Assembly: GCA_965235115.1 (NCBI GenBank)
Contig: OZ249437.1
Location: 34,596,001-34,660,000, forward strand
Direction: 5' to 3'
Length of the DNA stretch: 64,000 nt
Origin: Laetmonice hystrix
Taxonomy: Eukaryota
Shown: in pieces, positions 1 to 64,000 of the stretch
Layout: the number at the start of each line of letters is the position of its first letter
Position numbering within the stretch: the first letter of the stretch is position 1
The notes under the pieces: generated by a model
What the model saw: only the letters and a program-made list of their open reading frames with translations
The model's database searches: none
Told to the model about the DNA's origin: nothing
Position numbers and translations under genes: made by a program

Positions 1-1100
1 GATTCATGTCAGCACTTATTCCACTTCGCCAGGGCCATGGAGACTGATCTTTAGACTCTATACGGGGCATCCCGCGCCTGGTTGATGCAGAAGTTTGCTC
101 CATGATCTCGAGGCATATAGATGATGAGTTGTCTGGGATATTCATTGGGCCCAGCTTGGAGTTCTGTCCAGAACTGTTTGCAAACTGCAGCTTCAACAAA
201 CCTTTAGTGAACAGGCTTATATAAGTCTGCTTCCGGCAGTAATTAAGGATAAAATCAAACGTGGAACTCTGATTGGCTCTGGAAATAGCCACATGACAAT
301 GTGGTCAGTTGTTCATTGGTCAAGAGCTTAGTGTGAGCCAGCAGACACGCTTGGTTGGATTGATGGCGTTCACACTTTGAAGTGACACCGGCACCATGGC
401 AGGGTCAATTCGCTCATAACCCATCTCATAACAGTGACTCAGAGCTGCTTCATGTCAGGAGTTATTGTTGAGACTGCCAGCCATGGTATTATAGCAATCC
501 CATAACTATCTGCAATTATAGGTCTATGCTAGTTAACACAAAGATCGCCTTACAGATTGCTTACAAGTCCAGAAGACTTGGGACCAACATAATAGATAGT
601 TAACCATATTTCCCTAAGTCAGGACGACGGTTGTCTTGTTAGAAGCAAAATATCCCAGGGTATCTTAATACAATAGAAATACTGCCAGTAATTATGGTGT
701 GGCCTGTCTTCAAGAGAGCTTAGTGTTGCAACACTATAAAGCAGGACGTGGCTGGGTAGATGTCCTTAGCTGGATAACAGGGTAATGGCATGGACCGTGT
801 TCGTTGCAAGACGTCTATAGATCAGCCTCGACAATTTTAACCTGCATGGATTCAACATGTTCCGTCTTCAACTTTACTGCATACTGAAGGGCCAGATTTA
901 GAAGATTGTTGGAGGCAAGGAGTAACGCAACGTAAAGGCTTTCAATGAGCTCCATATTACAATCCAAGGTATCCAACTGTATGGACAGACCGCAAGTAAG
1001 AACTTATCACGCCTATGGGATGGAAATTTCTGGGTTCGCCGTGGTGTTTGCCCGGCTTGGCGATGATTATTATTATTGCCAGGAATGCAGGAATATGATA
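1..1100 (-). mobile_element. Possible decayed non-LTR (LINE-like) retroelement fragment
   Basis: Minus frame near 990-1080 reads IIIAKPGKHHGEPRNFHPIGVISS, resembling the LINE RT motif IPKPGK...YRPISLL. The surrounding frames are full of stops. Confidence 0.35.
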
Positions 1101-1246
1101 TCTAATTTCCAGATGTTAGCTAATTGTGCAGGAGTTTAAAAAAGAGGTTTGTCATATCTGTCTGGTAGGTGTTTTAGACGTTGACCGTTTAGACGTTTTG
1201 TTTTGTTTTCAGGTCAAACTACAATGTAACAATCAATTTCACATAC

Positions 1247-2289
1247 CTCCTTCGCAAAGAATAATTATCTCGGACAAAATGATATTGTTTTCATCGGTCT
1301 CCACACCTTCACCTACAAATGTATTGAACAGGCAGGTCAACGGGGTGATAAATGATAAAGAACAAAGATTCACTTTGCAAAAGATACCACACAATGCTTT
1401 TATCAGAAAGGCCTACAAATGTTACAAGTGTTTCTTGTCCTTGGGAAAACTTACTCATGTCGACTTCCATGACCACTCCAATGTAGGACAACCCGCAGTA
1501 TTTTCGTTTCGACTGCGTTGCCCCGACGTCTGGAATCCGGATCTGACCACTCAAGTCGTGGTAGCCGGTGCGGATTGGTATTATCGGGTGCGTATACGGA
1601 ACCTGCAATAAACGGAAATTACGTGGATTACTTAAAGGGTGTATCCTTCTTCTGCAATGTCAGAATTCCAGGTTCTTTACGAAAATGACAGGTTATGTTT
1701 GTTATTTAAAAAATGCTACATGTAAATCGACGATTTCCACTATAAGATCAAAACATTTTAGTCTACCAGTTCATCTTCTTGGGGATTGATGACGTCATCG
1801 GTGGAGAGATACATTTGCATTCCATATCCACTAATGGTACCGGGTTCAGAGACGTTGGTATATATCCTGAGACTAACACTTGCACAGGAACCAGAATTCA
1901 CTGGGCTTTCCACATCCAGATAGACAGCCTCCAGGTCAACAGCGCCTATAGGATTATATGAATAAACGTTAAAATTATATCAGTGATTTTTCGACAACAG
2001 AAACCTTACAGCTCTGCTCATTTCGTTGCATCGAAAATTATGCATAAAAGTGCAATTTAGGCCCCTACTTTCGTTATATGGCACATTGCCAGATACTGTG
2101 TATAGTTTCGCTGCTCTAGAAACGAACGGCATACATGTCTATCCTGTCCATACAGCCAGTATCACTATGAGGTAGGTATAATATTACTACGAACATAAAA
2201 AGCTGACTTGATGTACCTGTAAGTCCGAACATACTGCATGCGATATATATAATAATGCACGCCCTGCAGGCATGGTGAGACCAATCCAT
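1247..2289 (-). CDS. 5' part of a paralogous CARDB-like-repeat secreted protein gene, divergently transcribed; probably continues leftwards
   Basis: Exons (minus) 2289-2217 (MDWSHHACRACIIIYIACSMFGLT, signal peptide), 1945-1767 (AVDLEAVYLDVESPVNSG...MQMYLSTDDVINPQEDEL), 1602-1455 (VPYTHP...YCGLSYIGVVMEVDM), 1312-1247 (SEGVETDENNIILSEIIILCEG). Canonical GT/AG sites, junction phases 1, 0, 1 and 1. Confidence 0.85.
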
Positions 2290-3539
2290 CTGAATCCAAA
2301 CATGACACGTTGTTTAATTATTTAATTTGAGCCCAACGTTTTATACCCTTTTAATTATCAGAACAAGACTAATCATGTAACGGGGCCAGAGAAGGCTGTT
2401 GTGGGTTTAAGTTACCCTCTACAAAGTCTAACTACCCATAAACATTATGAAATCTTCACTTACCTTCCGCATTATCCCGGAAGACTGTCAAGAAAACGTC
2501 AACATAAGTTGCAATGCCTCACGAAGTAATCAAATATAACGATAAGTGTATAGTTATTATTCCAGTAAAACCTCTTTACGTATACTTGTAACATGAGAGT
2601 GCTGAATCAGCTGTAGCGAGTTACAAGTGGACATACAGCATTCAACAAGTCGGAATGAGGCAGGCAGCGCCACGCTCTGCTGCGCATGCCTATTGACTTC
2701 TTAATGTGTGTCCACTGACTGAATTATAATAATTGATGCCTTAGCTTGGGCTGTCAATTTTTGATGACACTGACGGGCACATACTACAGGCCTACACCAG
2801 GCTTCTGTGGTACACAAGTACCACGTAATTTATTTTTTGGTGAACATTGCATATGTTTCCAGGCTAAGATATTGTATTTTGTTGACATGATTTAAGCCAC
2901 CAGTCTCCTTTATACCTGTTTTCAGTAGATTAGTCTAATATAACAAAGAAGGATATAAAATCTATTAGGGTCTTCTTTCCTCCGAACAAAGTGAAGACTG
3001 TTTCAGATTAAATTTAGTTACTACTAATAGTAAGTTATTGTTAAGTATGGACTTCATATTGTTTACACTGACATACGTAATGTCAACAGGCACTTGTCAA
3101 CTATCTTTCCAGTGTTCTCCGAAGGCATACATACTTCAGGATGTTTTGCGAGTATGCGTTTGTAAAATATTCAAGGGGTGTGGATATGGCGTTGGCCGGT
3201 CCTGACAATGACTACCCTGTCAAGTGAAGCCTGACATGACAGGGCTGAGCACTGAACAACATATACCTCATGCAGGGACCACCGCTGTTTTCTTCTTTTC
3301 TTCTTTTTTTGAGTGTTGAGTAAGAATAGTAGGCCTACTTTTGTTCAGGCCTAGTCGTATAAACCCCCTTAAATTTTAACAAGGAGATCCTGAAAGTTGT
3401 GTGATAAATTAAGCATAGCTAATTCGATCTCCCATCTCTCTTCCACTAATGATGAGCCTGTCATGTATATTCTTTAAGCTTGAGGAGTTTAACTGTATAC
3501 CCATAGGTACAGTTTGACAGAGTAACTTAATAATGCACC

Positions 3540-3790
3540 ACTTCCAGATCGGCCCCAGCTCTTCACCTGCATCGTCTATTGAGTATGTCCAGTGAAGCAG
3601 GACGCAGCGATGTGCGTCACGGTTGGCCGTCTTCGTTTCCTGACGACGCGACAGAACGCGGAGCTGACAACCGATGACGTTTTGATATGACCAACACCTC
3701 GTGTCCAAGGATGACTTGAGAGAGGAGCGTACGCTCAACGTCCCGGTTTAACGGAACGTCGCAATATCGGGTAGGTGCAACCAACGACAA
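3540..3790. promoter_or_regulatory. Candidate bidirectional promoter / non-coding first exons of both genes
   Basis: GC/CpG-richer island between the two ATGs. It has a minus-strand donor (GCAG|gtgaag, exon end 3567) and a plus-strand donor (TCGG|gtaggt, exon end 3770). Both ATG exons begin at or within 5 nt of an acceptor AG, implying upstream UTR exons. Confidence 0.4.
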
Positions 3791-4014
3791 TGAATGTGGA
3801 ATGCGTTTGATGTTTGTATCTGGTAAAACAACGGCAAGACAACCATTGGCAATACTTTGGTTAAAACAGTAGTCTCTACAGTTCACTTAGCCGAATGTTA
3901 TGGAGTATTAATTATGTAAATTTATCTAGAACCATCTTTACTTTTTTTTCTCAGTCGTCGCCTCGGCCATGCGCCTCTCTCTAGCGCCTGAAAAGTAAAC
4001 CTTGTTCCAGAAAT

Positions 4015-4111
4015 ATGGCGGCAATAGGCCTATATCCTGTTGCCAGACCTTCATATGTTTATGTCGCGGTGCTGATCGCCACAATATTGGTCCTATGTGA
4101 CGCCATACCAG
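4015..4111 (+). CDS. First coding exon: signal peptide [32 protein letters not shown]
   Basis: ATG 4015 just after the acceptor cttgttccag (4010); hydrophobic core [14 protein letters not shown]; phase-1 donor G|gtgggt fits the phase-1 exon at 4496. Confidence 0.8.
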
Positions 4112-7100
4112 GTGGGTACTAGATTCACTTTTGTCCTATTAAAGCACCTTTTACTCAACTATGACGATTTTAATGCTGAGGCAAGGCAATGTCAGCGCAG
4201 GGGTGATATCGTTGTCACAAGGCAACGGACAGCAGGAGCTACTCATCCCACACGACATTGTTTGACCATAGACCATTTTCAATATAGATCTAGATTTAAG
4301 AGAACCTATGTCTTTCAACCTGTTAATATACGTCCAATTAGTAAAAGTAGGCAAAGCATTTATAATTGACGTAGGCCTATAGTTAGTGTGGCATTCACAG
4401 CAATCGTGGATAAGGCTAGAATCACATTACATTTGAAAAATTGACCTATATCATTCAAATTTAGAACCTGACACCTTAAATTTATTCGTTTTCAGATATC
4501 ACGATCACTGATTTCCGGAAAGATCTATCGTCTATACAGATCTTTCCAGAGAGAGTGGCCCGTATGCATTTTACTTTAAACTTTCAAAACACTGGTGACG
4601 ACATACCGCCAGCTTCCGGTAACAATGACAACTATGACGTCAGAGTGGCTCTGACGGACACAAACATATGTTCCGCTACCGCTATGGCCGCTACGGTCGA
4701 GGAATATTTCCCAACTTATTTCCCACAGGTCGACGAAGCTAGAAAGCTGGAGTCAGGTATAGGTTACACATATTAAGGCTGATATTATTGTCTCTATACT
4801 TAGATATCGAAGGAGAAGGCTCTTTGATAATCATCCTTTTGAAAACAAGAAACTAATTTTGAATCATTACATTCATTTTGGGATACTAATTAACACAAGA
4901 AGCGTCTCATATGTCATCTTGCTCTTTGTGAACGGTAATACAGCTTTAATGAAGAGGCCTCGGGTTAATTGTCGACATGATAGGATCTTTGATTTTGATA
5001 TATTTTTGTTGGTATCCTAGGTTTTGCTGGAGGCAGCACACTTACCATCGTGGGGAAGAGCCAGTTTCGCCTTCCCGCTGACAGATGTACAGTTGGGTTG
5101 AAGCTCAACTTATGTTTACAAGTGATTGAGGCACCTGGCGCCTCCTACAATCTTAGTGGATCTTTGTCAAATTGCCTGTGCCATGTAGGCCCACCCATAG
5201 ATTGCTCTGGTCGTAAGTTACTTTGCACATTTTGTTTTGAATGCAGTTTCTTGACTTGACTCCTGATGGACTCGCTTTCTTTTCGTTAGCTTTACTTGTG
5301 CGATTCTTTCCCCCTTTTCAAAAATCCTGGCTCTGCCCCTATGCAAACATTATTAATTCCCCATTTGACATTTGACACATCATCATTATAATGCCACAGT
5401 GGTGCATCCATCGGGAGCGTTGCAACCCCCCCCCCCCCCGCAACTAGTTTTTCTTTTTCCCCCTTTCAACGTCCTGCATTGACCCTGCTTAACCTCTTCA
5501 CCCCCACTCCTGTGCCTACCATTTTCAGAGAGCAGAGATCTCAGCATCACCGAGTTCAACACTCGGGGAGGTGTGTGGCGTACTGACCGGCCGAACGCTG
5601 TCCGACTGACCGTTCGGGTCCGACTCGATGGTGGCGCCCTCTTCCAACCCAGGCTTGTCGCCACCGATGACTTCTCCGTCAAACTGTGGTTGTCACTCGA
5701 TGAGATCTACAACCCAGAGGATACGCACGTATGTTTATATTGCATATACCGGAGCGCGATTTTCCTCAAATGTATGGTAGTCACAATTCAATGTTAACAT
5801 TGGCCCGACACGAGTTACTGTTTCAGGTTTGTTCTTTCAATGAGTGGAACCATGTCGACTTTAATACCACGAATAGCATTGATCTCAGCGTCATAGATCT
5901 GGAATTACAACTCCGAGATTATCGATATTGCGGACCTGCCTATCTTATTGCGCAAGTTCTTCCTGCTAATGGTGGGTGAAAGTATGAGAACTAAGCCATT
6001 GAACACAGCCAAGTTCATCATTGATTAACTTGCCAATGCGTATAATTCCTTAGTGTATAGCTAAATAGAGCTAGATTTGATCAAACACGTTTAACGTTAT
6101 TTCCGTTGCTTGAATTCCTCCTGATAACATCAGGTAGACCTACTTTATCTGTAGCCTATGTCAGTACAAGATGTGGGTGTCTGAAGATGTTTTTCGTTGA
6201 AATCAATATTGCCATATAGTTACCCTTAAATTTCTTATATAGCTTGAAAATTTAACGAACGGACAATATAGCAACAAGCCCCATTGTTCACTGAACGTTA
6301 AGGGGAGAACTAAGCATATTTTCGTTTTACTGACATGCTTTTCCTACAGAGTCTGAGTTTAACGAGTACGACAAGTGGAATAACATGGCTGTTACTTCGG
6401 TAAAGGTCTTCTGTCGCCATTCAGGTATTTGAAAGCATTATCAGTTTAACATTCGCCGGTTGTTTGAGCGGAACAGAAGTTTTCGAAAGATACGTATTAT
6501 CATTATGCAATGCAAGATTAGCAGGGGATGTTAGAATGTCAACAATAACCTCCACAAAAGCTGAACATCATTTGGCCGGTGAAACTCTCCGTCTCTGTTT
6601 TCAGAATCAGTAGTGCCTCAGGTTGATTGGGTGTTGACCGACGCTTCGTTAGCGGTGAACTGTGGCGAGGAGCTCTACAGCGGCGTCAAGTACACATTGA
6701 CATTGAAGGCCAAGGTTCTTAGACTGGCCGATACCTGCAAGCCGTGTGGACGTGCCTACTTTACCATTGACATCGACTCTACTCACGTTGCAGTGCAAGA
6801 TTTAACAGGTGCTGTCTTATTAGGCCAGACTTAACGGATTGTTCGTTTCGCGGCTGCATCAAATTTTCTTGGAACAAAATAAGACTCCTAACCACAAGTG
6901 CCAGCTAATCCAACCAAAGGTTTAGATTCTAATCCCAGCCAACCAAAATACCTTCCATTGAATGACAGTTGTTTCTCTGTGTATTACCAAAGTGCACAGT
7001 GTGTCGTGGTCGGATGTCGCCAAGTCTCCCTTGGCCCCTGTCTGTGGTGGAGGAGTGATGGACATCCAAGTGGACATTACAGTGTCAATAACGGTTAACA

Positions 7101-10100
7101 CCGTAACCATGGCCGACCTTAACGTTGCCATTAGCAACCTTGACGCCGCCAGCGGGGAAATGGAGGAAATTCTCAGTAACAACAACGCCCTTTTCCCTGT
7201 GACGCTATCACCGCAAACCTCAGGCAAGTATCCAGCCACTTTCAGAAAGAACTGAGATGAGGGTTCGATGTGTAATAGATTGGGATAGTCTCTGTTAGGT
7301 TGTTTAAGTCTCTGTACAGCGTAACCAGGATTGATGTAAGAGAGATGTCCAAACAGTGCATATTTATGTAAGTGATGCAACATATTGATGTATTGATGCA
7401 GCACATTTATCTAAGTAATGCAGCATATTTATGTAAGTGATGCAACCAATCATCAGATTGTAGATCACACTCCCATGCTATCATGTTATTGCCAGGGCAG
7501 GAGGAGGATTCCGGTCAACAATTAAAAAAACTGTCTACACCCCTGGTAAAATGTTACTACATGTAGCTGAAAATGCCTCTATGAAAATCCCCCGTACATT
7601 CTGTTACAGTTGTAGATGTAGCGGTTGTCTCACTCACTGTCAATGACACCCAAGGGTACCCAGCCTATGTTATAGCAGATGGGTTGACCCTGGTATCTTT
7701 AGACATCTCTGCTGTGTTTGAACTGGACACTCAGACATATGCTGACCTCACGGTAGGGCTTTATTTATCCCACGACAGCGTATACAACCAGAATGATGAT
7801 ACCGACACAGGTAAGGAATCTTTGTGATTGGGTAAAGATATCGAGTTTGATAGGGCCCACATGTATGTAGACAGACCAAAAACTACCGTTCCATTGCCGA
7901 CGAGAAAACATATTGGACGAGCTTGCGGAGCGAAATTGGATCAAGACGTTTTTAAGAAAGTTTAAAGGAGAAATGTAGAGAGCCATATGGGATTAGGCAT
8001 AGGCCTACTGCATATTTGACATAATTATAATGCAAGAAGCGTTTTGCTATTTTTTTTTGCTCGATCTCAGTCAATGATTTGTACCATGGTAACTATAATT
8101 GCGGTAAAAACCTCTTTTAAAATTTCATACGGGACTTTCGCATGTTGACTGATGTCTGAAGGACCGAAACTTTACGATTTAACACATTTTGATTCAATGT
8201 CCCGTTTTCAGGTTTACCTGTAACTTTGAGTTCATTTGGTGACGTATCGGTGACGGTACAAGCTGTCAATCGACCGCTAGATGTCACTCTATGTGGACGA
8301 GTCTACCTGATCCTCGTCATAACGCCAAGTCAGCCAGACTACCGGCCCTGTAACAACTGGATGGCTGAACCGGTCGTCGTCCCCTGTCACCCCTCAGGTT
8401 GGCGACAAATACGGAATCAATTTGCACGAGTTTTCGTTCGTTAAAATTTCTACTGAAAATAGATGGGACGCTTAACGAACGGAAAGTCATGCAATCAGTT
8501 TCATTGTAACCTTGAGTATAACCTTGTCGTGTGTCCTTGATATCCTCACCCCCTCTGACACGCATCCTTGTATCTCTAGGAAATGAGGGAGGGCACCATG
8601 GCCTATCTCACTGTTAAAGAAGAGCGTTTCCCCATAGATTCAGCGATAATCGTCCCAAAGCCAAAGAAACAAGAACAAAAACTTACCTAACTTTCTTAAC
8701 TTAAGACCTTCTGGAGATGCGTCGGTTCGTTGTGTTACGACCTGCACCGCTGCTGTTTTACGCCAACATGACGTATGACGTTACGTTGGAGACTGACGTG
8801 TCCTGTGTCGAGAGAAATTGTTCCGACCTGAGCTGTTTCGAGATATCCTTTGTGTTCGACCTGGACCGCTACTATAACGGAAATGAAATATTGATAGAGA
8901 GCAAGTCTTTCCAGACATCAATCGACGATATAAGGTAAGCCCTGCCTGATTTTGCAACATTTTGAAATATTATGCCTCAGTCATACATATTTCTAGCTTC
9001 TTACCCATTTGATGTTAGCACATTGCATATTTTCGGGTTCCCTACCTGTCGATACGTAGATTAGTGTCTATATGTTTTCTCCATATAGGGAATCCCTAAT
9101 GACGTTTAATATAACCGTATACAACTTAACCCTGGGAGAATGCAATCCCAGACATCGCTACCTTGGGTTGGTAGTTACCGACTGCTATTCTCTGTGGAAT
9201 GAATCTTACATGGTCAACAATTACAAAACGTTGTTTTTGTCTTGGGAGTGTTCAACCGGTTAGTCCCAACTTTATTATATTATTTTAAAGACACCCTTGA
9301 CGTTTGTCCATAATCCCAGTATCGGTTAATTATCTCAATTTCTTGCTTACTAGGTCTACCTGTTTCAGAAAGCGATATGTTGATGAATGTTCCGGGAATG
9401 GCGCCTGTCAGTGACCCCATGGCCCCAGTGGTCCTGAACTCACCGGATGGGGTCAGTCTGACGTTGGACGGCCTCCCGTTGTGCAAGTCTGATACCCCAC
9501 ACTTTGATGTTGGTGTCTATCTAACCGACGACTCAAACTGTCAACCCCCTTACGGCCATTGGCTTCAGTCTCGGCGCCTTCCCTTTGAGTGCGACCAACT
9601 GCAACTCGCAGGTCGGTGAAATACTAGTCTATGATGGTGCACGAATATGGTTGAGTCTATACCACCAAACATTAGGAAAGGGTAACTTATTGCGGAATGT
9701 AAACAAATTCAAAGCTTAAAGCATTGATTACGTTTGTAAACATTCACCATACAACGAGGGATGACTCCTTTTTTCAAGTTTAGAATCACAATCGCACCAA
9801 ATACTACGATGGTAGTACGATTGTGTTGTTTATAGTTTGTTGACTTAGTAGATGAACATAATAGTAGCTTATACTAACCTGTTTTTTAAACATTATTAAT
9901 TTATAAAATATTCCATGATATCTCTCAGTTGAAGTGACAGCCGCAGACTACGGCAGGTACCCGGGACAGTCGGTTATGTTTGGAGTGGTGTTTGACCCTT
10001 GGGGAAGGTTAAAGGACCCGGATTGGGAGGATAATTGTGCCATCTGGACCGCGCCCTTCCTATCCCCCGCCCAGGCTTGCCCCTGTACACCCCAGTGTAA

Positions 10101-13100
10101 GTCAAAGAACTCTCCCTCCATTCGGTTTTCTGTCTTCTACTTTGTTTGATTACCATGTACAGGCATACAATGTTAAATGTGCGCTGTGATTGTGTTCTGA
10201 CGGTTTTAGTGATGTCGGAGTTCGTTGATAGGCCAGTTCTCAGCAAGACGATTTACATAAACTCGGACTATTCATTTGATGTGAAGGTAGATAAAATCAT
10301 TGTTCTAAGGTGTGCCACATGCCATCTAGCCTGATGCTTTGATAGGTAGTTGGGGGTTGGGGTCAGGACTTGAGCGTTCTGAACACTAGCAGACTAAAGT
10401 TTTAATAACTATTTTGTGGGGGAATATTAGGTGCAAGGCATGATAGAAATAAAAGACCTCTCCTCAAAGCCAGATGAAATCAATTAATTGCTGTTAAAAG
10501 TCAAAAGCACCGATTAGAGGGGATGCGTCCCCCTTGAATTTCCATGTTAACTTATTATGCCTCAGTCAACAGATCATTTTTTATGCCATGTTACATAATT
10601 TGTTTCTTTTAATGTTATAAAGTAAGGTGTGAGGGGGTCTTTAAAATAACCCCAATGACATCACTTATGGACTGCCACAAATCGTGATTGATAATGCTGA
10701 CACATCAACCTATATAATACCTCCTCCTGCCGCCAGGTGAAGGTGACGAACTTGGACTGCCATGAGACAGCGGCTTGCACGCCCTCTGGTGCCGTGTTTG
10801 ATCTCAACGTGACGTTGTCTGCCGATAACAGCACGCTGGGTGGGAGTGACCTGGAGGTGGAGGCCGGCCCGGCGGGCGGTGGCGGGTTCGGGCCGCTGGC
10901 GCCGGGGGCGTCCGTTTTGATCCCGCTGACAGGTCTGTCTGGCATTACAACGTCTAGGAGAGAGTCAGACAACAGACAAAGTCATTATTCGACTGAATGA
11001 TAGGTCTAGCCCTACGAAAGGACATTAGGACGTGTAGACTCTATAAATACAGATCTATCAGGGCCTACTTCATAACAGCCGAGTTTGCTTGATTGGAACG
11101 GTTTCAGAAAAATTGTTCCGAAATACAGTTACAAGTGGCAAAATCTTAACTTCTACTGGGAAGTTGTTCTTAGTTATTCACGGAAGGTAATTTTCCGTTC
11201 ATGCATGGGAAATTCTATTAAATGGTTAGGCCCTAAAGTTAATTTTGGTCGGGGGGGGGAGCTGATCTCCGAAATAGGTTTTATAATGACATTAAATATT
11301 ATCCAATATGAAATGGCCTAGGCCCGCTTTATTAATTTCTTATTTCGTTTTCAGTGCGTCTGAGAGACATGACTCCGGCGGAGTGTGAATTATTGGTTGA
11401 GGGTGATCCAGTCCTGATTGTAGACGTGGTTTCTATATGTCCTTCCCTCAACTTTACATCCTATGGACCCAATGTGGCGCGCGCTGATCTTAAATGTGGA
11501 ACATTCTGTAAATATTTACAGTCATAAATTGACAAATGTTTCAGCTTTATTCATGACCATCTCCAAATGTAAAGATTGTCATTACCCGGGAAAAGCCGGT
11601 TTCTGCAAATTGTTAATTAATGAAGAAAGAGAGATTTGCTACTTTTTTTTTGGCTCTGAAAGGGGAAAAGAACAGGTTAGGTTGATTTGAGATGAGAAGG
11701 ATATATCTTAAAGAGTGAAGTTAATATGCCTCCAACGACTGTGCATAATGTTTTTCATCATCTTAAACTGATTACGTGCCGAAATCTATATATAAATCTG
11801 GTTCAATATGACACAACAATCGGTTTTAATCGATAACAACCAGAATTTGAAACTCTGACAGTTATTTGTGATTTATAATGTAACATATTTTGGTTACAGT
11901 GAAACCTATAGTAACCAGCTTCAGCAGTCCTGAACCAGTTCTATTCCGGGGATTCACTTATGAAGACCTACAGCTTGTCTTCGATGTGATCAATGAGGTA
12001 TAGATCTATACTTGTATGTATGTGTTGTGGTATACATGTATAGACCAAACTGGACACTGTGCAGCAGGAATAGAAACTCCAGTTTTCTTTATCTAAACTT
12101 CAAATAATTAATGTAAGACTCAATGGATATAAATACATACAGTAATACGTCCTGTTCAGATTACTTTACAATGTGTTTATTATGATGTACTGTTTTACAT
12201 TAATTACGGGATTACTTTACAATGTGTTTATTATGATGTACTGTTTTACATAAATTACGGATTACTTTACAATGTGTTTATTATGATGTACTGTTTTACA
12301 ATAATTACGGGATTACTTTACAATGTGTTTATTATGATGTACTGTTTTACATTAATTACGGGATTACTTTACAATGTGTTTATTGTGATGTACTGTTTTA
12401 CAATAATTACGGGATTACTTTACAATGTGTTTATTATGATGTACTGTTTTACAATAATTACGGGATTACTTTACAATGTGTTTATTATGATGTACTGTTT
12501 TACAATAATTACGGGATTACTTTACAATGTGTTTATTATGATGTACTGTTTTACATTAATTACGGGATTACTTTACAATGTGTTTATTGTGATGTACTGT
12601 TTTACATTAATTACGGGATTATTTTACAATGTGTTTACTATGATGTAGCGGGCCTACTATTTTACAATAATTACGGATTACTTTACAATATGGATATTAT
12701 GATGCACTGTTTTACAATAATTCTTATGTGCAGTCGCCTACTGATGTCGTCCAGTCCCGTGTTGGTGAGCCCAACTTCGCGTTCTCGATCGAATTCGTCG
12801 ATGGCACGGGAGGGCGCGTGCAGTGGACTATTGTAGACTGGGACACAACTCTGGCGTGGCAAGCTATACCTTTCTTCGGGCGTGTAACTATCACCGTTAA
12901 AGGTACGCTCTCCCTGCAATAAATTAATACTAAAATATTATCTTTCAGGATGCCCGCAATCCTCGAGAAGTATTTGGATTCAATTGTCATAGGCACCGGA
13001 TCCGGGGGAGGCGTAAGCCCCCAATTCATAAGCTGGGTAGGCTTGCCTCCCCCCAGCTTGGACATTGGATTTGCCCCCCCCCCCTCCCCGGGAGGTCTCG

Positions 13101-16100
13101 GATCCCCCACTCTAAGTATCTTCCGGCGTCTATGACACTGCCCAGTACTCAGAGATGAGACTTCCCCCTGTTTGTGTGCTGCCAGTCAGTGTTTTTCTCT
13201 CCCAAACAAGGTTCATCTAGGTTTATAGTGTCTTTCAAAATGCATGCATGAAATTCCACTAGGTAAGGATTAAGATTTCTGTGAGAAACGTAAGAACATT
13301 ATACACTTACTGGGGTCATGTATCTCACTGATAATGTCCCACTGTTGGCAGGGTCGGTGCTGCCGTCCGTCCTGGACTGCACGGGTCTGGGCCCGGTGGT
13401 GGCGATCGTTGTGTGTATCTCACTGATAATGTCCCACTGTTGGCAGGGTCGGTGCTGCCGTCCGTCCTGGACTGCACGGATCTGGGCCCGGTGGTGGCGA
13501 TCGTTGTGTGTATCTCACTGATAATGTCCCACTGTTGGCAGGGTCTGTGCTGCCGTCCGTCCTCGACTGCACGGGTCTGGGCCCGGTGGTGGCGATCGTT
13601 GTGAACGTGTGTATCTCACTGATAATGTCCCACTGTTGGCAGGGTCTGTGCTGCCGTCCGTCCTCGACTGTCCAGGTCTGGGCCCGGTGGTGGCGATCGT
13701 TGTTTGTATCTCACTGATAATGTCCCACTGTTGGCAGGGTCTGTGCTGCCGTCCGTCCTCGACTGCACGGGTCTGGGCCCGGTGGTGGCGATCGTTGTGT
13801 GTATCTCACTGATAATGTCCCACTGTTGGCAGGGTCTGTGCTGCCGTCCGTCCTCGACTGCACGGGTCTGGGCCCGGTGGTGGCGATCGTTGTGTGTATC
13901 TCACTGATAATGTCCCACTGTTGGCAGGGTCTGTGCTGCCGTCCGTCCTCGACTGCACGGGTCTGGGCCCGGTGGTGGGGATCGTTGTGTGTATCTCACT
14001 GATAATGTCCCACTGTTGGCAGGGTCTGTGCTGCCGTCCGTCCTGGACTGTCCGGGTCTGGGCCCGGTGGTGGCGATCGTTGTGTGTATCTCACTGATAA
14101 TGTCCCACTGTTGGCAGGGTCTGTGCTGCCGTCCGTCCTCGACTGTCCAGGTCTGGGCCCGGTGGTGGCGATCGTTGTTTGTATCTCACTGATAATGTCC
14201 CACTGTTGGCAGGGTCTGTGCTGCCGTCCGTCCTGGACTGCACGGGTCTGGGCCCGGTGGTGGCGATCGTTGTGTGTATCTCACTGATAATGTCCCACTG
14301 TTGGCAGGGTCTGTGCTGCCGTCCGTCCTCGACTGCACGGGTCTGGGCCCGGTGGTGGCGATCGTTGTGAAAGTGGTCCCAGACACTGTGCGCTTGGCCC
14401 AGACATACGGTTACATGACAGCTGACGTCCTCTATTATCAGAACGATACCACGGTCCGGTGTGACGCCCGTAAGTTTGCCGCGCCACTTTGATCATGTTT
14501 TTTCTACTTGTATACATACGTAAGCCTACGTTTTCGTATATTATACGTATACATAATAGAGTTGAAGGAGAGGAATCTGGATATCAGGGGCTTTGAGCTG
14601 GGTCAAGTTAGAAAGTTGTATCAGGGGAGAAATTGGTTGCAAACGGCGGGGTGCCGCCCCAACCTTTTGGAACTGCCAATGCAGTGTTGTAGAAAAAAAG
14701 GGCCAGTGACTTGCTTTGCTTGTTCTGCTATGGAATCAATGAAATATCTAGGCCGACATACTGTAGGCTACATAAAGACTACAATATTAGGACTGCCACA
14801 TTCAGCCTGAAAATCTCCAAAGTAATTGATTTTGTTCCTTACTGTACCATACTATTAGACGGTTCTTGTTCCTTTCATTAACAACACAGATGGAATAGAC
14901 ATCAGCGTCACCGACTTTTACTTACGAGAGAGGCCGGAAAGCGTGAACAGGTATAACTGTATGACCCGTGATGAGCCCACCTCCTACACACTCGAGTTAC
15001 AGATCACCCAAGGTGATGGCTCTGACGCCTTCCTCGACCAGGTTCAAAATTTCGACTACGCTTTCTGTCTCTCCATCGGGCCCAACGTCGACCTGCAGAA
15101 CGACTGTGTCATTCAAAAAACCTGTAGGTATTCTCTTTCTGATCTCAAAGTTTACATTAGGGTATGTATACTACACTGGCGCATCCAGGATTTCACTAAA
15201 GGGGGGGGGGGCACAGGAAAATAATTCATTGTTTGCATTACTAAAGCTTTTTTGTTGTATGTAGGACAAGTTACAACCATGTGCTTCATCATGTTCATGT
15301 TGTTATGTGTTTAATCTAAATACGATAAAATTATTTTAAAATGAGTATATAAATGAGCACGTGCCGCCATCCTCCCCCCGATTGTGAATGAGAATGACAT
15401 ATTCCAGGTGATCAAGGGTTAATACTTCTATGTTCACAATAACTTTTAGCTTTGAGATTTCTCGATCCGGTTTTTCAAAATGTAAGATCTTCCTGAAGCT
15501 TGAGCTGAACACGTCCGATTGTATGGTTTGCTAAGAGCAGCCAATCAGAAGCATTGAGATTGAAGATAAGCCAGAACGTACATTTTGAAAAACCAGATCC
15601 TTGTTGTTTTTCAGTTCTTGACCCTACAACTCAAAACGACACGTTCTACAGTGTACTTACCGATCAGAGCACTACGATAAGGCCAAATGGAGACAACCTT
15701 CTCGTGAGAGATGACCAATGGTGCGGGGGCTTCTATTTAACGGTTGTTGTTTTTAGGACAGCCGGCTGGCCAAGCTCGGGATATAGCTGTAAGGAACCTT
15801 TGTATCGAAACCATAGTCTTACAGGCTGATATTGTGTTTGCGAGGCGACAGGATAATTGGGTAAAACTTTAATGTGCAAATGGGACTCGAGATCATATTC
15901 GTATGATAATAAAGAAAATGCCATTGTAACTGAATAGGTCAACCAGTGTGAAATTAGAAAGCTTACAAAAAGGGTAATGAGTTAGGGAGGTAATGGTTGT
16001 TGTACGCCCAGTGAGTGGATTGATGGTTGTTGTACGCCCAGTGAGTGAATTGATGGTTGTTGTACGCCCAGTGAGTGAATTGATGGTTGTTGTACGCCCA

Positions 16101-19100
16101 GTGAGTGAATTGATGGTTGTTGTACGCCCAGTGAGTGAATTGATGGTTGTTGTACGCCCAGTGAGTGGATTGATGGTTGTTGTACGCCCAGTGAGTGAAT
16201 TGATGGTTGTTGTACACCCAGTGAGTGAATTGATGGTTGTTGTACGTCCGGTGAGTGAATTGATGGTTGTTGTACGCCCAGTGAGTGAATTGATGGTTGT
16301 TGTACGCCCAGTGAGTGAATTGATGGTTGTTGTACGCCCAGTGAGTGAATTGATGGTTGTTGTGCGCCAAGTGAGTGAATTGATGGTTGTTGTACGCCCA
16401 GTGAGTGAATTGATGGTTGTTGTGCGCCCAGTGAGTGAATTGATGGTTGTTGTGCGCCCAGTGAGTGAATTGATGGTTTTTGTACGCCCAGTGAGTGAAT
16501 TGACGGTTGTTGTGCGCCCAGTGAGTGAATTGATGGTTGTTGTGCGCCCAGTGAGTGAATTGATGGTTTTTGTACGCCCAGTGAGTGAATTGATGGTTGT
16601 TGTACGCCCAGTGAGTGAATTGATGGTTGTTGTACGCCCTGTCGATAGTATATGAACAATCATCAAGGTAAATGAAGCAGCTATCAGTGTTTTCACAGTG
16701 AGTGAAGCCAATCCTGATGATCCAAGGATAGCCAACAACTTCCACACCATCATGGTTTCTATGTACTGCGATCACGGTTAGTAACTCACTTCTACCGTCA
16801 CCCGTAAGGGACATAGATTTTTTTCACTTTCCAAGATTTTCATACTAAGATCAATTTTGTTTTGTTTTAATTTTTAAGTCTAACGGACTGTTCGGTTTTT
16901 CAAAACTTATCATTCTTGCTTAGATCAACCAGTCAGAAAAGTTTTGAGACATGTTAAAGGTTTTGAAGAATCGGGCCAATGTACTTATGCTACGCAAGCA
17001 TTGCTCTTGGTCTACTTTTGTAATTCCCCCAATTCTATATACTACTCACAGCCACATTGTCACTTGACTTCACTACATTGAATGAACTTTTCCATTACTT
17101 TCAGACATGTTTGTTTTGAATAGCATCAGTAGTACCATGTTAAGGACATTCGATGGTACAACTGCTAACGTAACTTTTAATGCGACTGTGACGAATAGTT
17201 TCATAAATCTCAATTGTATGGGTCAAGATATACCGCCGTCACCAAGAGGAGATCCAAACTTTGAGTTCTTCGTAAGTTACTAATAATAGCTTCTTTGAGA
17301 AGAACCGCAGTGAATGTCTAAGAACTATATTGAAGTAAAATTATGTAATCGTCAAACTGCAAGGAGTAGAAGTCCTAGAATTATTTTTCAGAGATATAAA
17401 GTGAAGGGGTATAAAGAAAGAGCATTGTGGTAAAGAAATTCGCACCATTAGAATTTTTGCTATCGAAATGATAACTTAACGTATGATGTGGATGACGTGT
17501 TAACAGTTCAATAACAGTGTCGGAGAAGTCTGTGTCGAGAAGTTCACGTTCAGTGACGCTGACCAAGCAGCTATGGCCGGTTGGTTTAATTATAACGTTA
17601 CTTCTCGTATCGTCGTCACAAACGTTGAAGCAGTGCTGTGTACCCCGGTCGATGGTCCCACGTTAACCAGGTAAATATACGACTACATTTCAATATGTGA
17701 CATTGTCAGTGCCATATCATGAACGCGACACAATAACATTCACACACTGGCTTTCCTAGCAATATGATCACCAACCATCTAAGTTTGTGATCAATTATCA
17801 GTGGTATATTCAGATTAGTGTATGTTGTATTGAATAGTTGGCACGTAGCAGTACGGAGGGGTGTTGGAGCCCCAGCAAGTTATGTAGACCGGTATATTAA
17901 CAACAACTACCGTGTTATCTCCGGATTTGTAGGTGAGTGAACATGCTCCGTGGGCGTCCGCCCTGTTACGTCATGGCCCCTCCCTTTGTTTTTCCTCCAA
18001 AGTTGTGTTCTTGCTTAAGCTTACCTTGAAGTTTAAGTCATCTGATTGGCTGGTCTAAGGTAATTAGGCACTAAACTAAAGAATTACATTAAAACCGTTT
18101 TATTGTACCAGTTAAATCAGATCGTTATAATTTTTTTTTAACTGGCGGCTCAAGTGGGGGCACGCCCCCCCCCCCCCCCCCCCAATCCTGAAGATGGTGG
18201 GTGGAACAGACTGATTGTATAAAATAGTTTATATCGCATGAGTGACAGTTGTAATAATATCTTACCGTATATTTGTGTAGATGCTGTGAATCACGAAGTG
18301 GCAAGTGTGTCGGTTATCGAACCTGCGTTTCTGGCAAACATTGTCGTCAATCTAACATTGAGGGTAAGACATAACTACAATCTAACATTGAGGGTAAGAC
18401 ATAACTACAATCTAACATTGAGGGTAAGACATAACTACAATCTAACATTGAGGGTAAGACATAACTCCAAACACGAACTCAATGACCATTTTTTCAGGAA
18501 TAAACGCCCAGTTCATTTCAAAGCTCATGTAGGCTAAGAGGGAATAGATCAAGTTTTAATATAAATTGTTATATTATAAAATCTTTTGTATAGAGAAGAT
18601 GTTCGCAACGTCTCCCCTGTAAACCTATACACTTTGGAGTCGATAAATGTCGGCGTATGCTTCCTTACTTACTAACTTACTTTACTAATTGACATACTTT
18701 CTTACTTACATACTTGCTTTCCCGCAGTATCCGGATCTGTACGCCTTCTCCATAAGTGATCTTGTGGTGAAGATATTCTGGTCATCTGACTCTATATATG
18801 ACGACGATGATACGGAGGGGGTCCAACAGTCCATCGCCGCCGAATCTCCAGTGGTCACCGGGTGGCTGGTTGACCACAGCTTCCTCATCACACTGGTCAG
18901 TCGAAAACAGGGCCCTAAACAGCAGTCATTTCATGTCTATAATGTATTTTTTGGAATCTGAACCCCCCCCCCCCGTACGACCCTGTAACTACATTGGCTT
19001 TCATGATAATACTACCTACTTCAGACAGCTACGAACGAAAGGACCCTCTGTGGCTATCGCCATGTCATTGCTACGATTGAAATGAGTTCCTCGGCGACTG

Positions 19101-22100
19101 GCAAAATCGATCTGAATTCGGATGATAATATCGGCTTGGCATCTTTCTTTGTCAATTGTCCAACGGGTACGTAGTCGTTGATACTGACAAAATCTTTAAA
19201 CTGCCCGAAGTAGCCTACTGTCTTTATACTCTTAGGGTTGTTTCTGAGGGTTTATAATATCACGTCGTATACTTTCTCACTGAGAGTGGATTCTTTTTAA
19301 ATCATTATTTCTTTTGGCACCACAGAATTTCCAAATGACCTCTACACCATGGCGGGAACGCTGAGGGTCAGATCTTCCGTTCACCCGGATGTAATTTCTC
19401 TGGTGACGTTGTCAGATGTCGTCGTCAGATATATGTCAGCTCTCGCCAACCGCGAGTTTGATCTCAAGGTATTTCATGAGTTCGCATGTAATTTTGAGAA
19501 ACCCTCAAGTTGCCTTCACCAAACTCCTAAAATGTAGAACCTGCATGGCAGCAATTACCGATACAAGACGTGAAAACGAGATCGACCTTCAGTTGTATGT
19601 GTGTGTGTGTTTTAGATGTATGTTCAAAATGGTGGCCCGTGTGGGAACCCGTTATCCATTGACGTCACACCATCCCATTGGCATTTCGGAGAAAAAGGCC
19701 AAAACATGGATACAGTCACAATTGATAAGGTAAAAATTGTATGAATTTCGTACCGAGTCACAAAGCAGAACTAATAGAACTACGATAGGATCGCACGAGT
19801 GAAGCATAGCGCATAATAAGAAAATGTAGATGTTTATAAATACACAACCCCCCCCCCCCCTAAAAAACAAAAAAACTGGAATTCATAGTCAACCATGTTT
19901 ATAAAAATGTATCACTCTCTTTGACTGGTGGGTTTAATTAAGGTATAATTGTTATATCTCTCCTGGTAGGTCGTTGGCTCCCTTGTCATTCCGAGGGCAG
20001 CATGTGCGGTAGGTATTAACGTTCTCTGTGTCGGAGTGAGAGGCCATCCTGCAGATATCACCTCCAGGATGGAGCATCCTATCAGTAACAATTTCATCTC
20101 GGTCCCCATCAGGTGTGCTGGCAACGGTGAGGTTTATTTAACTGTGGTAAAAGTTCATCATTTCTCTTCAGTTATCTTGTGTATTCAATAGTTTAGATTG
20201 GACATGTGTCTTCACAATCCCAGTTTAACGTGGTATATTTGTTCGTGTTTGTGTTTAAACAGATGAAATAGACCTGTCGTGTGCTACATCTTCTACCGGC
20301 GATGTGCATGTGCAACTTGAAGTTGAAGGCCTTATACCTAAGCCTACGCTGACGGTTGACTATATAAAAACCTCGGGCCTACGTCTGGAGGTGGACGTTA
20401 CATTGACAGGTTCGGAAACAATACCTTTGATTAAGTAGGTCGATAGGCCGTGGCAGAGAAATTACGTTGAAATACCGTGACGTCCTAAAAACGGTAGCGT
20501 CTTCGGTCCCCTTAAAGTAGATAAGGTATCAAATCACACTTGCGCTGATTATTGCTCTGCCATTTTAAATTTCCCGACCGTGTCAGGATACAGCTCTGGT
20601 TGGGACAAGCAGCCTGATACCGCACCAGCCATGTTCAACATCCGACTCGAGATTGTCTGCCACGACGGCAGTCAGAGGAGGGAAATCCCATATGACGTAG
20701 ACCGCCACGTCATCAATGACGTCACGCGAACCTCCAAAACACTCCGCTTAGGTAAGTCCCCTCTCCCTCCCTCCTTCCGGGTGCTGCCGACGTAATGATA
20801 ACTAAACAGTTACCAATGTGACATCAATGTAAACTTTACCACTCTTGAGGAAATGATTTACACGCATTCCACATTTTCTTAGATTGTGAGAGTTTTCCCA
20901 AAGGACAGACTGAATCTTTCACATTTCGACTGTAAAAGAAGAGAAAGACACAGAGAAAGAGAGACAGCGGGGAGAGAAAATGAAACTTACAGTCTGTATT
21001 TTTTCCATGTTTTATATTTTCCTGTTGTCTGTCAACCATGTCACGTAGGTGGAAGGCTTCGTTTGCCCCCAGAAGATTTTTTAGACTTGGTTGGGACCGA
21101 TTGCCAATTTGAGGCAATACTCGATTCCGAAAATCAGATCCAAGAAATGGATGAGACAAACAACCGATGCACCCTCAATGGGGTGACCGTCACCACTTTA
21201 CTGCTGGAAGGTAGGCCAGGAACATCGAGAAATTCATTCCCATCTGGCATCACCAAATTAAACTTCTAGATTAAACTAATCCTAAACACTAAAAATAAGG
21301 CCACCTCGCGTGATCTTGATGCTTCTCGCAAAAATAGTCCGACCTACTGTAACATGACAGTAAGGTGAAAGATTTTACACCAGTAATTTTTACCGGAAAT
21401 GTTAAGGGTGTGTAATTACACCAGTAATTTTTACTGTGTTTTGGAGGTGTCCTCATCAATTCTATATCGAGTTATTTCCCTTCCAGGGATCGATCTGATA
21501 GCCGAGTCGGTGGACGTGACCAGTGCGTCTATGGCCCACGCGATCGTCGCGAGCGACAGTGTCAATAGCTACCTGGTCACATTTACCGTCAAGTACAGCG
21601 TTTTCAAGAACCCGGCCTCGGACGCGATTTACGAGTTTACCTACCGAATCTTCGCCGAGAGTTTGAACGGAACACGGTTTAATGTGACCGAAGAGCCAGT
21701 GGTGGCTAACACGTCCGTCAACTGCGCGGAGTGTAAGCAGCATGAAATTCAACAAAATGTTGTTGAAGTTTATTATGCACCTTTCTTGTTGTACATGTAT
21801 TTAGCACATGCTGGCGTAGCTAGACGTTCCATTATGCCATGATAAAAGTTACATTATTAAAGCATAATGCATTGTTTCGAGTAACAGCCGTGGTTTTAAA
21901 TGAATGCGGCATAACGGTGCGAAATCTTAACGGTAAATGTCGTCTATGCCCTCGGCTACGCTTCGGGCATATGTTACGCCATTACACCGCCTCGAAGGCG
22001 CGCTATATGAAATCCATTAAAAACAGCTTCCTCTGAAAAATCACCAACAGAAATGACGCTGATGTCAGTATAATTAGGTGCTTTAGGATGATCCGTTTAA

Positions 22101-25100
22101 ATGAATCGCATAATTATACCTAGGCCTACTGTCACGATGGCTGTTTCATCGCTGTTTGATTGACAGTCACTCGTACCTTTGTCCTGTCGAGTGGTCCCTT
22201 CTGGCAGCAGTACTGTACGTGGTCAGTGAACATTGCTGCCCACATCAACTTTGACGGCGGACTTACCGAAAGTCTTGAGGTACATCCCAACAACCTGGTG
22301 TGGCGTAGGGTCCATTTCAACTGTATCGGATTTCAAGGTTTGTAACTTCACCGCTTCATACAGTTGTCACTCATTATTGTATGGAGAGTTGTAGCACTTT
22401 CTGTTTTCTCCCTTCCCCTTTCCTTGTTAAATTTTCTGTGCAGGCGTGGGTGTTACTCAGTGCCACCTTCAGCCAGACGACCCTGTTCTGGCGCCATCTA
22501 GCGGTGCCCCCCACTGTCTTCAACTGGCCGTGAAGAATGACGACGACCAGGATGCCGTGGAGTCAGATATCCTAGGACAGCCGGTCTTCGAGGTCTCTCT
22601 CAGCTTCTTACGCGAAGATGAATCTTTCTATCAGGTCGGCTCGGTACGTAGACGTAGGTCGTTGTTTAAAAGACGTCTAGTTAAAGAATATATACTCATC
22701 AAAGACCCACTAAACGATTCTTCATGTTACAACTGAATTTCAAATCAATCAACTGGAGGTAGTATGGTCAGAAAGAAATTATAATGCTGTAATGTTTCGG
22801 AGTTAGTTTGCTCCGTGTATTACTAAGTCCGCCTTGTGAATTCTATTCCAGACAATGACACAACCAAACAACTGGACAAGCAGAGATGAGAGACTCATAC
22901 CACTACCTCCGCTCCAGGTCGTCATTTTCGAGATCTGTACCCACTTTCCCTTCTCACAGGAACTCTGTAACAGTACGTATTTCTGTACAAAATGGTATAG
23001 CAGTACTTCTGTACAAAATGGTATAACAGTACGTGTACTTCTGTACAAAATTGTATAACAGTACTTCTGTACAAAATGGTATAACAGTACTTCTGTACAA
23101 AATTGTATAACAGTACTTCTGTACAAAATTGTATAACAGTACTTCGGTACAAAATTGTATAACTGTACTTCTGTACAAAATTGTATAACAGTACTTCTGT
23201 ACAAAATTATTGTATAACAGTGCTTCTGTACAGAACTGTGACCGTACGTACACCTTTACAAAACTGTATGGTAGTACGAACCCATATACAGTGACGCGCG
23301 TATCATTCTACTGTCGCAATCATTTTTTTCGCCAGTTTCAGAAGCACTTTCTGTCTCTGAACCAAGTTTTCTCATTAAATAAAATGGAATAAGGTTAGCT
23401 ACTGATTTTAGTGGCACGGAGTATCTGCTGCACAATTAACGGAGATAACCTCGATCCTGATCTGACGAACCGAGAAGAAGACAATACATTGTGTAGCCCA
23501 CTCTACGGAGACAATATACTCGTCACATGTGGCCGCGGTGAGCATTCGGATTCTTGCAGCTGAACGCCTTGGATTCGCTGATCGAAGCAGGCCCGTCAAT
23601 CAGAAGTGTTAAGCTTAAGTTCAATTAAGAACGTTTTGAAGAACCCCCCTCCCCCCACCAATCACTGGGATTTCTTATGGGGCTCCTACTCTTAGCGCTG
23701 TATTGGGGATTACATTGCATTTTCACTTTTGGATTCCCAGATCTCGCCATCACAGACGTCAAAATGAACCTATTGAATCACAAGAAAATCTATCACGGAA
23801 TGGACATTAACGTCAGACTTCATATCAATATGAGCCTATCAGGACAAGGATTTGTGAAAGCCGATGATCCACATTTTTATTTCGAAGTAAAGCTGGGAGA
23901 ACACGGGACAGTGTTAGCTTCAGGTTCCGACATCTCATGCCAGGGTCAATGTAAGTGTTGCGTTTTAAGGTGCTAATCTTAATTCTGAGTAAAGATCTGT
24001 TTTTTTTATCTGATGGAAAGGGACTGCATTCTTTCCCCAAAGGCGCTTCTGGTTCTCAGTGGCCCTAAACGAGCCTTCTTTATAATACACGTACCCCCTC
24101 CCCCCAAAGCCAGAAGTTGGTACTTTGCCGGCCCAATAGTCCATTTCCTCACAGATATTCTCCAGTTAATTTTTCACTTGGTTTCTGTCTCTCCAGATTT
24201 GTTGGGTGACTTGGCCGGAGGCACGAGTTTTACCATGAGTTGTGACGTCATACTTCACGTCGAGAGTGCCGTGTGCACGAGCAGCTCTGAGTTCTTTGTC
24301 GGGTTCACGGTCCCGGCTGGTATGGAGAATCTGTTCGCTGACCAGGACCCCACCAACAACCTCTTCTCGTTTCCTGCCGACCAATTAGATTGCACAACAG
24401 GTATATATCAAGGGCGGAGTCCGGGAGGGGGTGTCAGGGACGTTGGGTACGGTCGCTCATAAGTACAAAATCTTCTACGCTGGCAGATTTCTCTTCTGCG
24501 CTGTCCCATTTCTCTTCTGCACCGGCCCATTTCTCTTCTGCGCCGGCCCATTTCTCTTCTGCACTGGCCTATTTCTCTTCTGCACTGGTGCATTTCTCTT
24601 CTTCGAGTAATCTGACTGGAGAAGAGAAGTGGACCAGCGTAGACAAACCTTTTCACTGGCAGATGCCTGTCGTACGCACACATTTCGCTCGTATAGGCGA
24701 GCCCAATGTCCCTTCTCCGCAGGGATTTCTCTTCTATGCTGACTAGATTTCTCTTCTCCAAGAAATGACAAGTAGTAAAGAAATCCGGCCAGCATAGAAA
24801 AGAAATCCTCACAGAGAAGGGAAATTCGGCTACCGTAGTTGAAAACTATGCAGCGTAAGAGAAAATCTGCCAGCCTGTGGGGTTTGTAATTTTCGGCCAC
24901 CGTACATTTCTATTTTGGGTGTTCAGGATGGAGGCCATTTGTGTCCTATATTTTCCAGTATATAGCTAACCATAATTTTTCAGTATTGGTTGATCTGGAG
25001 GCTGTCAGACTGTCACTTCCGTCGGCCGGGTTCCTCCGTAACGATTACACGCCCTTGTATTTTGATCTGCTGACCGTCGCCAAGGTGGGGCCCGGTGGTA

Positions 25101-28100
25101 TAACTGGCCCCTTTCCTTTCAAATGTGATATGTACCTCTCAAAAGACGACGTCCTCGACACTAACACTGATCAGAAGGTAAATTACTAATCATGTGTCCC
25201 TTATTGTCGAGGCCTTCAAGCTAATACATTTTTCATTCATCTATTCACTTAAGTGACTCGGAAATGCTCGATTAATAAAACAGACAATATTAGAAAAATA
25301 AAAATATGCCTATGTGCGCCAACATTATTAGAGATTATAAAGTTGTTAACAATCTTTCGGCTCTATGCTTTTGAGCCTGAAACAAAGAAGACCAAATCAG
25401 AAATGGAGTGAATTTTGGTTTAGATTGAATACGACGGATGTAGTTTCGGTGGGGCGAGGAGGGAGATGGTACGCGACCTGCCGGAGGGCGAGAACACTAT
25501 CAATCTAGGTCACCATCCCTTGATTCTTTACCCGTTGGACTTAGCGCTGTACGGAACCGTCCACCTTATTGTCCACATCGATAGTGGTACGTGGTACATG
25601 TTGTATTCTTATTTTGTTAATGAAGTATATATACATTCCTTGTTAACTAATTATACTACGCAAGGACGCTGGAACCTGCAGGTAGGAGAAAGACACCTCT
25701 ACACGCACCCTGTTGCTGATCGAAAGAAGCGACGAATGGGGCGATGGTTCACATAACATACACATTCACTCATGCTGCATTATAATAGTGTCTGTCACAT
25801 GACTGCATTTTGAATAGATATACGCAGGTCTACATTAATTTGACACATTATCGTGTTGTTCAACGTATGTCTATTAACATACTGTCGCAAGCAAACCTTC
25901 AAACCCCGATATCGGCATAACGATGGTTAAAAATGTATATTTCGTTTCAGACAATGAAATCGAAGAGGTTGATGAAACTAACAATGTTGTTGCTGTTGGA
26001 TTAGAGGTTTCGCCGGTCCATGGTAAGTAAGAACCCATAAAAGTATTTTGGTGTCGGGTTGTTTAAGATATGCGTGTGCGTAAAGAACCACTGCATGGTA
26101 GGTGGGACAGACCGAACTGAGAATAGGCTAGTACTATCCATGAAAAGCGGAGGCCTAGATCTATATCTCTCAATTGTAACCTGCTGGTCACAAGAAGGCA
26201 TTTTGTTCCCAGGATAAAGTTCGCCCTGGTCCCTAAACATCCCCCACATGTGATGACTTGTTCCAGGAGAGTTGGCCGACCATTTGTTCCTAGTCAGTGC
26301 CTCAGCGAGTTTCCAATCGTACCTATACATGGGGTCCGACTACCAGATGACGGTTGACTTGGACCTGCTAGCCCCAGATCCCAGGAAGGATGTTCCCATT
26401 CCTAGTCCCTATCACATCGGGTCTGACGGCCTTGCTTACACTGCCTCATATTCTGTACAGGTAACTCAGCATTCTTTTCTCTTTGGAGTAAATAAAAATA
26501 CCAGAACCATGCATCGTGCAACCTTTCCTCACAATACTTCAACGCTGTGGTTGTAATCAGGGCCCGATTTCCTGATTCCCACGTCCCTTTTTTTGAAACA
26601 GCTTTTAGTGTGATGAGTAGTATATGAAATTGGGGGAAATGACGCCAGTGAACATCAATGGCGTTTGACAAACAGTCTGGATACACTACAGGTCACAGTA
26701 AGACAGCAAAGGTGACTCCGAGGCAAGGCTAGGAGGCCTGGAATTAATGGCACTGGAAGCGTACAGAAGTCGGCCTAACGGTCTTAAAGGGGATACAGTG
26801 TGAAAAATAGTTTTTAACAATTTTTGCAGTGGATCTTATTAAACTCACACGTTACCTCCAATTCCAGGTGTCCTTACGGAAGGAAGCGGAGGATGAGAAC
26901 GAAGTGTTGTTACTTGTCTCCAGTGGACCCTTTGGTATGGTCTACCCACCAAGTTTTAACCGCCGTATACAAGGCGGACAGCGTTCCTCCATCAGGGGTA
27001 TACAGACCACGATAAACTGGGGCGGTGTTTGTAAGGACGTCCGTGCCGTCGATATCTCGCTGCTGGTCGGTGAGTGTTACGATAGGATGTATTAGATGTG
27101 GCAGGAAGGAATCACACTTGTTCCTGACTGGAAACTAGCCGAATTCTTTTTCATGATTAATGTCAGTAATGCCAATATAAAGAGGAATGGACGTATATGG
27201 TTGCTTGTTGCACATTGACGGCCATTGTACATAAATAACACGTCTGTTTTGAAAAGGATATAGCTAAATGATCGTTTTAAATCCCTTAGTCTTTATATAT
27301 GCATAAGTTTTCCAAAGCTGCAAGCAGTGCTACATTGACATCAATCAGATGAGTCCCCATCTTTGTGCTTTTCTGTACCGACTGGTGGCGCCGACTGGCG
27401 GTATAGGCTCTCCATTATTTTATTAGCGGGGCGGGTATTTTCCTTTGATATGAGCCAAACCCTGTAAAGGCAAGAATAAGGTACTGTAAGCCGTGGAGGC
27501 CATGACGACTATACAAGAAGGGTTCCCTCTGAATACGTATCACCCTTGCACACCCTAATATCAACCGATCCCGGATTGTTTCCCTGCGTTCAGGTTTGGG
27601 GATTGAAGACTTTCTGGGAGAGAACCAACGTCGGAGGATTCCCTTCCCGGAAGATGCCAAGCGTTGCTCGGTTAGCATCGGTAGGTGTTGATAACCAGTG
27701 ATAAATTATCTTGCGGATTGCTAAAACGCAATTAAGCGAACATTCTGCATGCCCTGCCGTATAGGATATTGGTTATATGTGCATGATAATCGTATTAATT
27801 CTCGATACGCATTTGAAAACGCCATTTGAATACTTCTGACTCTAAGATTCTTCGAATACTACCGTAACTCCTAGTATTACAGTAATGTACGTTAAACAAC
27901 ATTACTGTATAAATTAAAGGTCTTCAGTCTTTTAAATAGAAGTGGATATAATAATTAGTAAGATATGTTTTTCCTATGACAGATTCTCTGATACAGTTAC
28001 GCCTTAAACGTTTTGCCATATCGTCTATGATTCATCGCGATCGACCCTCACCTGTTGCCCTAGAGATAAGTGCTTTGCTCGGTAGCAGCGCCAAACTGGA

Positions 28101-31100
28101 CGAAGAAAATAAAATTGTGACGGAACTCTACGTGTGGCGAAACAAGAGAGCAGATTCGTGGAAGTGGGAAGAGCTCAAGTTCATGCCAGGTATGAGTGCA
28201 CTCAAAGAGATATATTACTCCAGACCAGGGGTGGCTTGTAATATAAAACTGATGACCTGATGAATGCTTCCACCCTGTGTGTATTATAACATTAGTAATT
28301 CCAACGGCTGGAGTCTATCCCATACCTCAGCATGTATACCTCTCATAGTGTTAAACAGATCATGAAGTCACGCGGCACGGACAAAATAAAGAAAAAATAT
28401 AGGTTCCTTATGCCTTGGTACGTGCGCAGGGGCGGATCCAGGATTTTGCAGCTGGGCCCCAAGCCTCCCCGCTGGATCCGCCACTGGTGCGTGCAAGTGC
28501 ATGTATACATAGGGGCTTCCGTTTTGTTCAAGTCAACCATCTCTGTTGGACATTCAGTTCCGAGTAGTTTCACGTTGTACACGAGTGCCATGGGCCGACG
28601 GCGGCAGGCTGTACTGCGAGTAACAAAACGGCTGATGTGGCCAGGGCAGAAACTTCCCGACCGACACTGTGGTACCGTGTGGGTAACCGCCTCTGTCGAC
28701 GCTGGTAACCGGCTGGCCGAGCCGCTAGAGGGCGCGTCTGTACACGAAGCGACCAGGAGGACCGTCATCTTGTGCCCAGGCGGTATGACCGTGACTTTGA
28801 ATTGATAAACTTCCCGCCACACTGCCATATAGGCGTGTCACACGTTTAAAATATATAATCTTTATAGGTATATAGGCGTCAGAATGATGCAAGAATGGTG
28901 GAGTACGCCATTCGTTTTGCCTGATGTTCATTCGTCGGCTTCGATTGCTAAAACCGAGTTAAGCTCTATGTTTATTTAAACATACGAAAACGTTGCACAT
29001 TTCAGACTTTCTTGGGCTGTCCGGCGTCGAGTTTCAAGCAGACGATAATCGTTTGGTCGAGACGCGCGACGTTCCGTTTACGTTACGTTTCACGGTCACG
29101 TGCACGCACGAGGATTGTTACGTACCGACAGCGCAGGGTATGGGGAATATTAAACTCTACCTGAACACAACTGAGATGAGCTACCAGTGGTCTCAGCAGG
29201 ATGGTCACAAGGTTAAGCCGAGCCTGTCGGTTGGATACGATTATACAGGGCACGCGCGGGAATTCAGCATTCAGAGCACCTTCATGGTACGGGAGGGTCG
29301 TCTCTATTCTTACCTTCCCAAAGTCGATTTCCTCTACATGGCATCTTTATCAGTTTTAAACATGACATGGGCAAAGTCACATAAGGCCTAGATTTACAAT
29401 ATCGGTCGGATCTAGATTGGTCAAAACCAACTTTATAAGGATGGTTTGTACTCTGTTTACGAAAACAGAAACAGCAATGGTAACTGTCTGCGGTGTTTGG
29501 CCTGGGCCTTAGAAATAATAAATTAACATGTCAAGTTTTTGTCTAACCAACAATGACACGCGAAATGACTAGTTACCTGAGAGATCACAGAGTTCTAAAT
29601 GAACTTCTTGCTGACTATATCTTAGAGTTTATGGATGCATACATTATACATTTATTGTGAACTTTACATTTCTCCCGCCCCATAGTTACCAGAGCGACAA
29701 TGTAGTGAGGGTAATCTGACGACTATGAAGTTACGTCTGATGTTTGATGGCCCACTGAGTGGTCAATTTGACCCGGTGACTGATAACAACAATTACCAGT
29801 TTGACTACCCATGTATGAAAGGTAGGCCAATAACGGGGGGAGGGCATACTGATTGTCAGTATCGGCTTGTCTCTGCCATGAGGCGTAACCAATTATTATT
29901 CATAGGTGGACATATTAAGTAAGAGATTTTAAACAAGAGAAATCATTTCATTGGTCCAAAATTCTGATCTAAAGTAAAGTTAGTGGTTGTAATAATATCT
30001 ATGTATGTGATTACGGGATTACGACTCGGATTATGTTTAATCTCCAGCCCAAGGTACGGACCTGTGGATAGAGAGTTTCAAGCTCTACACAAGTTCTACT
30101 GTACGCCCGGGTTCCAGACTTCCTTTTACCTTTGATGTTCGGGTGGCCGGAGACCCACTCGTGAGTATGGCGGGTTCGGGTCGCGCCGCGCCCATCAGCA
30201 TCAGCTTTTATCTGGCACGGAACGAAACTCGTGACCGGAATGACCTTAAACTTCAGTATGACGTCACCACCGACGTTGCTGCCACCTTACGGAAGGGGAT
30301 CTTGCCGAACGAAACTGCGCATGTCATTGACAATCAAGGTACGAAGGCCTGTTTGATATAAAGCCAAGCACAAGGTAAGAGGCCCCAGCAGGTCTGAGTT
30401 TCGTTTTTTTTCCATAATTTCCCCCAATAATTTACCCTCTTTAAGCATAGACCCTTAAAAACTGATAACTTTGTGCATATTTCAGGTGTAAAGCTACCCG
30501 ACCAGGAGTGCGGTCATAGAGGTCTTGTGGTGGTCATAGACTCTAAGAATGACATTTCTAAGGCCAATAACTTTGCGGTGATTCCCATCCACATGAATTG
30601 TCCAGGAGGTAGGTCTGTCTGGGCTTTACTCATACTTGATAGCTGTGACGCTATAGACCGAGAAATCTAAAAATTCGTAAAATCACGTATATAGTCTGTA
30701 ATTAAATCAATAATTGTTTTCTTTTCCTTGCTCTGTCTGTCTCTCTGCCTCTCTCTCTCTCTGTTTCTCTCTCTCTGTTTCTCTGTCCGTCTCTGTCTCT
30801 CTCTGGTCTCTGCCTCTCTGTCTGTCTGTCTGTCTGTCCGTTTGTCTCTTTCTGGCAGCCTCTCTCAAGAAGTACTTTAACTGTCATAGAATTACACGGG
30901 GGGGGGGGGGGGGCAGGAAATCGTTGAATCTCGGTCAAAAATGACACTCCCAGCGATACCTTATACTTATGAAGACGTTTAGTCAATGCCAGGTCAACAA
31001 ACAGCCATGAGACGTTCGCTTCATAGCGACAACAGGCAGCTGGAATGTTAAATTTCATTAGATTTCTCCATTTCTGTGGGTATACATTTATTGATTTATG

Positions 31101-34100
31101 TAGTCTAAGGCCTTATCTAACCTAACAGCCTATGTCTGTATTTTGGAGTCATTGAAATGAGAGATAGTCGGTGATTGCTTTAGATCTTGACAAACTACAA
31201 TTTTGTCCTGGAAAACTCCTGGAATCTGTTGCAGACTACCTCGCGGTTTACAATGTCGAGAAAAGTGGTCCTGCCACTATTTTCGCTGACGTTCAAGTCA
31301 CCTTGGACTTCCAAATCACGGTAACGAACGAGGGGAACACACCTTTACTGGGCTGTCGTCCGCCCGTCCACGCCATGCAACCATTCGTAGCCCTCTCAGC
31401 CTCCGACTCGTATGAACCATCACTGGATACACGACTCCCTGTGACAAACATGTCGCTCGGTATAAACATAATGAAGTCTCTAAACTTTGGCCTGAAGTGG
31501 AAGGAATTATCATGGGCCTTTATTCAATTAGTACCATACGGAAATACAATTATGCCAACTTATCCATTTGTACAATGCATGTAATGGCTACAATTGAATT
31601 GCAAATTGTATTTAAAGATTGATTGATTGTATTTCTTATCATCTTAAAGTGCATTGTTGTACCTATAGACCTATATCTGATGTTCGAAATCTCACTTAAT
31701 AAGTAAAACAGTGCGAACATTGTGATTTCCTACCAGAGTTGTCGTCCTTACTGAGCCGTTCCCTTCACCCTGGCGTGAAACGTGACCTGCTTGGCGTTCA
31801 GGTGACCTTCACCTTGCCCCCACATGAGTGTGACGGCGCTAACTACCTCATAGTTGGCGTTCTGGCGTCGGGCTGGTGTCAGCAGTCGTCTGAGCTTACA
31901 ATGACCAATAACTACCGAGCGTTATCGCTCGCTCGCAAATGTCGCGGTAAGTAAACTGCTTTGAGAGAGATGGAGGGAGAATACCAATCAACCGGCAACC
32001 AATGAATCAACCCACCTTCCCTCCAGGATATAGAGCAATAAATGTAGCTGTCAATACGCTAGCAGAAGTCTTTGGTTTGATAAATGCACAATGTTGTGAC
32101 AAAAACAGAATTTTACTTCTTCGCATTCAGATCGAACAAAGTTCTACAAAGAGTGAAAATGCAGATATAGTCATCTTTGTGCTTGCTTTGTTTACATTAC
32201 GAAATTTCAAGAAACACTGAAACCAAATATATGATAATTAGGATCTCTTCGCACAGTTGAGGATTCCGTCGACATTCGACCTGCTATTAAACCGGACTCA
32301 GTAACGTTAGGTTATACGGAGGGTTACCTCAATGTCAGCTTTTCGTACGCAATCCACGGCTCCGGCAGTTCTATCCTAACGGGAATAGGTAATGGCTTTT
32401 CACTGATATAAGTTTTAATATAGTTAGGTTGAGGCCCCTACCAAATAAAAATATATCCTTTCATGTATTGTAATCTTGTAGTCAGCATTCTAATCCGCAT
32501 TACAAAGTTATGTGTACTACAGTATATGCATCATTTGAGAGCAATAAGCATCCCACCGTATACGATAAGTAGGCGCCACATTCTTGATTGACCTTTTATT
32601 GGTGATTTGTCGGATATAATGGAGTCCGGATGGTTAGCTCGGAGGATTGAACAACGCAGTGCTCAGTGACGCACCAAAACTGTTCGGCCCCACTGACTGG
32701 CTGACTGACAACGATTTCTTTTTATTTCGATCAGATCACAGTTTCTGGCTGTCCTCCGACCCCATCCTTGATGTGGACAGTGACGATTTGCTGCAGGTCG
32801 AACTTGATGACGGGTTTCTGACCTATGACCTCTCCTCCCCTCCCACCTACATGCCAGTGACCGCCTACATCCACGCTACCATCTATTCCCCCAAACATTG
32901 CGGGAACATCTATTTACTGGCCCAGATCGACCCCTTGGGTCTCATAACGGAGACAGACGAAACGAATAACGTATTCTCAGTTGGTATCTTTCAAAGTGGC
33001 GCCAATTCTACTTGTGGGCTACTGGGCTTTCCTGAAGGTAAGTGGGGTTTATATGGGCTTTCAACTCATGCTTCCCGGAAGTTAGTTTCATTCTGAAAAA
33101 ATATTCCCATGCAGTCGCATTTGTGCCCCATTGATAAAGAAATAAAGTAAAGATGGCTTTTCGTTGGGTTATGTTTTCTTGCTGTAGCCCTATGAGTGAA
33201 TACTAATACAACTTCTAACATACCAAAACAACATAAAACCGATTCTGTCATGTTCCAGATTTGTTTTCTCTTGGTGTATCGTTGCTGTACGTATCCCCTG
33301 AGAAACCCCCGGTCGGGTCTCCCATAACGTTCTCACTGGATTTACAAGCGAATTGTGAGCTGCACGATCCAAGTACTTGCCCAGGTCCAGTCATCCCCCA
33401 AACATCCTTCCACAATCATATCAAATTCATACTCAAGGTAAGCCTAAGAAAATATCATTTTGAATTTATCCCACCAAAATGAGAAGTGTGGAGAATAACT
33501 GCTTGGTAGCATTTTCTGACTAGACTGTAAAGGGATGTATAATCAATGAAAACTCCACAGAACATATTTGTTTTTCAGTTGGTTGACGTCAACTTTGATG
33601 ACATTGGAAACACGAATCTGATGACTATCGACGCTTACAGGAAGTCGGGACTACTCCCTCAAAATGCCTTAAGATGTGATTTCTCTGTAAACACCGGTTA
33701 GTTTAGCCCCACCTCCCCCCACCGCCGAATTTGTAAGATGACATTTCGGAACACACACAGTGTACCAAGCAGGTGTAACAGATTTCAAGGATACAAGTCC
33801 GATGGACCTGCAATCTCAGAAATATAGGTCCGATCGACGGACATAGGGCTTGAAGTCCGTGATGTTGTATGTTATCAATGTATCTTTATACTACTAACAC
33901 TAATCCTAACCTTAACCCTAATCCATGTATTTTCTTAATTCTATTATACGACTTACGTCTTTCATACGCCTACTCCGGCGGAGTTGCGTTTGTTTCACAC
34001 CTGCACAAGGAGTCCCTAACAAAGCTGGCCGCTTGACCTTCCTTGAATTCACTTACAGAATGCCGTATGAATTTGACTGAGAACTTTGTGGTGAGTGACC

Positions 34101-37100
34101 CGATGATCTGTAAACGGGTCCAGTATTTGGCCGTGCAGATGGTCGGTGGCGACAGTCAACAGGTGACTGCTCTGGCCGACAGATGGACCAACGACGAGGA
34201 CAACCGCCGTTATATCCGCTTCCCCCTTCTCTGTGAAGAAGGTAGCTCAACTCCTGATGTAGAGCTTGAGAGAAACTGAGGCTTACTTGTTTTAATTCGG
34301 TCCGACTTTGTTACTGTTTATAAACATAGCTGATGCAATGTCATACGATTAATTGCCTGTTTACATTGCAAAATTTAGAAGGATTGTTCTTTTTTTGTGG
34401 AATCCTCTCCCTGAAAATATAACCTACAGGAAACTCTTTATACGCATCATGCAGGGTTACAATTGACACCGTGGTATGCTTTGCTTACGTTGTCTGCAGT
34501 GGTTACCAACATTAGCATCACAAGCTTGAGGTTAGATGGACAGACAGAGACCATAACGTTCAACATTGCGTCACCCGAACCGATCGTAATTGACCTTGAC
34601 ATGACCATATCGACAGCGACGGCCTGGCCCGCCGCCTCGGAAGGAAATGCTGTCGTTGATATCAATTTGTACCTCAGAGGTGAGAATCGAATATTCGTTA
34701 TCCATGATGGCAGAAACCATCTTCAAGGGACTTTGTTGCTGTCAGAATTTCGAGTCTAGAATTTTGAGAAAAATTGAAACATGATTCCAATATGAAAACT
34801 TGGCGAAAAATGATAAGGTGTCATGTTTCAGTGTATTGGCAAAAAAAACTTAAAAAACGGGACCGGACACCCTCCTGTACATTCCCGTCAGGCCTTGTCG
34901 AGCGCCATGATCTATTCTTGTTTCATTGGCATCCGGGAGGGTAAAGGATCGGTGCCCTAAGGGGTACGAAAATCCACCCCTCCAATTCATGCTCACTTTG
35001 CAGGTGCTGACGGATCAAAGATCAACTTGGGCTTTGCACCGCCGGCATTGTCTTCTCAGAACGTAACCATTGTTTTGGAAGGCGTTCACGTCACGGTACC
35101 CAAGCACAAGCTTTTGCCATTCTGTGGCCACGAGGAAGGCCTAACCCTAGATGTCGAGGTGGATGGACGAGATTTTGTTACCGTTGACAACTGGGCGTTC
35201 GACAACCGTTCACTGAACGTTCACCTCATTGATTGTGGAGGTTAGAATGCTTGTTACGACAGGAACTAGAATATTCCGCCTCTCCATCTGCCAGACTTGT
35301 TTTCCTCTGGTTGCATTGAACCAAAATTAAATTTCAAAAAGAGTTTTTTTAAAAAAGCTACGCAACCGCTCCAAATTGTTTATATCAAAGAACGTTAGCC
35401 GAAGATATTCTTCTTTCATTCAAAGAGACGGGTATTGAAAAAGAGGTGGACCTTGGTGTGGACAGCTTTAGTTTGACCGAGTCCACTACATGCTGTAAAA
35501 CGGAGAGTTTAGAGATAGCGTTTCACGTTACGTTGGTCGGAGAAAGATATATCAACGATTCCCAATTGGGCAAGGCTAAAATCGAGGTCGTTGTAACGCT
35601 GAAGAACGATACAGATGACGCAGGTAAATAACTCCTCACTGACGTACCCTTGTACAAGTCTGTCTCTGCAAATTGTTGTCCAATTTAAAACCTATTTTTA
35701 AAGCTGCGGGTTTTTTTCAAGAATCGCACGTTTGAGGATTACTTTTTTCCATGTTCAGGCGAGCCCCTTGGCTTAACGTTGAGGAACACCAATATTTTAC
35801 TGGACGCTTACCAAGGACGAGGCCCGAAGGGCCATGCAACAGTCTTTCACCGGGTGCTTAATTCCATTGACCTTCACATGCCTAAACGTTACGAAGTGTG
35901 TGGCCGAAGCTGGTAAGAGGTGTTTCTTTCTTACATCAAAGATGTGGACACCATCTGACATGCAGAGAAGCCAATTAGAGGTATAACTTAAGCTTAAGAC
36001 CGATTTTAAGGTTTTTTTATGAACTGGGCCCTGATTGTATTGCCATCGCCAGCAGCCAGTATAATTGACTTCGGCGATAATGACATTCACCTTAATGATC
36101 ATATATATTATATTAGTAGATTATCACTGAGTGGCGTGGTATGATCTCCTGACCTTTGACACAGGGTGTTGGAGGTGTCGATGGGTTGGTCCAAGTCGTC
36201 AGGAATCAGGGACTTGTTTGACGAAAACAATGCCATCAGGAAACCTATCTTTATATCCCATCCCGGTAAGACCACCGTCTTCGGCCACTCACTGTTACAG
36301 GACTCTCCTCGAGAGACCGATCTCACTGCTTTTTAATATAAATACACACCGGCTTTATATACTGATTATGTCTCTCGAACGGGCATTTCCCCGTCTGTCT
36401 CTCTACCTGTCTGCTCTGTCTCTCACACTGATTCTCTAGCTGTCAGTCTGTCTGCCTGTCAGTCTGGTTCTCTTCCTCCATAATTTACCTTCCCATCTCT
36501 CTTTATGATCTCTCCCTCGCTGTCTCTCTCTCACACACGCATACACACCCCGATACACTCGGAGCATCGGTAATTTGATATTAATCGATCTCTGCATTCC
36601 ATTCCACAGTGGACAAACTAGCTGTAGAGACAGCCTCGATATCATACGAGGGCGAGTTGTGGCCATCCAGTGGAATGAATCTAGCAGTGGGTGTAGTTCT
36701 GATCAACATAGGACCAGCAGTTTCTTCACTGACCAGCCTCTTCACACTCAAGGTGTATTTCTCGCCGGACAGCAGTCTTGATGAAGACGACGAGGGAGTG
36801 ACAATGGAACTGTCCGAAAACGACATGATACGCACTAAAGCCGTCCAGAGTGGCCAGAGAGTTCAACTTGAAGGCAATCGTATATAACGCATAATAAATA
36901 TACATTATGACGTGTAGTAAAGGTTTCCATCACATGGATACTCTATAGGAACTTACCGATTTAACGGCAAAATAGCACGAACGTCGCTAGAGTAATGTTG
37001 ACTATATTAACATTATACCCCAATAAGATAGACAGAAAGGAAAAAAGCCAGACTCATAGTCTAACTACTGTTGGCGTTGAACATAGGTCTTTCTGAACAT

Positions 37101-40100
37101 TGTAATATCGAAAAGCAAACATCTAAGCCACCGGATCCTGGGGGGTTCACGGGGTTCGAACTCCCCTTGGTAACATTTTTTCTATTTTATCCCATAAAAC
37201 ATTCTTAATTGACCATGCTGATCCCTCTCTCCTTTAGCAAATTCTACCCGTGAACCCCCCCCCCCTCCCTTTATCAAAATCCTGGCAGAACAGGCCCATC
37301 CACTACTGCCGCCCCTTTAAACAACCTATAACCAATTAGTAACCGAAATTCTTCAATTTCAGCTAATGTCCAGATTAAGGATCCTTCCCAGTGTACACTC
37401 GCCAAGGCGTCGGATGCCAGTCCTATGTTCTTCGTGAAAGCCAACATAGATTCAAACTTTTCAACCGCAGCATGTAACGATTACTACGGCATACCGATCG
37501 ACAAAAGTGACCTTAACTGCAAGTATGGTACGTACAAATATTCTTGTCTTACCAAAGTTCCAATGCCATCGCAAATCACTTTTATCTTTGAATTGAACGA
37601 ATCACAGTTTTAATTCAGAGCGTTGGCTTAGTGTTTTGCTCGATGACTTGCAGATGTCGTGGATTTGTGTGTGGAGGAATTCGACGTCAGTAGAGACGGT
37701 GTATTTGAATCCATGATCGCGGGGGATGAATACACCTATGCGTTAACGGTGCAGGTCATTCGAACGCCGCTGGGTCAGTATTCTCAGCCTAGAATATAAA
37801 ATTACTACTAAAACCATATTAAAGTTTACGTTGCGGTTGGATGGAGTTGGATCATTATGCAAAACGAAATTTACGAAAAGAAATTACATTTAAAGGAGAT
37901 ATTCCCGAAGGAGGCTCGGCGATTCTGACTGAGTTCTACATAAGTTATGACGATGTCTACAGCATCGATGACGTAGTGATATGGGTGCCACCGATACAAA
38001 ACCAACTGACGGGAGACGGCTCCTCCCAGGCGACAAGTTACAACGTTAAATTCGGCGCCAAGGGGCTGACTGTTGACATTGACAATAACCCAGAGCTGCA
38101 ATTCTTCTGTGGATTAATGTACATCATCGCTGTTATAGAAGATAAAGTCACCTATCCACCAAATGATCCAAACATAAATAACAATCATAAAAGCCTTAGA
38201 CTCCGTCTGAATTGTGAGGGCGATACGCTAGGAGTGGAACATTTCAGCATGCGGTTGTCTTCTCCTCAACAGTTGTACATCCACACGGGTGTCGACTTGT
38301 GGTTCGATCTCTCCGCTGTGGTGTGGAACTATTTGCTGCAGGGCATACCCGCTGCTGACGATGGCCGGCCACACATGCGATTTCTCTTGTATCTCTCGGC
38401 AGACAGCGAGCTGGACGTGGACACGGACTCTCCCGTCGATATCCTCGACCCCGGACCTCTGGCGGACACAAGAACCCGGGCCCTCAAGGCTAACTCGTCC
38501 ATCACTTTGAGCGGGAAAGTTTTGCTGCACCTTCCGTTTTCAGCGTGCACGTCGCGTTACATGCTACTCGTAGTGGAGCAACGTGTTCACGTTTCGGAGT
38601 ATGACAAAATCATACGGAATAATTACCGTTATTTATACCTATCAAACATTCGCTGTTCTCTTGTGTATGTTGACTGGATCGTCAAAACATTCGAAGTTTT
38701 ACAAGTTGATTCCACGGCATACTCCTTCAGGCTGGAGATTGTCTTTCGAAAAAAGAACTTCATCGGACCATTTGGAAGCCCTCCTGAACCGCTCGTTGAC
38801 TTCAAATTTTACATTTCTCGGGACAGTGTGTTTGATGTCGGGGATTGGGCGGTAGATTTTGATTGGGAAGATCACCAGGGAATACTGCAGCAAGTTTTAG
38901 AAGATGATGAGCACGTACTGATACTTGACAACTCGACCCAGTGGATACAGATAGCAGAGACTTTCCCACGCTCGTACTGCGGTTTGGTGTACATGATCGT
39001 GCACGTAGATAGTTCGAGTCGTGCCATGGAACTCTTGGAGACTAACAACTTCGCCGCTGCCCGAATACTTATTCCCTGTGGTCAAGGTATAATGGTGTAT
39101 TTTTTATTATTACACTTACATAATGTACAGGAGAAGTCGTTTAAACGACTCCCAGTTATATGGAAATTACGTCATATGTGAAACCTCCGTAATATGTGAA
39201 AGAAATCAACGTCCTATGTAAAAATCAACGTCAAATGTAAAAACAAGTGCAATGGCATGTCTAACCTACCTGACGGCTAACCCCATATTAGACAACAAAG
39301 TATTCAAAACGGCAGTTGAGATAAGTGACAGAATTGCTTTCCAGATGTACTCCAGTTGGCAGGACTCCAAGTTCAGACAACGCCTGTACTCCGACGTTCA
39401 CCCTCTACGATTCACCTCAACTTCATGGTTGCCAATGTACGGAACGCACCCATCCAACCTTATGGAACCGCCTCCCTCTTTTTCCTAAAGGTTAGGGGAA
39501 AATGGTCATTTCTATGAATATGGTTGGGTCAAGGGTGGAATACGCCTATCAATTTATAGCAAAGAATCGGAATTTGGAAATCCAATCCCAATGAGGAAAA
39601 CGGTTTGCGGGAAATGTTTCATCTATAGGATTTAGGGTGGGGGTGGGGGGGGGGGACATATACTTACAGTTCATATATATGGCATCGGTTAATGGCTGAA
39701 ATTTAATGATGCATTTTAATAAAAGGGCGAAGATATCCTCCCGGATGTGACACCCCATTCAAAACATCACCTAAGTCATAGTTCACAAACTCTGCTGTAC
39801 CGTCATTTCTTTAGGATGCACCACTCGCTTTTGTCGCATACACGACAGATGCCATTAATCTTAGTATTAAGACTCCGAACATTTTAGAAAATGTGGTTGA
39901 TGCCAAAAAAACACTATGAACGGTAAATACTGTTTGGTTACAGGTGTACGCCAGGACGCCCGGTTGGCAGAACGAGCATGACGTCACACCCCTAGAGTGG
40001 ACGTCAGGTCAAGCCGGCTTACAGACCAATAGTCTGGGTCCATACGGCAACGTCACTTTCACCGAGTAAGTAAACAAACATTTTATTGAAAATCTGGTAA

Positions 40101-43100
40101 CGCAACGGGGTCCCCTCGACATACTGACTTGCGTATTTCTTAATCTTTGTGTGATTGAAGGATCGGGAAGTGGGGCTATTGAACGAGTCATCGAAGTAAA
40201 AATGATACCCTCGCAGTCTCTACCCCGCCCCACGCAATGCGGTCTCAAACTATGCCCGACTCCCATCGACACTCCTCCAGTCCGACAGATCCCACTCCGG
40301 AGGTCGGTTGACCACCAGCCACCACGGACCAGTCAAAACAGCGTCCTACAGAAGCCAAAAAAAAAGATAGACTGAAGGGGATACCCCTCTCTCCCCTCCC
40401 CCAGTCTGGACCCGCCACTGCATGCTTCTGAACATAGATGATGGGTCTGCGCTCAGTGATTAGTTCCTGGGGGGGGGGGAGGGGGGGGTAGAATTTAAAC
40501 GACTTCAGTGCCAAAAGTTATAATGTCAGTGCATACTCCTGTTTTCGCCATTAAATCCACCTTTGATCAATCCCTCGTCTGCAGCCTTAGCGGAGAGCTG
40601 AGCGGCATCAGTGAAGCTTGCCAGTCTATCAGCCACCTCCGTGGCAGGCCAATGTTGTACTCTGGACCGGTGGAATTGGTCGTTTGGATCATACCAGCCT
40701 TCGCCTTCAGTGTGGACCAAGTGAGACAGACTGAGTCGGCCCTTGACAACAACGTAGACATCCACCTGGCTACCCTTTCATGTCGTACTTCAGGTCAGTG
40801 GCTTTAACACGGCCCGGTTTTTGTTATCAGACCAGTCAAATAGAACATAGAATATAGAACTAGACAACCCAGGCCCTGTGGGATCACATGTTATGTCATA
40901 GTCCAGTTGATATGGATATAACTCATTAAAAATTCTAAAATGTGTTATGTCTTCTAACCATTCGGAGTAGCGTTCCTTGGGCTTCTGCTGTCGCGGACAA
41001 GTTGCTGCGTAGTGTATGTTATGTGATGAGGCGTATATTGGTATCATTTAGATATAGAAGATCTCAGCATACGAAGTGCCAATATATCAACCATGATTCT
41101 TAACGACAACATTCCATTCAATCTCATTATCGGAATTGAGGCCGGATGTAAGTTTTTTTCTGTTTTGTTTTGGGTAAATGTGTTTGGAGTAGGATTTGCA
41201 TTACATGGATTATTATAAAGGCCAGACCTGAAAAAATGCATTTCTGTAGAAAGAAGTACATAGAACTTTTGGGAGTCCTAGATATTGATTAATAGTTTTA
41301 AAAAATCATGATTTCCATTATTTTGTCTGAGCAGAAAGTTTGATTTCTTTCACCTCCAGCTGATCCTGGTTGGGGTTACCTTACGGCCTCAGCGCCTCCA
41401 GCGTTCCTCTACATGATATCGATTGAAGCCGGCGGTTGGAGAGTCACTGCCGATGTGCCCGTCAAGACGTCAGTTCTTCACACAGCTCTCGACGGTTATC
41501 TCACCGAGAGAGATGTCTCTGGCACTCTCCCACTCCTCTCAAAGGACTTCCTCTTCCTGTGCTATTTTCAAAGCACTGCTTCGGTTAGAATCGAGCTCGA
41601 TACGGAGAACGAACGCGATGAATCGAATGAAGAAAATAACGTCCTAGTGTTGACCGATGTCTTCTTTGAAGCTTCAAGTTGTCAAGGTTTGTGGAGGGGA
41701 ATGAGGTCAGGGTGACTTTAAGGGTGAGATGGAAAAAGATATCCCAAATGGAGAGAGAGAGAGAGGGGAGAGAGAGACAGAGACAGAGAGAGATGGAAAC
41801 AGAGAGAGACAGAGAGAGAGAAAGAGAGTTAGATTTTTTCCTGTGCAAAAAAGTGCCGTTAAAGTTAAACAGGCGTGATAGACAAAAAAATAAAAGTAGG
41901 CCTAATACCAAAATTCTGATTTTTGGTGTATAACGTATCATGGCATAAGCCTCACAATAAAACATTAAAAATAGTAGATTTCCATTCTAATATTATTATG
42001 GGCAAATTATGGGCAAAAGGTTATCAATTTAACATTGAATTCAACAGATGGTGTGACTGTTCCCACGCCTATTTCACTATAAATCAATCCATTTTTTTCA
42101 CTCCTCTGAAAATAGCTTTCTATACGACTCGAGTCTAGCGCCATTGCTGGTTTCAGATCGGCTAATCGATGTATGTGTCAAGACCTTCATTGTTGACGAT
42201 TTAACCGTTGATACCATGATGCTGGACACAGTATACCCGTACACGTCGGTATTTGGTGTTGCTAAGACAGGAACACAACCACTTGGAACCACCGGCTTAC
42301 AGTGGACAGTCGTCCTGTCCTTTGACAAAACGTGTAACCTGACAGAGGACGTGGTCCTTACAGAGGGGTCGCTACCGGGAAGTCAGTTTCCGGGTTATGA
42401 GGTCAGTCGGAGCCATGTGTCACACTAGAACCTAGAATTCGCACCATTCAGACTGGAGGTTCAGTCTTCATTGAAACCGACTTGTCGGTAGTGTCGGTTC
42501 GCTTTGATTTGTAGCGTGAAAGGGGTATTCGAGACTAGGAATGTGTGACTCTGTGGAGTTGAGATCGTAGTTAGTACGGACAATATAGGAAACTAGCATT
42601 AGACTTCAAATTTGCCCACATTTTCAGCACAGGCCGATAAGTCTCGACTCCGCACAGTTAGCCTATAGAGTTGGTTATACTTAGACAAATTAGTAGGAGC
42701 ATACTAAATTTATAATCATTATGGACCTGCTCTAGAATAGGGAAACGTTGTCTAAGTCATGTTGTGCCCGTCCAACAGGGCACAGAGGCAGTGAGCGAAT
42801 TGATCTCGGTGGATGGCACAGTGTCCATTTCGCTGACGTCGACAACCCACAGATACTGCTGGAAGCAGGTGTATGTAGGGGCCTGCCTCGACACCCGTCG
42901 CTACCTTGACATCGATAACACAGACGATGGTCACTTTTACAAGGTTATCCTAGACTGTGGCGGTAAGTCACCGTCACTGGCACTGCCAGTCTCTACATGT
43001 TAGAGTCATGTTTATGAAGTTACCTGGAAATAATTGGGCTGCTTCAAAAACAACTTGCAAATAGTCTGTCTTGTCAAATTGTGGTTTTCTGAATATATTC

Positions 43101-46100
43101 AATAAAAACAATATAGATATTACAGCAATGTGTTTTTGAAGTGGTAGGTTATCGCACGTCTGCTGTTTGTTGTACAGATATTTCCAGTAGATTTTCTTGT
43201 AGCTTTGTGACACAAAATACTACACACATGAAAAAATGACGGGGTGAATTAATTCCGTTGGCGTAAAATATTTCATAGTCGAGACAATGTTTGAAGCATA
43301 TAACTTGGTGGCATTTCAGAGGATGTAGACGAGTGTGCCGAGGGTCTAGCTGAAACTTGTCATCCTGACTCCGAATGTATAAACCGAGTCACCAATCTGC
43401 AGAGTGCCCAGCGACAGGCCGTACAGTACGAATGTCAGTGTAAGGACGGGTTTACCGGTGACGGTACCGCCTGTACTGGTAAGCCGAGTTGGTTTGTGAA
43501 ACGGAAGTAGTTGGAAATAATTATTTGGAAAAATTGTTAGGGTTCTTGTTAGGCCTACATACATTGTAGACCGAAACAACATCTTTTACGACATTTCACT
43601 TTGATTCTACCTTGTGGCCCTCGCGAGACGCGAGAGCATGTGAGATACGGTTCGGCGCGTTCGGGTCAATTCAGCGTTTGGTTTCGTGAGGGTCAGACGT
43701 GGGTGACCACTGCTCTGTACACTCAACGAGTGGCTGACATTACACTCGTCCCTCAAACACATGCTATCCTGCGGGGGTAGACTTTGTGTGCAACAGTTCA
43801 GGTATCCTGTTGCGAGGGAAAATGTCCTAGTTAGAGAACTGGACATGAGTCAAACGGGTGGCTGGCTTAGCACTCGTCTCTCAAACACATGCTACTTTCG
43901 AGAATGGGGTAGACGTTGTGTGCAACAGGATAGAGATCCTGTTGCGAGAGAAAAAATGTCTTGATCAGTGAGTGATCAGGGACATGACTCAAACGGGTGG
44001 CTGGCAGAGCACTCGTCTCTCAAACACATGCTACCTTCGAGAATGGGGTAGACGTTGTGTGCAACAGGATAGAGATCCTGTTGCGAGAGAAAAATGTCTT
44101 GATCGGGGATCAGGGACATGACTCAAACGGGTGGCTGGCAGAGCACTCGTCTCTCAAACACATGCTACCTTCGAGAATGGGGTAGACGTTGTGTGCAGCA
44201 GGATAGAGATCCTGTTGCGAGAGTAAATGTCGGGACCATTTATACAAACTCTGCATGAGTAAATACCCTGTTTGAGTAAATACGGTATGAGTGAATCTGG
44301 CCAATAATTTAACCACATAGACAGTGGGAGCAAAGACCTAGTGAGGGTTGCAAGTTGAATTCAGGGCTGGAAGTAAAGGCTGTGATAACAATAGGCTTGA
44401 GTGCACGCCTGAGTGGGCCCGGTGAATGGTCAGCGGTGGCAGTCTCAGGTGCTACCGGTGCGGGGCGTATATGGCCCCTGCCTGTGTGTGGACGTGCTGG
44501 GCCTTGCTGTGGTCAAGGTCGGTTGCCAGGGGCGACGGCAAGGCTCGGAGAACCAACAGGTGCATACATGTCCGCATTGGTCAGTCACGGCTAGACTGCC
44601 ACTGGTTAGACTTTTTGCGAATTTGGCCATTATGTATTTAAGATACCAGCCAGGAAGCAGAAGTTTGGGTGTGACAGGGTTCACAGACTCCCGATAATTC
44701 CTGGAAAATAGAAAATACGTTTTCCAGTTCTGGAAATTCCTGGAAAAGTCCAGACAAATAATAAAAAGCTCTAGTTTGTAAAAATGGAGCCTAATTTCCT
44801 GTAGGCATTAATCATGCCACTTAAACGCTTTGCGACTGGATGTCGCAGTTTATCATTAAAATAACTTACTCCTAAAAAGGGGGAAAAGTAACAAGAATTA
44901 CTTTTGAGTCATGGGACAATGCAATTGTACCCAGGGAAAAACTCCAGGATTTTCTAGCCGACTAACTTTACAGATAGCCTTGTTACTGAGGTTCAGATTG
45001 CCATTGTCAAAGACTCAGAAGAGTGAGTGTGACAGGAAGGAGGCCAGCGATAGGCGAGAAGCATCTTAGGCTGGGACAGACGCATCACTGTTGGCCTTCC
45101 TCGGTAAGGCGACCGCGTCAGTTGAGAGTTTGACTGCCAAACTGTCTGCCAAGTTAGTTAACCTGGGTCAGTTTTCGAGTCAATGAATGAAAGGATCACC
45201 AGCAGACAGGATATGATGGATCCTTGCTAACCAAGTCAGTAGAATGATGCTACAGGAGACGTAGTAGAGAATTATGCAGATGATAATGGCTTTTATGAGG
45301 AGGTGCCCCGCAACACATCATTGCTGGCCGCGGTAAAGATGACAAGAGTTCTCCATGTCCAGAAACAATAGCCAGTTTCAGTATTCAGGGTCCAGGTCAG
45401 GGAATCTGGATTTCACTGATGGCGCAGTTGGTAGGGGACGCCCCGTGGGTCCTGACGCGCTGGAGGACATTATGCAAGGTGCTGCAAAACGCACTCAACT
45501 ACAGCTGGTGTAGCAATCCACTGAAAGCTAAAAAAGCGGACGAACATGCGGGTTCGTGCCTTGTCCGGGTAACGTGCCCCATCTCAGTGTCCCTAGGCCG
45601 AGCAAGATTGTGTTGGATGCTTTGTCGATAACTCGGAAGACATCGGACGTCAATCTGCAGAAGCAGCAAGAGACGTTAGAGGTAGCTATCTCGGCCGTGT
45701 GCACGGATGTGTGGGACCTGACGAACGTTGACAATATTAATGAGAAGACGACTCGTCACCTGAAGACTATGACGGACGTCGTCATGTCGGTTCACATGTG
45801 GCACGTAAATACATGTATCTGAGTGCCTGGCGTCGGCATGTGTTCGATCTGTGCATGATCCAATATGTGTCAGGAGGAAAGATCAATCTGGCCGTACATC
45901 TAGTCAGGAGATAGTCACAAAGGAATATGTAGTTTGTCGAAGAAAGAGCCCCAAAGGAGTACAATATTAGTTTGTCGAAGAAAGGGCTAGTCGACAAGAA
46001 AGTGGCCTGTTTGGGAATAAAGCCGTTGTCGAGAAGTGCATGAAATCTTAAGATGATTTCATTTCCAACATCCTTTTGTTACCGGGAAGAAGATGGCTTA

Positions 46101-49100
46101 CATAGGTTGATTTTACATGTGTCTTGATTTAAGGAGTTGTGAATACATACATTTTAACATGGCGTCGCGGCAGCAGGCTCTTGAGGTGTTGAGAGAAGAA
46201 GTGTGGCTAGGCTCCATAGATCTCTCTAAAGCTTATTACACCATCTCTTTGTTGACTGCCAATACGAACCGGTTAAAGTTTAGTGTGTGAGACAGACTGG
46301 TGTACAAGTTTAACTTAAAGTTCGACCTTTCAGGCTATCCTCTTATCCGAGAATGGTTAGTGAAGTGTTGGTGCCAAATCTTCGCCTCTGCGAGGGAGAG
46401 TGGTGTTATTTGCTTAGACTTTAATCGACGATTCCCTTAATTGCCGCAAGCAGAGGAGGGAAGTGTGCAAAGTTCCTGCGGTTTTGCGTCAGTGGGTAGA
46501 AGTCTATACTGAAGCCAACAACGGATCAGATTGATCCAGTATTGATTCAGTAAAAAGGACGGACAATGAATTACTGAAAGTGTTAAAACTTATAACAGGT
46601 AGAGAACAGGGACAGCTTGACGGTGCGTCAGCTGGCGCAGTTGATTGGGGGTAATGGTAGACCTAATAAAAGGTTTAGATTATAGTAAGGCTCCCTACAC
46701 AAGACTGGAAATGCCTAACATTGCTTGGCGGATACGTTGAGGGCACAGTGTGCCTTACACCATTAACGATGGAAGACGTGCTGTGGTGGAAGGTCCGTGT
46801 AGTTCATGGTGAACGTAGAATTCGGCTTTCCGTACCAGAACTGAAGTTAAGAAGCGCATCCCAATTAAATGTGCTTGAATAATGCGCAATGTAGTAAAGT
46901 TTCAGACCGTTTATTGATGGCAACCGAAACATATACATTAAGATTCTGGGAGACAATACAACAGCAGTCGCCTAAATAATAACATCGGAGGAACTAAATC
47001 AGATTGTAATGAGTTGGCAATGTTAATTTGGGACTGGTGTCAGAATAAAAGTATTTGAATCACGAGCACATTCCGGGCTCTAAGAACACTTAAGTAGACT
47101 TTCAGAGTCGACTTTTTACTGAAAATACCAAGTGGATGCTTCCCGGGGACAAATTTTTGAAGCCATTTGTTGTGGGTTCAGAAAGGCCAAAATAGACCTT
47201 TTGGCATCCAGATTAAATAGAAGTTAAAGTAACATGTCAGTTTGGCGTCCAGACCGGGGGCTTCTAGAATGGTGTTTTCATTTTAAGTGGTGTGATTGGG
47301 TTATTTATGCCTTTCACCCTGATGTCCAAGACGTTAGACCCTACAAAATTCACAAAGAATAGTACCCAAAACGATCTTGATAGCTCCGAACAGGCGGGGC
47401 CACGCCTTCTTCAAACAGGCAAAATGCAGCAGCGGATGCACTGTGGGCACTAAAGAAGAGAAATAATATCTCGTTCAGACCTGTTCCAGAAAAGAACGGA
47501 AATAGTTAACAGTAGGTCTGTCTGATGGTGTGTCCTTTCTTGAAGAAAGCCTAGGAACATCTCATCGGAGGAAAGTGGTGAATATTATGTGGAGGTCTTG
47601 GAGATTCAACATTAGGAAGCCGTGTGCTGGTCATTTAGATAAATGTAGGTGGTTAAGGTTTTGTAGAAGTAAGGAGGAGGATCCACGAACAGGAAGCGTG
47701 GAGTCATTGTTAAAATGTGTGTCCACATTGTGTAAAGAAAGACTCAAATACAGTGGTATTAATAGTCAGGAGTGCTTTATCAGAAGGTACAATGGCCACA
47801 TGGAACTACTATGAGGACTACTAACTGAAATAGGTCGGTTCATGAAGGGATACTACGACGAGAACCGGTTTCCCATATCAAAGTACGAGAAAGCCTCGGA
47901 CGTCAACCTGGTTTTTTCAAACGTTTTTTGGAGTGGCCAAAGAATCGGAAAAGTCTTATTTAGGAATTTCACTCTTAAGGTACCCGTATTAATTTTGCTA
48001 GCCCGGGTAACGGGTCAGCGTGGTCAGGCGTTATGATTACCAGATATTATTAATAAGCATTTAGATTCAGGGGATCCTGACCTTTTCAAGATGAGAATCT
48101 TGTGTGAACATAATAGACACGGGATTACGTTTGACACGATGGAGATTACCTCAAGTCTTTTTACACATAAACTAAGTTATTCCCTGTGGTTGGGTTACGG
48201 GAATATGTAAATCCACAGAACCTCGTGCACTACGAGGGAACACAATTTTGTTGTGTCATTTATTCCTCTTCACCGGAGGGTGTCCAGGGATACCTTTTCG
48301 CCCTGGTTAAAAAGTGATGAGTCAGGTCTTTGGGGTGTACAAGAGCCGCAGTACGTTAGCCCCTCAACTTCCAAGGTACTGTCATAAAGGTGCCTGTGGA
48401 GATCTTTTGAAGAGGGCGTCGTGGACAGCTTAGGAAAGTTTGCGAAACATTAACAAGCTAATTGTCAACAGAGCAGTTTCATTAGGTCACAGATGGTTGC
48501 AAAATGCACATCACTGTGCGTGAAAACACCCGAGGAAGGTGACTTTTTTTTCTTGCTTGGCAAGGCCTGCAAGGAAACCCGCTTTAAAATCTCACATGCT
48601 CTCGCGTCTCGCGAGGGCCACAAGGTAGAATTTTAAATTAAACGAACTTACCAAGTGAAGTTTGATGTTAATTCTACCGTTGGTCCTTCGCGAGACGTGG
48701 AGAGCATGTCCCACCACTCCCCACCCAGTGTGCTACGTAATAGGAAAGTATCGGGGAGGTATACGTGTGGTAGGGGGTGTTATTGGGGGGTTTCCTTGCA
48801 GTACCTTTAAACGATTGACCCGAACGCGCCGAACCGTATCTCACATGCTCTCCACGTCTCGCGAAGGACCAACGGTAGAATTAACATCAAACTTCACTTG
48901 GTAAGTTCGTTTAATTTAAAATTATATCATTCATGTTGATGTAAGCCAAAAGAAATAGTCCAAATTATATTAACAAAATTTACTTAGACTGTCATATAGG
49001 CCTATACTACACTCCGCTCATTTTTGGAAATACAGGGTTCCTTCCTGTTTATTAGTTGTTTACTCCCCCCCCCCCTTCCATATCAACCCATTAACTAGTT

Positions 49101-52100
49101 TGAATCATTTTACTCATCTTTTGTTTTTGCTATTTTGTAGATATAGATGAATGCGCTGGGTCATCGTATCAATGTAGGAACTACATTGGTACAAGCTGTG
49201 TAAATACCGACGGCTCGTATGTGTGTCAGTGTGGCGAGGGTTATATGTTCGTCATGAATGAGGACCTATCTACCCTGGACGTATGTCAAGGTATGCAGCG
49301 AATGTTAGCTGTAATATATACGAGGAAGTCATTACTTTATTAGTGGATGTTGAAGACGACATGAGGTCGAGATAATATGCCCGAGGTGTAGCCGAGACCA
49401 CACTGCATTATAACTTCGTCAAAACCCTTGCGCCGTTACGCCAAAGTCTCATAATTATGCACACTATAGTAACTCTAAACAATGATGAGTGCTACCTTTG
49501 TCCATGTGTCAGACATTGGTGAGTGCTACCTTTGTCCGTGTATCAGACATTGATGAGTGCTACCTTTGTCCGTGTATTATAATTGATGAGTGCTACCTTT
49601 GTCCACGTATTAGACATTGATGAGTGCTACCTTTGTCCCTGTATCAGACATTGATGAGTGCTACCTTTGTCCGTGTATTATAATTGATGAGTGCTACCTT
49701 TGTCCACGTATTAGACATTGATCAGTGCTACCTTTGTCCACGTATTAGACATTGATGAGTGCTACCTTTGTCCGTGTATCAGACATTGATGAGTGCTACC
49801 TTTGTCCATTTGTCAAACATTGATGAGTGCTACCTTTGTCCCTGTATCAGACATTGATGAGTGCTACCTTTGTCCATGTGTCAGACATTGGTGAGTGCTA
49901 CCTTTGTCCCTGTATCAGACATTGATGAGTGCTACCTTTGTCCATGTATTAGACATTGATGAGTGCTACCTTTGTCCGTGTATCAGACATTGATGAGTGT
50001 TACCTTTGTCCGTGTATCAGACATTGATGAGTGCTACCTTTGTCCGTGTATCAGACATTGATGAGTGCTACCTTTGTCCGTGTATCAAACATTGATGAGT
50101 GCTACCTTTGTCCGTGTATCAGACATTGATGAGTGATACCTTTGTCCGTGTATCAGACATTGATGAGTGCTACCTTTGTCCGTGTATCAGACATTGATGA
50201 GTGCCAGGAAGGGAGCAGCCTCTGTTCACCAGATGCCGACTGTGTGAATACAGTTGGTCGCTATAACTGTACCTGTCGGCCCGGCTTCACAGGGGACGGT
50301 TTCAACTGTACAGGTAACTTTTTTATTCACCAGTCCGCAGTTCTGAAAACTCTCCATAAGAACGACCAATGCCTCCTAAAACCAAGGCGGTGAAAAAGAG
50401 CGAAGTTAAGGGTCGGATTATAATGTGATTATATTTTCGCATATTTTCGATTAATAAAATGTGTTAGTGTGACCTGAAAACATAGAGTAAAGTTTGATAA
50501 CGACAGTTTAATAATTGTATGCCCTCAGATATCAACGAGTGTGACGCCCAGGACTGTAGCGGGTTTGGTACCTGTGAAAACCGGGTGAACGGCTTCACAT
50601 GTCACTGTCCCAGTAATAGGTCGGGGGAGACATGCGAGAAAGGTGACTAAAATTATGGCTAGCTTCATAGGGAAACTTTATAGATAGAGGTACTTTCTTA
50701 TTAAAAATAGTAAATCAGGGTTTTATATAGGGTTTTATCCGATGACTAAGATTTAACTCGAGAAAATACTGACTAATGAAATATAGGCCAAATCCCATTT
50801 CAGTGGAGGAAATAGAAACGATACCTTTGTTTTCGGTGCTTTCGCAAGCGGTGTGATGTCGTGGAAAATAATTGTTGTTTCACGTTTTCTGTGAATGTTA
50901 CAGAACGTGCCCTTCTGTCGATTTATTTACTTTTTGAATGTATTTTTCTCTCTCCTTTTTTTTGCAGTTGACGGAGGATGGAGTGAGTGGAGTGCGTGGG
51001 GTGATTGTCTGGCAGAGTGTGGGGAGGGGGTCCGCCGCCAGACAAGGACCTGTACGGACCCGGCCCCAGAGAACGGCGGTCAGTATTGTCCGTGGGACGG
51101 CGGACAGCGGACGGCGACAGAGTGGCGGGCCACGGTGGCCGCCGTACAGCACGACCCGACCCCGTGCCATGTCCGAGACTGTGAGGATGGTAGGTGGAAC
51201 TCTAGATATGGGAGTTGGAGGGAGTTGGAGGGAGGGAGTTGGAGGCAGAGGAAGGGAGGCAGTTATGGGCACATGTTCAGAATTGACAAATGGGTGGATG
51301 GATGGGGCAATCTAAAGTGGAACAAGACGAGAAACTGTATTTTATAACAGGAAAGTGGCTTCAAAGAAGGCGCATTGACGAGCCAATACACATGTTCTCT
51401 TCTTGAAGAAACTGCCTTGGTCTCTCCTTCAAGAAGGGCATTATAATGTGCATCATGTGAGGCCTAGCTAGCCCAGCCTGCGCCTGCGTAAGATGTTTCC
51501 CAGGTCATACCCAGTGGTGTAAGATGTTTTCTTCCCAGGTCATACCCAGTGGTGTAAGATGTTTTCTTCCCAGGTCATACCCAATGGTGTAAGATGTTTT
51601 CTTCCCAGGTCATACCCAGTGGTGTATGATGTTTTCTTCCCAGGTCATACCCAATGGTGTAAGATGTTTTCTTCCCAGGTCATACCCAGTGGTGTATGAT
51701 GTTTTCTTCCCAGGTCATACCCAATGGTGTAAGATGTTTTCTTCCCAGGTCATACCCAGTGGTGTATGATGTTTTCCCAGGTCATACCCAGTGGTGTAAA
51801 ATGTTTTCTTCCTAGGTCATACCCAGTGGTGTAAGATGTTTTCTTGTCCGAAGAACATGGGAGCGACATGTATGTATGTTAACATGGGTCATAATTACAC
51901 GATCATCTGCGACGCCAACTACAGAAGTTTACCTACAAGGGACGGCCTCGGTATACGTTGTGAAGGTAAATTGACTGGTCTGACCAGGGGAGTTGATATC
52001 AAGGGGGGGGGGGGGCAAGGCGGCTGCGGTGGGGGAGAAACTTTATTAAATTGAAATCGGCATTTTTTATGTCCCTCACTGCTTAAAATAGTTTACACCT

Positions 52101-55100
52101 TCTTAACTCTGCCCGATACATGATGAATAATTAGCAGATTTATACAAAATATTTAGGAAATTGGGACGATAAAAATATATGACATAGGCTTCGTGAACTT
52201 GGTGCTCTTTCAGATATCGACGAATGCATGGAGACTGGAGAATTACAACACAATTGTCAGGAGAACTCAGTCTGTGTCAATACGCCTGGCGGATTTTCAT
52301 GTGTTTGTAAATACGGATATATTGGGAACGGAGTCACCTGCATCTGTAAGTGGCATTGCAGTGATTTCTTTAAACACAGTCATTAATTATCATAAAATGT
52401 ACCATAATCGGCTGAGGTGATAGACCGATGTGTTTAAATTTATTACAAATTATTGTTTTTTGTTGAGTTACTTTAATTTCAAGTCTTCCGTTTATGTAGA
52501 TAAAATGTAAATTGGCCACTCCTGCAGACTTGATGAGGTTAAGTATAGGGGTTGCATATATCACCCTGTTCTGTTTTCAGATCAAAGACCATGTGAAAGG
52601 CCAGACACCCAGTGTGGAAACAATTCGTATTGTGAAGAAACCCCGAATGGTTCATACACGTGTCAGTGTCAACAAAACTACAAGAAACATCCTAGCGAGG
52701 GTTGTGTAGGTGAGCCAAAAGTAGTACCAAACTCATAAAAAAAAATTTTGTTTTTATATTTCCTGTTCAACCCCCAAAGCTTGAGTTTTTAAGTTTATGA
52801 TTCCATGTTATTTTGGTTATATAGTACTGAAGTCTTCCTTCTCAGTTTGGGACTAGGTAGGTGGCCAGATGGGTTTAAGCGCTGGTTTAAGACAGTCACA
52901 GCCAGCAGTTCCTTCGTTCGCTCCGACGCTACCTCTGTTATTATATCGATCCACTGATCTCGACTGGGCTGTCAAACGCCAGACGTGTCACACTGCATGT
53001 TTCCGGGGCGTATTGTCCCGATGTGTGGGTTTCTCCTACATCATCTCATCATGATCACCAGACAGGAAAAAAATGAAAATAAAAACTTGTTCCGGTCCTG
53101 AAGATGGTCAACAGTTTCAACCCTGTATCTTACAGAGGATCGTCTGTTTCCGTTCGGGTCTGAGGCAGGAGATATCGAGGTGAAGTTTGTCAGTCCGAAG
53201 ACGGGAGAACGAGTCTCGGGCCTGATCTGTGTACCCAATGGTTTGCCGGTCTTTGACGCCATATGTGACTGTGTCTACGTAAGTGGCATGCCTGTGCAAT
53301 TTGTGGAGTCGAGGTCCTCGCCACAAATATAACAAAAAGAAAATTGAGTGAGAAATGCCAGTTCATGAGGTAGTAACTATATCATTGGTAAAGATAATTT
53401 ATTCATTAGTGAATGTTTATATACCATGGTATGCTTATGAGAGTTTCCTACAGGACTTTACCTTTGGAAGATTGCCTAGAGGTAGATTTTTTTGATAAAA
53501 AAGAAGTCAGAACCCCATTTTGAGGAGTAACGGATATCTCACATAGCAATAATCATACATGATAAGTTTTTTTTCTTGTATTGTCTGTCAGATCTCTGAG
53601 AATGGTGTGATCGTTGTGACAAACACATGGTATGAGTACGAACATAACGACACGTACCGATACGTCAGACCCCTTGACGATGGTGCCCTGGAGGGAACGC
53701 CACAGGACATGTGTGGTCTTATAGCACCTCTCTGGGCAGACAACAACCATCGGATGGACGCTGGACAAGTTAGTGGAAAATGCGAATGATACGGAAATCA
53801 TTCATAAAATACGCTTGAATATGAGGCTGTCTGTTCCTGGGAATATGTAGTGTCCATATCTTGTTCATTTAGTTTTCAGAATTTCTACTGCCCCAGAATT
53901 ATAATTGATATTTTTTTTCAGATTTGGTACCAGGTTTATGAGGACATGGATGCTGCCGATTTTATCGCCATTCGAGGAAGTTTCCAGGCTTTGAACATAA
54001 ATGATGAATTGCAGTGGATCCTGAAGGTGACTTGGTCAGAGATGACGCCCGCCTACCAGGCCAGGGTCTCCGAGGTATACTTCCAGAATGTTCTGCTATC
54101 GTAGCGAACACACTTGCACATCCACTATTGTCCATTACGAATGTTTTCTGTATGCGAGGTGCGAGGTTCACATTCGTATCTGACTGCGTGGGGTTATTTT
54201 TTTCAACAGAAAAACACGTTCCAGGCGCTTGTTGTTATGTCTTCTACTAACACCTCCGCAATGTTTCTGTACGATGACAAAGGCATGAGATGGACACCAG
54301 AGGCCTACAGGTAAGGAAAGAAAGAATTTTGCAGGCGACAAAGTATATCCGATTTAAAATTAAGACAGAGTACAACTAGGTCTTTTCCCGCCATTTTATT
54401 CTGTTGCTGATAGGTGTGGTTTCCCATTCTAAATACTAGAATGATTGATGTAGAAACGTTTTTAACTGTAAAAAGCATGGGCGTGTGATTTGGGGGTCTC
54501 TATGTAGACTAGTAAGTAGGTTATATATATTATCCTTGCGGAAGTCATGCAATATATCCGAGTGTCTTTCAGCACGGTAGAGACGCAACTATACGGAGGA
54601 CTTCCGGCGCGCTCAGGGTTCGTTTTTCGGACACCAGGGAGCGCTACCGTCCATAGCTATGAGGACCCGAACTCTGGGCGGTATTCCTCGTTGGATCCTG
54701 AGAAACCCAACATCTACAGGATGTCTGAGAAAGTTCTACAAGATCACGGAAAAACGGGCGTGACCTTACTAAGGCTGGTGGGCGACAGTGACAATATCAT
54801 CAACTACCGCCACAAGTGTTTGCGCTGGTATCAGGTATGTAGTTGTGTTTGTTGGTAGCAGACTTGGCGGGGGGGGGGGGGGTCAGTTGATTTCTGATGG
54901 CTACAACCCCTCCCCCCAATTCGAAAATCCAAAGTCTACGCTTGACACTAACTTGGTACCAAACTTGGTAGAAAGTCCTAAAGGACATCTGATCGGCAGA
55001 ATATAGTGGACTTGGTAATTAAGTGCTCCCATGCCCGATTGTAGTTTTACTGTTCGCGATATAACTTGTGTACAGGAGGAGCCAGATGTTGACACTTGGG

Positions 55101-58100
55101 GAGCTGGCCTCGTGGACAGTTGCCCTGCTTGCCGATCGCAAGCTGAGGCCGACAACCGCTTTGAACGTGACGAAGTCAGTGGCGAGTACAGATTCAAGAC
55201 CCCCAACATGTATGGTAAGGAAACTCAACTCACTATACTGGCTACATGTCATCAATAGATATCATACATAGCTTTAATTAGGATTGACAGAGATTATGTA
55301 ACTGAGTATGAGAGTTGCTCTCTCGTTGTCCTTTAGGCGGGTCTGCCAGCTGCGTGTACGAAGCGGAGAGCGGGGCCTTGGTAGAACAATCTCACATAAT
55401 GATGAGATACAAGGGTGACGTCGGGCGGCTCTGGCGCTATGCTGGGGTAGGTCGCCAGTCAGTCAGTAAAATGGTGGTAAAGTTGTCACGGCAATGTTAT
55501 AATATTATGGTGCTATGGTTGAGTGGTTCATCGATCAGTAGGTTGGGTAGGTTGGTTGTCAGTCAGAAATATGGTGGAAGTGTTGTGATCAGGACCCGGC
55601 AATGTGCTGCGCTGTGGTCGGGTAGCACAGATTATAGGCCTATTCATAGAAAGCTATTGGCTTATTTTTTAGTTTGGCCAGACCTTACAGCACACAGAAG
55701 CAGACGAGAAACCTTACGAATGGTGCTGTCATCTCTCGGGCTCCCAGAATGACAAGTTCTGCGCCTTATATCACGAAAAAAGGCCACTGAATGGCGGTTC
55801 CCAATACAAAGCTGCCACGATTGGTAAGCCAGGTCACTTGGGAATATATTTTGTGCAGTTACGTTTAGTACGTAGTATATTCAGGATAAAGAAATGGAAC
55901 CCCCAAAAAGCAAACAAACAAAATAACACCCTGAACCCCCCCCCCCCCTCCCTCCCAACAAAACAGACAGGAGGAACACAACAAAATTTACGTTCTAAGA
56001 GTTAGCAGTAAATTGTAACCCTCTGCCACAACCTTTTTGTTTGAGTAGTAACCAGACTTGTGCCTGCTAAATCTCCACCATAACTTGTATTTGACGTATT
56101 TTACAGGTAGCATCAGCGGAGCTCTCCACATGAATACTCTGGATGGGTACAGACATGCAGTGATAGGGTATGGAGAGTACTGGTTGTTAAAGAGTGATTC
56201 TCTCGCTGTAAACATCCAGATACGAACTGCCGTCTCACCATACCGAGCTGAGAATACTTCCATTTCTACGACCATTCTCATGTACGAATTTCAGATGTAT
56301 ATTTTTTTATAGAGTGCGAATACACAAACCTTTTCTTTTACAGCAGATATAAAATACTCAACTAAAGTAATTAATGTTTGCCTTCTCAAAAATGGGCTCA
56401 GTTCCAAAAGCTTAAGCTTAAGCTGAACGCTTCTAATTGGCTGGTCTAAGCTTAGACCAGCAAACCAGACATAATTTACACCCGCGCCTTTAATGTAATG
56501 TTTTCGCGGCGTTGTTGTAGTGCTGTGGCCGCCCAGGTGGGTGGAGCGGACAAACCGGTGTTACAGGCCTACTTGAACGGTTCAGATACGGTAGAGGTGT
56601 GTGTCAACAACGATACTTACAATGTGGTCGACCACGCCCCATTGGACGGCGCCGTCGTGCAACAATCGGAGCCAGGTATATGAAAAGAAACATCAGGGAG
56701 GGAGAGAGAATGAGAGAATAAATAAATAAGAGATACTTACCTTTATAGAAACAGAAGTATATGGAAGCCCTCACCAAACCCCTCATCTTGGCCATGCATC
56801 TGTGCTCTCTCTCGGCTGGCATATAATAAATTTAAGATTCTAGTATAATGGTAGCGTTTGCATCATATACGGGGGTTGGTCAAAGTGTCCGACGGTAAAA
56901 GCGTCCGAGTCAATGTGTCCGCCGCTTGAGTCAATGTGTCCGCAGTTTGAGTCAAAGTGTCCGGCGATAGGAGTCAAAGTGTCCGCCGGTCCAAAGGCCG
57001 TGGGCCCGGGGTTCAGGCCCAGTCGGTCAGGCCCAGTCAGGCCCGGGCGGGCAGCACGAACCCTGGCTCACCTCCCGGACCTAGGCCTAAGCGTAGCCAG
57101 TTTTTATAGTCGGATTTATTCATTTATGATTATGTATGGTAATCTGCTCGGACACTTTGACCAACGACCTCGGACACTTTGACCAACGACCTCAGACACT
57201 TTGACTAACGACCACGGACACTTTGACTTTTCACATCGGGCACTTTGACTAGCCCCCGGACACATTGACTGGTCGGACACTTTGGCGATCGGACGCATTG
57301 ACTATACTAGCATCTGGTGACATGGGTCTAATGTTTTCGCAAAACTCTATTAGTATAGCTAATATTTCTGTTTATAATAAACGGTGTCTGGTGCGTGAAG
57401 CCAAGTTGTTATCTGCGCCGTCCTTCTACAGGTCAGCTTTTGCTGGTGTTTTTCACCGGGGTCACAATCGTGGTGACTGCCCGCTCCGGCCGGCTTGCCG
57501 TCGACGTGGAAGTTAGTGAGACTTTCAAAGGCTGGCGTTTCGAGGGCCTGATGGGCAACTTCGATGGCGACGACTCAAATGACGTCACATGCAACGAATT
57601 GGAAAGCGACGACGATTTACTTGAACGGAGAAAATCGGAAACCAACTGCAGTCGTTCCAAAAGATGTCAGTGCTATCTTTGTATTTTATGTAATGCCTAA
57701 AGCCGGCCACACACCAAGGAAACTGGGTCATCCGACCCGACCGGACTGGACAGTTTCCTTGGTGTGTGCGCCCCTACGACCCGACGAGACGGTTTTTGCC
57801 AGTCGGCGACGGCCAGTTTTTCAGATTAAACATGTTGAATATGAAAGACTGCGACTCCCGACTCCCGACTCGGTGTGTGTTGACAGTCGGCAGTCTTTAG
57901 TCGGCTGGGAGGCAATAGCCAATCAGTGCTCGGCAAAGTACCATGTGATGATTCGTGTCATGTGATCCATATCTGAAGGCCTAGTGTCCATACGGGAAAA
58001 AAGAAGAGGCATGGAAGAAAGTAGCAGCAGAGTTTGAGGAAAAGTGGAATTTTCCTCATTGTGTTGGAGCACTGGATGGCAAGCACATCAGACTCAAACC

Positions 58101-61100
58101 ACCAGCAAATTTCGGGTCCATTTTCCATAATTATAAACTAAATTATATTATTGAAGGACTATTTCAACTCAACAGACGGGGCAGTATCATGGCAGGATAG
58201 CATGATTTGTTAAACTTAAAGTGCCACTCATTTCAACTGGATGAATTTGATCAATTTTCGATCCTGTACGACCTACTCGAAGTTGCGCAATCACAAACTG
58301 TTTACTTTGGTGGTTTGAGCAAAGTTCCACATGGAGCGCTGTAGTTGCACGCTTAGTATGGAAGATTTCCGGGTGGGGCGCATCCATCGCATCAACGACT
58401 GTCAGTCGGGAGTCGGCTCGGTGTGTGCGGGGGGCACACACCTAGTCTTAGCGCCATAAAACTGGTCAGTCTCTGCGACTGACCCAGTTTCCTTGGTGTG
58501 TGGCCGGCTTTAGACTTGAGAATGAAGATTCAATACATACTAGATAGCTTCAGTTGAACTAGCCTATATGAAACCCAATTACAGGTAGGAATCCCCCTTT
58601 TCTTAAATACTTTGTTCACTCCAAAACAATTGTAAATTAGATGAATTATTCCACTGTTTTTGTTTAAAGGTGAACTACGTACCTACTACGGCCCCACGTA
58701 CGCCGATTTCTACACGCTCTTTTTTAAGTACGCGTACCCGAGCTCGGCCAACGAATACTTTTATGACGCGATCTTATTGACTTGTGACCAGCCGTGTATG
58801 TGGACCGAGCTCGCTGAGGACATCTGCCAGTTGCCCCTTGGGGTCGTGTCCATAAGGTGTCTATGTGAGCTCGCTTTTACCGGAAACGTAACTTGGGCGC
58901 TAGAAACTCTCGACCGAGAGAGGACTGACTTACAACGGAACACGCATTGTTGTAAGTTTTTGTTCTGAACAATCATAATTATGGGAAATGGATTTTTGTA
59001 AGACAAGGTAAGCCAAATATTTTATGTCACTAAGAGAACCGTCTTCATTCATACTCGTAAAACAGCGGTGTTGACGATTTGGCGACTTGGGGGGGGGGGG
59101 GGGTCAAAGGCGGTGTAACTATGTACCTGGTCATCAACTTTGGTAATTTAGATATCATAATCAATTTAGATATCACGATTTTACAATGTTCATCATCGCT
59201 TGACGTCATGTGAATTACCCTATATAGCCTACATGACGTTTAATAGCCTACATATTGCCGGTGCGAGTGACTGGGAAGTTCTTGTCTTTTCCAGTGAATT
59301 CCCCCAAATTCGACCAAATTACTCCACATCGGATGGAAGCGAGGGTGAACTCGGAGAGACTGGTCACTCTGCGTGCTCGAGATCGCTACGAGCCACGTGG
59401 TATTGTGACGTTTTACGTCCTCATCCACACCCGTTCGGAGACCGGTGACGTCACGACACACCAACTGAATCTGACCGCGACACGGTCGACAGGAGACTGG
59501 TTCCAAGTTCAGGTTCGGCTGGAGATCCAGGACGGAGTCGCAGGCGTGGAACTGTGGGCTGTGAATGAAGCAGGGGCCAAGGCTGTTCGTTTCCTTGAAG
59601 TGGTGATTTGTCATTGCGCCGAAGAAAGTTCCTGCTACTACAGCTATAGACAGCAGGGAACGGTGAGATATCGCTATTATAACTAGGCTATACATGGGAG
59701 GAGGAGATATAGATTATAATGTCACAAAGAGATTGGAGGCTGTGTCAACATCACCCCCCCCCCCCCTATATATATAATATGAGATTTCCAAGAGCTTCAG
59801 TTTCTCTTAGTTTTTCATTTAAAGGCCCCGATACACAGACCGATTTACGGCCGATATTTTAATTTTTTTCTCCATAATTTTCCTATGAAAGGTCCGCCTC
59901 TGGCAGTCATGCATGAACTACCTGAATTGTGAAAAGACGTTCTACTGTACTGAATGATGTAGAAATGACCATGATGTTGGCAGGGACAGGACGGGTACGT
60001 CCGACACGCCGGTTGTCGATGTCCTGGAGGGATGGAGGGAGACGAATGTCGGACTGAGCGCGACGTTTGCCAGCAGAGACTCTGTCACGGAGGTCGGCAC
60101 CTACTGACTAAACTAAATGACATTAGGCCTACTAGTCTCCAGACCCGATATAATACTATAACCCTAACCGTAGCTATAAAAACCTATAGAGTTGCATTCA
60201 TTCGAAAAGTGTAAAAAGTGTAAGCAAGTGTAAACATTGGCCGATTGAAGTGTACGATTTACCTATAATCGCGGTCCGTTTCCGTAGCTTGTACTGACCG
60301 ACCTGGACATGAACTTGGTCTTGACGGTCGGGAATTCAGCTGTAAACCATGTTTGCCTCCATTGGTGGGAGACGGCACAATGTGTACTGGTGAGTCATTG
60401 GTAGCTTTCTCAGGGGCCGGTGGAGCCGATATTCCCTGCGTTGGTAAAGAAACGAGGAATATGTCTTCCTAGAAAAATCCCCACTTCATTATATTAATTT
60501 CATCCTGTACTGTTTGAGGTTCCCCAGGATTTAATTGTTACCTACATAGAGAAAGTCTGAGGAATGTTATTCAAAGCCCAGGCATTGATTGATGAAAACG
60601 TCTTGTTTTAATGGTACAGATGTGAACGAATGTGTGCTGGCCCCTGATGACGAGAACAGACATAGCTGTTCTCATGACTGTGTTAACAAAATGAACGGGT
60701 ACGAATGCAGAGCCAGGCCCGGCTACTGGCTTAGTTCTGATGGCCAGAACGTCGAAGGTTTGTTTCTCTAGCAACGAATATACATTAACCTTTTGGTGGT
60801 ACAATATTTATATTTTCTTTTAACACTAGTTGTACATTTGGTGACATTTTCGTACCATTGATTATAGGTGAAAGTAATAGTTTGGAAAAAGTTAATAGTT
60901 TAGAAGAAGTTAATCGTTTAGAAGAAGTTAATAGTTTATAGGAAGTTCATAGTTTAGAAGAAGTTCATAGTTTAGAAGTTCATAGTTACGAAGAAGTTCA
61001 TAGTTACGAAGAAGTTCAGAGTTACGAAGAAGTTCATAGTTATGAAGAAGTTCATAGTTACGAAGAAGTTCTTAGTTTAGAAGAAGTTCATAGTTTAGAA

Positions 61101-62887
61101 GAAGTTCATAGTTTAGAAGAAGTTCTTAGTTTAGAAGAAGTTCTTAGTTTAGAAGAAGTTAATAGTTTAGAAGAAGTTCATAGTTTAGAAGTTCATAGTT
61201 TAGAAGAAGTTCATAGTTTAGAAGAATTTCATAGTTTAGAAGTTCATAGTTTAGAAGAAGTTTTTAGTTTAGAAGAGGTTAATAGTTTTGAGGAAGTTCA
61301 TAGTTACTAAGAAGTTCATAGTTACGAAGAGGTGGTTGTGTTTCAGACCGGCCGGAATGTGTTATACCCCTGTTGAATGGTTGCGATCAGTCGACCGCGA
61401 CCTGTGCCGAGACGGAAGGTGGTTTCAGTTGTGTTTGTCACCCTGGCTATACGGCCGGTGGAGGCAACACTTGTGTTGGTAAGACACTTCAAAACTAAAA
61501 TAAACTTAGATAGGATCAATGCCGGTTTTCTTTTAAATCAAAGCCTTAAACATAAGCAAGAATATAAGTTTGAGAGAGCCAGGCCCGTGTATTCTACCAT
61601 GAAAGAAGGCGAGGCCAGCTTCAAGCCTGGAGCGAGCGGCGGCCAGGTAAAGTTTTCCGCAGGCCTGATGTAGGTTGAACATTCTATCCGTATTAATTAT
61701 ATCATTTTTAATCCCATATTTCAGATGTCGATGAATGTCAAACTGACAATGGCGGTTGTCATCAGTATTGTGAGAACACGGTAGGAAGTTTCCATTGCTG
61801 CTGTGCTCCCGGCTACCAGCTAGATTCCAAAAACAGCTTGCAATGTGTCCGTAAGTATAACCTCAAATATAGCGGGGAAAACTTTGATTTGCTTTCCTAT
61901 TTCTTCCTAAATGACGACTGGAGTTTTGGGATGTTATAACAGGAGTATGAGGTATGATATATACCTTTTGATATATACCTTTGTATATATATGTAATACA
62001 GTAAATCCTTTAAGCCTCCAATATGAAACGCCTTCGATTGAAGAAAACCTCCATACAAATTAAAACGCATATTTCCAGTTCGGTTTTACAATGACAGTCA
62101 GAACCCTCCCGTTAAGGAATAGCTCTATAAGGAACTTTTCAGTCCGTAAAAGTGCTCCCTTTTAGAGAACATATAGTGATAATTATTATAGGCCTAATGC
62201 ATTTTTACATATTCCAGCTTATGACAGAATCAAGACTCCACATCGATGTGGGCCCTTCGAGTGTAACCAGACTAATGACATTTACTGGTGTAGATGTGAG
62301 AAGGGTTACAACCCTCCACCAGACATTCTCAACGTGTTCCCTTGTGAAGGCAAGTATTGTCCTCCAACATTCATAGCATGTAAAACTTTGGTTCGATTTC
62401 GTACACTGACCGTGCTGTTATTACGACCCAAGAGCAGTGATTTTGTATACAATCTGTAGGGATATTATATTATATTTATAATACTGATTGATTTCTAATA
62501 CTTCTCCAGTAATTGCCACTGGGGTTGCTAGTGACCCGGAGATATGTTCGTACGGACAGGGCGGTATCTATGAGTGCAGGTGTAGGCCAGGCCACAGACC
62601 CAGTCTCAATATGACGTTCGTCTGTGAGGGTAAGTATAGGAGAGTCAAACATAGAGTATGTCATGTAACACCACTCATGTTGGCCAGTCTATAATAATAT
62701 GAGTGTTTGCTAAACACATGTAAACAACACTGGATACATGTCACCCGTACAGATGAGGACGAGTGTAGTCCGGCGTCACGTTCGTACGCCAACTGTAGCC
62801 ATACGTGTGTCAACACTCCCGGGTCGTATCGCTGTGAATGTCAGTTGGGATTCAAGGCAGACCCAGCTAACCCGGCCCGATGTCTTG
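4015..62887 (+). CDS. Giant multi-exon secreted/cell-surface protein (~6,360 aa, 106 exons): signal peptide - ~33 CARDB-like repeats - EGFx4 - TSP1 - EGFx3 - NIDO - AMOP - VWD - linker - EGFx7+ (MUC4/SUSD2-like C-terminal module); 3' end unresolved
   Basis: Manual splicing at AG/GT (two GC donors) gives one open frame. Summed exon length is 19,072 nt (3n+1), matching the phase-1 donor at 62887. Recognisable motifs: DETNN-type repeat ends, DIDEC EGF starts, WSEWSAW TSP1, IAPLWAD and NTFQ NIDO, CLRWY and [30 protein letters not shown]. Confidence 0.9.
4496..9258 (+). CDS. CARDB-like repeats 1-5
   Basis: Exons 4496-4756, 5021-5212, 5529-5728, 5827-5971, 6350-6424, 6605-6808, 6969-7223 (GC donor), 7610-7810, 8212-8397, 8706-8934, 9089-9258. 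Motifs such as [38 protein letters not shown]...C. Confidence 0.8.
9369..17932 (+). CDS. CARDB-like repeats 6-10
   Basis: Exons 9369-9611, 9929-10096, 10210-10286, 10737-10932, 11355-11507, 11900-11997, 12734-12902, 14308-14469, 14890-15123, 15615-15788, 16699-16776, 17105-17271, 17507-17670, 17838-17932; phases are compatible throughout. Confidence 0.75.
12160..12725. repeat. 51-bp intronic minisatellite, ~11 copies
   Basis: Unit ATTACTTTACAATGTGTTTATTATGATGTACTGTTTTACA(A/T)TAATTACGGG; ends immediately before the acceptor of exon 12734. Confidence 0.95.
13318..14370 (+). repeat. 95-bp tandem repeat x11 made of an intron 3' end plus the first ~60 nt of exon 14308
   Basis: Copies start at 13318, 13413, 13508, 13609, 13704, 13799, 13894, 13989, 14084, 14179, 14274. 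Only the last continues into the rest of the exon. Confidence 0.95.
15990..16640. repeat. 30-bp intronic minisatellite, ~22 copies
   Basis: Unit GTGAGTGAATTGATGGTTGTTGTACGCCCA; accounts for the four long spurious ORFs between 15893 and 16814. Confidence 0.95.
18281..23537 (+). CDS. CARDB-like repeats 11-15
   Basis: Exons 18281-18363, 18728-18895, 19025-19166, 19326-19468, 19616-19729, 19970-20126, 20263-20409, 20587-20751, 21049-21210 ([15 protein letters not shown]), 21487-21732, 22167-22337, 22444-22643, 22852-22972, 23412-23537. Confidence 0.78.
18348..18467 (+). repeat. 30-bp tandem repeat x4 spanning the donor of exon 18281
   Basis: Unit CAATCTAACATTGAGG|GTAAGACATAACTA; potential donors after 18363, 18393, 18423, 18453. 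Confidence 0.95.
22966..23235. repeat. 26-bp minisatellite, ~10 copies, starting at the donor of exon 22852-22972
   Basis: Unit CAGTACTTCTGTACAAAATTGTATAA. Confidence 0.9.
23741..29821 (+). CDS. CARDB-like repeats 16-20
   Basis: Exons 23741-23950, 24197-24400, 24984-25177, 25424-25586, 25951-26022 ([19 protein letters not shown]), 26267-26460, 26868-27069, 27594-27680, 27983-28189, 28513-28782, 29006-29286, 29686-29821. Confidence 0.8.
24485..24605. repeat. 21-bp tandem repeat (~6 copies) within a probable intronic insertion (~24405-24900)
   Basis: Unit CATTTCTCTTCTGCGCCGGCC with variants; the TTTCTCTTC motif recurs nearby in both orientations. Confidence 0.8.
28427..28486. mobile_element. 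Tiny hairpin/MITE-like element (CAG...CTG ends)
   Basis: CAGGGGCGGATCCAG ... CTGGATCCGCCACTG inverted repeat; a related GCATCCAGGATTT + poly-G remnant lies near 15178. Confidence 0.5.
30048..37527 (+). CDS. CARDB-like repeats 21-27
   Basis: Exons 30048-30338, 30486-30608, 31235-31459, 31737-31946, 32257-32388, 32735-33037 ([15 protein letters not shown]), 33259-33437, 33579-33696, 34059-34241, 34500-34679, 35004-35240, 35426-35623, 35759-35912, 36165-36265, 36610-36879, 37363-37527. Confidence 0.8.
30720..30860. repeat. (CT)/(CTGT) microsatellite
   Basis: Direct reading of the sequence. Confidence 0.9.
37654..42962 (+). CDS. CARDB-like repeats 28-33, including the single 1,191-nt exon 37896-39086
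   Basis: Exons 37654-37773, 37896-39086, 39345-39490, 39944-40065, 40585-40793, 41052-41147, 41360-41686 ([15 protein letters not shown]), 42157-42401, 42779-42962. The 446-aa ORF 37841-39181 shows three consecutive repeats ([26 protein letters not shown]; [20 protein letters not shown]). Confidence 0.85.
41750..41830. repeat. (AG)n-rich microsatellite
   Basis: Direct reading of the sequence. Confidence 0.9.
43320..50642 (+). CDS. Four calcium-binding-type EGF exons
   Basis: 43320-43478 (DVDECAEG...[14 protein letters not shown]), 49141-49290 (DIDECAGSS), 50191-50313 ([12 protein letters not shown]), 50529-50642 ([10 protein letters not shown]); all phase 1-1. Confidence 0.9.
43604..48923 (+). 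mobile_element. DIRS1-like tyrosine-recombinase retrotransposon, full-length termini, ORFs decayed
   Basis: Non-identical ITRs (43607-43670 and ~48814-48881) plus a right extension. ICR 48589-48709 is the reverse complement of both termini joined at AAT; ATT flanks both ends. Remnants: gag-like ([17 protein letters not shown], ~45640), RT ([14 protein letters not shown], ~46200), RNase H (DNTTAVA*INNIGGT, ~46950), methyltransferase-like (IDLLASRLN, ~47190), YR ([20 protein letters not shown], ~47975). Confidence 0.92.
43742..44230. repeat. ~130-bp tandem repeat x4 inside the DIRS 5' region
   Basis: Recurrent CACTCGTCTCTCAAACACATGCTAC...GGGGTAGACGTTGTGTGCAACAGGATAGAGATCCTGTTGCGAGAG...GACATGACTCAAACGGGTGGCTGG. 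Confidence 0.9.
49485..50204 (+). repeat. 34-bp tandem repeat, ~21 copies, made of the acceptor plus first 14 nt (DIDEC) of EGF exon 50191
   Basis: Unit CTTTGTCCGTGTATCAG|ACATTGATGAGTGCTAC. Confidence 0.95.
50968..51189 (+). CDS. Thrombospondin type-1 (TSP1) exon
   Basis: [41 protein letters not shown]...PCHVRDC; phase 1-1. Confidence 0.92.
51488..51845 (+). repeat. 35-bp tandem repeat, ~10 copies, made of the acceptor plus 5' end of EGF exon 51816
   Basis: Unit TTTTCTTCCCAG|GTCATACCCAGTGGTGTAAGATG. Confidence 0.93.
51816..52709 (+). CDS. Three EGF-like exons
   Basis: 51816-51965 ([18 protein letters not shown]...GIRCE, 5 Cys), 52214-52345 (DIDECMETG), 52581-52709 ([17 protein letters not shown]). 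Confidence 0.85.
53136..54834 (+). CDS. NIDO domain exons (last exon runs into the start of AMOP)
   Basis: 53136-53278 ([10 protein letters not shown]), 53592-53768 (ISENGVI...IAPLWAD), 53922-54074 (IWYQVY...LKVTWSEM), 54210-54310 (NTFQALVV), 54573-54834 (GGLPARSGF...[11 protein letters not shown]). Confidence 0.88.
55076..55823 (+). CDS. AMOP domain exons
   Basis: 55076-55214 ([15 protein letters not shown]), 55337-55446 ([12 protein letters not shown]), 55691-55823 ([10 protein letters not shown]...[10 protein letters not shown]); an alternative in-frame acceptor at 55673 is possible. Confidence 0.82.
56107..58951 (+). CDS. von Willebrand factor type D (VWD) domain and following Cys-containing region
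   Basis: 56107-56281 ([22 protein letters not shown]), 56521-56675 (AVAAQ), 57432-57665 ([15 protein letters not shown]), 58670-58951. Confidence 0.82.
56875..57305. mobile_element. Foldback/MITE-like element with multimeric inverted subterminal motifs
   Basis: Left arm repeats GTCAA(A/T)GTGTCCG (~6x); right arm repeats its reverse complement CGGACAC(T/A)TTGAC (~7x); GC-rich spacer. Confidence 0.75.
57700..58510. mobile_element. 811-bp non-autonomous DNA transposon (MITE) with perfect TIRs
   Basis: AAGCCGGCCACACACCAAGGAAACTGGGTCA at 57700 and its exact reverse complement ending at 58510; TA on both flanks; no transposase ORF seen. Confidence 0.85.
59295..62887 (+). CDS. Beta-rich linker and C-terminal EGF-like array
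   Basis: 59295-59662, 59984-60092, 60288-60389, 60620-60757, 61347-61478, 61725-61850, 62218-62349 (GC donor), 62510-62629, 62753-62887. Confidence 0.85.
60890..61330. repeat. 15-18-bp intronic minisatellite (~25 units)
   Basis: Unit AGAAGAAGTTCATAGTTT with variants; ends just before the acceptor of exon 61347. Confidence 0.9.
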
Positions 62888-62959
62888 GTATGTCACAGTC
62901 AATGCAGATTCCTTTATTTAGCCTTTATTTCCCTCAGTTTGACATGTAGGCCTATTATA

Positions 62960-63647
62960 TAGTAAACTCCGCCTAAGTCGACACTTTTGGGACCAGCGTT
63001 TTTGTGTCGGCTTAGAGAAATGACGAGATACACATAAGTCGTCATTATGTCGATTTTTGCATAAGATGACATATGGACGGCATGTGTGTATGCCGATACA
63101 CTGTAGCCTACACCGTCAGCACAAATTATGATAACACTGACGGCTATAGGGCATCTCCAGTTAAATATACATGTATACACGTAGCTGCAATGTATATCAT
63201 GCTACTCAAAGAAATTCAATCAAACCAAGAGAAACAAAAAAATCTACAATAGGTAGCAGGAGGTCACATTTGTGACGTTCCGAGGCTCATAATCTACTAG
63301 CACCTTCTCGCCATGATTAGAACACGGTGAGAAACAGATGCCCGCTTCAAAGGTTCATTTTCCAGTACTACTCACTGGGCGGCCAGGCTTACGTTACAGC
63401 TCGCCCGTGTCGACTTAGAGGTAAACATTTATATGTATAAACGTTATACTTGGGGCCAGACTCGGTGTGTCGGCTTAGGCCAAGTGCCGACTGACAAGTG
63501 TCGGCTTTGACGATGTATTCTACATAGAATTAACATTAGACCAAATCGTGATTTTAGGAATTGCGTCGACTTAGTTTGTCGGCTTACACGCTGGCGACTT
63601 AGGTGATTTGTCGGCTTACACCTTGGCGACTTAGGCGGAGTTTACTA
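62960..63647. mobile_element. ~690-bp MITE, Tc1/pogo-like termini
   Basis: TIR TAGTAAACTCCGCCTAAGTCG / CGACTTAGGCGGAGTTTACTA; internal repeats of GTCGGCTTA / GTCGACTTAG; left flank TA, right flank CA. Confidence 0.75.
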
Positions 63648-63778
63648 CATATTAAATGTCTATATGAAAGCATTGTCAGATTTTTGGAACCAGTGCGTCA
63701 ACTTGGCTCTTACCATATGTTTCAAAGCGGAAAGAGACTTATAGTTTTCTCTTTCACTGCTGTTCACTCCTAATATAG

Positions 63779-63855
63779 GAGCATCAGGCACGTTAAAACA
63801 GTTGCTGTTTAGCCATCAATGCCCAGAACACACCTTTGATTGGAAGGAGACATAA
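63779..63855 (+). CDS. Possible next or terminal coding exon (ASGTLKQLLFSHQCPEHTFDWKET*)
   Basis: Acceptor taatatag|GA in the required phase 1, stop TAA at 63853-63855. An alternative acceptor gtttag|CC gives an open phase 1-1 exon ending at the downstream cccc|gtaagt donor. Ambiguous. Confidence 0.3.
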
Positions 63856-64000
63856 AAATGTTACTAAAAGTTGTTGCTTTCCCCGTAAGTACTTCTGTTG
63901 TAATTAACACTTTAAAGGTCTTTTATTATATCTGATGCGATTTCCTTCCAACTGCCCTTGAATATTCCTATATCAAAATCAGAAAGTGACCATTTAGCTT

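What the first reader, a model, noticed from the sequence alone, without database searches (positions are those of the whole stretch)
1247..4111. Head-to-head paralogue pair sharing a ~1.7 kb control region
Seen: a minus-strand gene (ATG 2289) has its own signal peptide and a first repeat AVDLEAVYL...MYLSTDDVI...CGLSYIGVV...ETDENN. This closely parallels repeat 17 of the + gene (LVDLEAVRL...MYLSKDDVL...EVDETNN). It has the same three-exon layout (179/148/66 nt versus 194/163/72 nt) and the same phases. Both ATG exons follow an acceptor AG, and outward-facing donors sit at 3567 (-) and 3770 (+) in one CpG-richer island. Inference: an inverted duplication produced a co-regulated pair on a bidirectional promoter, reminiscent of collagen IV pairs; the products may co-assemble.
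Basis: partly seen in the sequence, partly recalled or inferred. Interest (0 to 1): 0.75.

Follow-up and report, generated by a model that had tools for sequence, protein, structure and literature searches.

The report
Head-to-head pair of giant paralogues
Two ~70-kb genes, each for a ~6,500-residue membrane protein built from about thirty CARDB-like beta-sandwich repeats plus EGF, TSP1, NIDO and VWD modules, lie head to head with 1.7 kb between their start codons; the pair is real, complete and old, but no RNA data exist to test whether they share one promoter.

Summary
The minus-strand exons (ATG exon 2289-2217, then 179/148/66 nt, phases 1/0/1/1) are exactly as described. So are the 194/163/72-nt repeat of the + gene, the AGs before both ATG exons, the GT donors at 3567(-) and 3770(+), and a CpG-rich patch at 3.55-3.85 kb.

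The minus gene runs about 70 kb leftwards, beyond the window. It mirrors the + gene domain for domain: signal peptide, about 30 CARDB-like repeats, EGF, TSP1, EGF, NIDO, VWD, about 20 EGF, TSP1, and a TM helix with a 3-4-residue tail. My models give about 6,503 and 6,510 aa. They align collinearly at 24-28% identity.

The duplication is old. The + gene is closer to proteins of other species (39% to one; the annelid Owenia scores higher than the neighbour), and an AU test rejects the two as sisters (p=0.0007). The link to "repeat 17" is family resemblance; + repeat 2 matches about as well and is the collinear partner.

The shared bidirectional promoter is untested, because no RNA runs were found. 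The + side looks good. On the minus side a stronger donor at 2464, with an in-frame ATG, suggests a separate start. Co-assembly has no evidence. One amphioxus relative is not paired.

The parts
2217..2289 (-). Minus gene, exon carrying ATG 2289 (73 nt, ends in phase 1). It encodes the signal-peptide-like MDWSHHACRACIIIYIACSMFGLTG. An AG at 2291-2290 abuts the ATG.
   Evidence: Read directly. Acceptor score 8.8 bits. An out-of-frame ATG at 2303 argues that the exon is entered by splicing.
1767..1945 (-). Minus gene, repeat 1, exon A (179 nt, phase 1 to 0): AVDLEAVYL...MYLSTDDVINPQEDEL
   Evidence: AG and GT flanks and open frame. Profile hit E 4e-16 (this exon was among the profile's seed sequences).
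1455..1602 (-). Minus gene, repeat 1, exon B (148 nt, phase 0 to 1): VPYTHP...YCGLSYIGVVMEVDM
1247..1312 (-). Minus gene, repeat 1, exon C (66 nt, phase 1 to 1): EGVETDENNIILSEIIILCEG. This is the CARDB-type C-terminal motif. The gene continues leftwards out of the window to about -67.86 kb (G000:C2:34,528,139).
2290..4014 (.). Stretch of 1,725 bp between the two start codons. It is single-copy in the genome.
   Evidence: Only a self-match in the whole genome. Contigs of three DNA runs span 2193-4198 or 2193-3973.
3550..3850 (.). CpG-rich patch (observed/expected 1.2-1.56, GC up to 56%) flanked on the left by CpG-poor DNA. It is the likely promoter of the + gene and the candidate shared promoter.
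3650..3770 (+). Putative non-coding first exon of the + gene. The start is unknown. It would end at 3770 with donor CGG|GTAGGT.
   Evidence: Donor 8.2 bits, near the top of all + strand GTs in 2300-4010 and the best inside the CpG patch. No transcript evidence.
3955..4111 (+). Plus gene ATG exon. Acceptor at 3955 (11.3 bits) or at 4011 (7.5 bits). ATG at 4015. Signal peptide [33 protein letters not shown]. Ends in phase 1.
3568..3640 (-). Its start is unknown. A direct join to 2289 keeps an in-frame ATG (MQ-MDW...).
   Evidence: Donor 5.6 bits, below the 95th percentile of all GTs. No transcript evidence.
2464..2484 (-). Rival 5' element of the minus gene. It is a 21-nt exon or the end of a first exon, with acceptor 7.6 bits and donor CGGAAG|GTAAGTG at 12.3 bits. 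Its ATG at 2473 is in frame and gives MRK-MDWSHH...
5529..6424 (+). Plus gene repeat 2 (exons 5529-5728, 5827-5971, 6350-6424; 200/145/75 nt, phases 1/0/1/1). It is the collinear partner of minus repeat 1.
24984..26022 (+).
37896..39086 (+). Plus gene, 1,191-nt exon holding about 2.7 repeats without introns. The matching part of the minus gene is split over about eight exons.
   Evidence: AlphaFold model pLDDT 82, tandem beta-sandwiches.
4015..64000 (+). Plus gene body within the window: repeats to about 42 kb, then EGF, TSP1, EGF, NIDO (54210-54310), VWD (57432-57665) and further EGFs. It continues to a TM exon and a stop at about 72.42 kb, beyond the window.

Best explanation
An ancient inverted duplication of a whole giant gene left two intact paralogues transcribed away from each other. 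Together they span about 140 kb (G000:C2:34,528,139-34,668,421).

Each encodes a type-I membrane protein of about 6,500 residues. The order of parts is: signal peptide; about 30 CARDB-like beta-sandwich repeats (profile-recognised: at least 22 in + and 20 in -); EGF; TSP1; EGF; NIDO; VWD; about 20 EGF; TSP1; one TM helix; and a 3-4-residue cytoplasmic tail. This is a MUC4/Mesh-like stalk in which a rigid beta-sandwich array replaces the mucin repeats, so the products are most likely cell-surface or apical-matrix adhesion or barrier proteins.

The repeat array and its three-exon unit (phases 1-0-1) existed before the duplication. That is why minus repeat 1 resembles several + repeats.

Shown here: the exons, the mirrored architecture, the collinearity, the age, and that the junction between the genes is real. 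Inferred: the function. Also inferred: the + gene starts in the CpG patch at 3.55-3.85 kb (non-coding exon ending at 3770, spliced to 3955). Whether the minus gene also starts there, making a true bidirectional promoter, I put at about 0.4. The confidence below is for the core claim, a real, complete, ancient head-to-head paralogue pair.
For: The minus-strand exons have canonical splice sites and consistent phases.

Minus-strand repeat-end motifs (ExDExNN) run from +1.3 kb to -36.6 kb. They are followed by EGF, TSP1, EGF, NIDO, VWD and EGF exons in the same order as the + gene, at 35-53% identity per exon. Pfam NIDO hits lie on both genes. Both genes have a TM helix followed by a stop.

My exon-chaining models give 6,510 aa (+) and 6,503 aa (-). 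They align on the main diagonal from residue about 2,400 to the end, with E values down to 3e-87.

Four results bear on the repeat fold. A relative, P0003, scores 89 bits on Pfam CARDB. The window's own exons score 21.9 bits against a cut-off of 22.7. The nearest clusters in the ESM Atlas are CARDB proteins. The AlphaFold model (pLDDT 82) shows tandem beta-sandwiches.

Evidence of age is as follows. The 396-aa + exon scores 280 bits against P0001, 100 against Owenia and 85 against the minus neighbour. In the tree, + groups with P0001 and P0005 (98/95). The AU test rejects + and - as sisters at p=0.0007. Owenia P0011 chains to 579 bits on + against 419 on -. The intron-free triple-repeat exon occurs in + and, by ORF length, in + type relatives, but not in -.

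The junction is real: contigs of three DNA runs cross 2193-4198, and the spacer is single-copy. A relative of the family is assembled as a 23.7-kb contig with nearly continuous ORFs, which I read as transcript-like, so genes of this kind appear to be expressed.
Against: There is no transcript evidence for either gene in this organism.

My exon models come from a home-made chainer. They contain errors: small or missed exons, and transposon or satellite ORFs that had to be masked. 'Intact' therefore means no break was seen, not that every exon is verified.

In the N-terminal 2,400 residues the paralogues align only faintly.

The grouping of the minus gene with P0003 may be long-branch attraction. 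Over full length P0003 is nearer to - in the repeat array but nearer to + in the C-terminal part.

AMOP was not detected. The pairing was not seen at the one amphioxus relative whose 5' end is annotated.
Confidence: 0.82

Rival explanations
1. The pair is real, but the two genes have separate promoters. The + gene starts in the CpG patch at 3.55-3.85 kb. The minus gene starts about 1 kb away, near 2.5-2.7 kb, with a first exon ending at 2464 whose ATG (2473) opens the reading frame as MRK-MDWSHH.... Adjacency would then be a relic of the duplication and not a regulatory unit.
For: The donor at 2464 scores 12.3 bits, the best minus-strand donor in the spacer, against 5.6 for the donor at 3567. 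Its ATG is in frame and adds a basic N-terminus typical of signal peptides. The CpG patch sits 165-465 bp from the + ATG but 1.26-1.56 kb from the minus ATG. An amphioxus relative works without a paired paralogue.
Against: The 21-nt element also has a fair acceptor (7.6 bits), so it could be an internal micro-exon fed from 3567. All three possible joins stay in frame. CpG observed/expected around 2400-2700 is only the local average of 0.85-1.0. Two paralogues this old staying 1.7 kb apart hints at constraint.
Confidence: 0.45
2. The duplication is recent and lineage-specific, and the minus copy simply evolved very fast, so the long-kept arrangement is an illusion.
For: The minus branch is twice as long as the + branch, 2.25 against 1.15 changes per site. 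A clade holding +, -, P0001, P0005 and P0003 is not rejected (p=0.058).
Against: The AU test rejects + and - as sisters (p=0.0007). + is 39% identical to P0001 but 24% to - over the same exon. The two genes differ in intron content in that region. Owenia is nearer to + than - is.
Confidence: 0.1
3. The minus-strand exons are a short pseudogene fragment or a decaying copy.
For: None beyond the lack of RNA data.
Against: The whole architecture is present in order over 70 kb, with open exons, a TM helix and a stop at the matching place, and about the same total length as the + gene.
Confidence: 0.04
4. The inverted pair is an assembly artefact, such as a mis-joined haplotig or a false inversion.
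For: None.
Against: The copies are only 24-28% identical in protein. Contigs from three DNA runs cross the junction at 2193-4198 without loose ends there, although these runs are from one sample that may be the source of the assembly.
Confidence: 0.02

Closest known systems
Collagen IV head-to-head gene pairs (COL4A1/COL4A2 type); comparison from general knowledge
   Same: Two paralogues from an inverted duplication, transcribed divergently from a short spacer. Both are large modular extracellular proteins. The arrangement has been retained long after the duplication.
   Different: Here no shared promoter, co-expression or heteromer has been shown. The protein family is unrelated. Conservation of the pairing in other species could not be shown, and one amphioxus relative is unpaired.
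MUC4, and the related Mesh/SUSD2 group (NIDO-AMOP-VWD membrane proteins; PMC5354666, PMC4671926)
   Same: Type-I membrane protein with NIDO, then VWD, then EGF modules, one TM helix and a short tail, carrying a very long N-terminal repeat region.
   Different: The N-terminal region is about 30 folded CARDB-like beta-sandwiches, not O-glycosylated mucin repeats. AMOP is not detectable by Pfam. There are many more EGF modules and two TSP1 repeats.
Uncharacterised proteins of Branchiostoma (XP_078689460.1, KAI8495792.1, XP_078671850.1) and Owenia fusiformis (CAH1772454.1)
   Same: Same family. They have CARDB-like repeat arrays followed, in the same or the next gene model, by EGF, TSP1, NIDO and VWD.
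   Different: Identity is 21-28%. The gene models are split or partial. No head-to-head paralogue lies at the amphioxus locus whose 5' end is annotated.
Bacterial and archaeal CARDB-domain proteins (Pfam PF07705)
   Same: A repeat of about 100-140 residues with a beta-sandwich fold and the C-terminal E-x-(D/N)-E-x-N-N motif.
   Different: This is an animal gene with phase-1 introns. The repeats carry conserved cysteines and are fused to metazoan matrix modules and a TM anchor.

Membership tests
CARDB repeat (Pfam PF07705) | Match to the Pfam model above its gathering score | tested here: inconclusive
   The window's own exons score 21.9, 17.7 and 13.6 bits against a cut-off of 22.7, and cover only the C-terminal third of the model. 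Minus repeat 1 alone gives no hit. The homologue P0003 sums to 89.4 bits, P0011 to 44.3 and P0018 to 35.2.
CARDB repeat (Pfam PF07705) | Ig-like beta-sandwich fold of each unit | tested here: met
   The AlphaFold2 model of the triple-repeat exon has pLDDT 82 and is all-beta. Foldseek returns tandem beta-sandwich proteins: integrin leg domains, transglutaminase C-terminal barrels, complement MG domains and an archaeal S-layer protein. The nearest Atlas clusters are CARDB proteins, score 0.93.
MUC4-like NIDO-AMOP-VWD membrane proteins | NIDO domain | tested here: met
   Plus exon 54210-54308 scores 26.8 bits against a cut-off of 25. The genome scan hits both genes, at C2:34650204 (+) and C2:34552044 (-).
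MUC4-like NIDO-AMOP-VWD membrane proteins | AMOP domain between NIDO and VWD | tested here: not met
   The Pfam AMOP scan of the whole genome finds five places on contig C4 and none at this locus. The exon-by-exon scan of 54574-55446 gives no hit. The continuous ORFs of the relative L024 give none either. Exon-wise scanning is weak, so a divergent AMOP is not excluded.
MUC4-like NIDO-AMOP-VWD membrane proteins | VWD domain | tested here: met
   24.8 bits against a cut-off of 22.9 on 57359-57697, and 22.4 bits on the trimmed exon. The minus gene has a 41%-identical exon at -47304..-47456. The match is marginal and covers only the C-terminal part of the model.
MUC4-like NIDO-AMOP-VWD membrane proteins | Single C-terminal TM helix with a short cytoplasmic tail | tested here: met
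   Read directly...VLILTLAALFGVSGCVLLVACLFCLLRWA* for + and ...WIIAIIVIVCSLLAIIGVCILAICICKKQV* for -. No TM predictor was run.
Bidirectional-promoter gene pair | Divergent orientation with a short spacer | tested here: met
   ATG 2289 (-) and ATG 4015 (+) are 1,725 bp apart.
Bidirectional-promoter gene pair | Transcription start sites less than about 1 kb apart, in one promoter region | not testable with these tools
   No RNA run holds the stretch. The three runs found are DNA. Sequence alone allows either a shared start region (3568-3770) or a separate minus start near 2.5 kb.
Bidirectional-promoter gene pair | Correlated expression of the two genes | not testable with these tools
   No RNA data.
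Collagen-IV-like conserved paralogue pair | Head-to-head arrangement conserved in other species | tested here: inconclusive
   The amphioxus relative P0018/P0027 has a PRMT gene upstream and no minus-strand repeats within 10 kb. It branches outside both window genes. The closer relatives gave no usable flanks.
Collagen-IV-like conserved paralogue pair | Products assemble into one complex | not tested
   No basis for choosing interacting domains. A complex prediction was not justified.

The most novel reading that the evidence does not exclude
The two genes are an obligate, anciently conserved divergent pair, as old as the spiralian radiation or older. They would be driven by one bidirectional CpG promoter at 3.57-3.77 kb, and their giant CARDB-repeat/NIDO/VWD products would work as a heteromeric cell-surface or apical-matrix structure. 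That would make a second, independent collagen-IV-like case of a structural heteromer encoded by a locked head-to-head pair, in a protein family that nobody has characterised.
Probability: 0.12. Interest if true: 0.7.

Novelty: new member of a known kind. Interest (0 to 1): 0.42.

Why it matters
Head-to-head paralogue pairs that stay together long after duplication are rare. They are usually read as co-regulated partners, collagen IV being the textbook case. Here the partners are two of the largest genes one is likely to find in an invertebrate genome. They belong to an unnamed family known only as 'uncharacterized' models in amphioxus and an annelid. In this family a domain otherwise almost confined to bacteria and archaea (CARDB) forms a 30-unit stalk on a MUC4-like membrane anchor. 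The locus gives a concrete place to test whether adjacency reflects shared regulation. It also gives full-length architecture for a family that current annotations split into pieces. Without expression data it remains a well-documented structural observation and not a demonstrated regulatory unit.

Tried and rejected
1. RNA evidence. The run search returned only three runs of one sample. Laid on 1000-6000 they cover exons, introns and spacer evenly with no joints, so they are DNA.

2. Whole-protein homologue search with P0003. It was swamped by EGF words (hemicentin and similar) and gave no family members.

3. Synteny in closer relatives. The contig of P0001 has no DNA on file. The contig of P0004 has DNA, but only the triple-repeat exon is recognisable and the introns hold retroelements, so walking about 35 kb or more upstream in 10-kb hops was judged hopeless. 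Owenia has no gene called upstream to hop from.

4. Fetching the third family locus at C2:51.23 Mb.

5. Pfam on minus repeat 1 alone gave no hit.

6. AMOP was not found by genome scan, by exon scan, or on a relative's continuous ORFs.

7. My first gene models took in a DIRS gag-like ORF (-54.7..-55.6 kb) and satellite ORFs (-65.0..-66.3 kb; 70.4-71.6 kb). These were masked.

8. Pseudogene fragment and assembly artefact were both rejected (see the rival explanations).

9. A special descent of minus repeat 1 from + 'repeat 17' was rejected in favour of collinear whole-gene duplication.

10. No complex prediction was run, because there was no reasoned pair of domains to test.
Full report
WHAT IS IN THE STATED INTERVAL

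On the minus strand an ATG at 2289 opens a 73-nt exon (2289..2217) that encodes a hydrophobic, signal-peptide-like start. An AG sits directly before the ATG, and a GT donor follows the exon. Three further exons follow: 179 nt (1945..1767), 148 nt (1602..1455) and 66 nt (1312..1247). All have AG and GT flanks, and the phases are 1/0/1/1. Joined, they give a 131-residue unit that ends in ETDENN...LCEG.

The + gene starts at ATG 4015 in an exon that ends at 4111, also in phase 1.

CpG observed/expected is 1.56 in 3601-3800. That is the 99th percentile of 200-bp windows over 204 kb. The DNA to its left (2700-3550) is CpG-poor, at 0.2-0.6.

HOW SIMILAR IS MINUS REPEAT 1 TO 'REPEAT 17'?

The similarity is above chance but modest.
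- tblastn finds 36.6% identity over 82 residues, E 3e-4.
- A Smith-Waterman scan along my + protein model gives 67 for that unit, against 41 +/- 5 for shuffled queries.
- It gives 72 for the second repeat of the + gene, exons 5529-5728, 5827-5971 and 6350-6424.
- That second repeat has the same three-exon layout and phases. It also shares the YCG...C cysteines, which 'repeat 17' lacks.

So the three-exon, phase 1-0-1 unit is a general property of the array. The resemblance is family resemblance.

THE MINUS GENE IS COMPLETE

The window is G000:C2:34,596,001-34,660,000. I fetched 140 kb to the left and 40 kb to the right.
- Minus-strand repeat-end motifs continue from +1.3 kb to -36.6 kb.
- Beyond them, tblastn with the + gene's open frames finds minus-strand exons in the same order as in the + gene. 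These are EGF, TSP1, EGF, NIDO, the segment between NIDO and VWD, VWD, and then many EGFs and a second TSP1. Identity is 35-53% per exon.
- A Pfam NIDO scan of the whole genome hits both genes.
- Both genes end with a single hydrophobic helix followed 3-4 codons later by a stop. The + gene ends ...CLFCLLRWA* at about 72.42 kb, and the minus gene ends ...ICICKKQV* at about -67.86 kb.

A simple exon-chaining program trained on the locus gives 112 exons and 6,510 aa for +, and 120 exons and 6,503 aa for -. The two models align on the main diagonal from residue about 2,400 to the end at 24-28% identity, with E values down to 3e-87. There are faint near-diagonal hits further N-terminal.

These models are approximate. 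I had to mask a DIRS-like ORF and satellite ORFs, and some small exons are surely wrong.

WHAT THE PROTEINS ARE

Four results bear on the repeat.
- C-termini of + repeats score just under the Pfam CARDB cut-off (21.9 against 22.7 bits).
- A full-length relative sums to 89 bits.
- The nearest Atlas clusters are CARDB proteins.
- An AlphaFold2 model of the 396-residue triple-repeat exon has pLDDT 82. It is a string of beta-sandwiches that Foldseek matches to integrin leg, transglutaminase barrel and complement MG domains.

A locus-trained profile recognises at least 22 (+) and 20 (-) repeats over arrays long enough for about 30 each. NIDO is above cut-off and VWD is at the cut-off.

The architecture is therefore MUC4/Mesh-like at the membrane end, with a folded CARDB-like stalk in place of mucin repeats. 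A literature search found no paper that combines CARDB with NIDO or AMOP.

Across 1.84 billion representative proteins only 23 match the triple-repeat exon. The named ones are uncharacterised models from Branchiostoma and Owenia. In those genomes the repeats and the EGF/TSP1/NIDO/VWD part lie in adjacent models on the same strand. One relative is assembled as a 23.7-kb contig with nearly continuous ORFs, which I read as transcript-like, so such genes appear to be expressed.

AGE OF THE DUPLICATION

- The + exon scores 280 bits against P0001 (39% identity), 100 against Owenia, and only 85 against the collinear part of its neighbour.
- In a maximum-likelihood tree + groups with P0001 and P0005 (98/95), and - groups with P0003 (98/95).
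- Forcing + and - together costs 41 log-likelihood units (AU p=0.0007).
- Owenia P0011 aligns end to end with + (579 bits against 419 for -).
- The + gene, and by ORF length its relatives in other species, carry the three repeats in one exon. The minus gene splits them over about eight exons.

There are caveats. The minus branch is long. P0003 is nearer to - only in the repeat array. A wider joint clade is not rejected (p=0.058).

My reading is that the duplication clearly predates the split from P0001's organism and probably predates the split from annelids. Earlier notes of this scan call the genome mollusc-like; I did not test that.

THE SPACER AND THE PROMOTER QUESTION

The 1,725-bp spacer is single-copy. 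Contigs of three DNA runs cross it. No RNA run exists.

I scored splice sites with matrices trained on my models. Median true-site scores are 7.3 for donors and 7.6 for acceptors.
- The + side is convincing: donor after 3770 at 8.2 bits inside the CpG patch, and acceptor at 3955 at 11.3 bits.
- A donor after 2464 scores 12.3 bits. It closes a 21-nt element whose ATG is in frame and yields MRK-MDWSHH..., a more canonical signal-peptide start.

The minus gene may therefore start near 2.5-2.7 kb, or it may use 3567 with or without the 21-nt micro-exon. All of these joins stay in frame. Sequence cannot decide between them.

CONSERVATION OF THE PAIRING

The amphioxus relative with an annotated signal-peptide start has an arginine methyltransferase gene as its divergent neighbour. 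It has no minus-strand repeats within 10 kb. However, it branches outside both window genes. Closer relatives gave no usable flanks.

This genome has a third family locus on the same chromosome, at 51.229-51.246 Mb. Only + strand hits were returned there, and I could not fetch it.

VERDICT

The bidirectional promoter and the co-assembly remain hypotheses. I rate the shared promoter at about 0.4.

Noticed in passing
window 43550-48950 (+ gene intron); also about -54.7 to -55.6 kb left of the window (L007:4356-5321, minus strand): A DIRS-type retroelement sits in an intron of the + gene. A related gag-like ORF (shared motifs such as ...LQNALN..WCSNP.K.KKA...) sits in an intron of the minus gene. 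My gene finder first mistook the second one for a 970-nt exon.
   Followed up: partly
about -65.0 to -66.3 kb (L008:3722-4954, minus strand) and about 70.4-71.6 kb right of the window start (L021): Both paralogues carry a kilobase-scale short-period tandem repeat with long open frames in the same intron, between the last TSP1 exon and the TM exon. The two translate to different peptides and match only weakly (27% over 342 aa). This may be coincidence or a repeat-prone site.
   Followed up: partly
window 12100-12900, 13290-14470, 15975-16660, 60930-61310: Four tandem-repeat blocks with long open frames lie inside + gene introns. All four were masked for gene modelling.
   Followed up: no
G000:C2:51,228,724-51,245,618 (+): A third locus with the same CARDB-like repeats lies 16.6 Mb away on the same chromosome. 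Here the triple-repeat region is split by introns. Only + strand hits were returned, and the DNA could not be fetched.
   Followed up: partly
G000:C4:20,688,208-20,691,310 (+) and C4:20,721,792-20,726,582 (-): Two NIDO-AMOP genes with clear Pfam AMOP hits face each other tail to tail about 30 kb apart. This is another inverted paralogue pair of the wider NIDO family, in the opposite configuration.
   Followed up: no
window 4011-4022: The + gene's start codon lies in AAATATGGCGGC, which resembles the YY1 site consensus (AAGATGGCGGC, from memory) often found at start sites.
   Followed up: no
window 1000-6000: Contigs of runs X2 and X3 differ from the reference at about 1% of positions. Among the listed differences, one falls in the 466 nt of minus-gene exons and eight in the 577 nt of its first three introns. 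This hints at constraint on the exons, but 26 further differences were not listed.
   Followed up: no
about -72.56 to -72.92 kb left of the window (minus strand): The next gene beyond the minus paralogue's 3' end starts with an N-terminus like that of patched or sterol-sensing-domain proteins (...YPFIAFITTILLVASLGSG...).
   Followed up: no
about -79.7 to -80.7 kb (left flank) and 85.7-86.4 kb (right flank): Stretches of 71-95% amino-acid identity lie in the same orientation just outside both ends of the gene pair. They are probably copies of one transposable element.
   Followed up: no

Follow-up and report, generated by a model that had tools for sequence, protein, structure and literature searches.

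Does a single gene fill the 64,000-nucleotide window of the Laetmonice hystrix contig OZ249437.1 analysed here (positions 34,596,001 to 34,660,000), and does it join an array of folded domains to the membrane-proximal modules of MUC4? A first-pass annotation had read positions 4015-62887 as one open frame of 106 exons and 6,360 aa, with about 33 CARDB-like repeats taking the place of the mucin PTS region. According to our analysis the locus is likely to be one gene for a type I membrane glycoprotein of ~6,156-6,471 aa, in which a CARDB array is combined with a MUC4-like cassette and which would act as an apical spacer or anchor. The domains follow in the order signal peptide, ~33 CARDB-type repeats, four EGFs, TSP1, two to three EGFs, NIDO, AMOP-like domain, VWD without GDPH, a post-VWD region, ~15-16 EGFs, transmembrane helix (TM) and tail (Table 1).

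Table 1: Features of the locus in window coordinates; positions beyond 64,000 are window-equivalent and come from the downstream DNA.
Feature	Position	Strand	Evidence or remark
First coding exon, ATG and signal-peptide-like hydrophobic segment	4015..4111	+	in-frame stop upstream at 3982-3984
Array of ~33 CARDB-type beta-sandwich repeats	4496..42962	+	jackhmmer profile and spacing
Repeat exon with the window's best direct Pfam CARDB match	32735..33037	+	PF07705, 21.9-22 bits
Largest exon (1,199 nt), ~three consecutive repeats	37896..39094	+	relatives, AF2 model, AlphaFold DB
EGF 1, calcium-binding type	43320..43478	+	EGF_3, 30.5 bits
Young transposable element	44400..48900		within the 5.7-kb intron that separates EGF 1 from EGF 2
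EGF 2	49141-49290	+	EGF_CA, 38.3 bits
EGF 3	50191-50313	+	EGF_3, 51.1 bits
EGF 4	50529-50642	+	EGF, 28.3 bits
Thrombospondin type 1 repeat	50968..51189	+	TSP_1, 23.5 bits (cut-off 21.6); TSP1_spondin, 31.2 bits
Doubtful EGF-like exon	51816-51965	+	no Pfam match at 51818-51964
Pre-NIDO EGF exon	52214-52345	+	EGF_CA, 40.6 bits
Pre-NIDO EGF exon	52581-52709	+	EGF, 23.5 bits
NIDO, five exons (53136-53278, 53592-53768, 53922-54074, 54210-54310, 54573-54834)	53136..54834	+	PF06119
Divergent AMOP-like domain (putative; 55076-55214, 55337-55446, 55673-55823)	55076..55823	+	remote homology
VWD (56107-56281, 56521-56675, 57432-57665)	56107..57665	+	PF00094 on two exons
Cysteine-bearing region (58670-58951, 59295-59662, 59984-60092)	58670..60092	+	coding score
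First five membrane-proximal EGF exons	60620..62887	+	Pfam EGF_CA, FXa_inhibition
Downstream EGF exons	64020 to 68387	+	downstream DNA
TM exon	72212-72411	+	downstream DNA
Last exon, ends ...RKRREDPDERCLEDDSIIE-stop	72584-72643	+	downstream DNA

Gene model and extent

Splice-aware exon chaining, performed by dynamic programming with a simple purpose-made predictor, gave one stop-free + strand frame from the ATG at 4015 with 94-108 exons within the window, and the single open frame proposed before was thus borne out by an independent chain. Using generic splice matrices, the first pass comprised 108 exons and 6,594 aa and ended exactly at 62887. After masking of minisatellites and the transposon, the retrained model gave 87 exons, 5,354 aa and a score of 638, compared to 19 exons and a score of 42 when it was run on the minus strand, a control that is partly circular because the model had been trained on + strand exons. 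With both the ATG and the stop codon fixed as anchors, the full-length models have 103-113 exons and 6,156-6,471 aa (94 exons and 5,721 aa inside the window for the middle one), so that the earlier exon number and length agree with ours within about 10%; a few of the earlier exons probably lie in intronic minisatellites. Phase 1-1 was found for 60 of the 104 internal exons, donors match the consensus, and 103 exons come out unchanged whichever predictor settings are used, with ~10% of the exons varying. The gene appears to extend over ~69 kb of the + strand, from the ATG to a stop codon ~8.6 kb past the window end, in ~100-110 exons.

Of 20 differences between the haplotypes that fall in exons, half are synonymous and none makes a stop, which argues for constraint on the gene, and all insertions and deletions between haplotypes are intronic. 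Polymorphic repeats sit in introns of the gene. None of the RNA runs searched holds the locus, and the small run X4 touches intronic repeats only; we infer that array and tail belong to a single transcript.

The repeat array

As claimed before, a signal-like hydrophobic segment opens at the ATG; its core ends ...LCDAIP and the donor CAG/GTGGGT lies at 4111/4112. The array that follows has ~137 aa per repeat and ~4,400-4,550 aa in total, encoded by ~70 exons mostly of phase 1-1. Within 4,550 aa a jackhmmer profile detected 24 repeats before the first EGF, 20 of them strong, and since the gaps between them are multiples of ~137 aa we arrive at ~32-33 repeats, 9-13 of which are placed by spacing only, close to the number given earlier. 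The profile matched 43 exon pieces on the + strand compared to 4 on the minus strand. The consensus is marked by D1, C102, N121-N122 and C132, and each domain has its pair of conserved cysteines as well as an acidic...NN motif. BLAST detects no mutual similarity among the repeats of the gene, which are too diverged.

The proposed CARDB-like fold is supported by several lines of evidence. The best direct Pfam match (PF07705 at 32884-32979) stays just below the cut-off of 22.7 bits, and the five best CARDB matches in the 627-Mb genome all belong either to this gene or to one of its two paralogues. The largest exon has its best relatives at 40% identity (E 7e-79) and its AF2 model is all-beta with a pLDDT of 81.9; top matches in AlphaFold DB are prokaryotic CARDB arrays (E 2e-14), and among solved structures the CARDB domain 3IDU ties for the best match (Z 7.9). 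Summed over Pfam CARDB the relative P0003 reaches 89 bits, and a sequence search with the repeats reached a bacterial repeat protein (E 6e-8).

Relatives in other animals

The chromosome also carries two paralogues, one of which is arranged head-to-head. L001 (Logan contig, SRR23372228) is a compact relative that encodes the identical domain order with six or seven large exons. A single 10.4-kb exon of L001 contains the repeat array together with three EGFs, the counterpart of EGF 1 being contiguous with the last repeat, and splicing of the following 72-nt phase-1 intron reconstitutes a D-I-D-E-C EGF start. The next exon encodes EGF-TSP1-EGF-EGF-NIDO-AMOP-like and the VWD start without interruption; the VWD crosses the next short intron and at least 14 EGFs, TM and tail follow. 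The best matches of the window segments lie on one L001 diagonal across the whole array (offsets ~47 to 176 aa, E down to 1e-18), and as judged from sequence the repeats of L001 are positionally orthologous to those of this gene.

In Owenia fusiformis the same locus is split over three gene models, just the fragmentation by annotation that had been predicted. CAH1772454.1, flagged 'partial', joins array, EGFs and TSP1. Separate models of 134 aa and 476 aa lie downstream of TSP1, and exons for NIDO, the AMOP-like domain and VWD are found further along in the same orientation, partitioned as in Laetmonice. Because L001 joins the array to EGF/TSP1 and the cassette, and Owenia has array, EGFs and TSP1 in one model with the cassette exons behind it, a single polypeptide is suggested also for Laetmonice. 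The Branchiostoma proteins XP_078689460.1 and KAI8495792.1 belong to the same repeat family, with the array only within the amphioxus loci examined; the same protein is present in annelids and apparently in amphioxus. All relatives in the databases are 'uncharacterized', 'hypothetical' or 'unnamed', in line with the earlier view of an architecture without a named gene, and our literature search yielded no paper connecting CARDB with these animals or domains.

Modules between array and membrane

Pfam matches all four EGF exons behind the array as well as TSP1, as had been annotated, and the TSP1 exon aligns with TSP1 of Owenia and of L001. From the three EGFs placed before NIDO two were recovered and the exon at 51816-51965 was not. 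The element in the intron between EGF 1 and EGF 2 has at least 10 near-full copies of 90-99% identity on seven chromosomes; its former DIRS label is unconfirmed, as Pfam gives no more than a 12-bit hint of RVT_1.

NIDO and VWD could be assigned as before. PF06119 matches exon 54210-54308 with 26.8 bits (cut-off 25), a genome-wide scan finds the same NIDO, and all five of its exons align collinearly with those of Owenia (E 1e-5 to 3e-11) and with the L001 NIDO, itself scoring 81.9 bits. The VWD matches PF00094 on two exons, one covering profile positions 2-48 (12.7 bits) and the other positions 105-151 (22.4 bits), and is collinear with Owenia, both paralogues and L001; the AMOP/VWD junction, mis-modelled by the predictor, was finally set by homology. 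The AMOP claimed between them has no Pfam match above threshold in its exons (the last of them, 55673-55823, placed by hand) and would represent a divergent AMOP by remote homology. When 12,279 ORF pieces were ranked with a four-member AMOP-like family HMM, the Pfam-positive AMOP exons of the genome came directly below the family's own members (E 0.0025-0.24, matches collinear at both ends), and the motifs W..CPC..QA..D.RF, CCY..G.L and CC..C.LY..KRP are common to both. The GDPH cleavage motif, present in Mesh and SUSD2, is absent from the protein.

Of the whole gene model the post-VWD region (~250 aa) is the least secure part. Its frames are open over long stretches and score well as coding sequence, and none of its exons matched a Pfam family. 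Only exon 59984-60092 weakly resembles a sequence of the third paralogue (E 0.0017); for 58670-58951 and 59295-59662 neither the paralogues nor L001 yielded a homologue. Most of the differences between haplotypes within 58670-58951 are non-synonymous. The EGFs annotated after the VWD are matched by Pfam and continue past the window with 10 further EGF exons, about 15-16 in all and mostly calcium-binding, followed by a transmembrane helix and a 20-residue tail. The protein is therefore of the membrane-anchored type I, correcting the earlier extracellular-type assignment, whose architecture stands. No PTS region was found in it, the richest 100-aa window having 31% Ser+Thr+Pro, as had been proposed; because EGF and TSP1 modules stand between array and NIDO, the array does not replace such a region one for one.

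Alternative explanations and proposed role

Dynamic programming invariably yields a frame-consistent path, and chaining might thus have joined two or more genes, a secreted array-EGF-TSP1 protein and an adjacent shorter NIDO-AMOP-VWD-EGF-TM protein of the MUC4/SUSD2 type. The Owenia model ending after TSP1, the separate models downstream of it and the absence of the locus from the RNA runs searched would fit this, but that model is flagged as partial, L001 has TSP1 and NIDO in one unbroken frame with the array exon only one short phase-1 intron away, and between 43478 and 53136 there is no stop-terminated exon, second signal peptide or phase-compatibility gap, so that we regard two genes as unlikely. 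Very unlikely is a decaying or silent member of the three-member family whose open frame partly results from stop-avoiding exon choice: the two paralogues, the young transposon and polymorphic repeats in introns and the mostly non-synonymous differences in post-VWD exons are compatible with it, but the exons unchanged across settings, the retained cysteines and motifs and the haplotype pattern described above speak against decay.

For the single intact gene, the repeats could be generic Ig-like/E-set sandwiches with a convergent or meaninglessly remote link to prokaryotic CARDB, as the sub-threshold Pfam score of a single exon, unspecific PDB Foldseek matches (e.g. integrin, transglutaminase) and a middling VIA Z of 7.9, tied with an unrelated chain, might indicate. 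This appears improbable given the P0003 score, the bacterial protein reached by sequence, the dominance of CARDB-annotated arrays in AlphaFold DB (E 1e-14 to 1e-8) and the C-terminal acidic-NN signature and DL start common to CARDB. A role in cell-cell junctions like that of Drosophila Mesh in smooth septate junctions, instead of an apical spacer or anchor, is rather unlikely: the cassette follows the order of Mesh (NIDO, Ig-like E-set domain, AMOP, VWD, TM), but Mesh lacks both an EGF string and a long array, and a ~200-nm ectodomain would reach far beyond the septate-junction cleft.

We prefer an apical membrane glycoprotein. Alignment of the window repeats on one L001 diagonal across the array suggests a rod of fixed length, which might be stiff and in the order of 150 nm, to which the EGFs would add ~50 nm. 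It would be held at the apical cell surface by the membrane-proximal cassette of MUC4/Mesh type and could serve there as spacer, adhesive or anchoring element of glycocalyx, mucus or cuticle, with folded domains taking the role of the glycosylated mucin stalk; metal binding is conceivable. As the repeats are old and individually conserved, a structural ruler seems more plausible than a variable recognition surface.

Comparison with known systems

MUC4 shares the signal peptide, a very long N-terminal extension, NIDO, AMOP, VWD, EGFs, one TM and a short tail. Its extension is a glycosylated Ser/Thr/Pro tandem repeat, whereas here ~33 folded CARDB-type domains are found, EGF x4-TSP1-EGF x2-3 is inserted before NIDO, ~16 distal EGFs replace two to three, AMOP lies under the Pfam threshold, and the VWD starts with GALH at the position of the MUC4 GDPH. 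Mesh and SUSD2 are also type I proteins with the AMOP-VWD cassette (NIDO-AMOP-VWD in Mesh) near the membrane, but have ~800-1,400 aa, sushi/CCP modules at the end and neither repeat rod nor EGF string. The Acropora 'mucin4-like' skeletal organic matrix proteins, regarded as transmembrane, combine TSP1 with NIDO, AMOP, VWD and EGF (PMC4890752); a CARDB array is unreported for them, in published sequences truncated at both ends and compared here by description only (PMC4890752).

Prokaryotic CARDB surface proteins (PF07705; Pyrococcus PF1109, PDB 3IDU) show the same fold and sequence signature and also form tandem arrays on cell surfaces. In contrast to their ~100-aa domains, the animal repeats are ~137 aa long, carry an additional pair of conserved cysteines, are spliced together from phase-1 exons and occur in fusion with metazoan EGF, TSP1, NIDO and VWD modules. 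Owenia and L001 have the same repeat family and downstream cassette in the same order, the L001 gene with its few large exons differing from the ~100-110 exons in Laetmonice.

Results and Discussion

Gene model

We chained exons with a splice-aware procedure that combines AG...GT candidates with codon log-odds, splice matrices and phase-compatible dynamic programming. Run with generic matrices, it gave 108 exons on the plus strand that encode 6,594 aa in a stop-free frame; the last of them ends exactly at 62887 and the first lies near 4047–4111. Some of these exons are located inside intronic minisatellites (periods of 95, 34, 35, 30 and 18 nt) or a transposon, and naive exon counts and protein lengths are probably inflated by the minisatellites. 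After these sequences had been masked and the model retrained, the plus strand gave 87 exons, 5,354 aa and a score of 638, versus 19 exons and a score of 42 for the minus strand, a control that is partly circular because the model was trained on plus-strand exons. With the ATG and the downstream stop fixed as anchors, three exon penalties gave models of 103, 106 and 113 exons and 6,156–6,471 aa, 103 exons being common to them. The 106 exons and about 6,360 aa of the first-pass annotation were therefore matched within about 10% by independent chaining. The middle anchored model places 94 exons and 5,721 aa within the window; its median exon and intron lengths are 165 and 321 nt, its donors match the MAG|GTAAGT consensus and 60 of its 104 internal exons are of phase 1-1. 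The ATG at 4015 is preceded by an in-frame stop, and a hydrophobic signal-like peptide with a good donor at its end begins there. The predictor's exon 56456–56675 was set aside, as homology favours exons 55673–55823, 56107–56281 and 56521–56675 instead. No runs of N are present in the window (G000:C2:34596001–34660000).

The long intronic minisatellites (periods of 51, 95, 30, 34, 35 and 18 nt, 10–25 copies, 87–96% identity) are listed in the table, and further ones are found at 68.4–71.5 kb downstream. Several of them are open in at least one frame, so that exon predictors are drawn to them.

The repeat array

A BLASTP comparison of all plus-strand open frames against each other revealed no repeat family and matched only intronic minisatellites, because the repeats are too diverged to be found in this way. 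A jackhmmer profile built from a one-unit seed detected 24 units, 20 of them strong, in the 4,550 aa ahead of the first EGF, and the gaps between these units measure about one to three unit lengths, which brings the total to about 32–33. On the raw open frames the profile matched 43 pieces on the plus strand versus four on the minus strand, two of the latter belonging to the neighbouring paralogue. Its consensus reads DL...F......G..L.F...V.N.G......F.L.FYLS.D..LD..D...L..G......L.IP...CG.VYL.V.VD......E.NN....V.I.C. with D1 (0.87), C102, N121 (0.72), N122 (0.76) and C132 as strongly conserved positions and L2 and D116 also present. The units thus carry an N-terminal D-L and, ahead of the last strand, a C-terminal acidic-x-N-N, which together we take to be the CARDB signature, and C102 and C132 are animal-specific additions to it.

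When Pfam CARDB (PF07705) was scored exon by exon, most repeats went undetected in single exons and the best single exon of the window reached 21.9–22.0 bits against a gathering cut-off of 22.7. In the whole 627-Mb, 35-contig assembly, each of the best five CARDB matches belongs to this gene or to one of its two paralogues, and four database relatives score above the cut-off as whole proteins (P0003 with 89.4, P0011 with 44.3, P0017 with 35.2 and P0012 with 26.2 bits). Modelled by AF2 with 16 homologues, the three-repeat exon (37898–39094, 399 residues) is all-beta with a mean pLDDT of 81.9. Searched against the AlphaFold DB clusters the model found prokaryotic arrays at the top, most of them annotated as CARDB (E values of 2e-14 to 1e-7), and among 48,161 PDB representatives the CARDB domain of Pyrococcus PF1109 (3IDU) tied for the best match (Z 7.9, rmsd 3.5, 103 residues). 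A PDB Foldseek search with the whole three-domain model returned generic Ig-like arrays only. We conclude that the repeats are CARDB-type sandwiches plus an extra cysteine pair. The roughly 33 folded CARDB-like repeats proposed in the first-pass annotation are borne out by the profile and its spacing as to number and by the AF2 model, AlphaFold DB and 3IDU as to fold.

No PTS domain was found in the protein, the highest content of Ser, Thr and Pro in any 100-aa stretch being 31%, and the array itself contains 8.2% Ser, 7.3% Thr and 5.2% Pro. As the extension is a folded array, the protein does not count as a mucin proper, in line with the earlier view that folded repeats take the place of the mucin PTS region.

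EGF, TSP1, NIDO, AMOP-like and VWD domains

Pfam and collinearity with relatives reproduced, exon by exon, the proposed order of four EGFs, TSP1, EGFs, NIDO, VWD and EGFs (see table), save for exon 51816–51965, for which Pfam did not confirm the EGF identity, and for the AMOP domain.

Coordinates of Pfam-supported modules and intronic repeats in the window
Feature	Position	Strand	Evidence
EGF modules	start 43320, 49141, 50191, 50529	+	Pfam
TSP1	50968-51189	+	Pfam
EGFs before NIDO	start 52214, 52581	+	Pfam
Distal EGFs	start 60620, 61725, 62753	+	Pfam
Long intronic minisatellites	12159-12722, 13319-14369, 15993-16639, 49479-50204, 51497-51845, 60877-61323
4.5-kb dispersed repeat	44400-48900
Polymorphic repeat insertion, 449 bp	56869-57317
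Polymorphic repeat insertion, 823 bp	57687-58509

NIDO (PF06119) is matched by exon 54210–54308 with 26.8 bits (cut-off 25) and again in the genome-wide scan at 54204–54305, and the five NIDO exons of the window are collinear with those of Owenia and with the NIDO (81.9 bits) of L001, a Logan contig from run SRR23372228 that encodes P0003. Pfam AMOP (PF03782) did not match any window exon at E values up to 10, and its seven genome-wide exon matches all lie on another chromosome than C2, which carries the gene and both paralogues. We therefore built a family HMM from four members (the window, both paralogues and L001; the third AMOP-like exon, 55673–55823, was placed by hand) and scanned it over 12,279 open-frame pieces. 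Exons of four Pfam-positive AMOP genes rank directly behind those of the family itself (E values of 0.0025–0.24); they are the N-terminal exon of one gene and the C-terminal exons of all four, and each fits the corresponding half of the HMM collinearly. Both groups share the motifs W..CPC..QA..D.RF, CCY..G.L and CC...C.LY..KRP, the CCY being SCVY in the window. The ESM Atlas neighbours of the region are AMOP clusters with scores of 0.77–0.78, which serve as a lead only. On these sequence grounds we call the region after NIDO a divergent, AMOP-like domain, so that the AMOP assignment of the first-pass annotation stands on a remote HMM match and shared cysteine motifs and lacks a Pfam match.

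Right behind it, two exons match the ends of the VWD profile (PF00094) with 12.7 bits (positions 2–48) and 22.4 bits (positions 105–151), the cut-off for a whole protein being 22.9 bits, which no single window exon reaches by itself. The VWD starts with GALH in the window and GMSH at the aligned position in L001 versus GDPH in MUC4, and the GDPH autocatalytic cleavage motif is thus absent at this site from both. For exons 58670–59662 neither a Pfam family nor a homologue was found.

Relatives and the probable single polypeptide

Both searches of sequencing runs with the locus yielded DNA runs of one sample only. Run X4 (59 Mb of contigs) was considered as a possible transcriptome and rejected, since it matches only high-copy intronic repeats. 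As RNA runs were not found, the case for a single polypeptide rests on the relatives. When the three-repeat exon was searched exhaustively against 1.84 billion representatives, only 24 proteins were obtained, the named ones being an 'unnamed protein product, partial' from Owenia fusiformis, 'uncharacterized' or 'hypothetical' proteins from Branchiostoma and one bacterial repeat protein.

In L001 (23,696 nt, 34% GC, introns of about 60–270 nt) a single 10.4-kb exon encodes at least 20 repeats and three EGFs and is followed, across a 72-nt phase-1 intron, by an exon that encodes EGF-TSP1-EGF-EGF-NIDO-AMOP-like and the first part of the VWD. Past the next short intron the VWD resumes, and behind it come 14 or more EGFs, a TM helix and a tail; exons upstream encode further repeats, the whole architecture comprising about 7,000 aa in six or seven exons. 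L001 may come from an annelid with a compact genome or from an animal resembling orthonectids. In Owenia fusiformis (GCA_903813345.2, CAIIXF020000001.1: 4028440–4069219) an annotated model unites array, EGFs and TSP1, and the 7 kb that follow on that strand hold counterparts of five NIDO, two AMOP-like and three VWD exons of the window in identical order and partition. The annotation cuts this locus into three models, a 2,180-aa 'partial' one (array-EGF-TSP1) and two of 134 and 476 aa, with the NIDO, AMOP-like and VWD exons lying between and within them, which is the kind of fragmentation that had been predicted for such a gene.

To compare the order of the repeats, the window protein was cut into 34 overlapping segments and each was matched to L001. 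The best match lies on one diagonal for 20 of them, including nearly all strongly significant ones (E values down to 1e-18), and along 4,500 residues the offset drifts no further than from about 47 to about 176. It follows that the array had about its present length in the common ancestor and that its units have each stayed in position.

Contigs of a second haplotype show 20 exonic differences in the 55–61 kb region, ten of them synonymous and none a stop. Of the nine differences in AMOP-like and VWD exons as far as 56675, seven are synonymous, and of the seven in exon 58670–58951, five are non-synonymous. All insertions and deletions between the haplotypes are intronic. In DNA contigs from runs X1 and X3 the second haplotype lacks stretches of 449 and 823 bp, each replaced by 11–12 other letters; both are intronic repeats with a contig depth in the thousands and are polymorphic repeat insertions confined to introns.

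The membrane anchor

The DNA downstream of the window contains ten more EGF exons (64020–68387 in window-equivalent positions) and further minisatellites. Exon 72212–72411 encodes a hydrophobic segment of about 26 residues (judged by eye) and the final exon encodes RKRREDPDERCLEDDSIIE, followed by a stop; the C-terminal end of L001 shows the same pattern of TM segment and tail. A TM-type segment with a short tail argues for a type I membrane protein encoded by a gene of about 69 kb, and the earlier description as an extracellular-type protein had to be corrected accordingly.

Paralogues and the intronic element

A paralogous giant gene lies head-to-head with the one described here, from 1420–1976 on the minus strand of the window upstream to about G000:C2:34,549,000. 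Along about 42 kb of the minus strand the repeat profile matches it 27 times, and these matches are followed by NIDO (C2:34552044), AMOP-like exons (about C2:34,550,000–34,551,100) and a VWD exon. Possibly less than 2 kb separates the start codons of the two genes, a distance that suggests a bidirectional promoter region used by both. The minus-strand ATG at 2289 was the only candidate for the first exon of the paralogue and was unconvincing. A third paralogue is located at G000:C2:51,180,000–51,260,000 (plus strand; loci L014–L017, L022–L024 and L027–L029), with repeat-profile matches over about 80 kb, Pfam CARDB at 51231425 and 51233475, NIDO at 51256590 and exons of the AMOP-like and VWD domains; the array of this paralogue possibly starts upstream of the stretch examined.

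The intron between EGF 1 and EGF 2 carries a 4.5-kb insert, a dispersed repeat with at least ten near-full copies of 90–99% identity on seven chromosomes, and has thus been active recently. It has short internal inverted repeats (about 4227–4310 versus 4425–4501 in query positions), and an older copy (71–78% identity) lies close to the head-to-head paralogue. Its open frames are fragmented. The DIRS label given to this element was not confirmed, Pfam giving only a 12-bit RVT_1 hint on these frames.

Conclusion

Taken together, the domain order and the folded array of the earlier architecture reading hold, with corrections for the membrane anchor, the divergent AMOP, the absent GDPH and the unconfirmed DIRS element. 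In the protein, about 33 sandwiches would form a rod, with strings of EGFs after it, on a MUC4/Mesh-type membrane-proximal cassette without self-cleavage. It might extend outwards from the apical membrane and serve there as a spacer, as an adhesive or as an anchor for the matrix. That metal ions could stiffen the rod is suggested by the acidic-NN motif and by the di-metal CARDB structure 3IDU. Tentatively, and with more doubt than confidence, one may see here an ancient bilaterian family (annelids, amphioxus and the L001 animal) of membrane-anchored 'molecular rulers', in which a prokaryotic-type CARDB domain was multiplied to about 33 copies before the lineages split, with number and order fixed since. 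On this reading the protein, on its MUC4/Mesh-type anchor, would set how thick the apical matrix (glycocalyx or cuticle) is or how far away it is attached, as an alternative to the mucin stalk that is built of folded domains and is missing from vertebrates and ecdysozoans.

Proteins with NIDO-AMOP-VWD, such as MUC4, SUSD2 and Mesh, are important at epithelial surfaces and their cassette is poorly understood. The present family couples it to a completely different extension, a rod of great length whose folded domains belong to a family catalogued as prokaryotic. It is a case of a prokaryote-type adhesion domain that has been fixed in animals as a position-specific array of 33 units. Our literature search found no paper linking CARDB with NIDO/AMOP or with these animals. 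Automatic annotation breaks up such genes, as in Owenia, which should serve as a warning. For structural and calcium-binding studies the three-repeat exon can serve directly as a construct.

Coral 'mucin4-like' proteins likewise add TSP1 to a MUC4-type cassette (PMC4890752). The cassette of NIDO, AMOP-like and VWD domains corresponds to that of MUC4 itself, whereas the protein's extension is a folded array in contrast to the PTS domain of MUC4, which offers a natural comparison of a protein rod with a glycan brush on the same anchor.

Follow-up and report, generated by a model that had tools for sequence, protein, structure and literature searches.

The CARDB domain (PF07705) is regarded as a feature of the surface proteins of bacteria and archaea, and in the literature searched it was found in prokaryotic contexts only. 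Solved examples are PF1109 of Pyrococcus furiosus (2kl6/3idu) and MA_4588 of Methanosarcina acetivorans (2l0d), and the archaeal consensus reads P-D-L-x-V-T ... V-D-x-x-D-x-x-x-E-x-x-E-x-N-N. MUC4 and SUSD2-type proteins combine a NIDO-AMOP-VWD module with EGF domains and a transmembrane segment. SiiE of Salmonella and MpIBP of Marinomonas are giant Ca2+-stiffened adhesins composed of tandem Ig-like domains. Bacterial teneurin-like proteins often bear CARDB repeats (PMC6425310).

A stretch of 64,000 nucleotides from Laetmonice hystrix (hereafter the window) was analyzed. Judging from its sequence, the region 4496-42962 probably encodes, with a likelihood that we put at about 80%, the N-terminal ectodomain of a giant type I membrane protein of roughly 6,000 aa or more, made of units homologous to CARDB. 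An earlier note on this DNA had placed an array of 33 units between these two positions. Both ends of the multi-exon array, which lies on the + strand, coincide exactly with splice sites: 4496 (first acceptor) is the base directly after ...TTTTCAG, and 42962 (last donor) is the G preceding GTAAGT, after the terminal Cys of the last unit. Exon 1 (4015..4111, + strand), as read from the sequence, contains a start codon, a 32-aa hydrophobic leader resembling a signal peptide and a phase-1 donor (CCA G|GTGGGT). Its phase-1 join to 4496 reads ...AIP-D-ITITDF, the junction itself forming the D of unit 1. Between 4.4 and 43 kb, an iterated unit profile gave 40 matches on the + strand and none on the - strand at a domain E<=1, and 57 and 2 matches respectively at E<=10. 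Grouped by profile coordinates, the matches correspond to about 32-33 units, close to the number first given; the units measure about 140-150 aa and occupy one to three exons each, the array having been read exon by exon. Introns, which the note had considered to be acquired, are indeed present and highly regular: 12 of 13 exons with a terminal Cys close two to four codons later at a phase-1 G|GT donor, and the acceptors ahead of the D-L/I-x-V unit start are likewise in phase 1. Transposon and satellite insertions sit in the introns of the array. Its best conserved part is an intronless open frame of 452 aa (37823..39178, + strand), which covers the end of unit 27 and the whole of units 28 and 29 with unit-profile scores of 54, 87 and 98 bits.

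The signature of the units was examined on 62 units from at least five species. The family consensus is D-x-x-V-x-x-F ... G ... F-Y-L-S-x-D-x-x-x-D-x-x-D ... I-P ... C-G-x-x-Y-L ... E/D ... N-N ... C. The motifs described at first thus hold at the level of the family, whereas their strict forms concern only a minority of the units of this gene: the ExDExNN-type end occurs 4 times in the array, CGxxY(L/I) about 5 times and (Y/W)LSxD...D about 9 times, degenerate versions being found in the majority of the remaining units. In the family, C106 and E/D123 are present in 61/62 units each, N129 in 59/62, N128 in 56/62, C139 in 52/62 and D4 in 38/62, and exactly two Cys are present in 48 of the 62 units. 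The Cys pair, which the note had proposed as a gain, is animal-specific, being absent from the 20 archaeal domains sampled. Divergence between units is extreme: within this gene, pairs of units show hardly any similarity (phmmer E>0.004), and identity between units of one protein is below 25%.

These units are divergent but genuine homologues of prokaryotic CARDB. The alignment of animal units was compared by hhalign with 20 archaeal domains, each scoring 39-77 bits on PF07705. The two families align in register over the whole domain (columns 4-136 versus 3-107) with a probability of 97.5% and E 8.2e-12, as against E 0.24-0.93 for reversed or column-shuffled controls; the C-terminal third alone reached E 3.5e-9. 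When the animal profile was run against a whole Methanospirillum genome, only two ORFs were matched (E 6e-6 to 4e-4), both with Pfam CARDB domains. The start D-L motif and the end V-D...E..E-x-N-N motif of CARDB are both found in the animal family, and the units most resemble a CARDB subtype in which strand C is followed by Y-L-S-x-D...D and the closing V-D...E..E-x-N-N is preceded by I-P...G-x-Y-Y. Pfam CARDB matched 18 of the 62 single units, and any other family was matched by one unit only. Summed Pfam CARDB scores in four long homologues were 89.4 (a full-length homologue), 44.3, 35.2 and 26.2 bits. On single exons of the window they were 21.9, 18.7 and 13.6 bits for a gathering cut-off of 22.7, and a six-frame PF07705 search of the own genome gave no match at a genome-wide E<=0.01. 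The highest of these exon scores (E 2e-4) is that of unit 22, which presents the clearest CARDB signature of the array (WLSSD..D..D, CGNIYL, ETDETNN); its middle and C-terminal part (32740..32991, + strand) matched the unit profile at E 7e-13 and the archaeal CARDB HMM at E 0.006. The two exons of unit 20 (30059-30331 and 30488-30601, + strand) matched the unit profile at E 2e-15 and 4e-7, and the N.G...YLS part of this unit matched the archaeal HMM at E 0.0065. For the C-terminal motif of unit 12 (21105..21167, + strand), E was 0.002 with Pfam CARDB and 0.0013 with the archaeal HMM.

Structure models point in the same direction. The AF2 model of unit 29 (pLDDT 93.5) has a β-sandwich fold like that of the solved CARDB structures, and a model of units 28 and 29 together reached pLDDT 87.1 and pTM 0.74. 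With Foldseek, the best matches in PDB were the CARDB domain of PF1109 (2kl6, 3idu), and those in the AFDB clusters were annotated 'CARDB domain-containing protein' (E 7e-5, TM 0.58-0.66); in the ESM Atlas the nearest named clusters were all CARDB, and a search of Swiss-Prot structures returned only weak ASF1 and GH2 matches. The CARDB relationship put forward in the earlier note is therefore upheld by profiles and by structures, and no Ig, FN3 or cadherin family of animals came to the fore, none of them being matched by more than one unit in Pfam scans of the 62 units. That the units would be ordinary animal Ig-like or E-set domains with end motifs similar to CARDB by convergence, a reading to which the concentration of single-unit Pfam matches on the last 25-35 profile positions and the tie of CARDB with GH2 Ig-like domains, ASF1 and others in structural searches alone might lead, is very improbable and largely refuted: with the end motif excluded, the N-terminal two thirds still align in register with archaeal CARDB (E 1.2e-7, controls E>0.2), the animal profile retrieves only CARDB ORFs from the archaeal genome, over positions 9-139, and four separate landmarks have the same order and spacing in both families.

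The gene continues downstream of the array in the order signal peptide, CARDB-like array, EGF, TSP1, EGF, NIDO, VWD, many calcium-binding EGF (cbEGF), TSP1 and transmembrane segment, all on the + strand. EGF or cbEGF exons are located at 43304-43507, 49104-49340, 50133-50390, 50501-50647, 52183-52383 and 52511-52735 (Pfam EGF_3 above cut-off), and a TSP1 exon at about 50980-51100 (Pfam TSP_1 above cut-off); both assignments are also obtained by tblastn of a 23.7-kb transcript-like contig from another species. A DIRS-like element is present in the intron at 43.6-48.9 kb. NIDO exons cover 53102..54311, with a Pfam NIDO match of 27.3 bits (cut-off 25) at 54105-54311, a weak one at 53925-54101 and a tblastn match to the NIDO region of the 23.7-kb contig at 53135-53284. 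VWD exons cover 56052..57697 (Pfam VWD 24.8 bits, cut-off 22.9), with the C-terminal part of the domain at 57359-57697 and the N-terminal part, a weak match (E 0.16), at 56052-56309. Calcium-binding EGF exons, identified by Pfam EGF_CA and tblastn, occupy 60589..62946, and their series runs on past the window end, up to about position 69.5 kb. In the downstream genome, with the numbering of the window continued beyond its end, a TSP1-like exon is found at 69303-69506, and a hydrophobicity scan revealed a transmembrane exon at 72158-72418. No AMOP match was obtained at E<=1 in the exons at 54.5-55.5 kb, a Cys-rich stretch, or in the uninterrupted 672-aa ORF of the 23.7-kb contig. No coding repeats rich in Pro, Thr and Ser were seen, the tandem repeats of the region being intronic satellites.

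Homologues with the same layout were found in the annelid Owenia fusiformis and in the amphioxus Branchiostoma; in public databases the animal homologues are labelled 'unnamed', 'hypothetical' or 'uncharacterized'. The 23.7-kb contig carries a collinear array with 32 unit matches, the same domain order, a NIDO domain scoring 81.9 bits and, at its end, a transmembrane segment with a short tail. The block of units 27-29 is collinear in this contig with 27% identity, and ORFs orthologous to the 452-aa frame in other assemblies are 27-40% identical to it. Units are much closer to the orthologues at their own position than to the adjacent units of the array. Since about 32 collinear units are found in another species, the array is old and position-specific, and the age that the note had proposed for it is favoured over a recent expansion. 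Three such genes are present in the genome, strongly diverged from one another, and one of them is head-to-head with this gene: its first unit exons are at 1459..1940 on the - strand, the unit profile gave 19 matches on the - strand and none on the + strand between -20 kb and 2 kb, and its array extends over at least 32 kb on the - strand, with matches down to contig position 34,563,367.

A decaying pseudogene, a recent horizontal transfer or a contaminant could be suspected behind units so extremely diverged and introns with transposon and satellite insertions, and not a functional animal gene. We consider this most unlikely. The splice sites are intact, regular and in phase 1; the 452-aa exon is open throughout and shares 40% identity with an orthologue; the 57 profile matches, weak and strong alike, all fall in open frames of a single strand; exons for EGF, NIDO and VWD are joined to the array in a layout shared by annelid and amphioxus homologues; and the locus lies 34.6 Mb inside a chromosome-scale contig of 54.7 Mb. 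The regularity of the splice sites and the transcript-like contig of the other species suggest that the gene is spliced and expressed in Laetmonice hystrix.

As to function, we infer Ca2+ binding, a disulfide and a rod. The units would make up an elongated stalk, on the order of 100 nm, that projects from the cell surface and in which each unit junction may be stiffened by a putative disulfide clamp (Cys106-Cys139) and by acidic clusters. The topology of the β-sandwich would place D-x-x-x-D-x-x-D at the C-terminal pole of unit n, while unit n+1 would present the start-motif D and E...N-N at its N-terminal pole, so that the acidic clusters of consecutive units would face each other and could bind Ca2+, by analogy with cadherins and with the giant adhesins of bacteria. 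Among the solved CARDB structures, 3idu bears the title 'in complex with di-metal ions'. Because each position of the array has its own conserved sequence, such a rod probably bears position-specific binding surfaces, serving adhesion, spacing or barrier. A less likely reading is that the CARDB-derived units serve mainly as a diversified set of modules recognising microbes, glycans or partner cells, in the manner of immune pattern recognition, rather than as a structural stalk stiffened by Ca2+. Identity below 25% among the units of one protein implies very varied surfaces, the three genes of the genome have diverged strongly, and TSP1, EGF and VWD, the partner domains, are present in invertebrate immune and adhesion receptors. 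However, conservation is one-to-one by position and about 32-33 units are also found in a species that is only 27% identical, a pattern expected of old, constrained positions rather than of continuing diversification; with three loci, the family is also small, unlike expanded immune families. The structural stalk and recognition are not mutually exclusive roles.

The use of CARDB arrays in a giant animal cell-surface protein is undescribed in the literature searched. For its origin we propose, tentatively, a scenario that we hold to be possible but doubtful, in which a prokaryotic-type CARDB module was acquired before the protostome-deuterostome split or inherited from earlier, bordered by phase-1 introns, equipped with a disulfide clamp and expanded to about 33 fixed positions. 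It would have given rise to unrecognised animal cell-surface giants, or 'folded mucins', in which a Ca2+-stiffened CARDB rod does the job of the mucin domain; these would have been kept in annelids, amphioxus and the present lineage, and lost or become unrecognisable in vertebrates and standard model invertebrates. The metazoan adhesion and matrix toolkit gains a domain family with this conserved family of giant membrane proteins built on about 33 CARDB units, which also supplies concrete fragments on which Ca2+-dependent stiffening can be studied and the origin of the module dated.

Like prokaryotic CARDB domains, the animal units have a β-sandwich fold, occur in tandem in surface proteins and show in order a D-L start, N-x-G after strand B, I-P...G-x-Y-Y and the V-D...E..E-x-N-N end; their Y-L-S-x-D...D is found in a CARDB subset, e.g. 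the Methanospirillum domains. Compared with the 20 archaeal domains sampled, they differ by a Cys pair that is nearly invariant, one Cys preceding strand F and the other following strand G, and by a length greater by about 40 aa, with an insertion between strands C and E that bears a short helix. Phase-1 introns at both unit borders also set them apart from prokaryotic CARDB, as do arrays of about 33 units joined to EGF, TSP1, NIDO and VWD modules of metazoan type and to a transmembrane anchor. The layout of the protein is MUC4-like, folded repeats standing in place of the mucin Pro/Thr/Ser region: as in MUC4 and SUSD2, a type I protein combines a very long N-terminal repetitive region with NIDO, VWD and EGF domains close to the membrane, and ends in a transmembrane segment followed by a short tail. 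In contrast to these proteins, the repetitive region here consists of folded Cys-containing CARDB-like domains and not of an O-glycosylated Pro/Thr/Ser region, AMOP was not detected, cbEGF domains are far more numerous and TSP1 domains are added. A natural comparison thus opens between a folded repeat rod and a glycosylated mucin as long cell-surface projections. The protein resembles SiiE, MpIBP and cadherins in having β-sandwich domains repeated in tandem by the tens, with conserved acidic residues close to the junctions, and a binding region projected far from the surface. The domain family differs (CARDB versus BIg or cadherin), the putative disulfide clamp and the membrane anchor of eukaryotic type are peculiar to the animal CARDB family, and, Ca2+ binding being presumed here, these adhesins serve only as a model of mechanism. 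Animal teneurins lack CARDB arrays but are likewise metazoan transmembrane proteins built around bacterial-surface-type domains (PMC6425310), and the present family would be, after them, a second clear case in which a surface module of bacterial type forms the core of an animal receptor at the cell surface.

The window is animal DNA (C2:34,596,001-34,660,000 of a 627-Mb assembly with 35 contigs), and the translation of its + strand contains many short open frames carrying the landmarks named in an earlier note, which was made from the sequence alone. The distribution of CARDB-like units was analyzed with a profile built by jackhmmer, then iterated over the window extended by 20 kb at either end. 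Between 4.4 and 43 kb all 40 matches at E≤1 are on the + strand; at E≤10 there are 57 on the + strand and 2 on the − strand. The 22 kb upstream of position 2000 hold 19 matches at E≤1, all on the − strand. Ordered by profile coordinates, the matches of the array represent about 32-33 units, in agreement with the 33 counted previously. Exon 1 (4015-4111) contains an ATG, encodes a hydrophobic leader of 32 aa and has CCA G|GTGGGT as its donor; its join to unit 1 is in phase 1 (...AIP-D-ITITDF). Unit 1 begins at 4496, immediately 3' of a TTTTCAG acceptor, and the final unit terminates at 42962 (...ILDC-G-G|GTAAGT); the limits 4496-42962 proposed by the earlier note thus coincide precisely with the array's first acceptor and last donor. 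A search for RNA runs containing this stretch returned none. The sole long intronless stretch, 37823-39178, encodes 452 aa or about three units. Introns of this region also contain tandem repeats: about 12 copies of a 95-bp unit at 13270-14490, open in all three + frames, and two minisatellites at 12130-12840 and 15980-16810, the second with a repeat period near 30 bp at about 16.0-16.7 kb; both minisatellites give rise to long spurious ORFs on either strand.

Pairwise similarity among the units of one gene is nearly nil (phmmer E>0.004). We aligned 62 units of nearly full length, taken from the window and at least five other species (alignment A1), for which the consensus is D-x-x-V-x-x-F ... 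G ... F-Y-L-S-x-D-x-x-x-D-x-x-D ... I-P ... C-G-x-x-Y-L ... E/D ... N-N ... C. The best conserved residues include C106 (61/62), N129 (59/62), N128 (56/62) and C139 (52/62), 48 of the 62 units have exactly two cysteines, and no stretch of 7-10 columns is conserved. The motifs described initially hold as a family consensus; their strict forms are rare on the + strand of the window, with 4 occurrences of the E-x-D-E-x-N-N-type end, about 5 of C-G-x-x-Y-(L/I) and about 9 of (Y/W)-L-S-x-D...D.

The relation to the CARDB domain (PF07705), suggested at the outset from these motifs, was examined by several approaches. With Pfam, three exons of the window match PF07705 over its last third, with 21.9, 18.7 and 13.6 bits (cut-off 22.7), and the summed CARDB scores of four long homologues, 89.4, 44.3, 35.2 and 26.2 bits, are all above the cut-off. 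When single A1 units were scanned, CARDB was matched by 18/62 at E≤1 and any other family by one unit only. For a profile-profile comparison, 24 archaeal CARDB domains (39-77 bits each on PF07705) were gathered from Methanospirillum, Methanoculleus, Halosimplex and Haladaptatus genomes, the prokaryotic sampling being archaeal, and 20 of them were aligned (A2). The alignment of A1 with A2 by hhalign covers the full domain with a probability of 97.5% and E 8.2e-12, compared to E 0.24-0.93 for reversed or column-shuffled A2; the part N-terminal to the C-G motif alone gives E 1.2e-7 and the end part alone E 3.5e-9. In the reverse direction, the animal unit profile matched only two ORFs of five whole archaeal genomes, both from Methanospirillum and both Pfam CARDB carriers (E 6e-6 to 4e-4, profile positions 9-139). 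The matched domains read ...F-R-L-S-L-Y-L-S-P-D-A-L-I-T-E-Q-D... and ...I-P-D-D-L-S-P-G-T-Y-Y-L...; with Y-L-S-x-D and I-P...G-x-Y-Y present in archaeal domains, the "central" motifs of the units represent a CARDB subtype that already exists in prokaryotes and was not invented in animals. Conversely, an HMM made from the archaeal domains matches the window exons at 21105, 30170, 32878 and 41575 as well as exons of an upstream paralogue, each time on the coding strand.

The structure of a single unit was predicted with AF2 from A1 (pLDDT 93.5, pTM 0.87) as a seven-to-eight-stranded sandwich with one short helix. Foldseek places the CARDB domain of PF1109 (2kl6) at the top of the PDB matches, where 3idu is also listed, and CARDB-domain proteins at the top of the AFDB clusters, the related DUF11, APHP and choice-of-anchor families being lower; structural similarity alone does not single out CARDB. 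In Swiss-Prot, the structure search matched ASF1 and GH2 alone, both weakly; no Ig, FN3 or cadherin family of metazoans was among its results. The unit profile had no significant match among PDB sequences (three of its seven matches are known CARDB entries, E 1.8-5.4), and a six-frame search of the Laetmonice hystrix genome with PF07705 gave no match at genome-wide E<=0.01, because single exons are too short and too diverged. A language-model search of the ESM Atlas, which we take as a lead only, found bacterial CARDB proteins in all the nearest named clusters (0.82-0.90). Pfam, profile-profile comparison, reverse search and structure agree, and we conclude that the units are genuine CARDB domains that have diverged strongly.

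Several features distinguish these domains from the archaeal ones sampled. The cysteine pair, C106 directly preceding strand F and C139 directly following strand G, is absent from the 20 archaeal CARDB domains sampled, consistent with the gain of cysteines proposed in the earlier note. In the AF2 model strands F (107-116) and G (130-137) are antiparallel and adjacent, which would bring the two cysteines together at the C-terminal pole and makes the disulfide that was also proposed, C106-C139, likely. An insertion of about 40 aa between strands C and E appears as a gap in the hhalign alignment and contains a short helix (69-75 in the model). Introns are present as well, as had been supposed. 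In 12 of 13 exons with a terminal Cys, a phase-1 G|GT donor follows 2-4 codons downstream, the 13th junction being within the 452-aa exon, and the acceptors 5' of the D-L/I-x-V start are likewise in phase 1. A unit therefore forms a symmetric 1-1 module; extracellular domains that are shuffled in metazoans typically belong to this class. Many units have additional internal introns, at positions that appear variable.

The taxonomic range of the array was obtained by an exhaustive phmmer search of 1.84 billion representative proteins with the 452-aa exon, which returned only 24 clusters. A word-indexed protein search found nothing with A1, and only itself with a 3,469-aa homologue, because divergence has left the family without shared 5-residue words. 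The named phmmer clusters come from the annelid Owenia fusiformis and from Branchiostoma, where the proteins are called unnamed or hypothetical; the search also returned the 3,469-aa protein P0003. Most others are ORFs of about 300-450 aa on ENA or Logan contigs and are the orthologous exon in other animals; the best match sits in ENA assembly ERZ26222911, on a contig of 291 kb. The sole "gammaproteobacterial" match (P0019) is a TPR/NTPase protein, spurious and no relative. This search revealed no homologue in vertebrates, arthropods or nematodes, a result that means no detectable similarity only. The unit profile has 32 matches 5' of the EGF region in L146, a Logan contig from another species, against about 32-33 units here. 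Units 27-29 of L146 are collinear with the three-unit exon (27% identity), and three to four more units follow in both. Among the units tested, positional orthologues match strongly (for example, 126 bits for unit 28 against P0001, and 85 bits for unit 29), whereas the same units barely match their own neighbours. By these comparisons the array is old and its length fixed, with position-specific units and no recent expansion or homogenisation, which supports the "old array" reading advanced earlier. Its presence in an annelid and in amphioxus places its origin before the protostome-deuterostome split, unless transfers were multiple. As every unit border tested has a phase-1 intron, the array probably arose through duplications that took place in eukaryotes.

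A search of the genome with the unit profile identified three loci, all on contig C2. The window gene (+) has a paralogue in head-to-head, divergent orientation, with about 2 kb between the first coding exons; it lies on the − strand (1-2300 of the window and further upstream), starts about 2 kb upstream of exon 1 with its first unit exons at 1764-1940 and 1459-1524 of the window, and extends over at least 32 kb to about C2:34,563,000. The third locus contains CARDB-like unit exons at C2:51,190,849-51,250,941 (+), where introns or decay may explain stops within some matches.

Downstream of the array, on the same strand, Pfam identified EGF or cbEGF exons at 43.3, 49.1, 50.1 and 50.5 kb, a TSP1 exon at about 51.0 kb, EGF exons at 52.2 and 52.5 kb (with tblastn), NIDO at 53.1-54.3 kb (27.3 bits, with tblastn), VWD at 56.05-57.7 kb (24.8 bits) and cbEGF exons at 60.6-62.9 kb. 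Between NIDO and VWD, a Cys-rich stretch at 54.5-55.5 kb (+) has no assigned domain; AMOP, expected by analogy with MUC4, was found by Pfam neither there nor in the 672-aa ORF of L146. Beyond the window end, with coordinates continued, tblastn located more cbEGF exons up to about 69.5 kb, and the downstream genome contains a TSP1-like exon (69303-69506) and an exon with a clear transmembrane segment (72158-72418), both on the + strand. The introns here also contain insertions and repeats. A large insertion with seemingly transposon-derived open frames occupies 43600-48900, between the first two EGF exons. A short frame in a VWD-region intron (57985-58197) has no Pfam match at E<=0.01; we take it to resemble the DDE core of PIF/Harbinger-type transposases. 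Tandem repeats lie between cbEGF exons at 60790-61310, where the sequence reads as repeated H-S-L-E-E-V at 60.9-61.3 kb, and beyond the window at 68200-69300 and 70440-71640.

The homologue in L146 (23.7 kb, 23,696 bases, run SRR23372228) is near-complete, with about 32 units. Its six ORFs are separated by a few frame breaks: 158, 721, 336 and 3,469 aa of units, then 672 aa with EGF and NIDO, and 1,452 aa with 14 cbEGF, a transmembrane segment and a short tail. As these ORFs are consecutive, on the same strand and without introns, L146 is very probably a transcript. The domain order and transmembrane segment of the window gene and of L146 indicate that the predicted product is a type I membrane protein.

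The CARDB family itself is already known, and the 3,469-aa protein (P0003) was already tagged PF07705 by automatic Pfam annotation. Database names of the animal homologues are uninformative, and the literature searched contains CARDB only in prokaryotic contexts, with no paper found on CARDB arrays in animal proteins. The novelty is an enlarged, intron-framed and, we infer, Cys-clamped form of the module, set in a metazoan architecture that is itself new. A series of 33 β-sandwich domains would form a rod with a length on the order of 100 nm atop the EGF/NIDO/VWD/cbEGF stalk. By sandwich topology, the N-terminal pole of a unit would hold the start-motif D, the loop that follows strand B and the one with E...N-N, and the C-terminal pole would hold the D-x-x-x-D-x-x-D loop with the two cysteines; in tandem, the two clusters would oppose each other across each junction. 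This arrangement suggests putative Ca2+ sites stiffening the rod, as Ca2+ sites do in cadherins and in the giant adhesins of bacteria. According to its title, the solved CARDB structure 3idu was deposited with two metal ions, and an AF2 model of two units (pTM 0.74) is compatible with a defined junction. Among known proteins, MUC4 has an AMOP domain, which was not detected in the window gene; the layout of the two is alike, folded CARDB units occupying the place of the mucin region.
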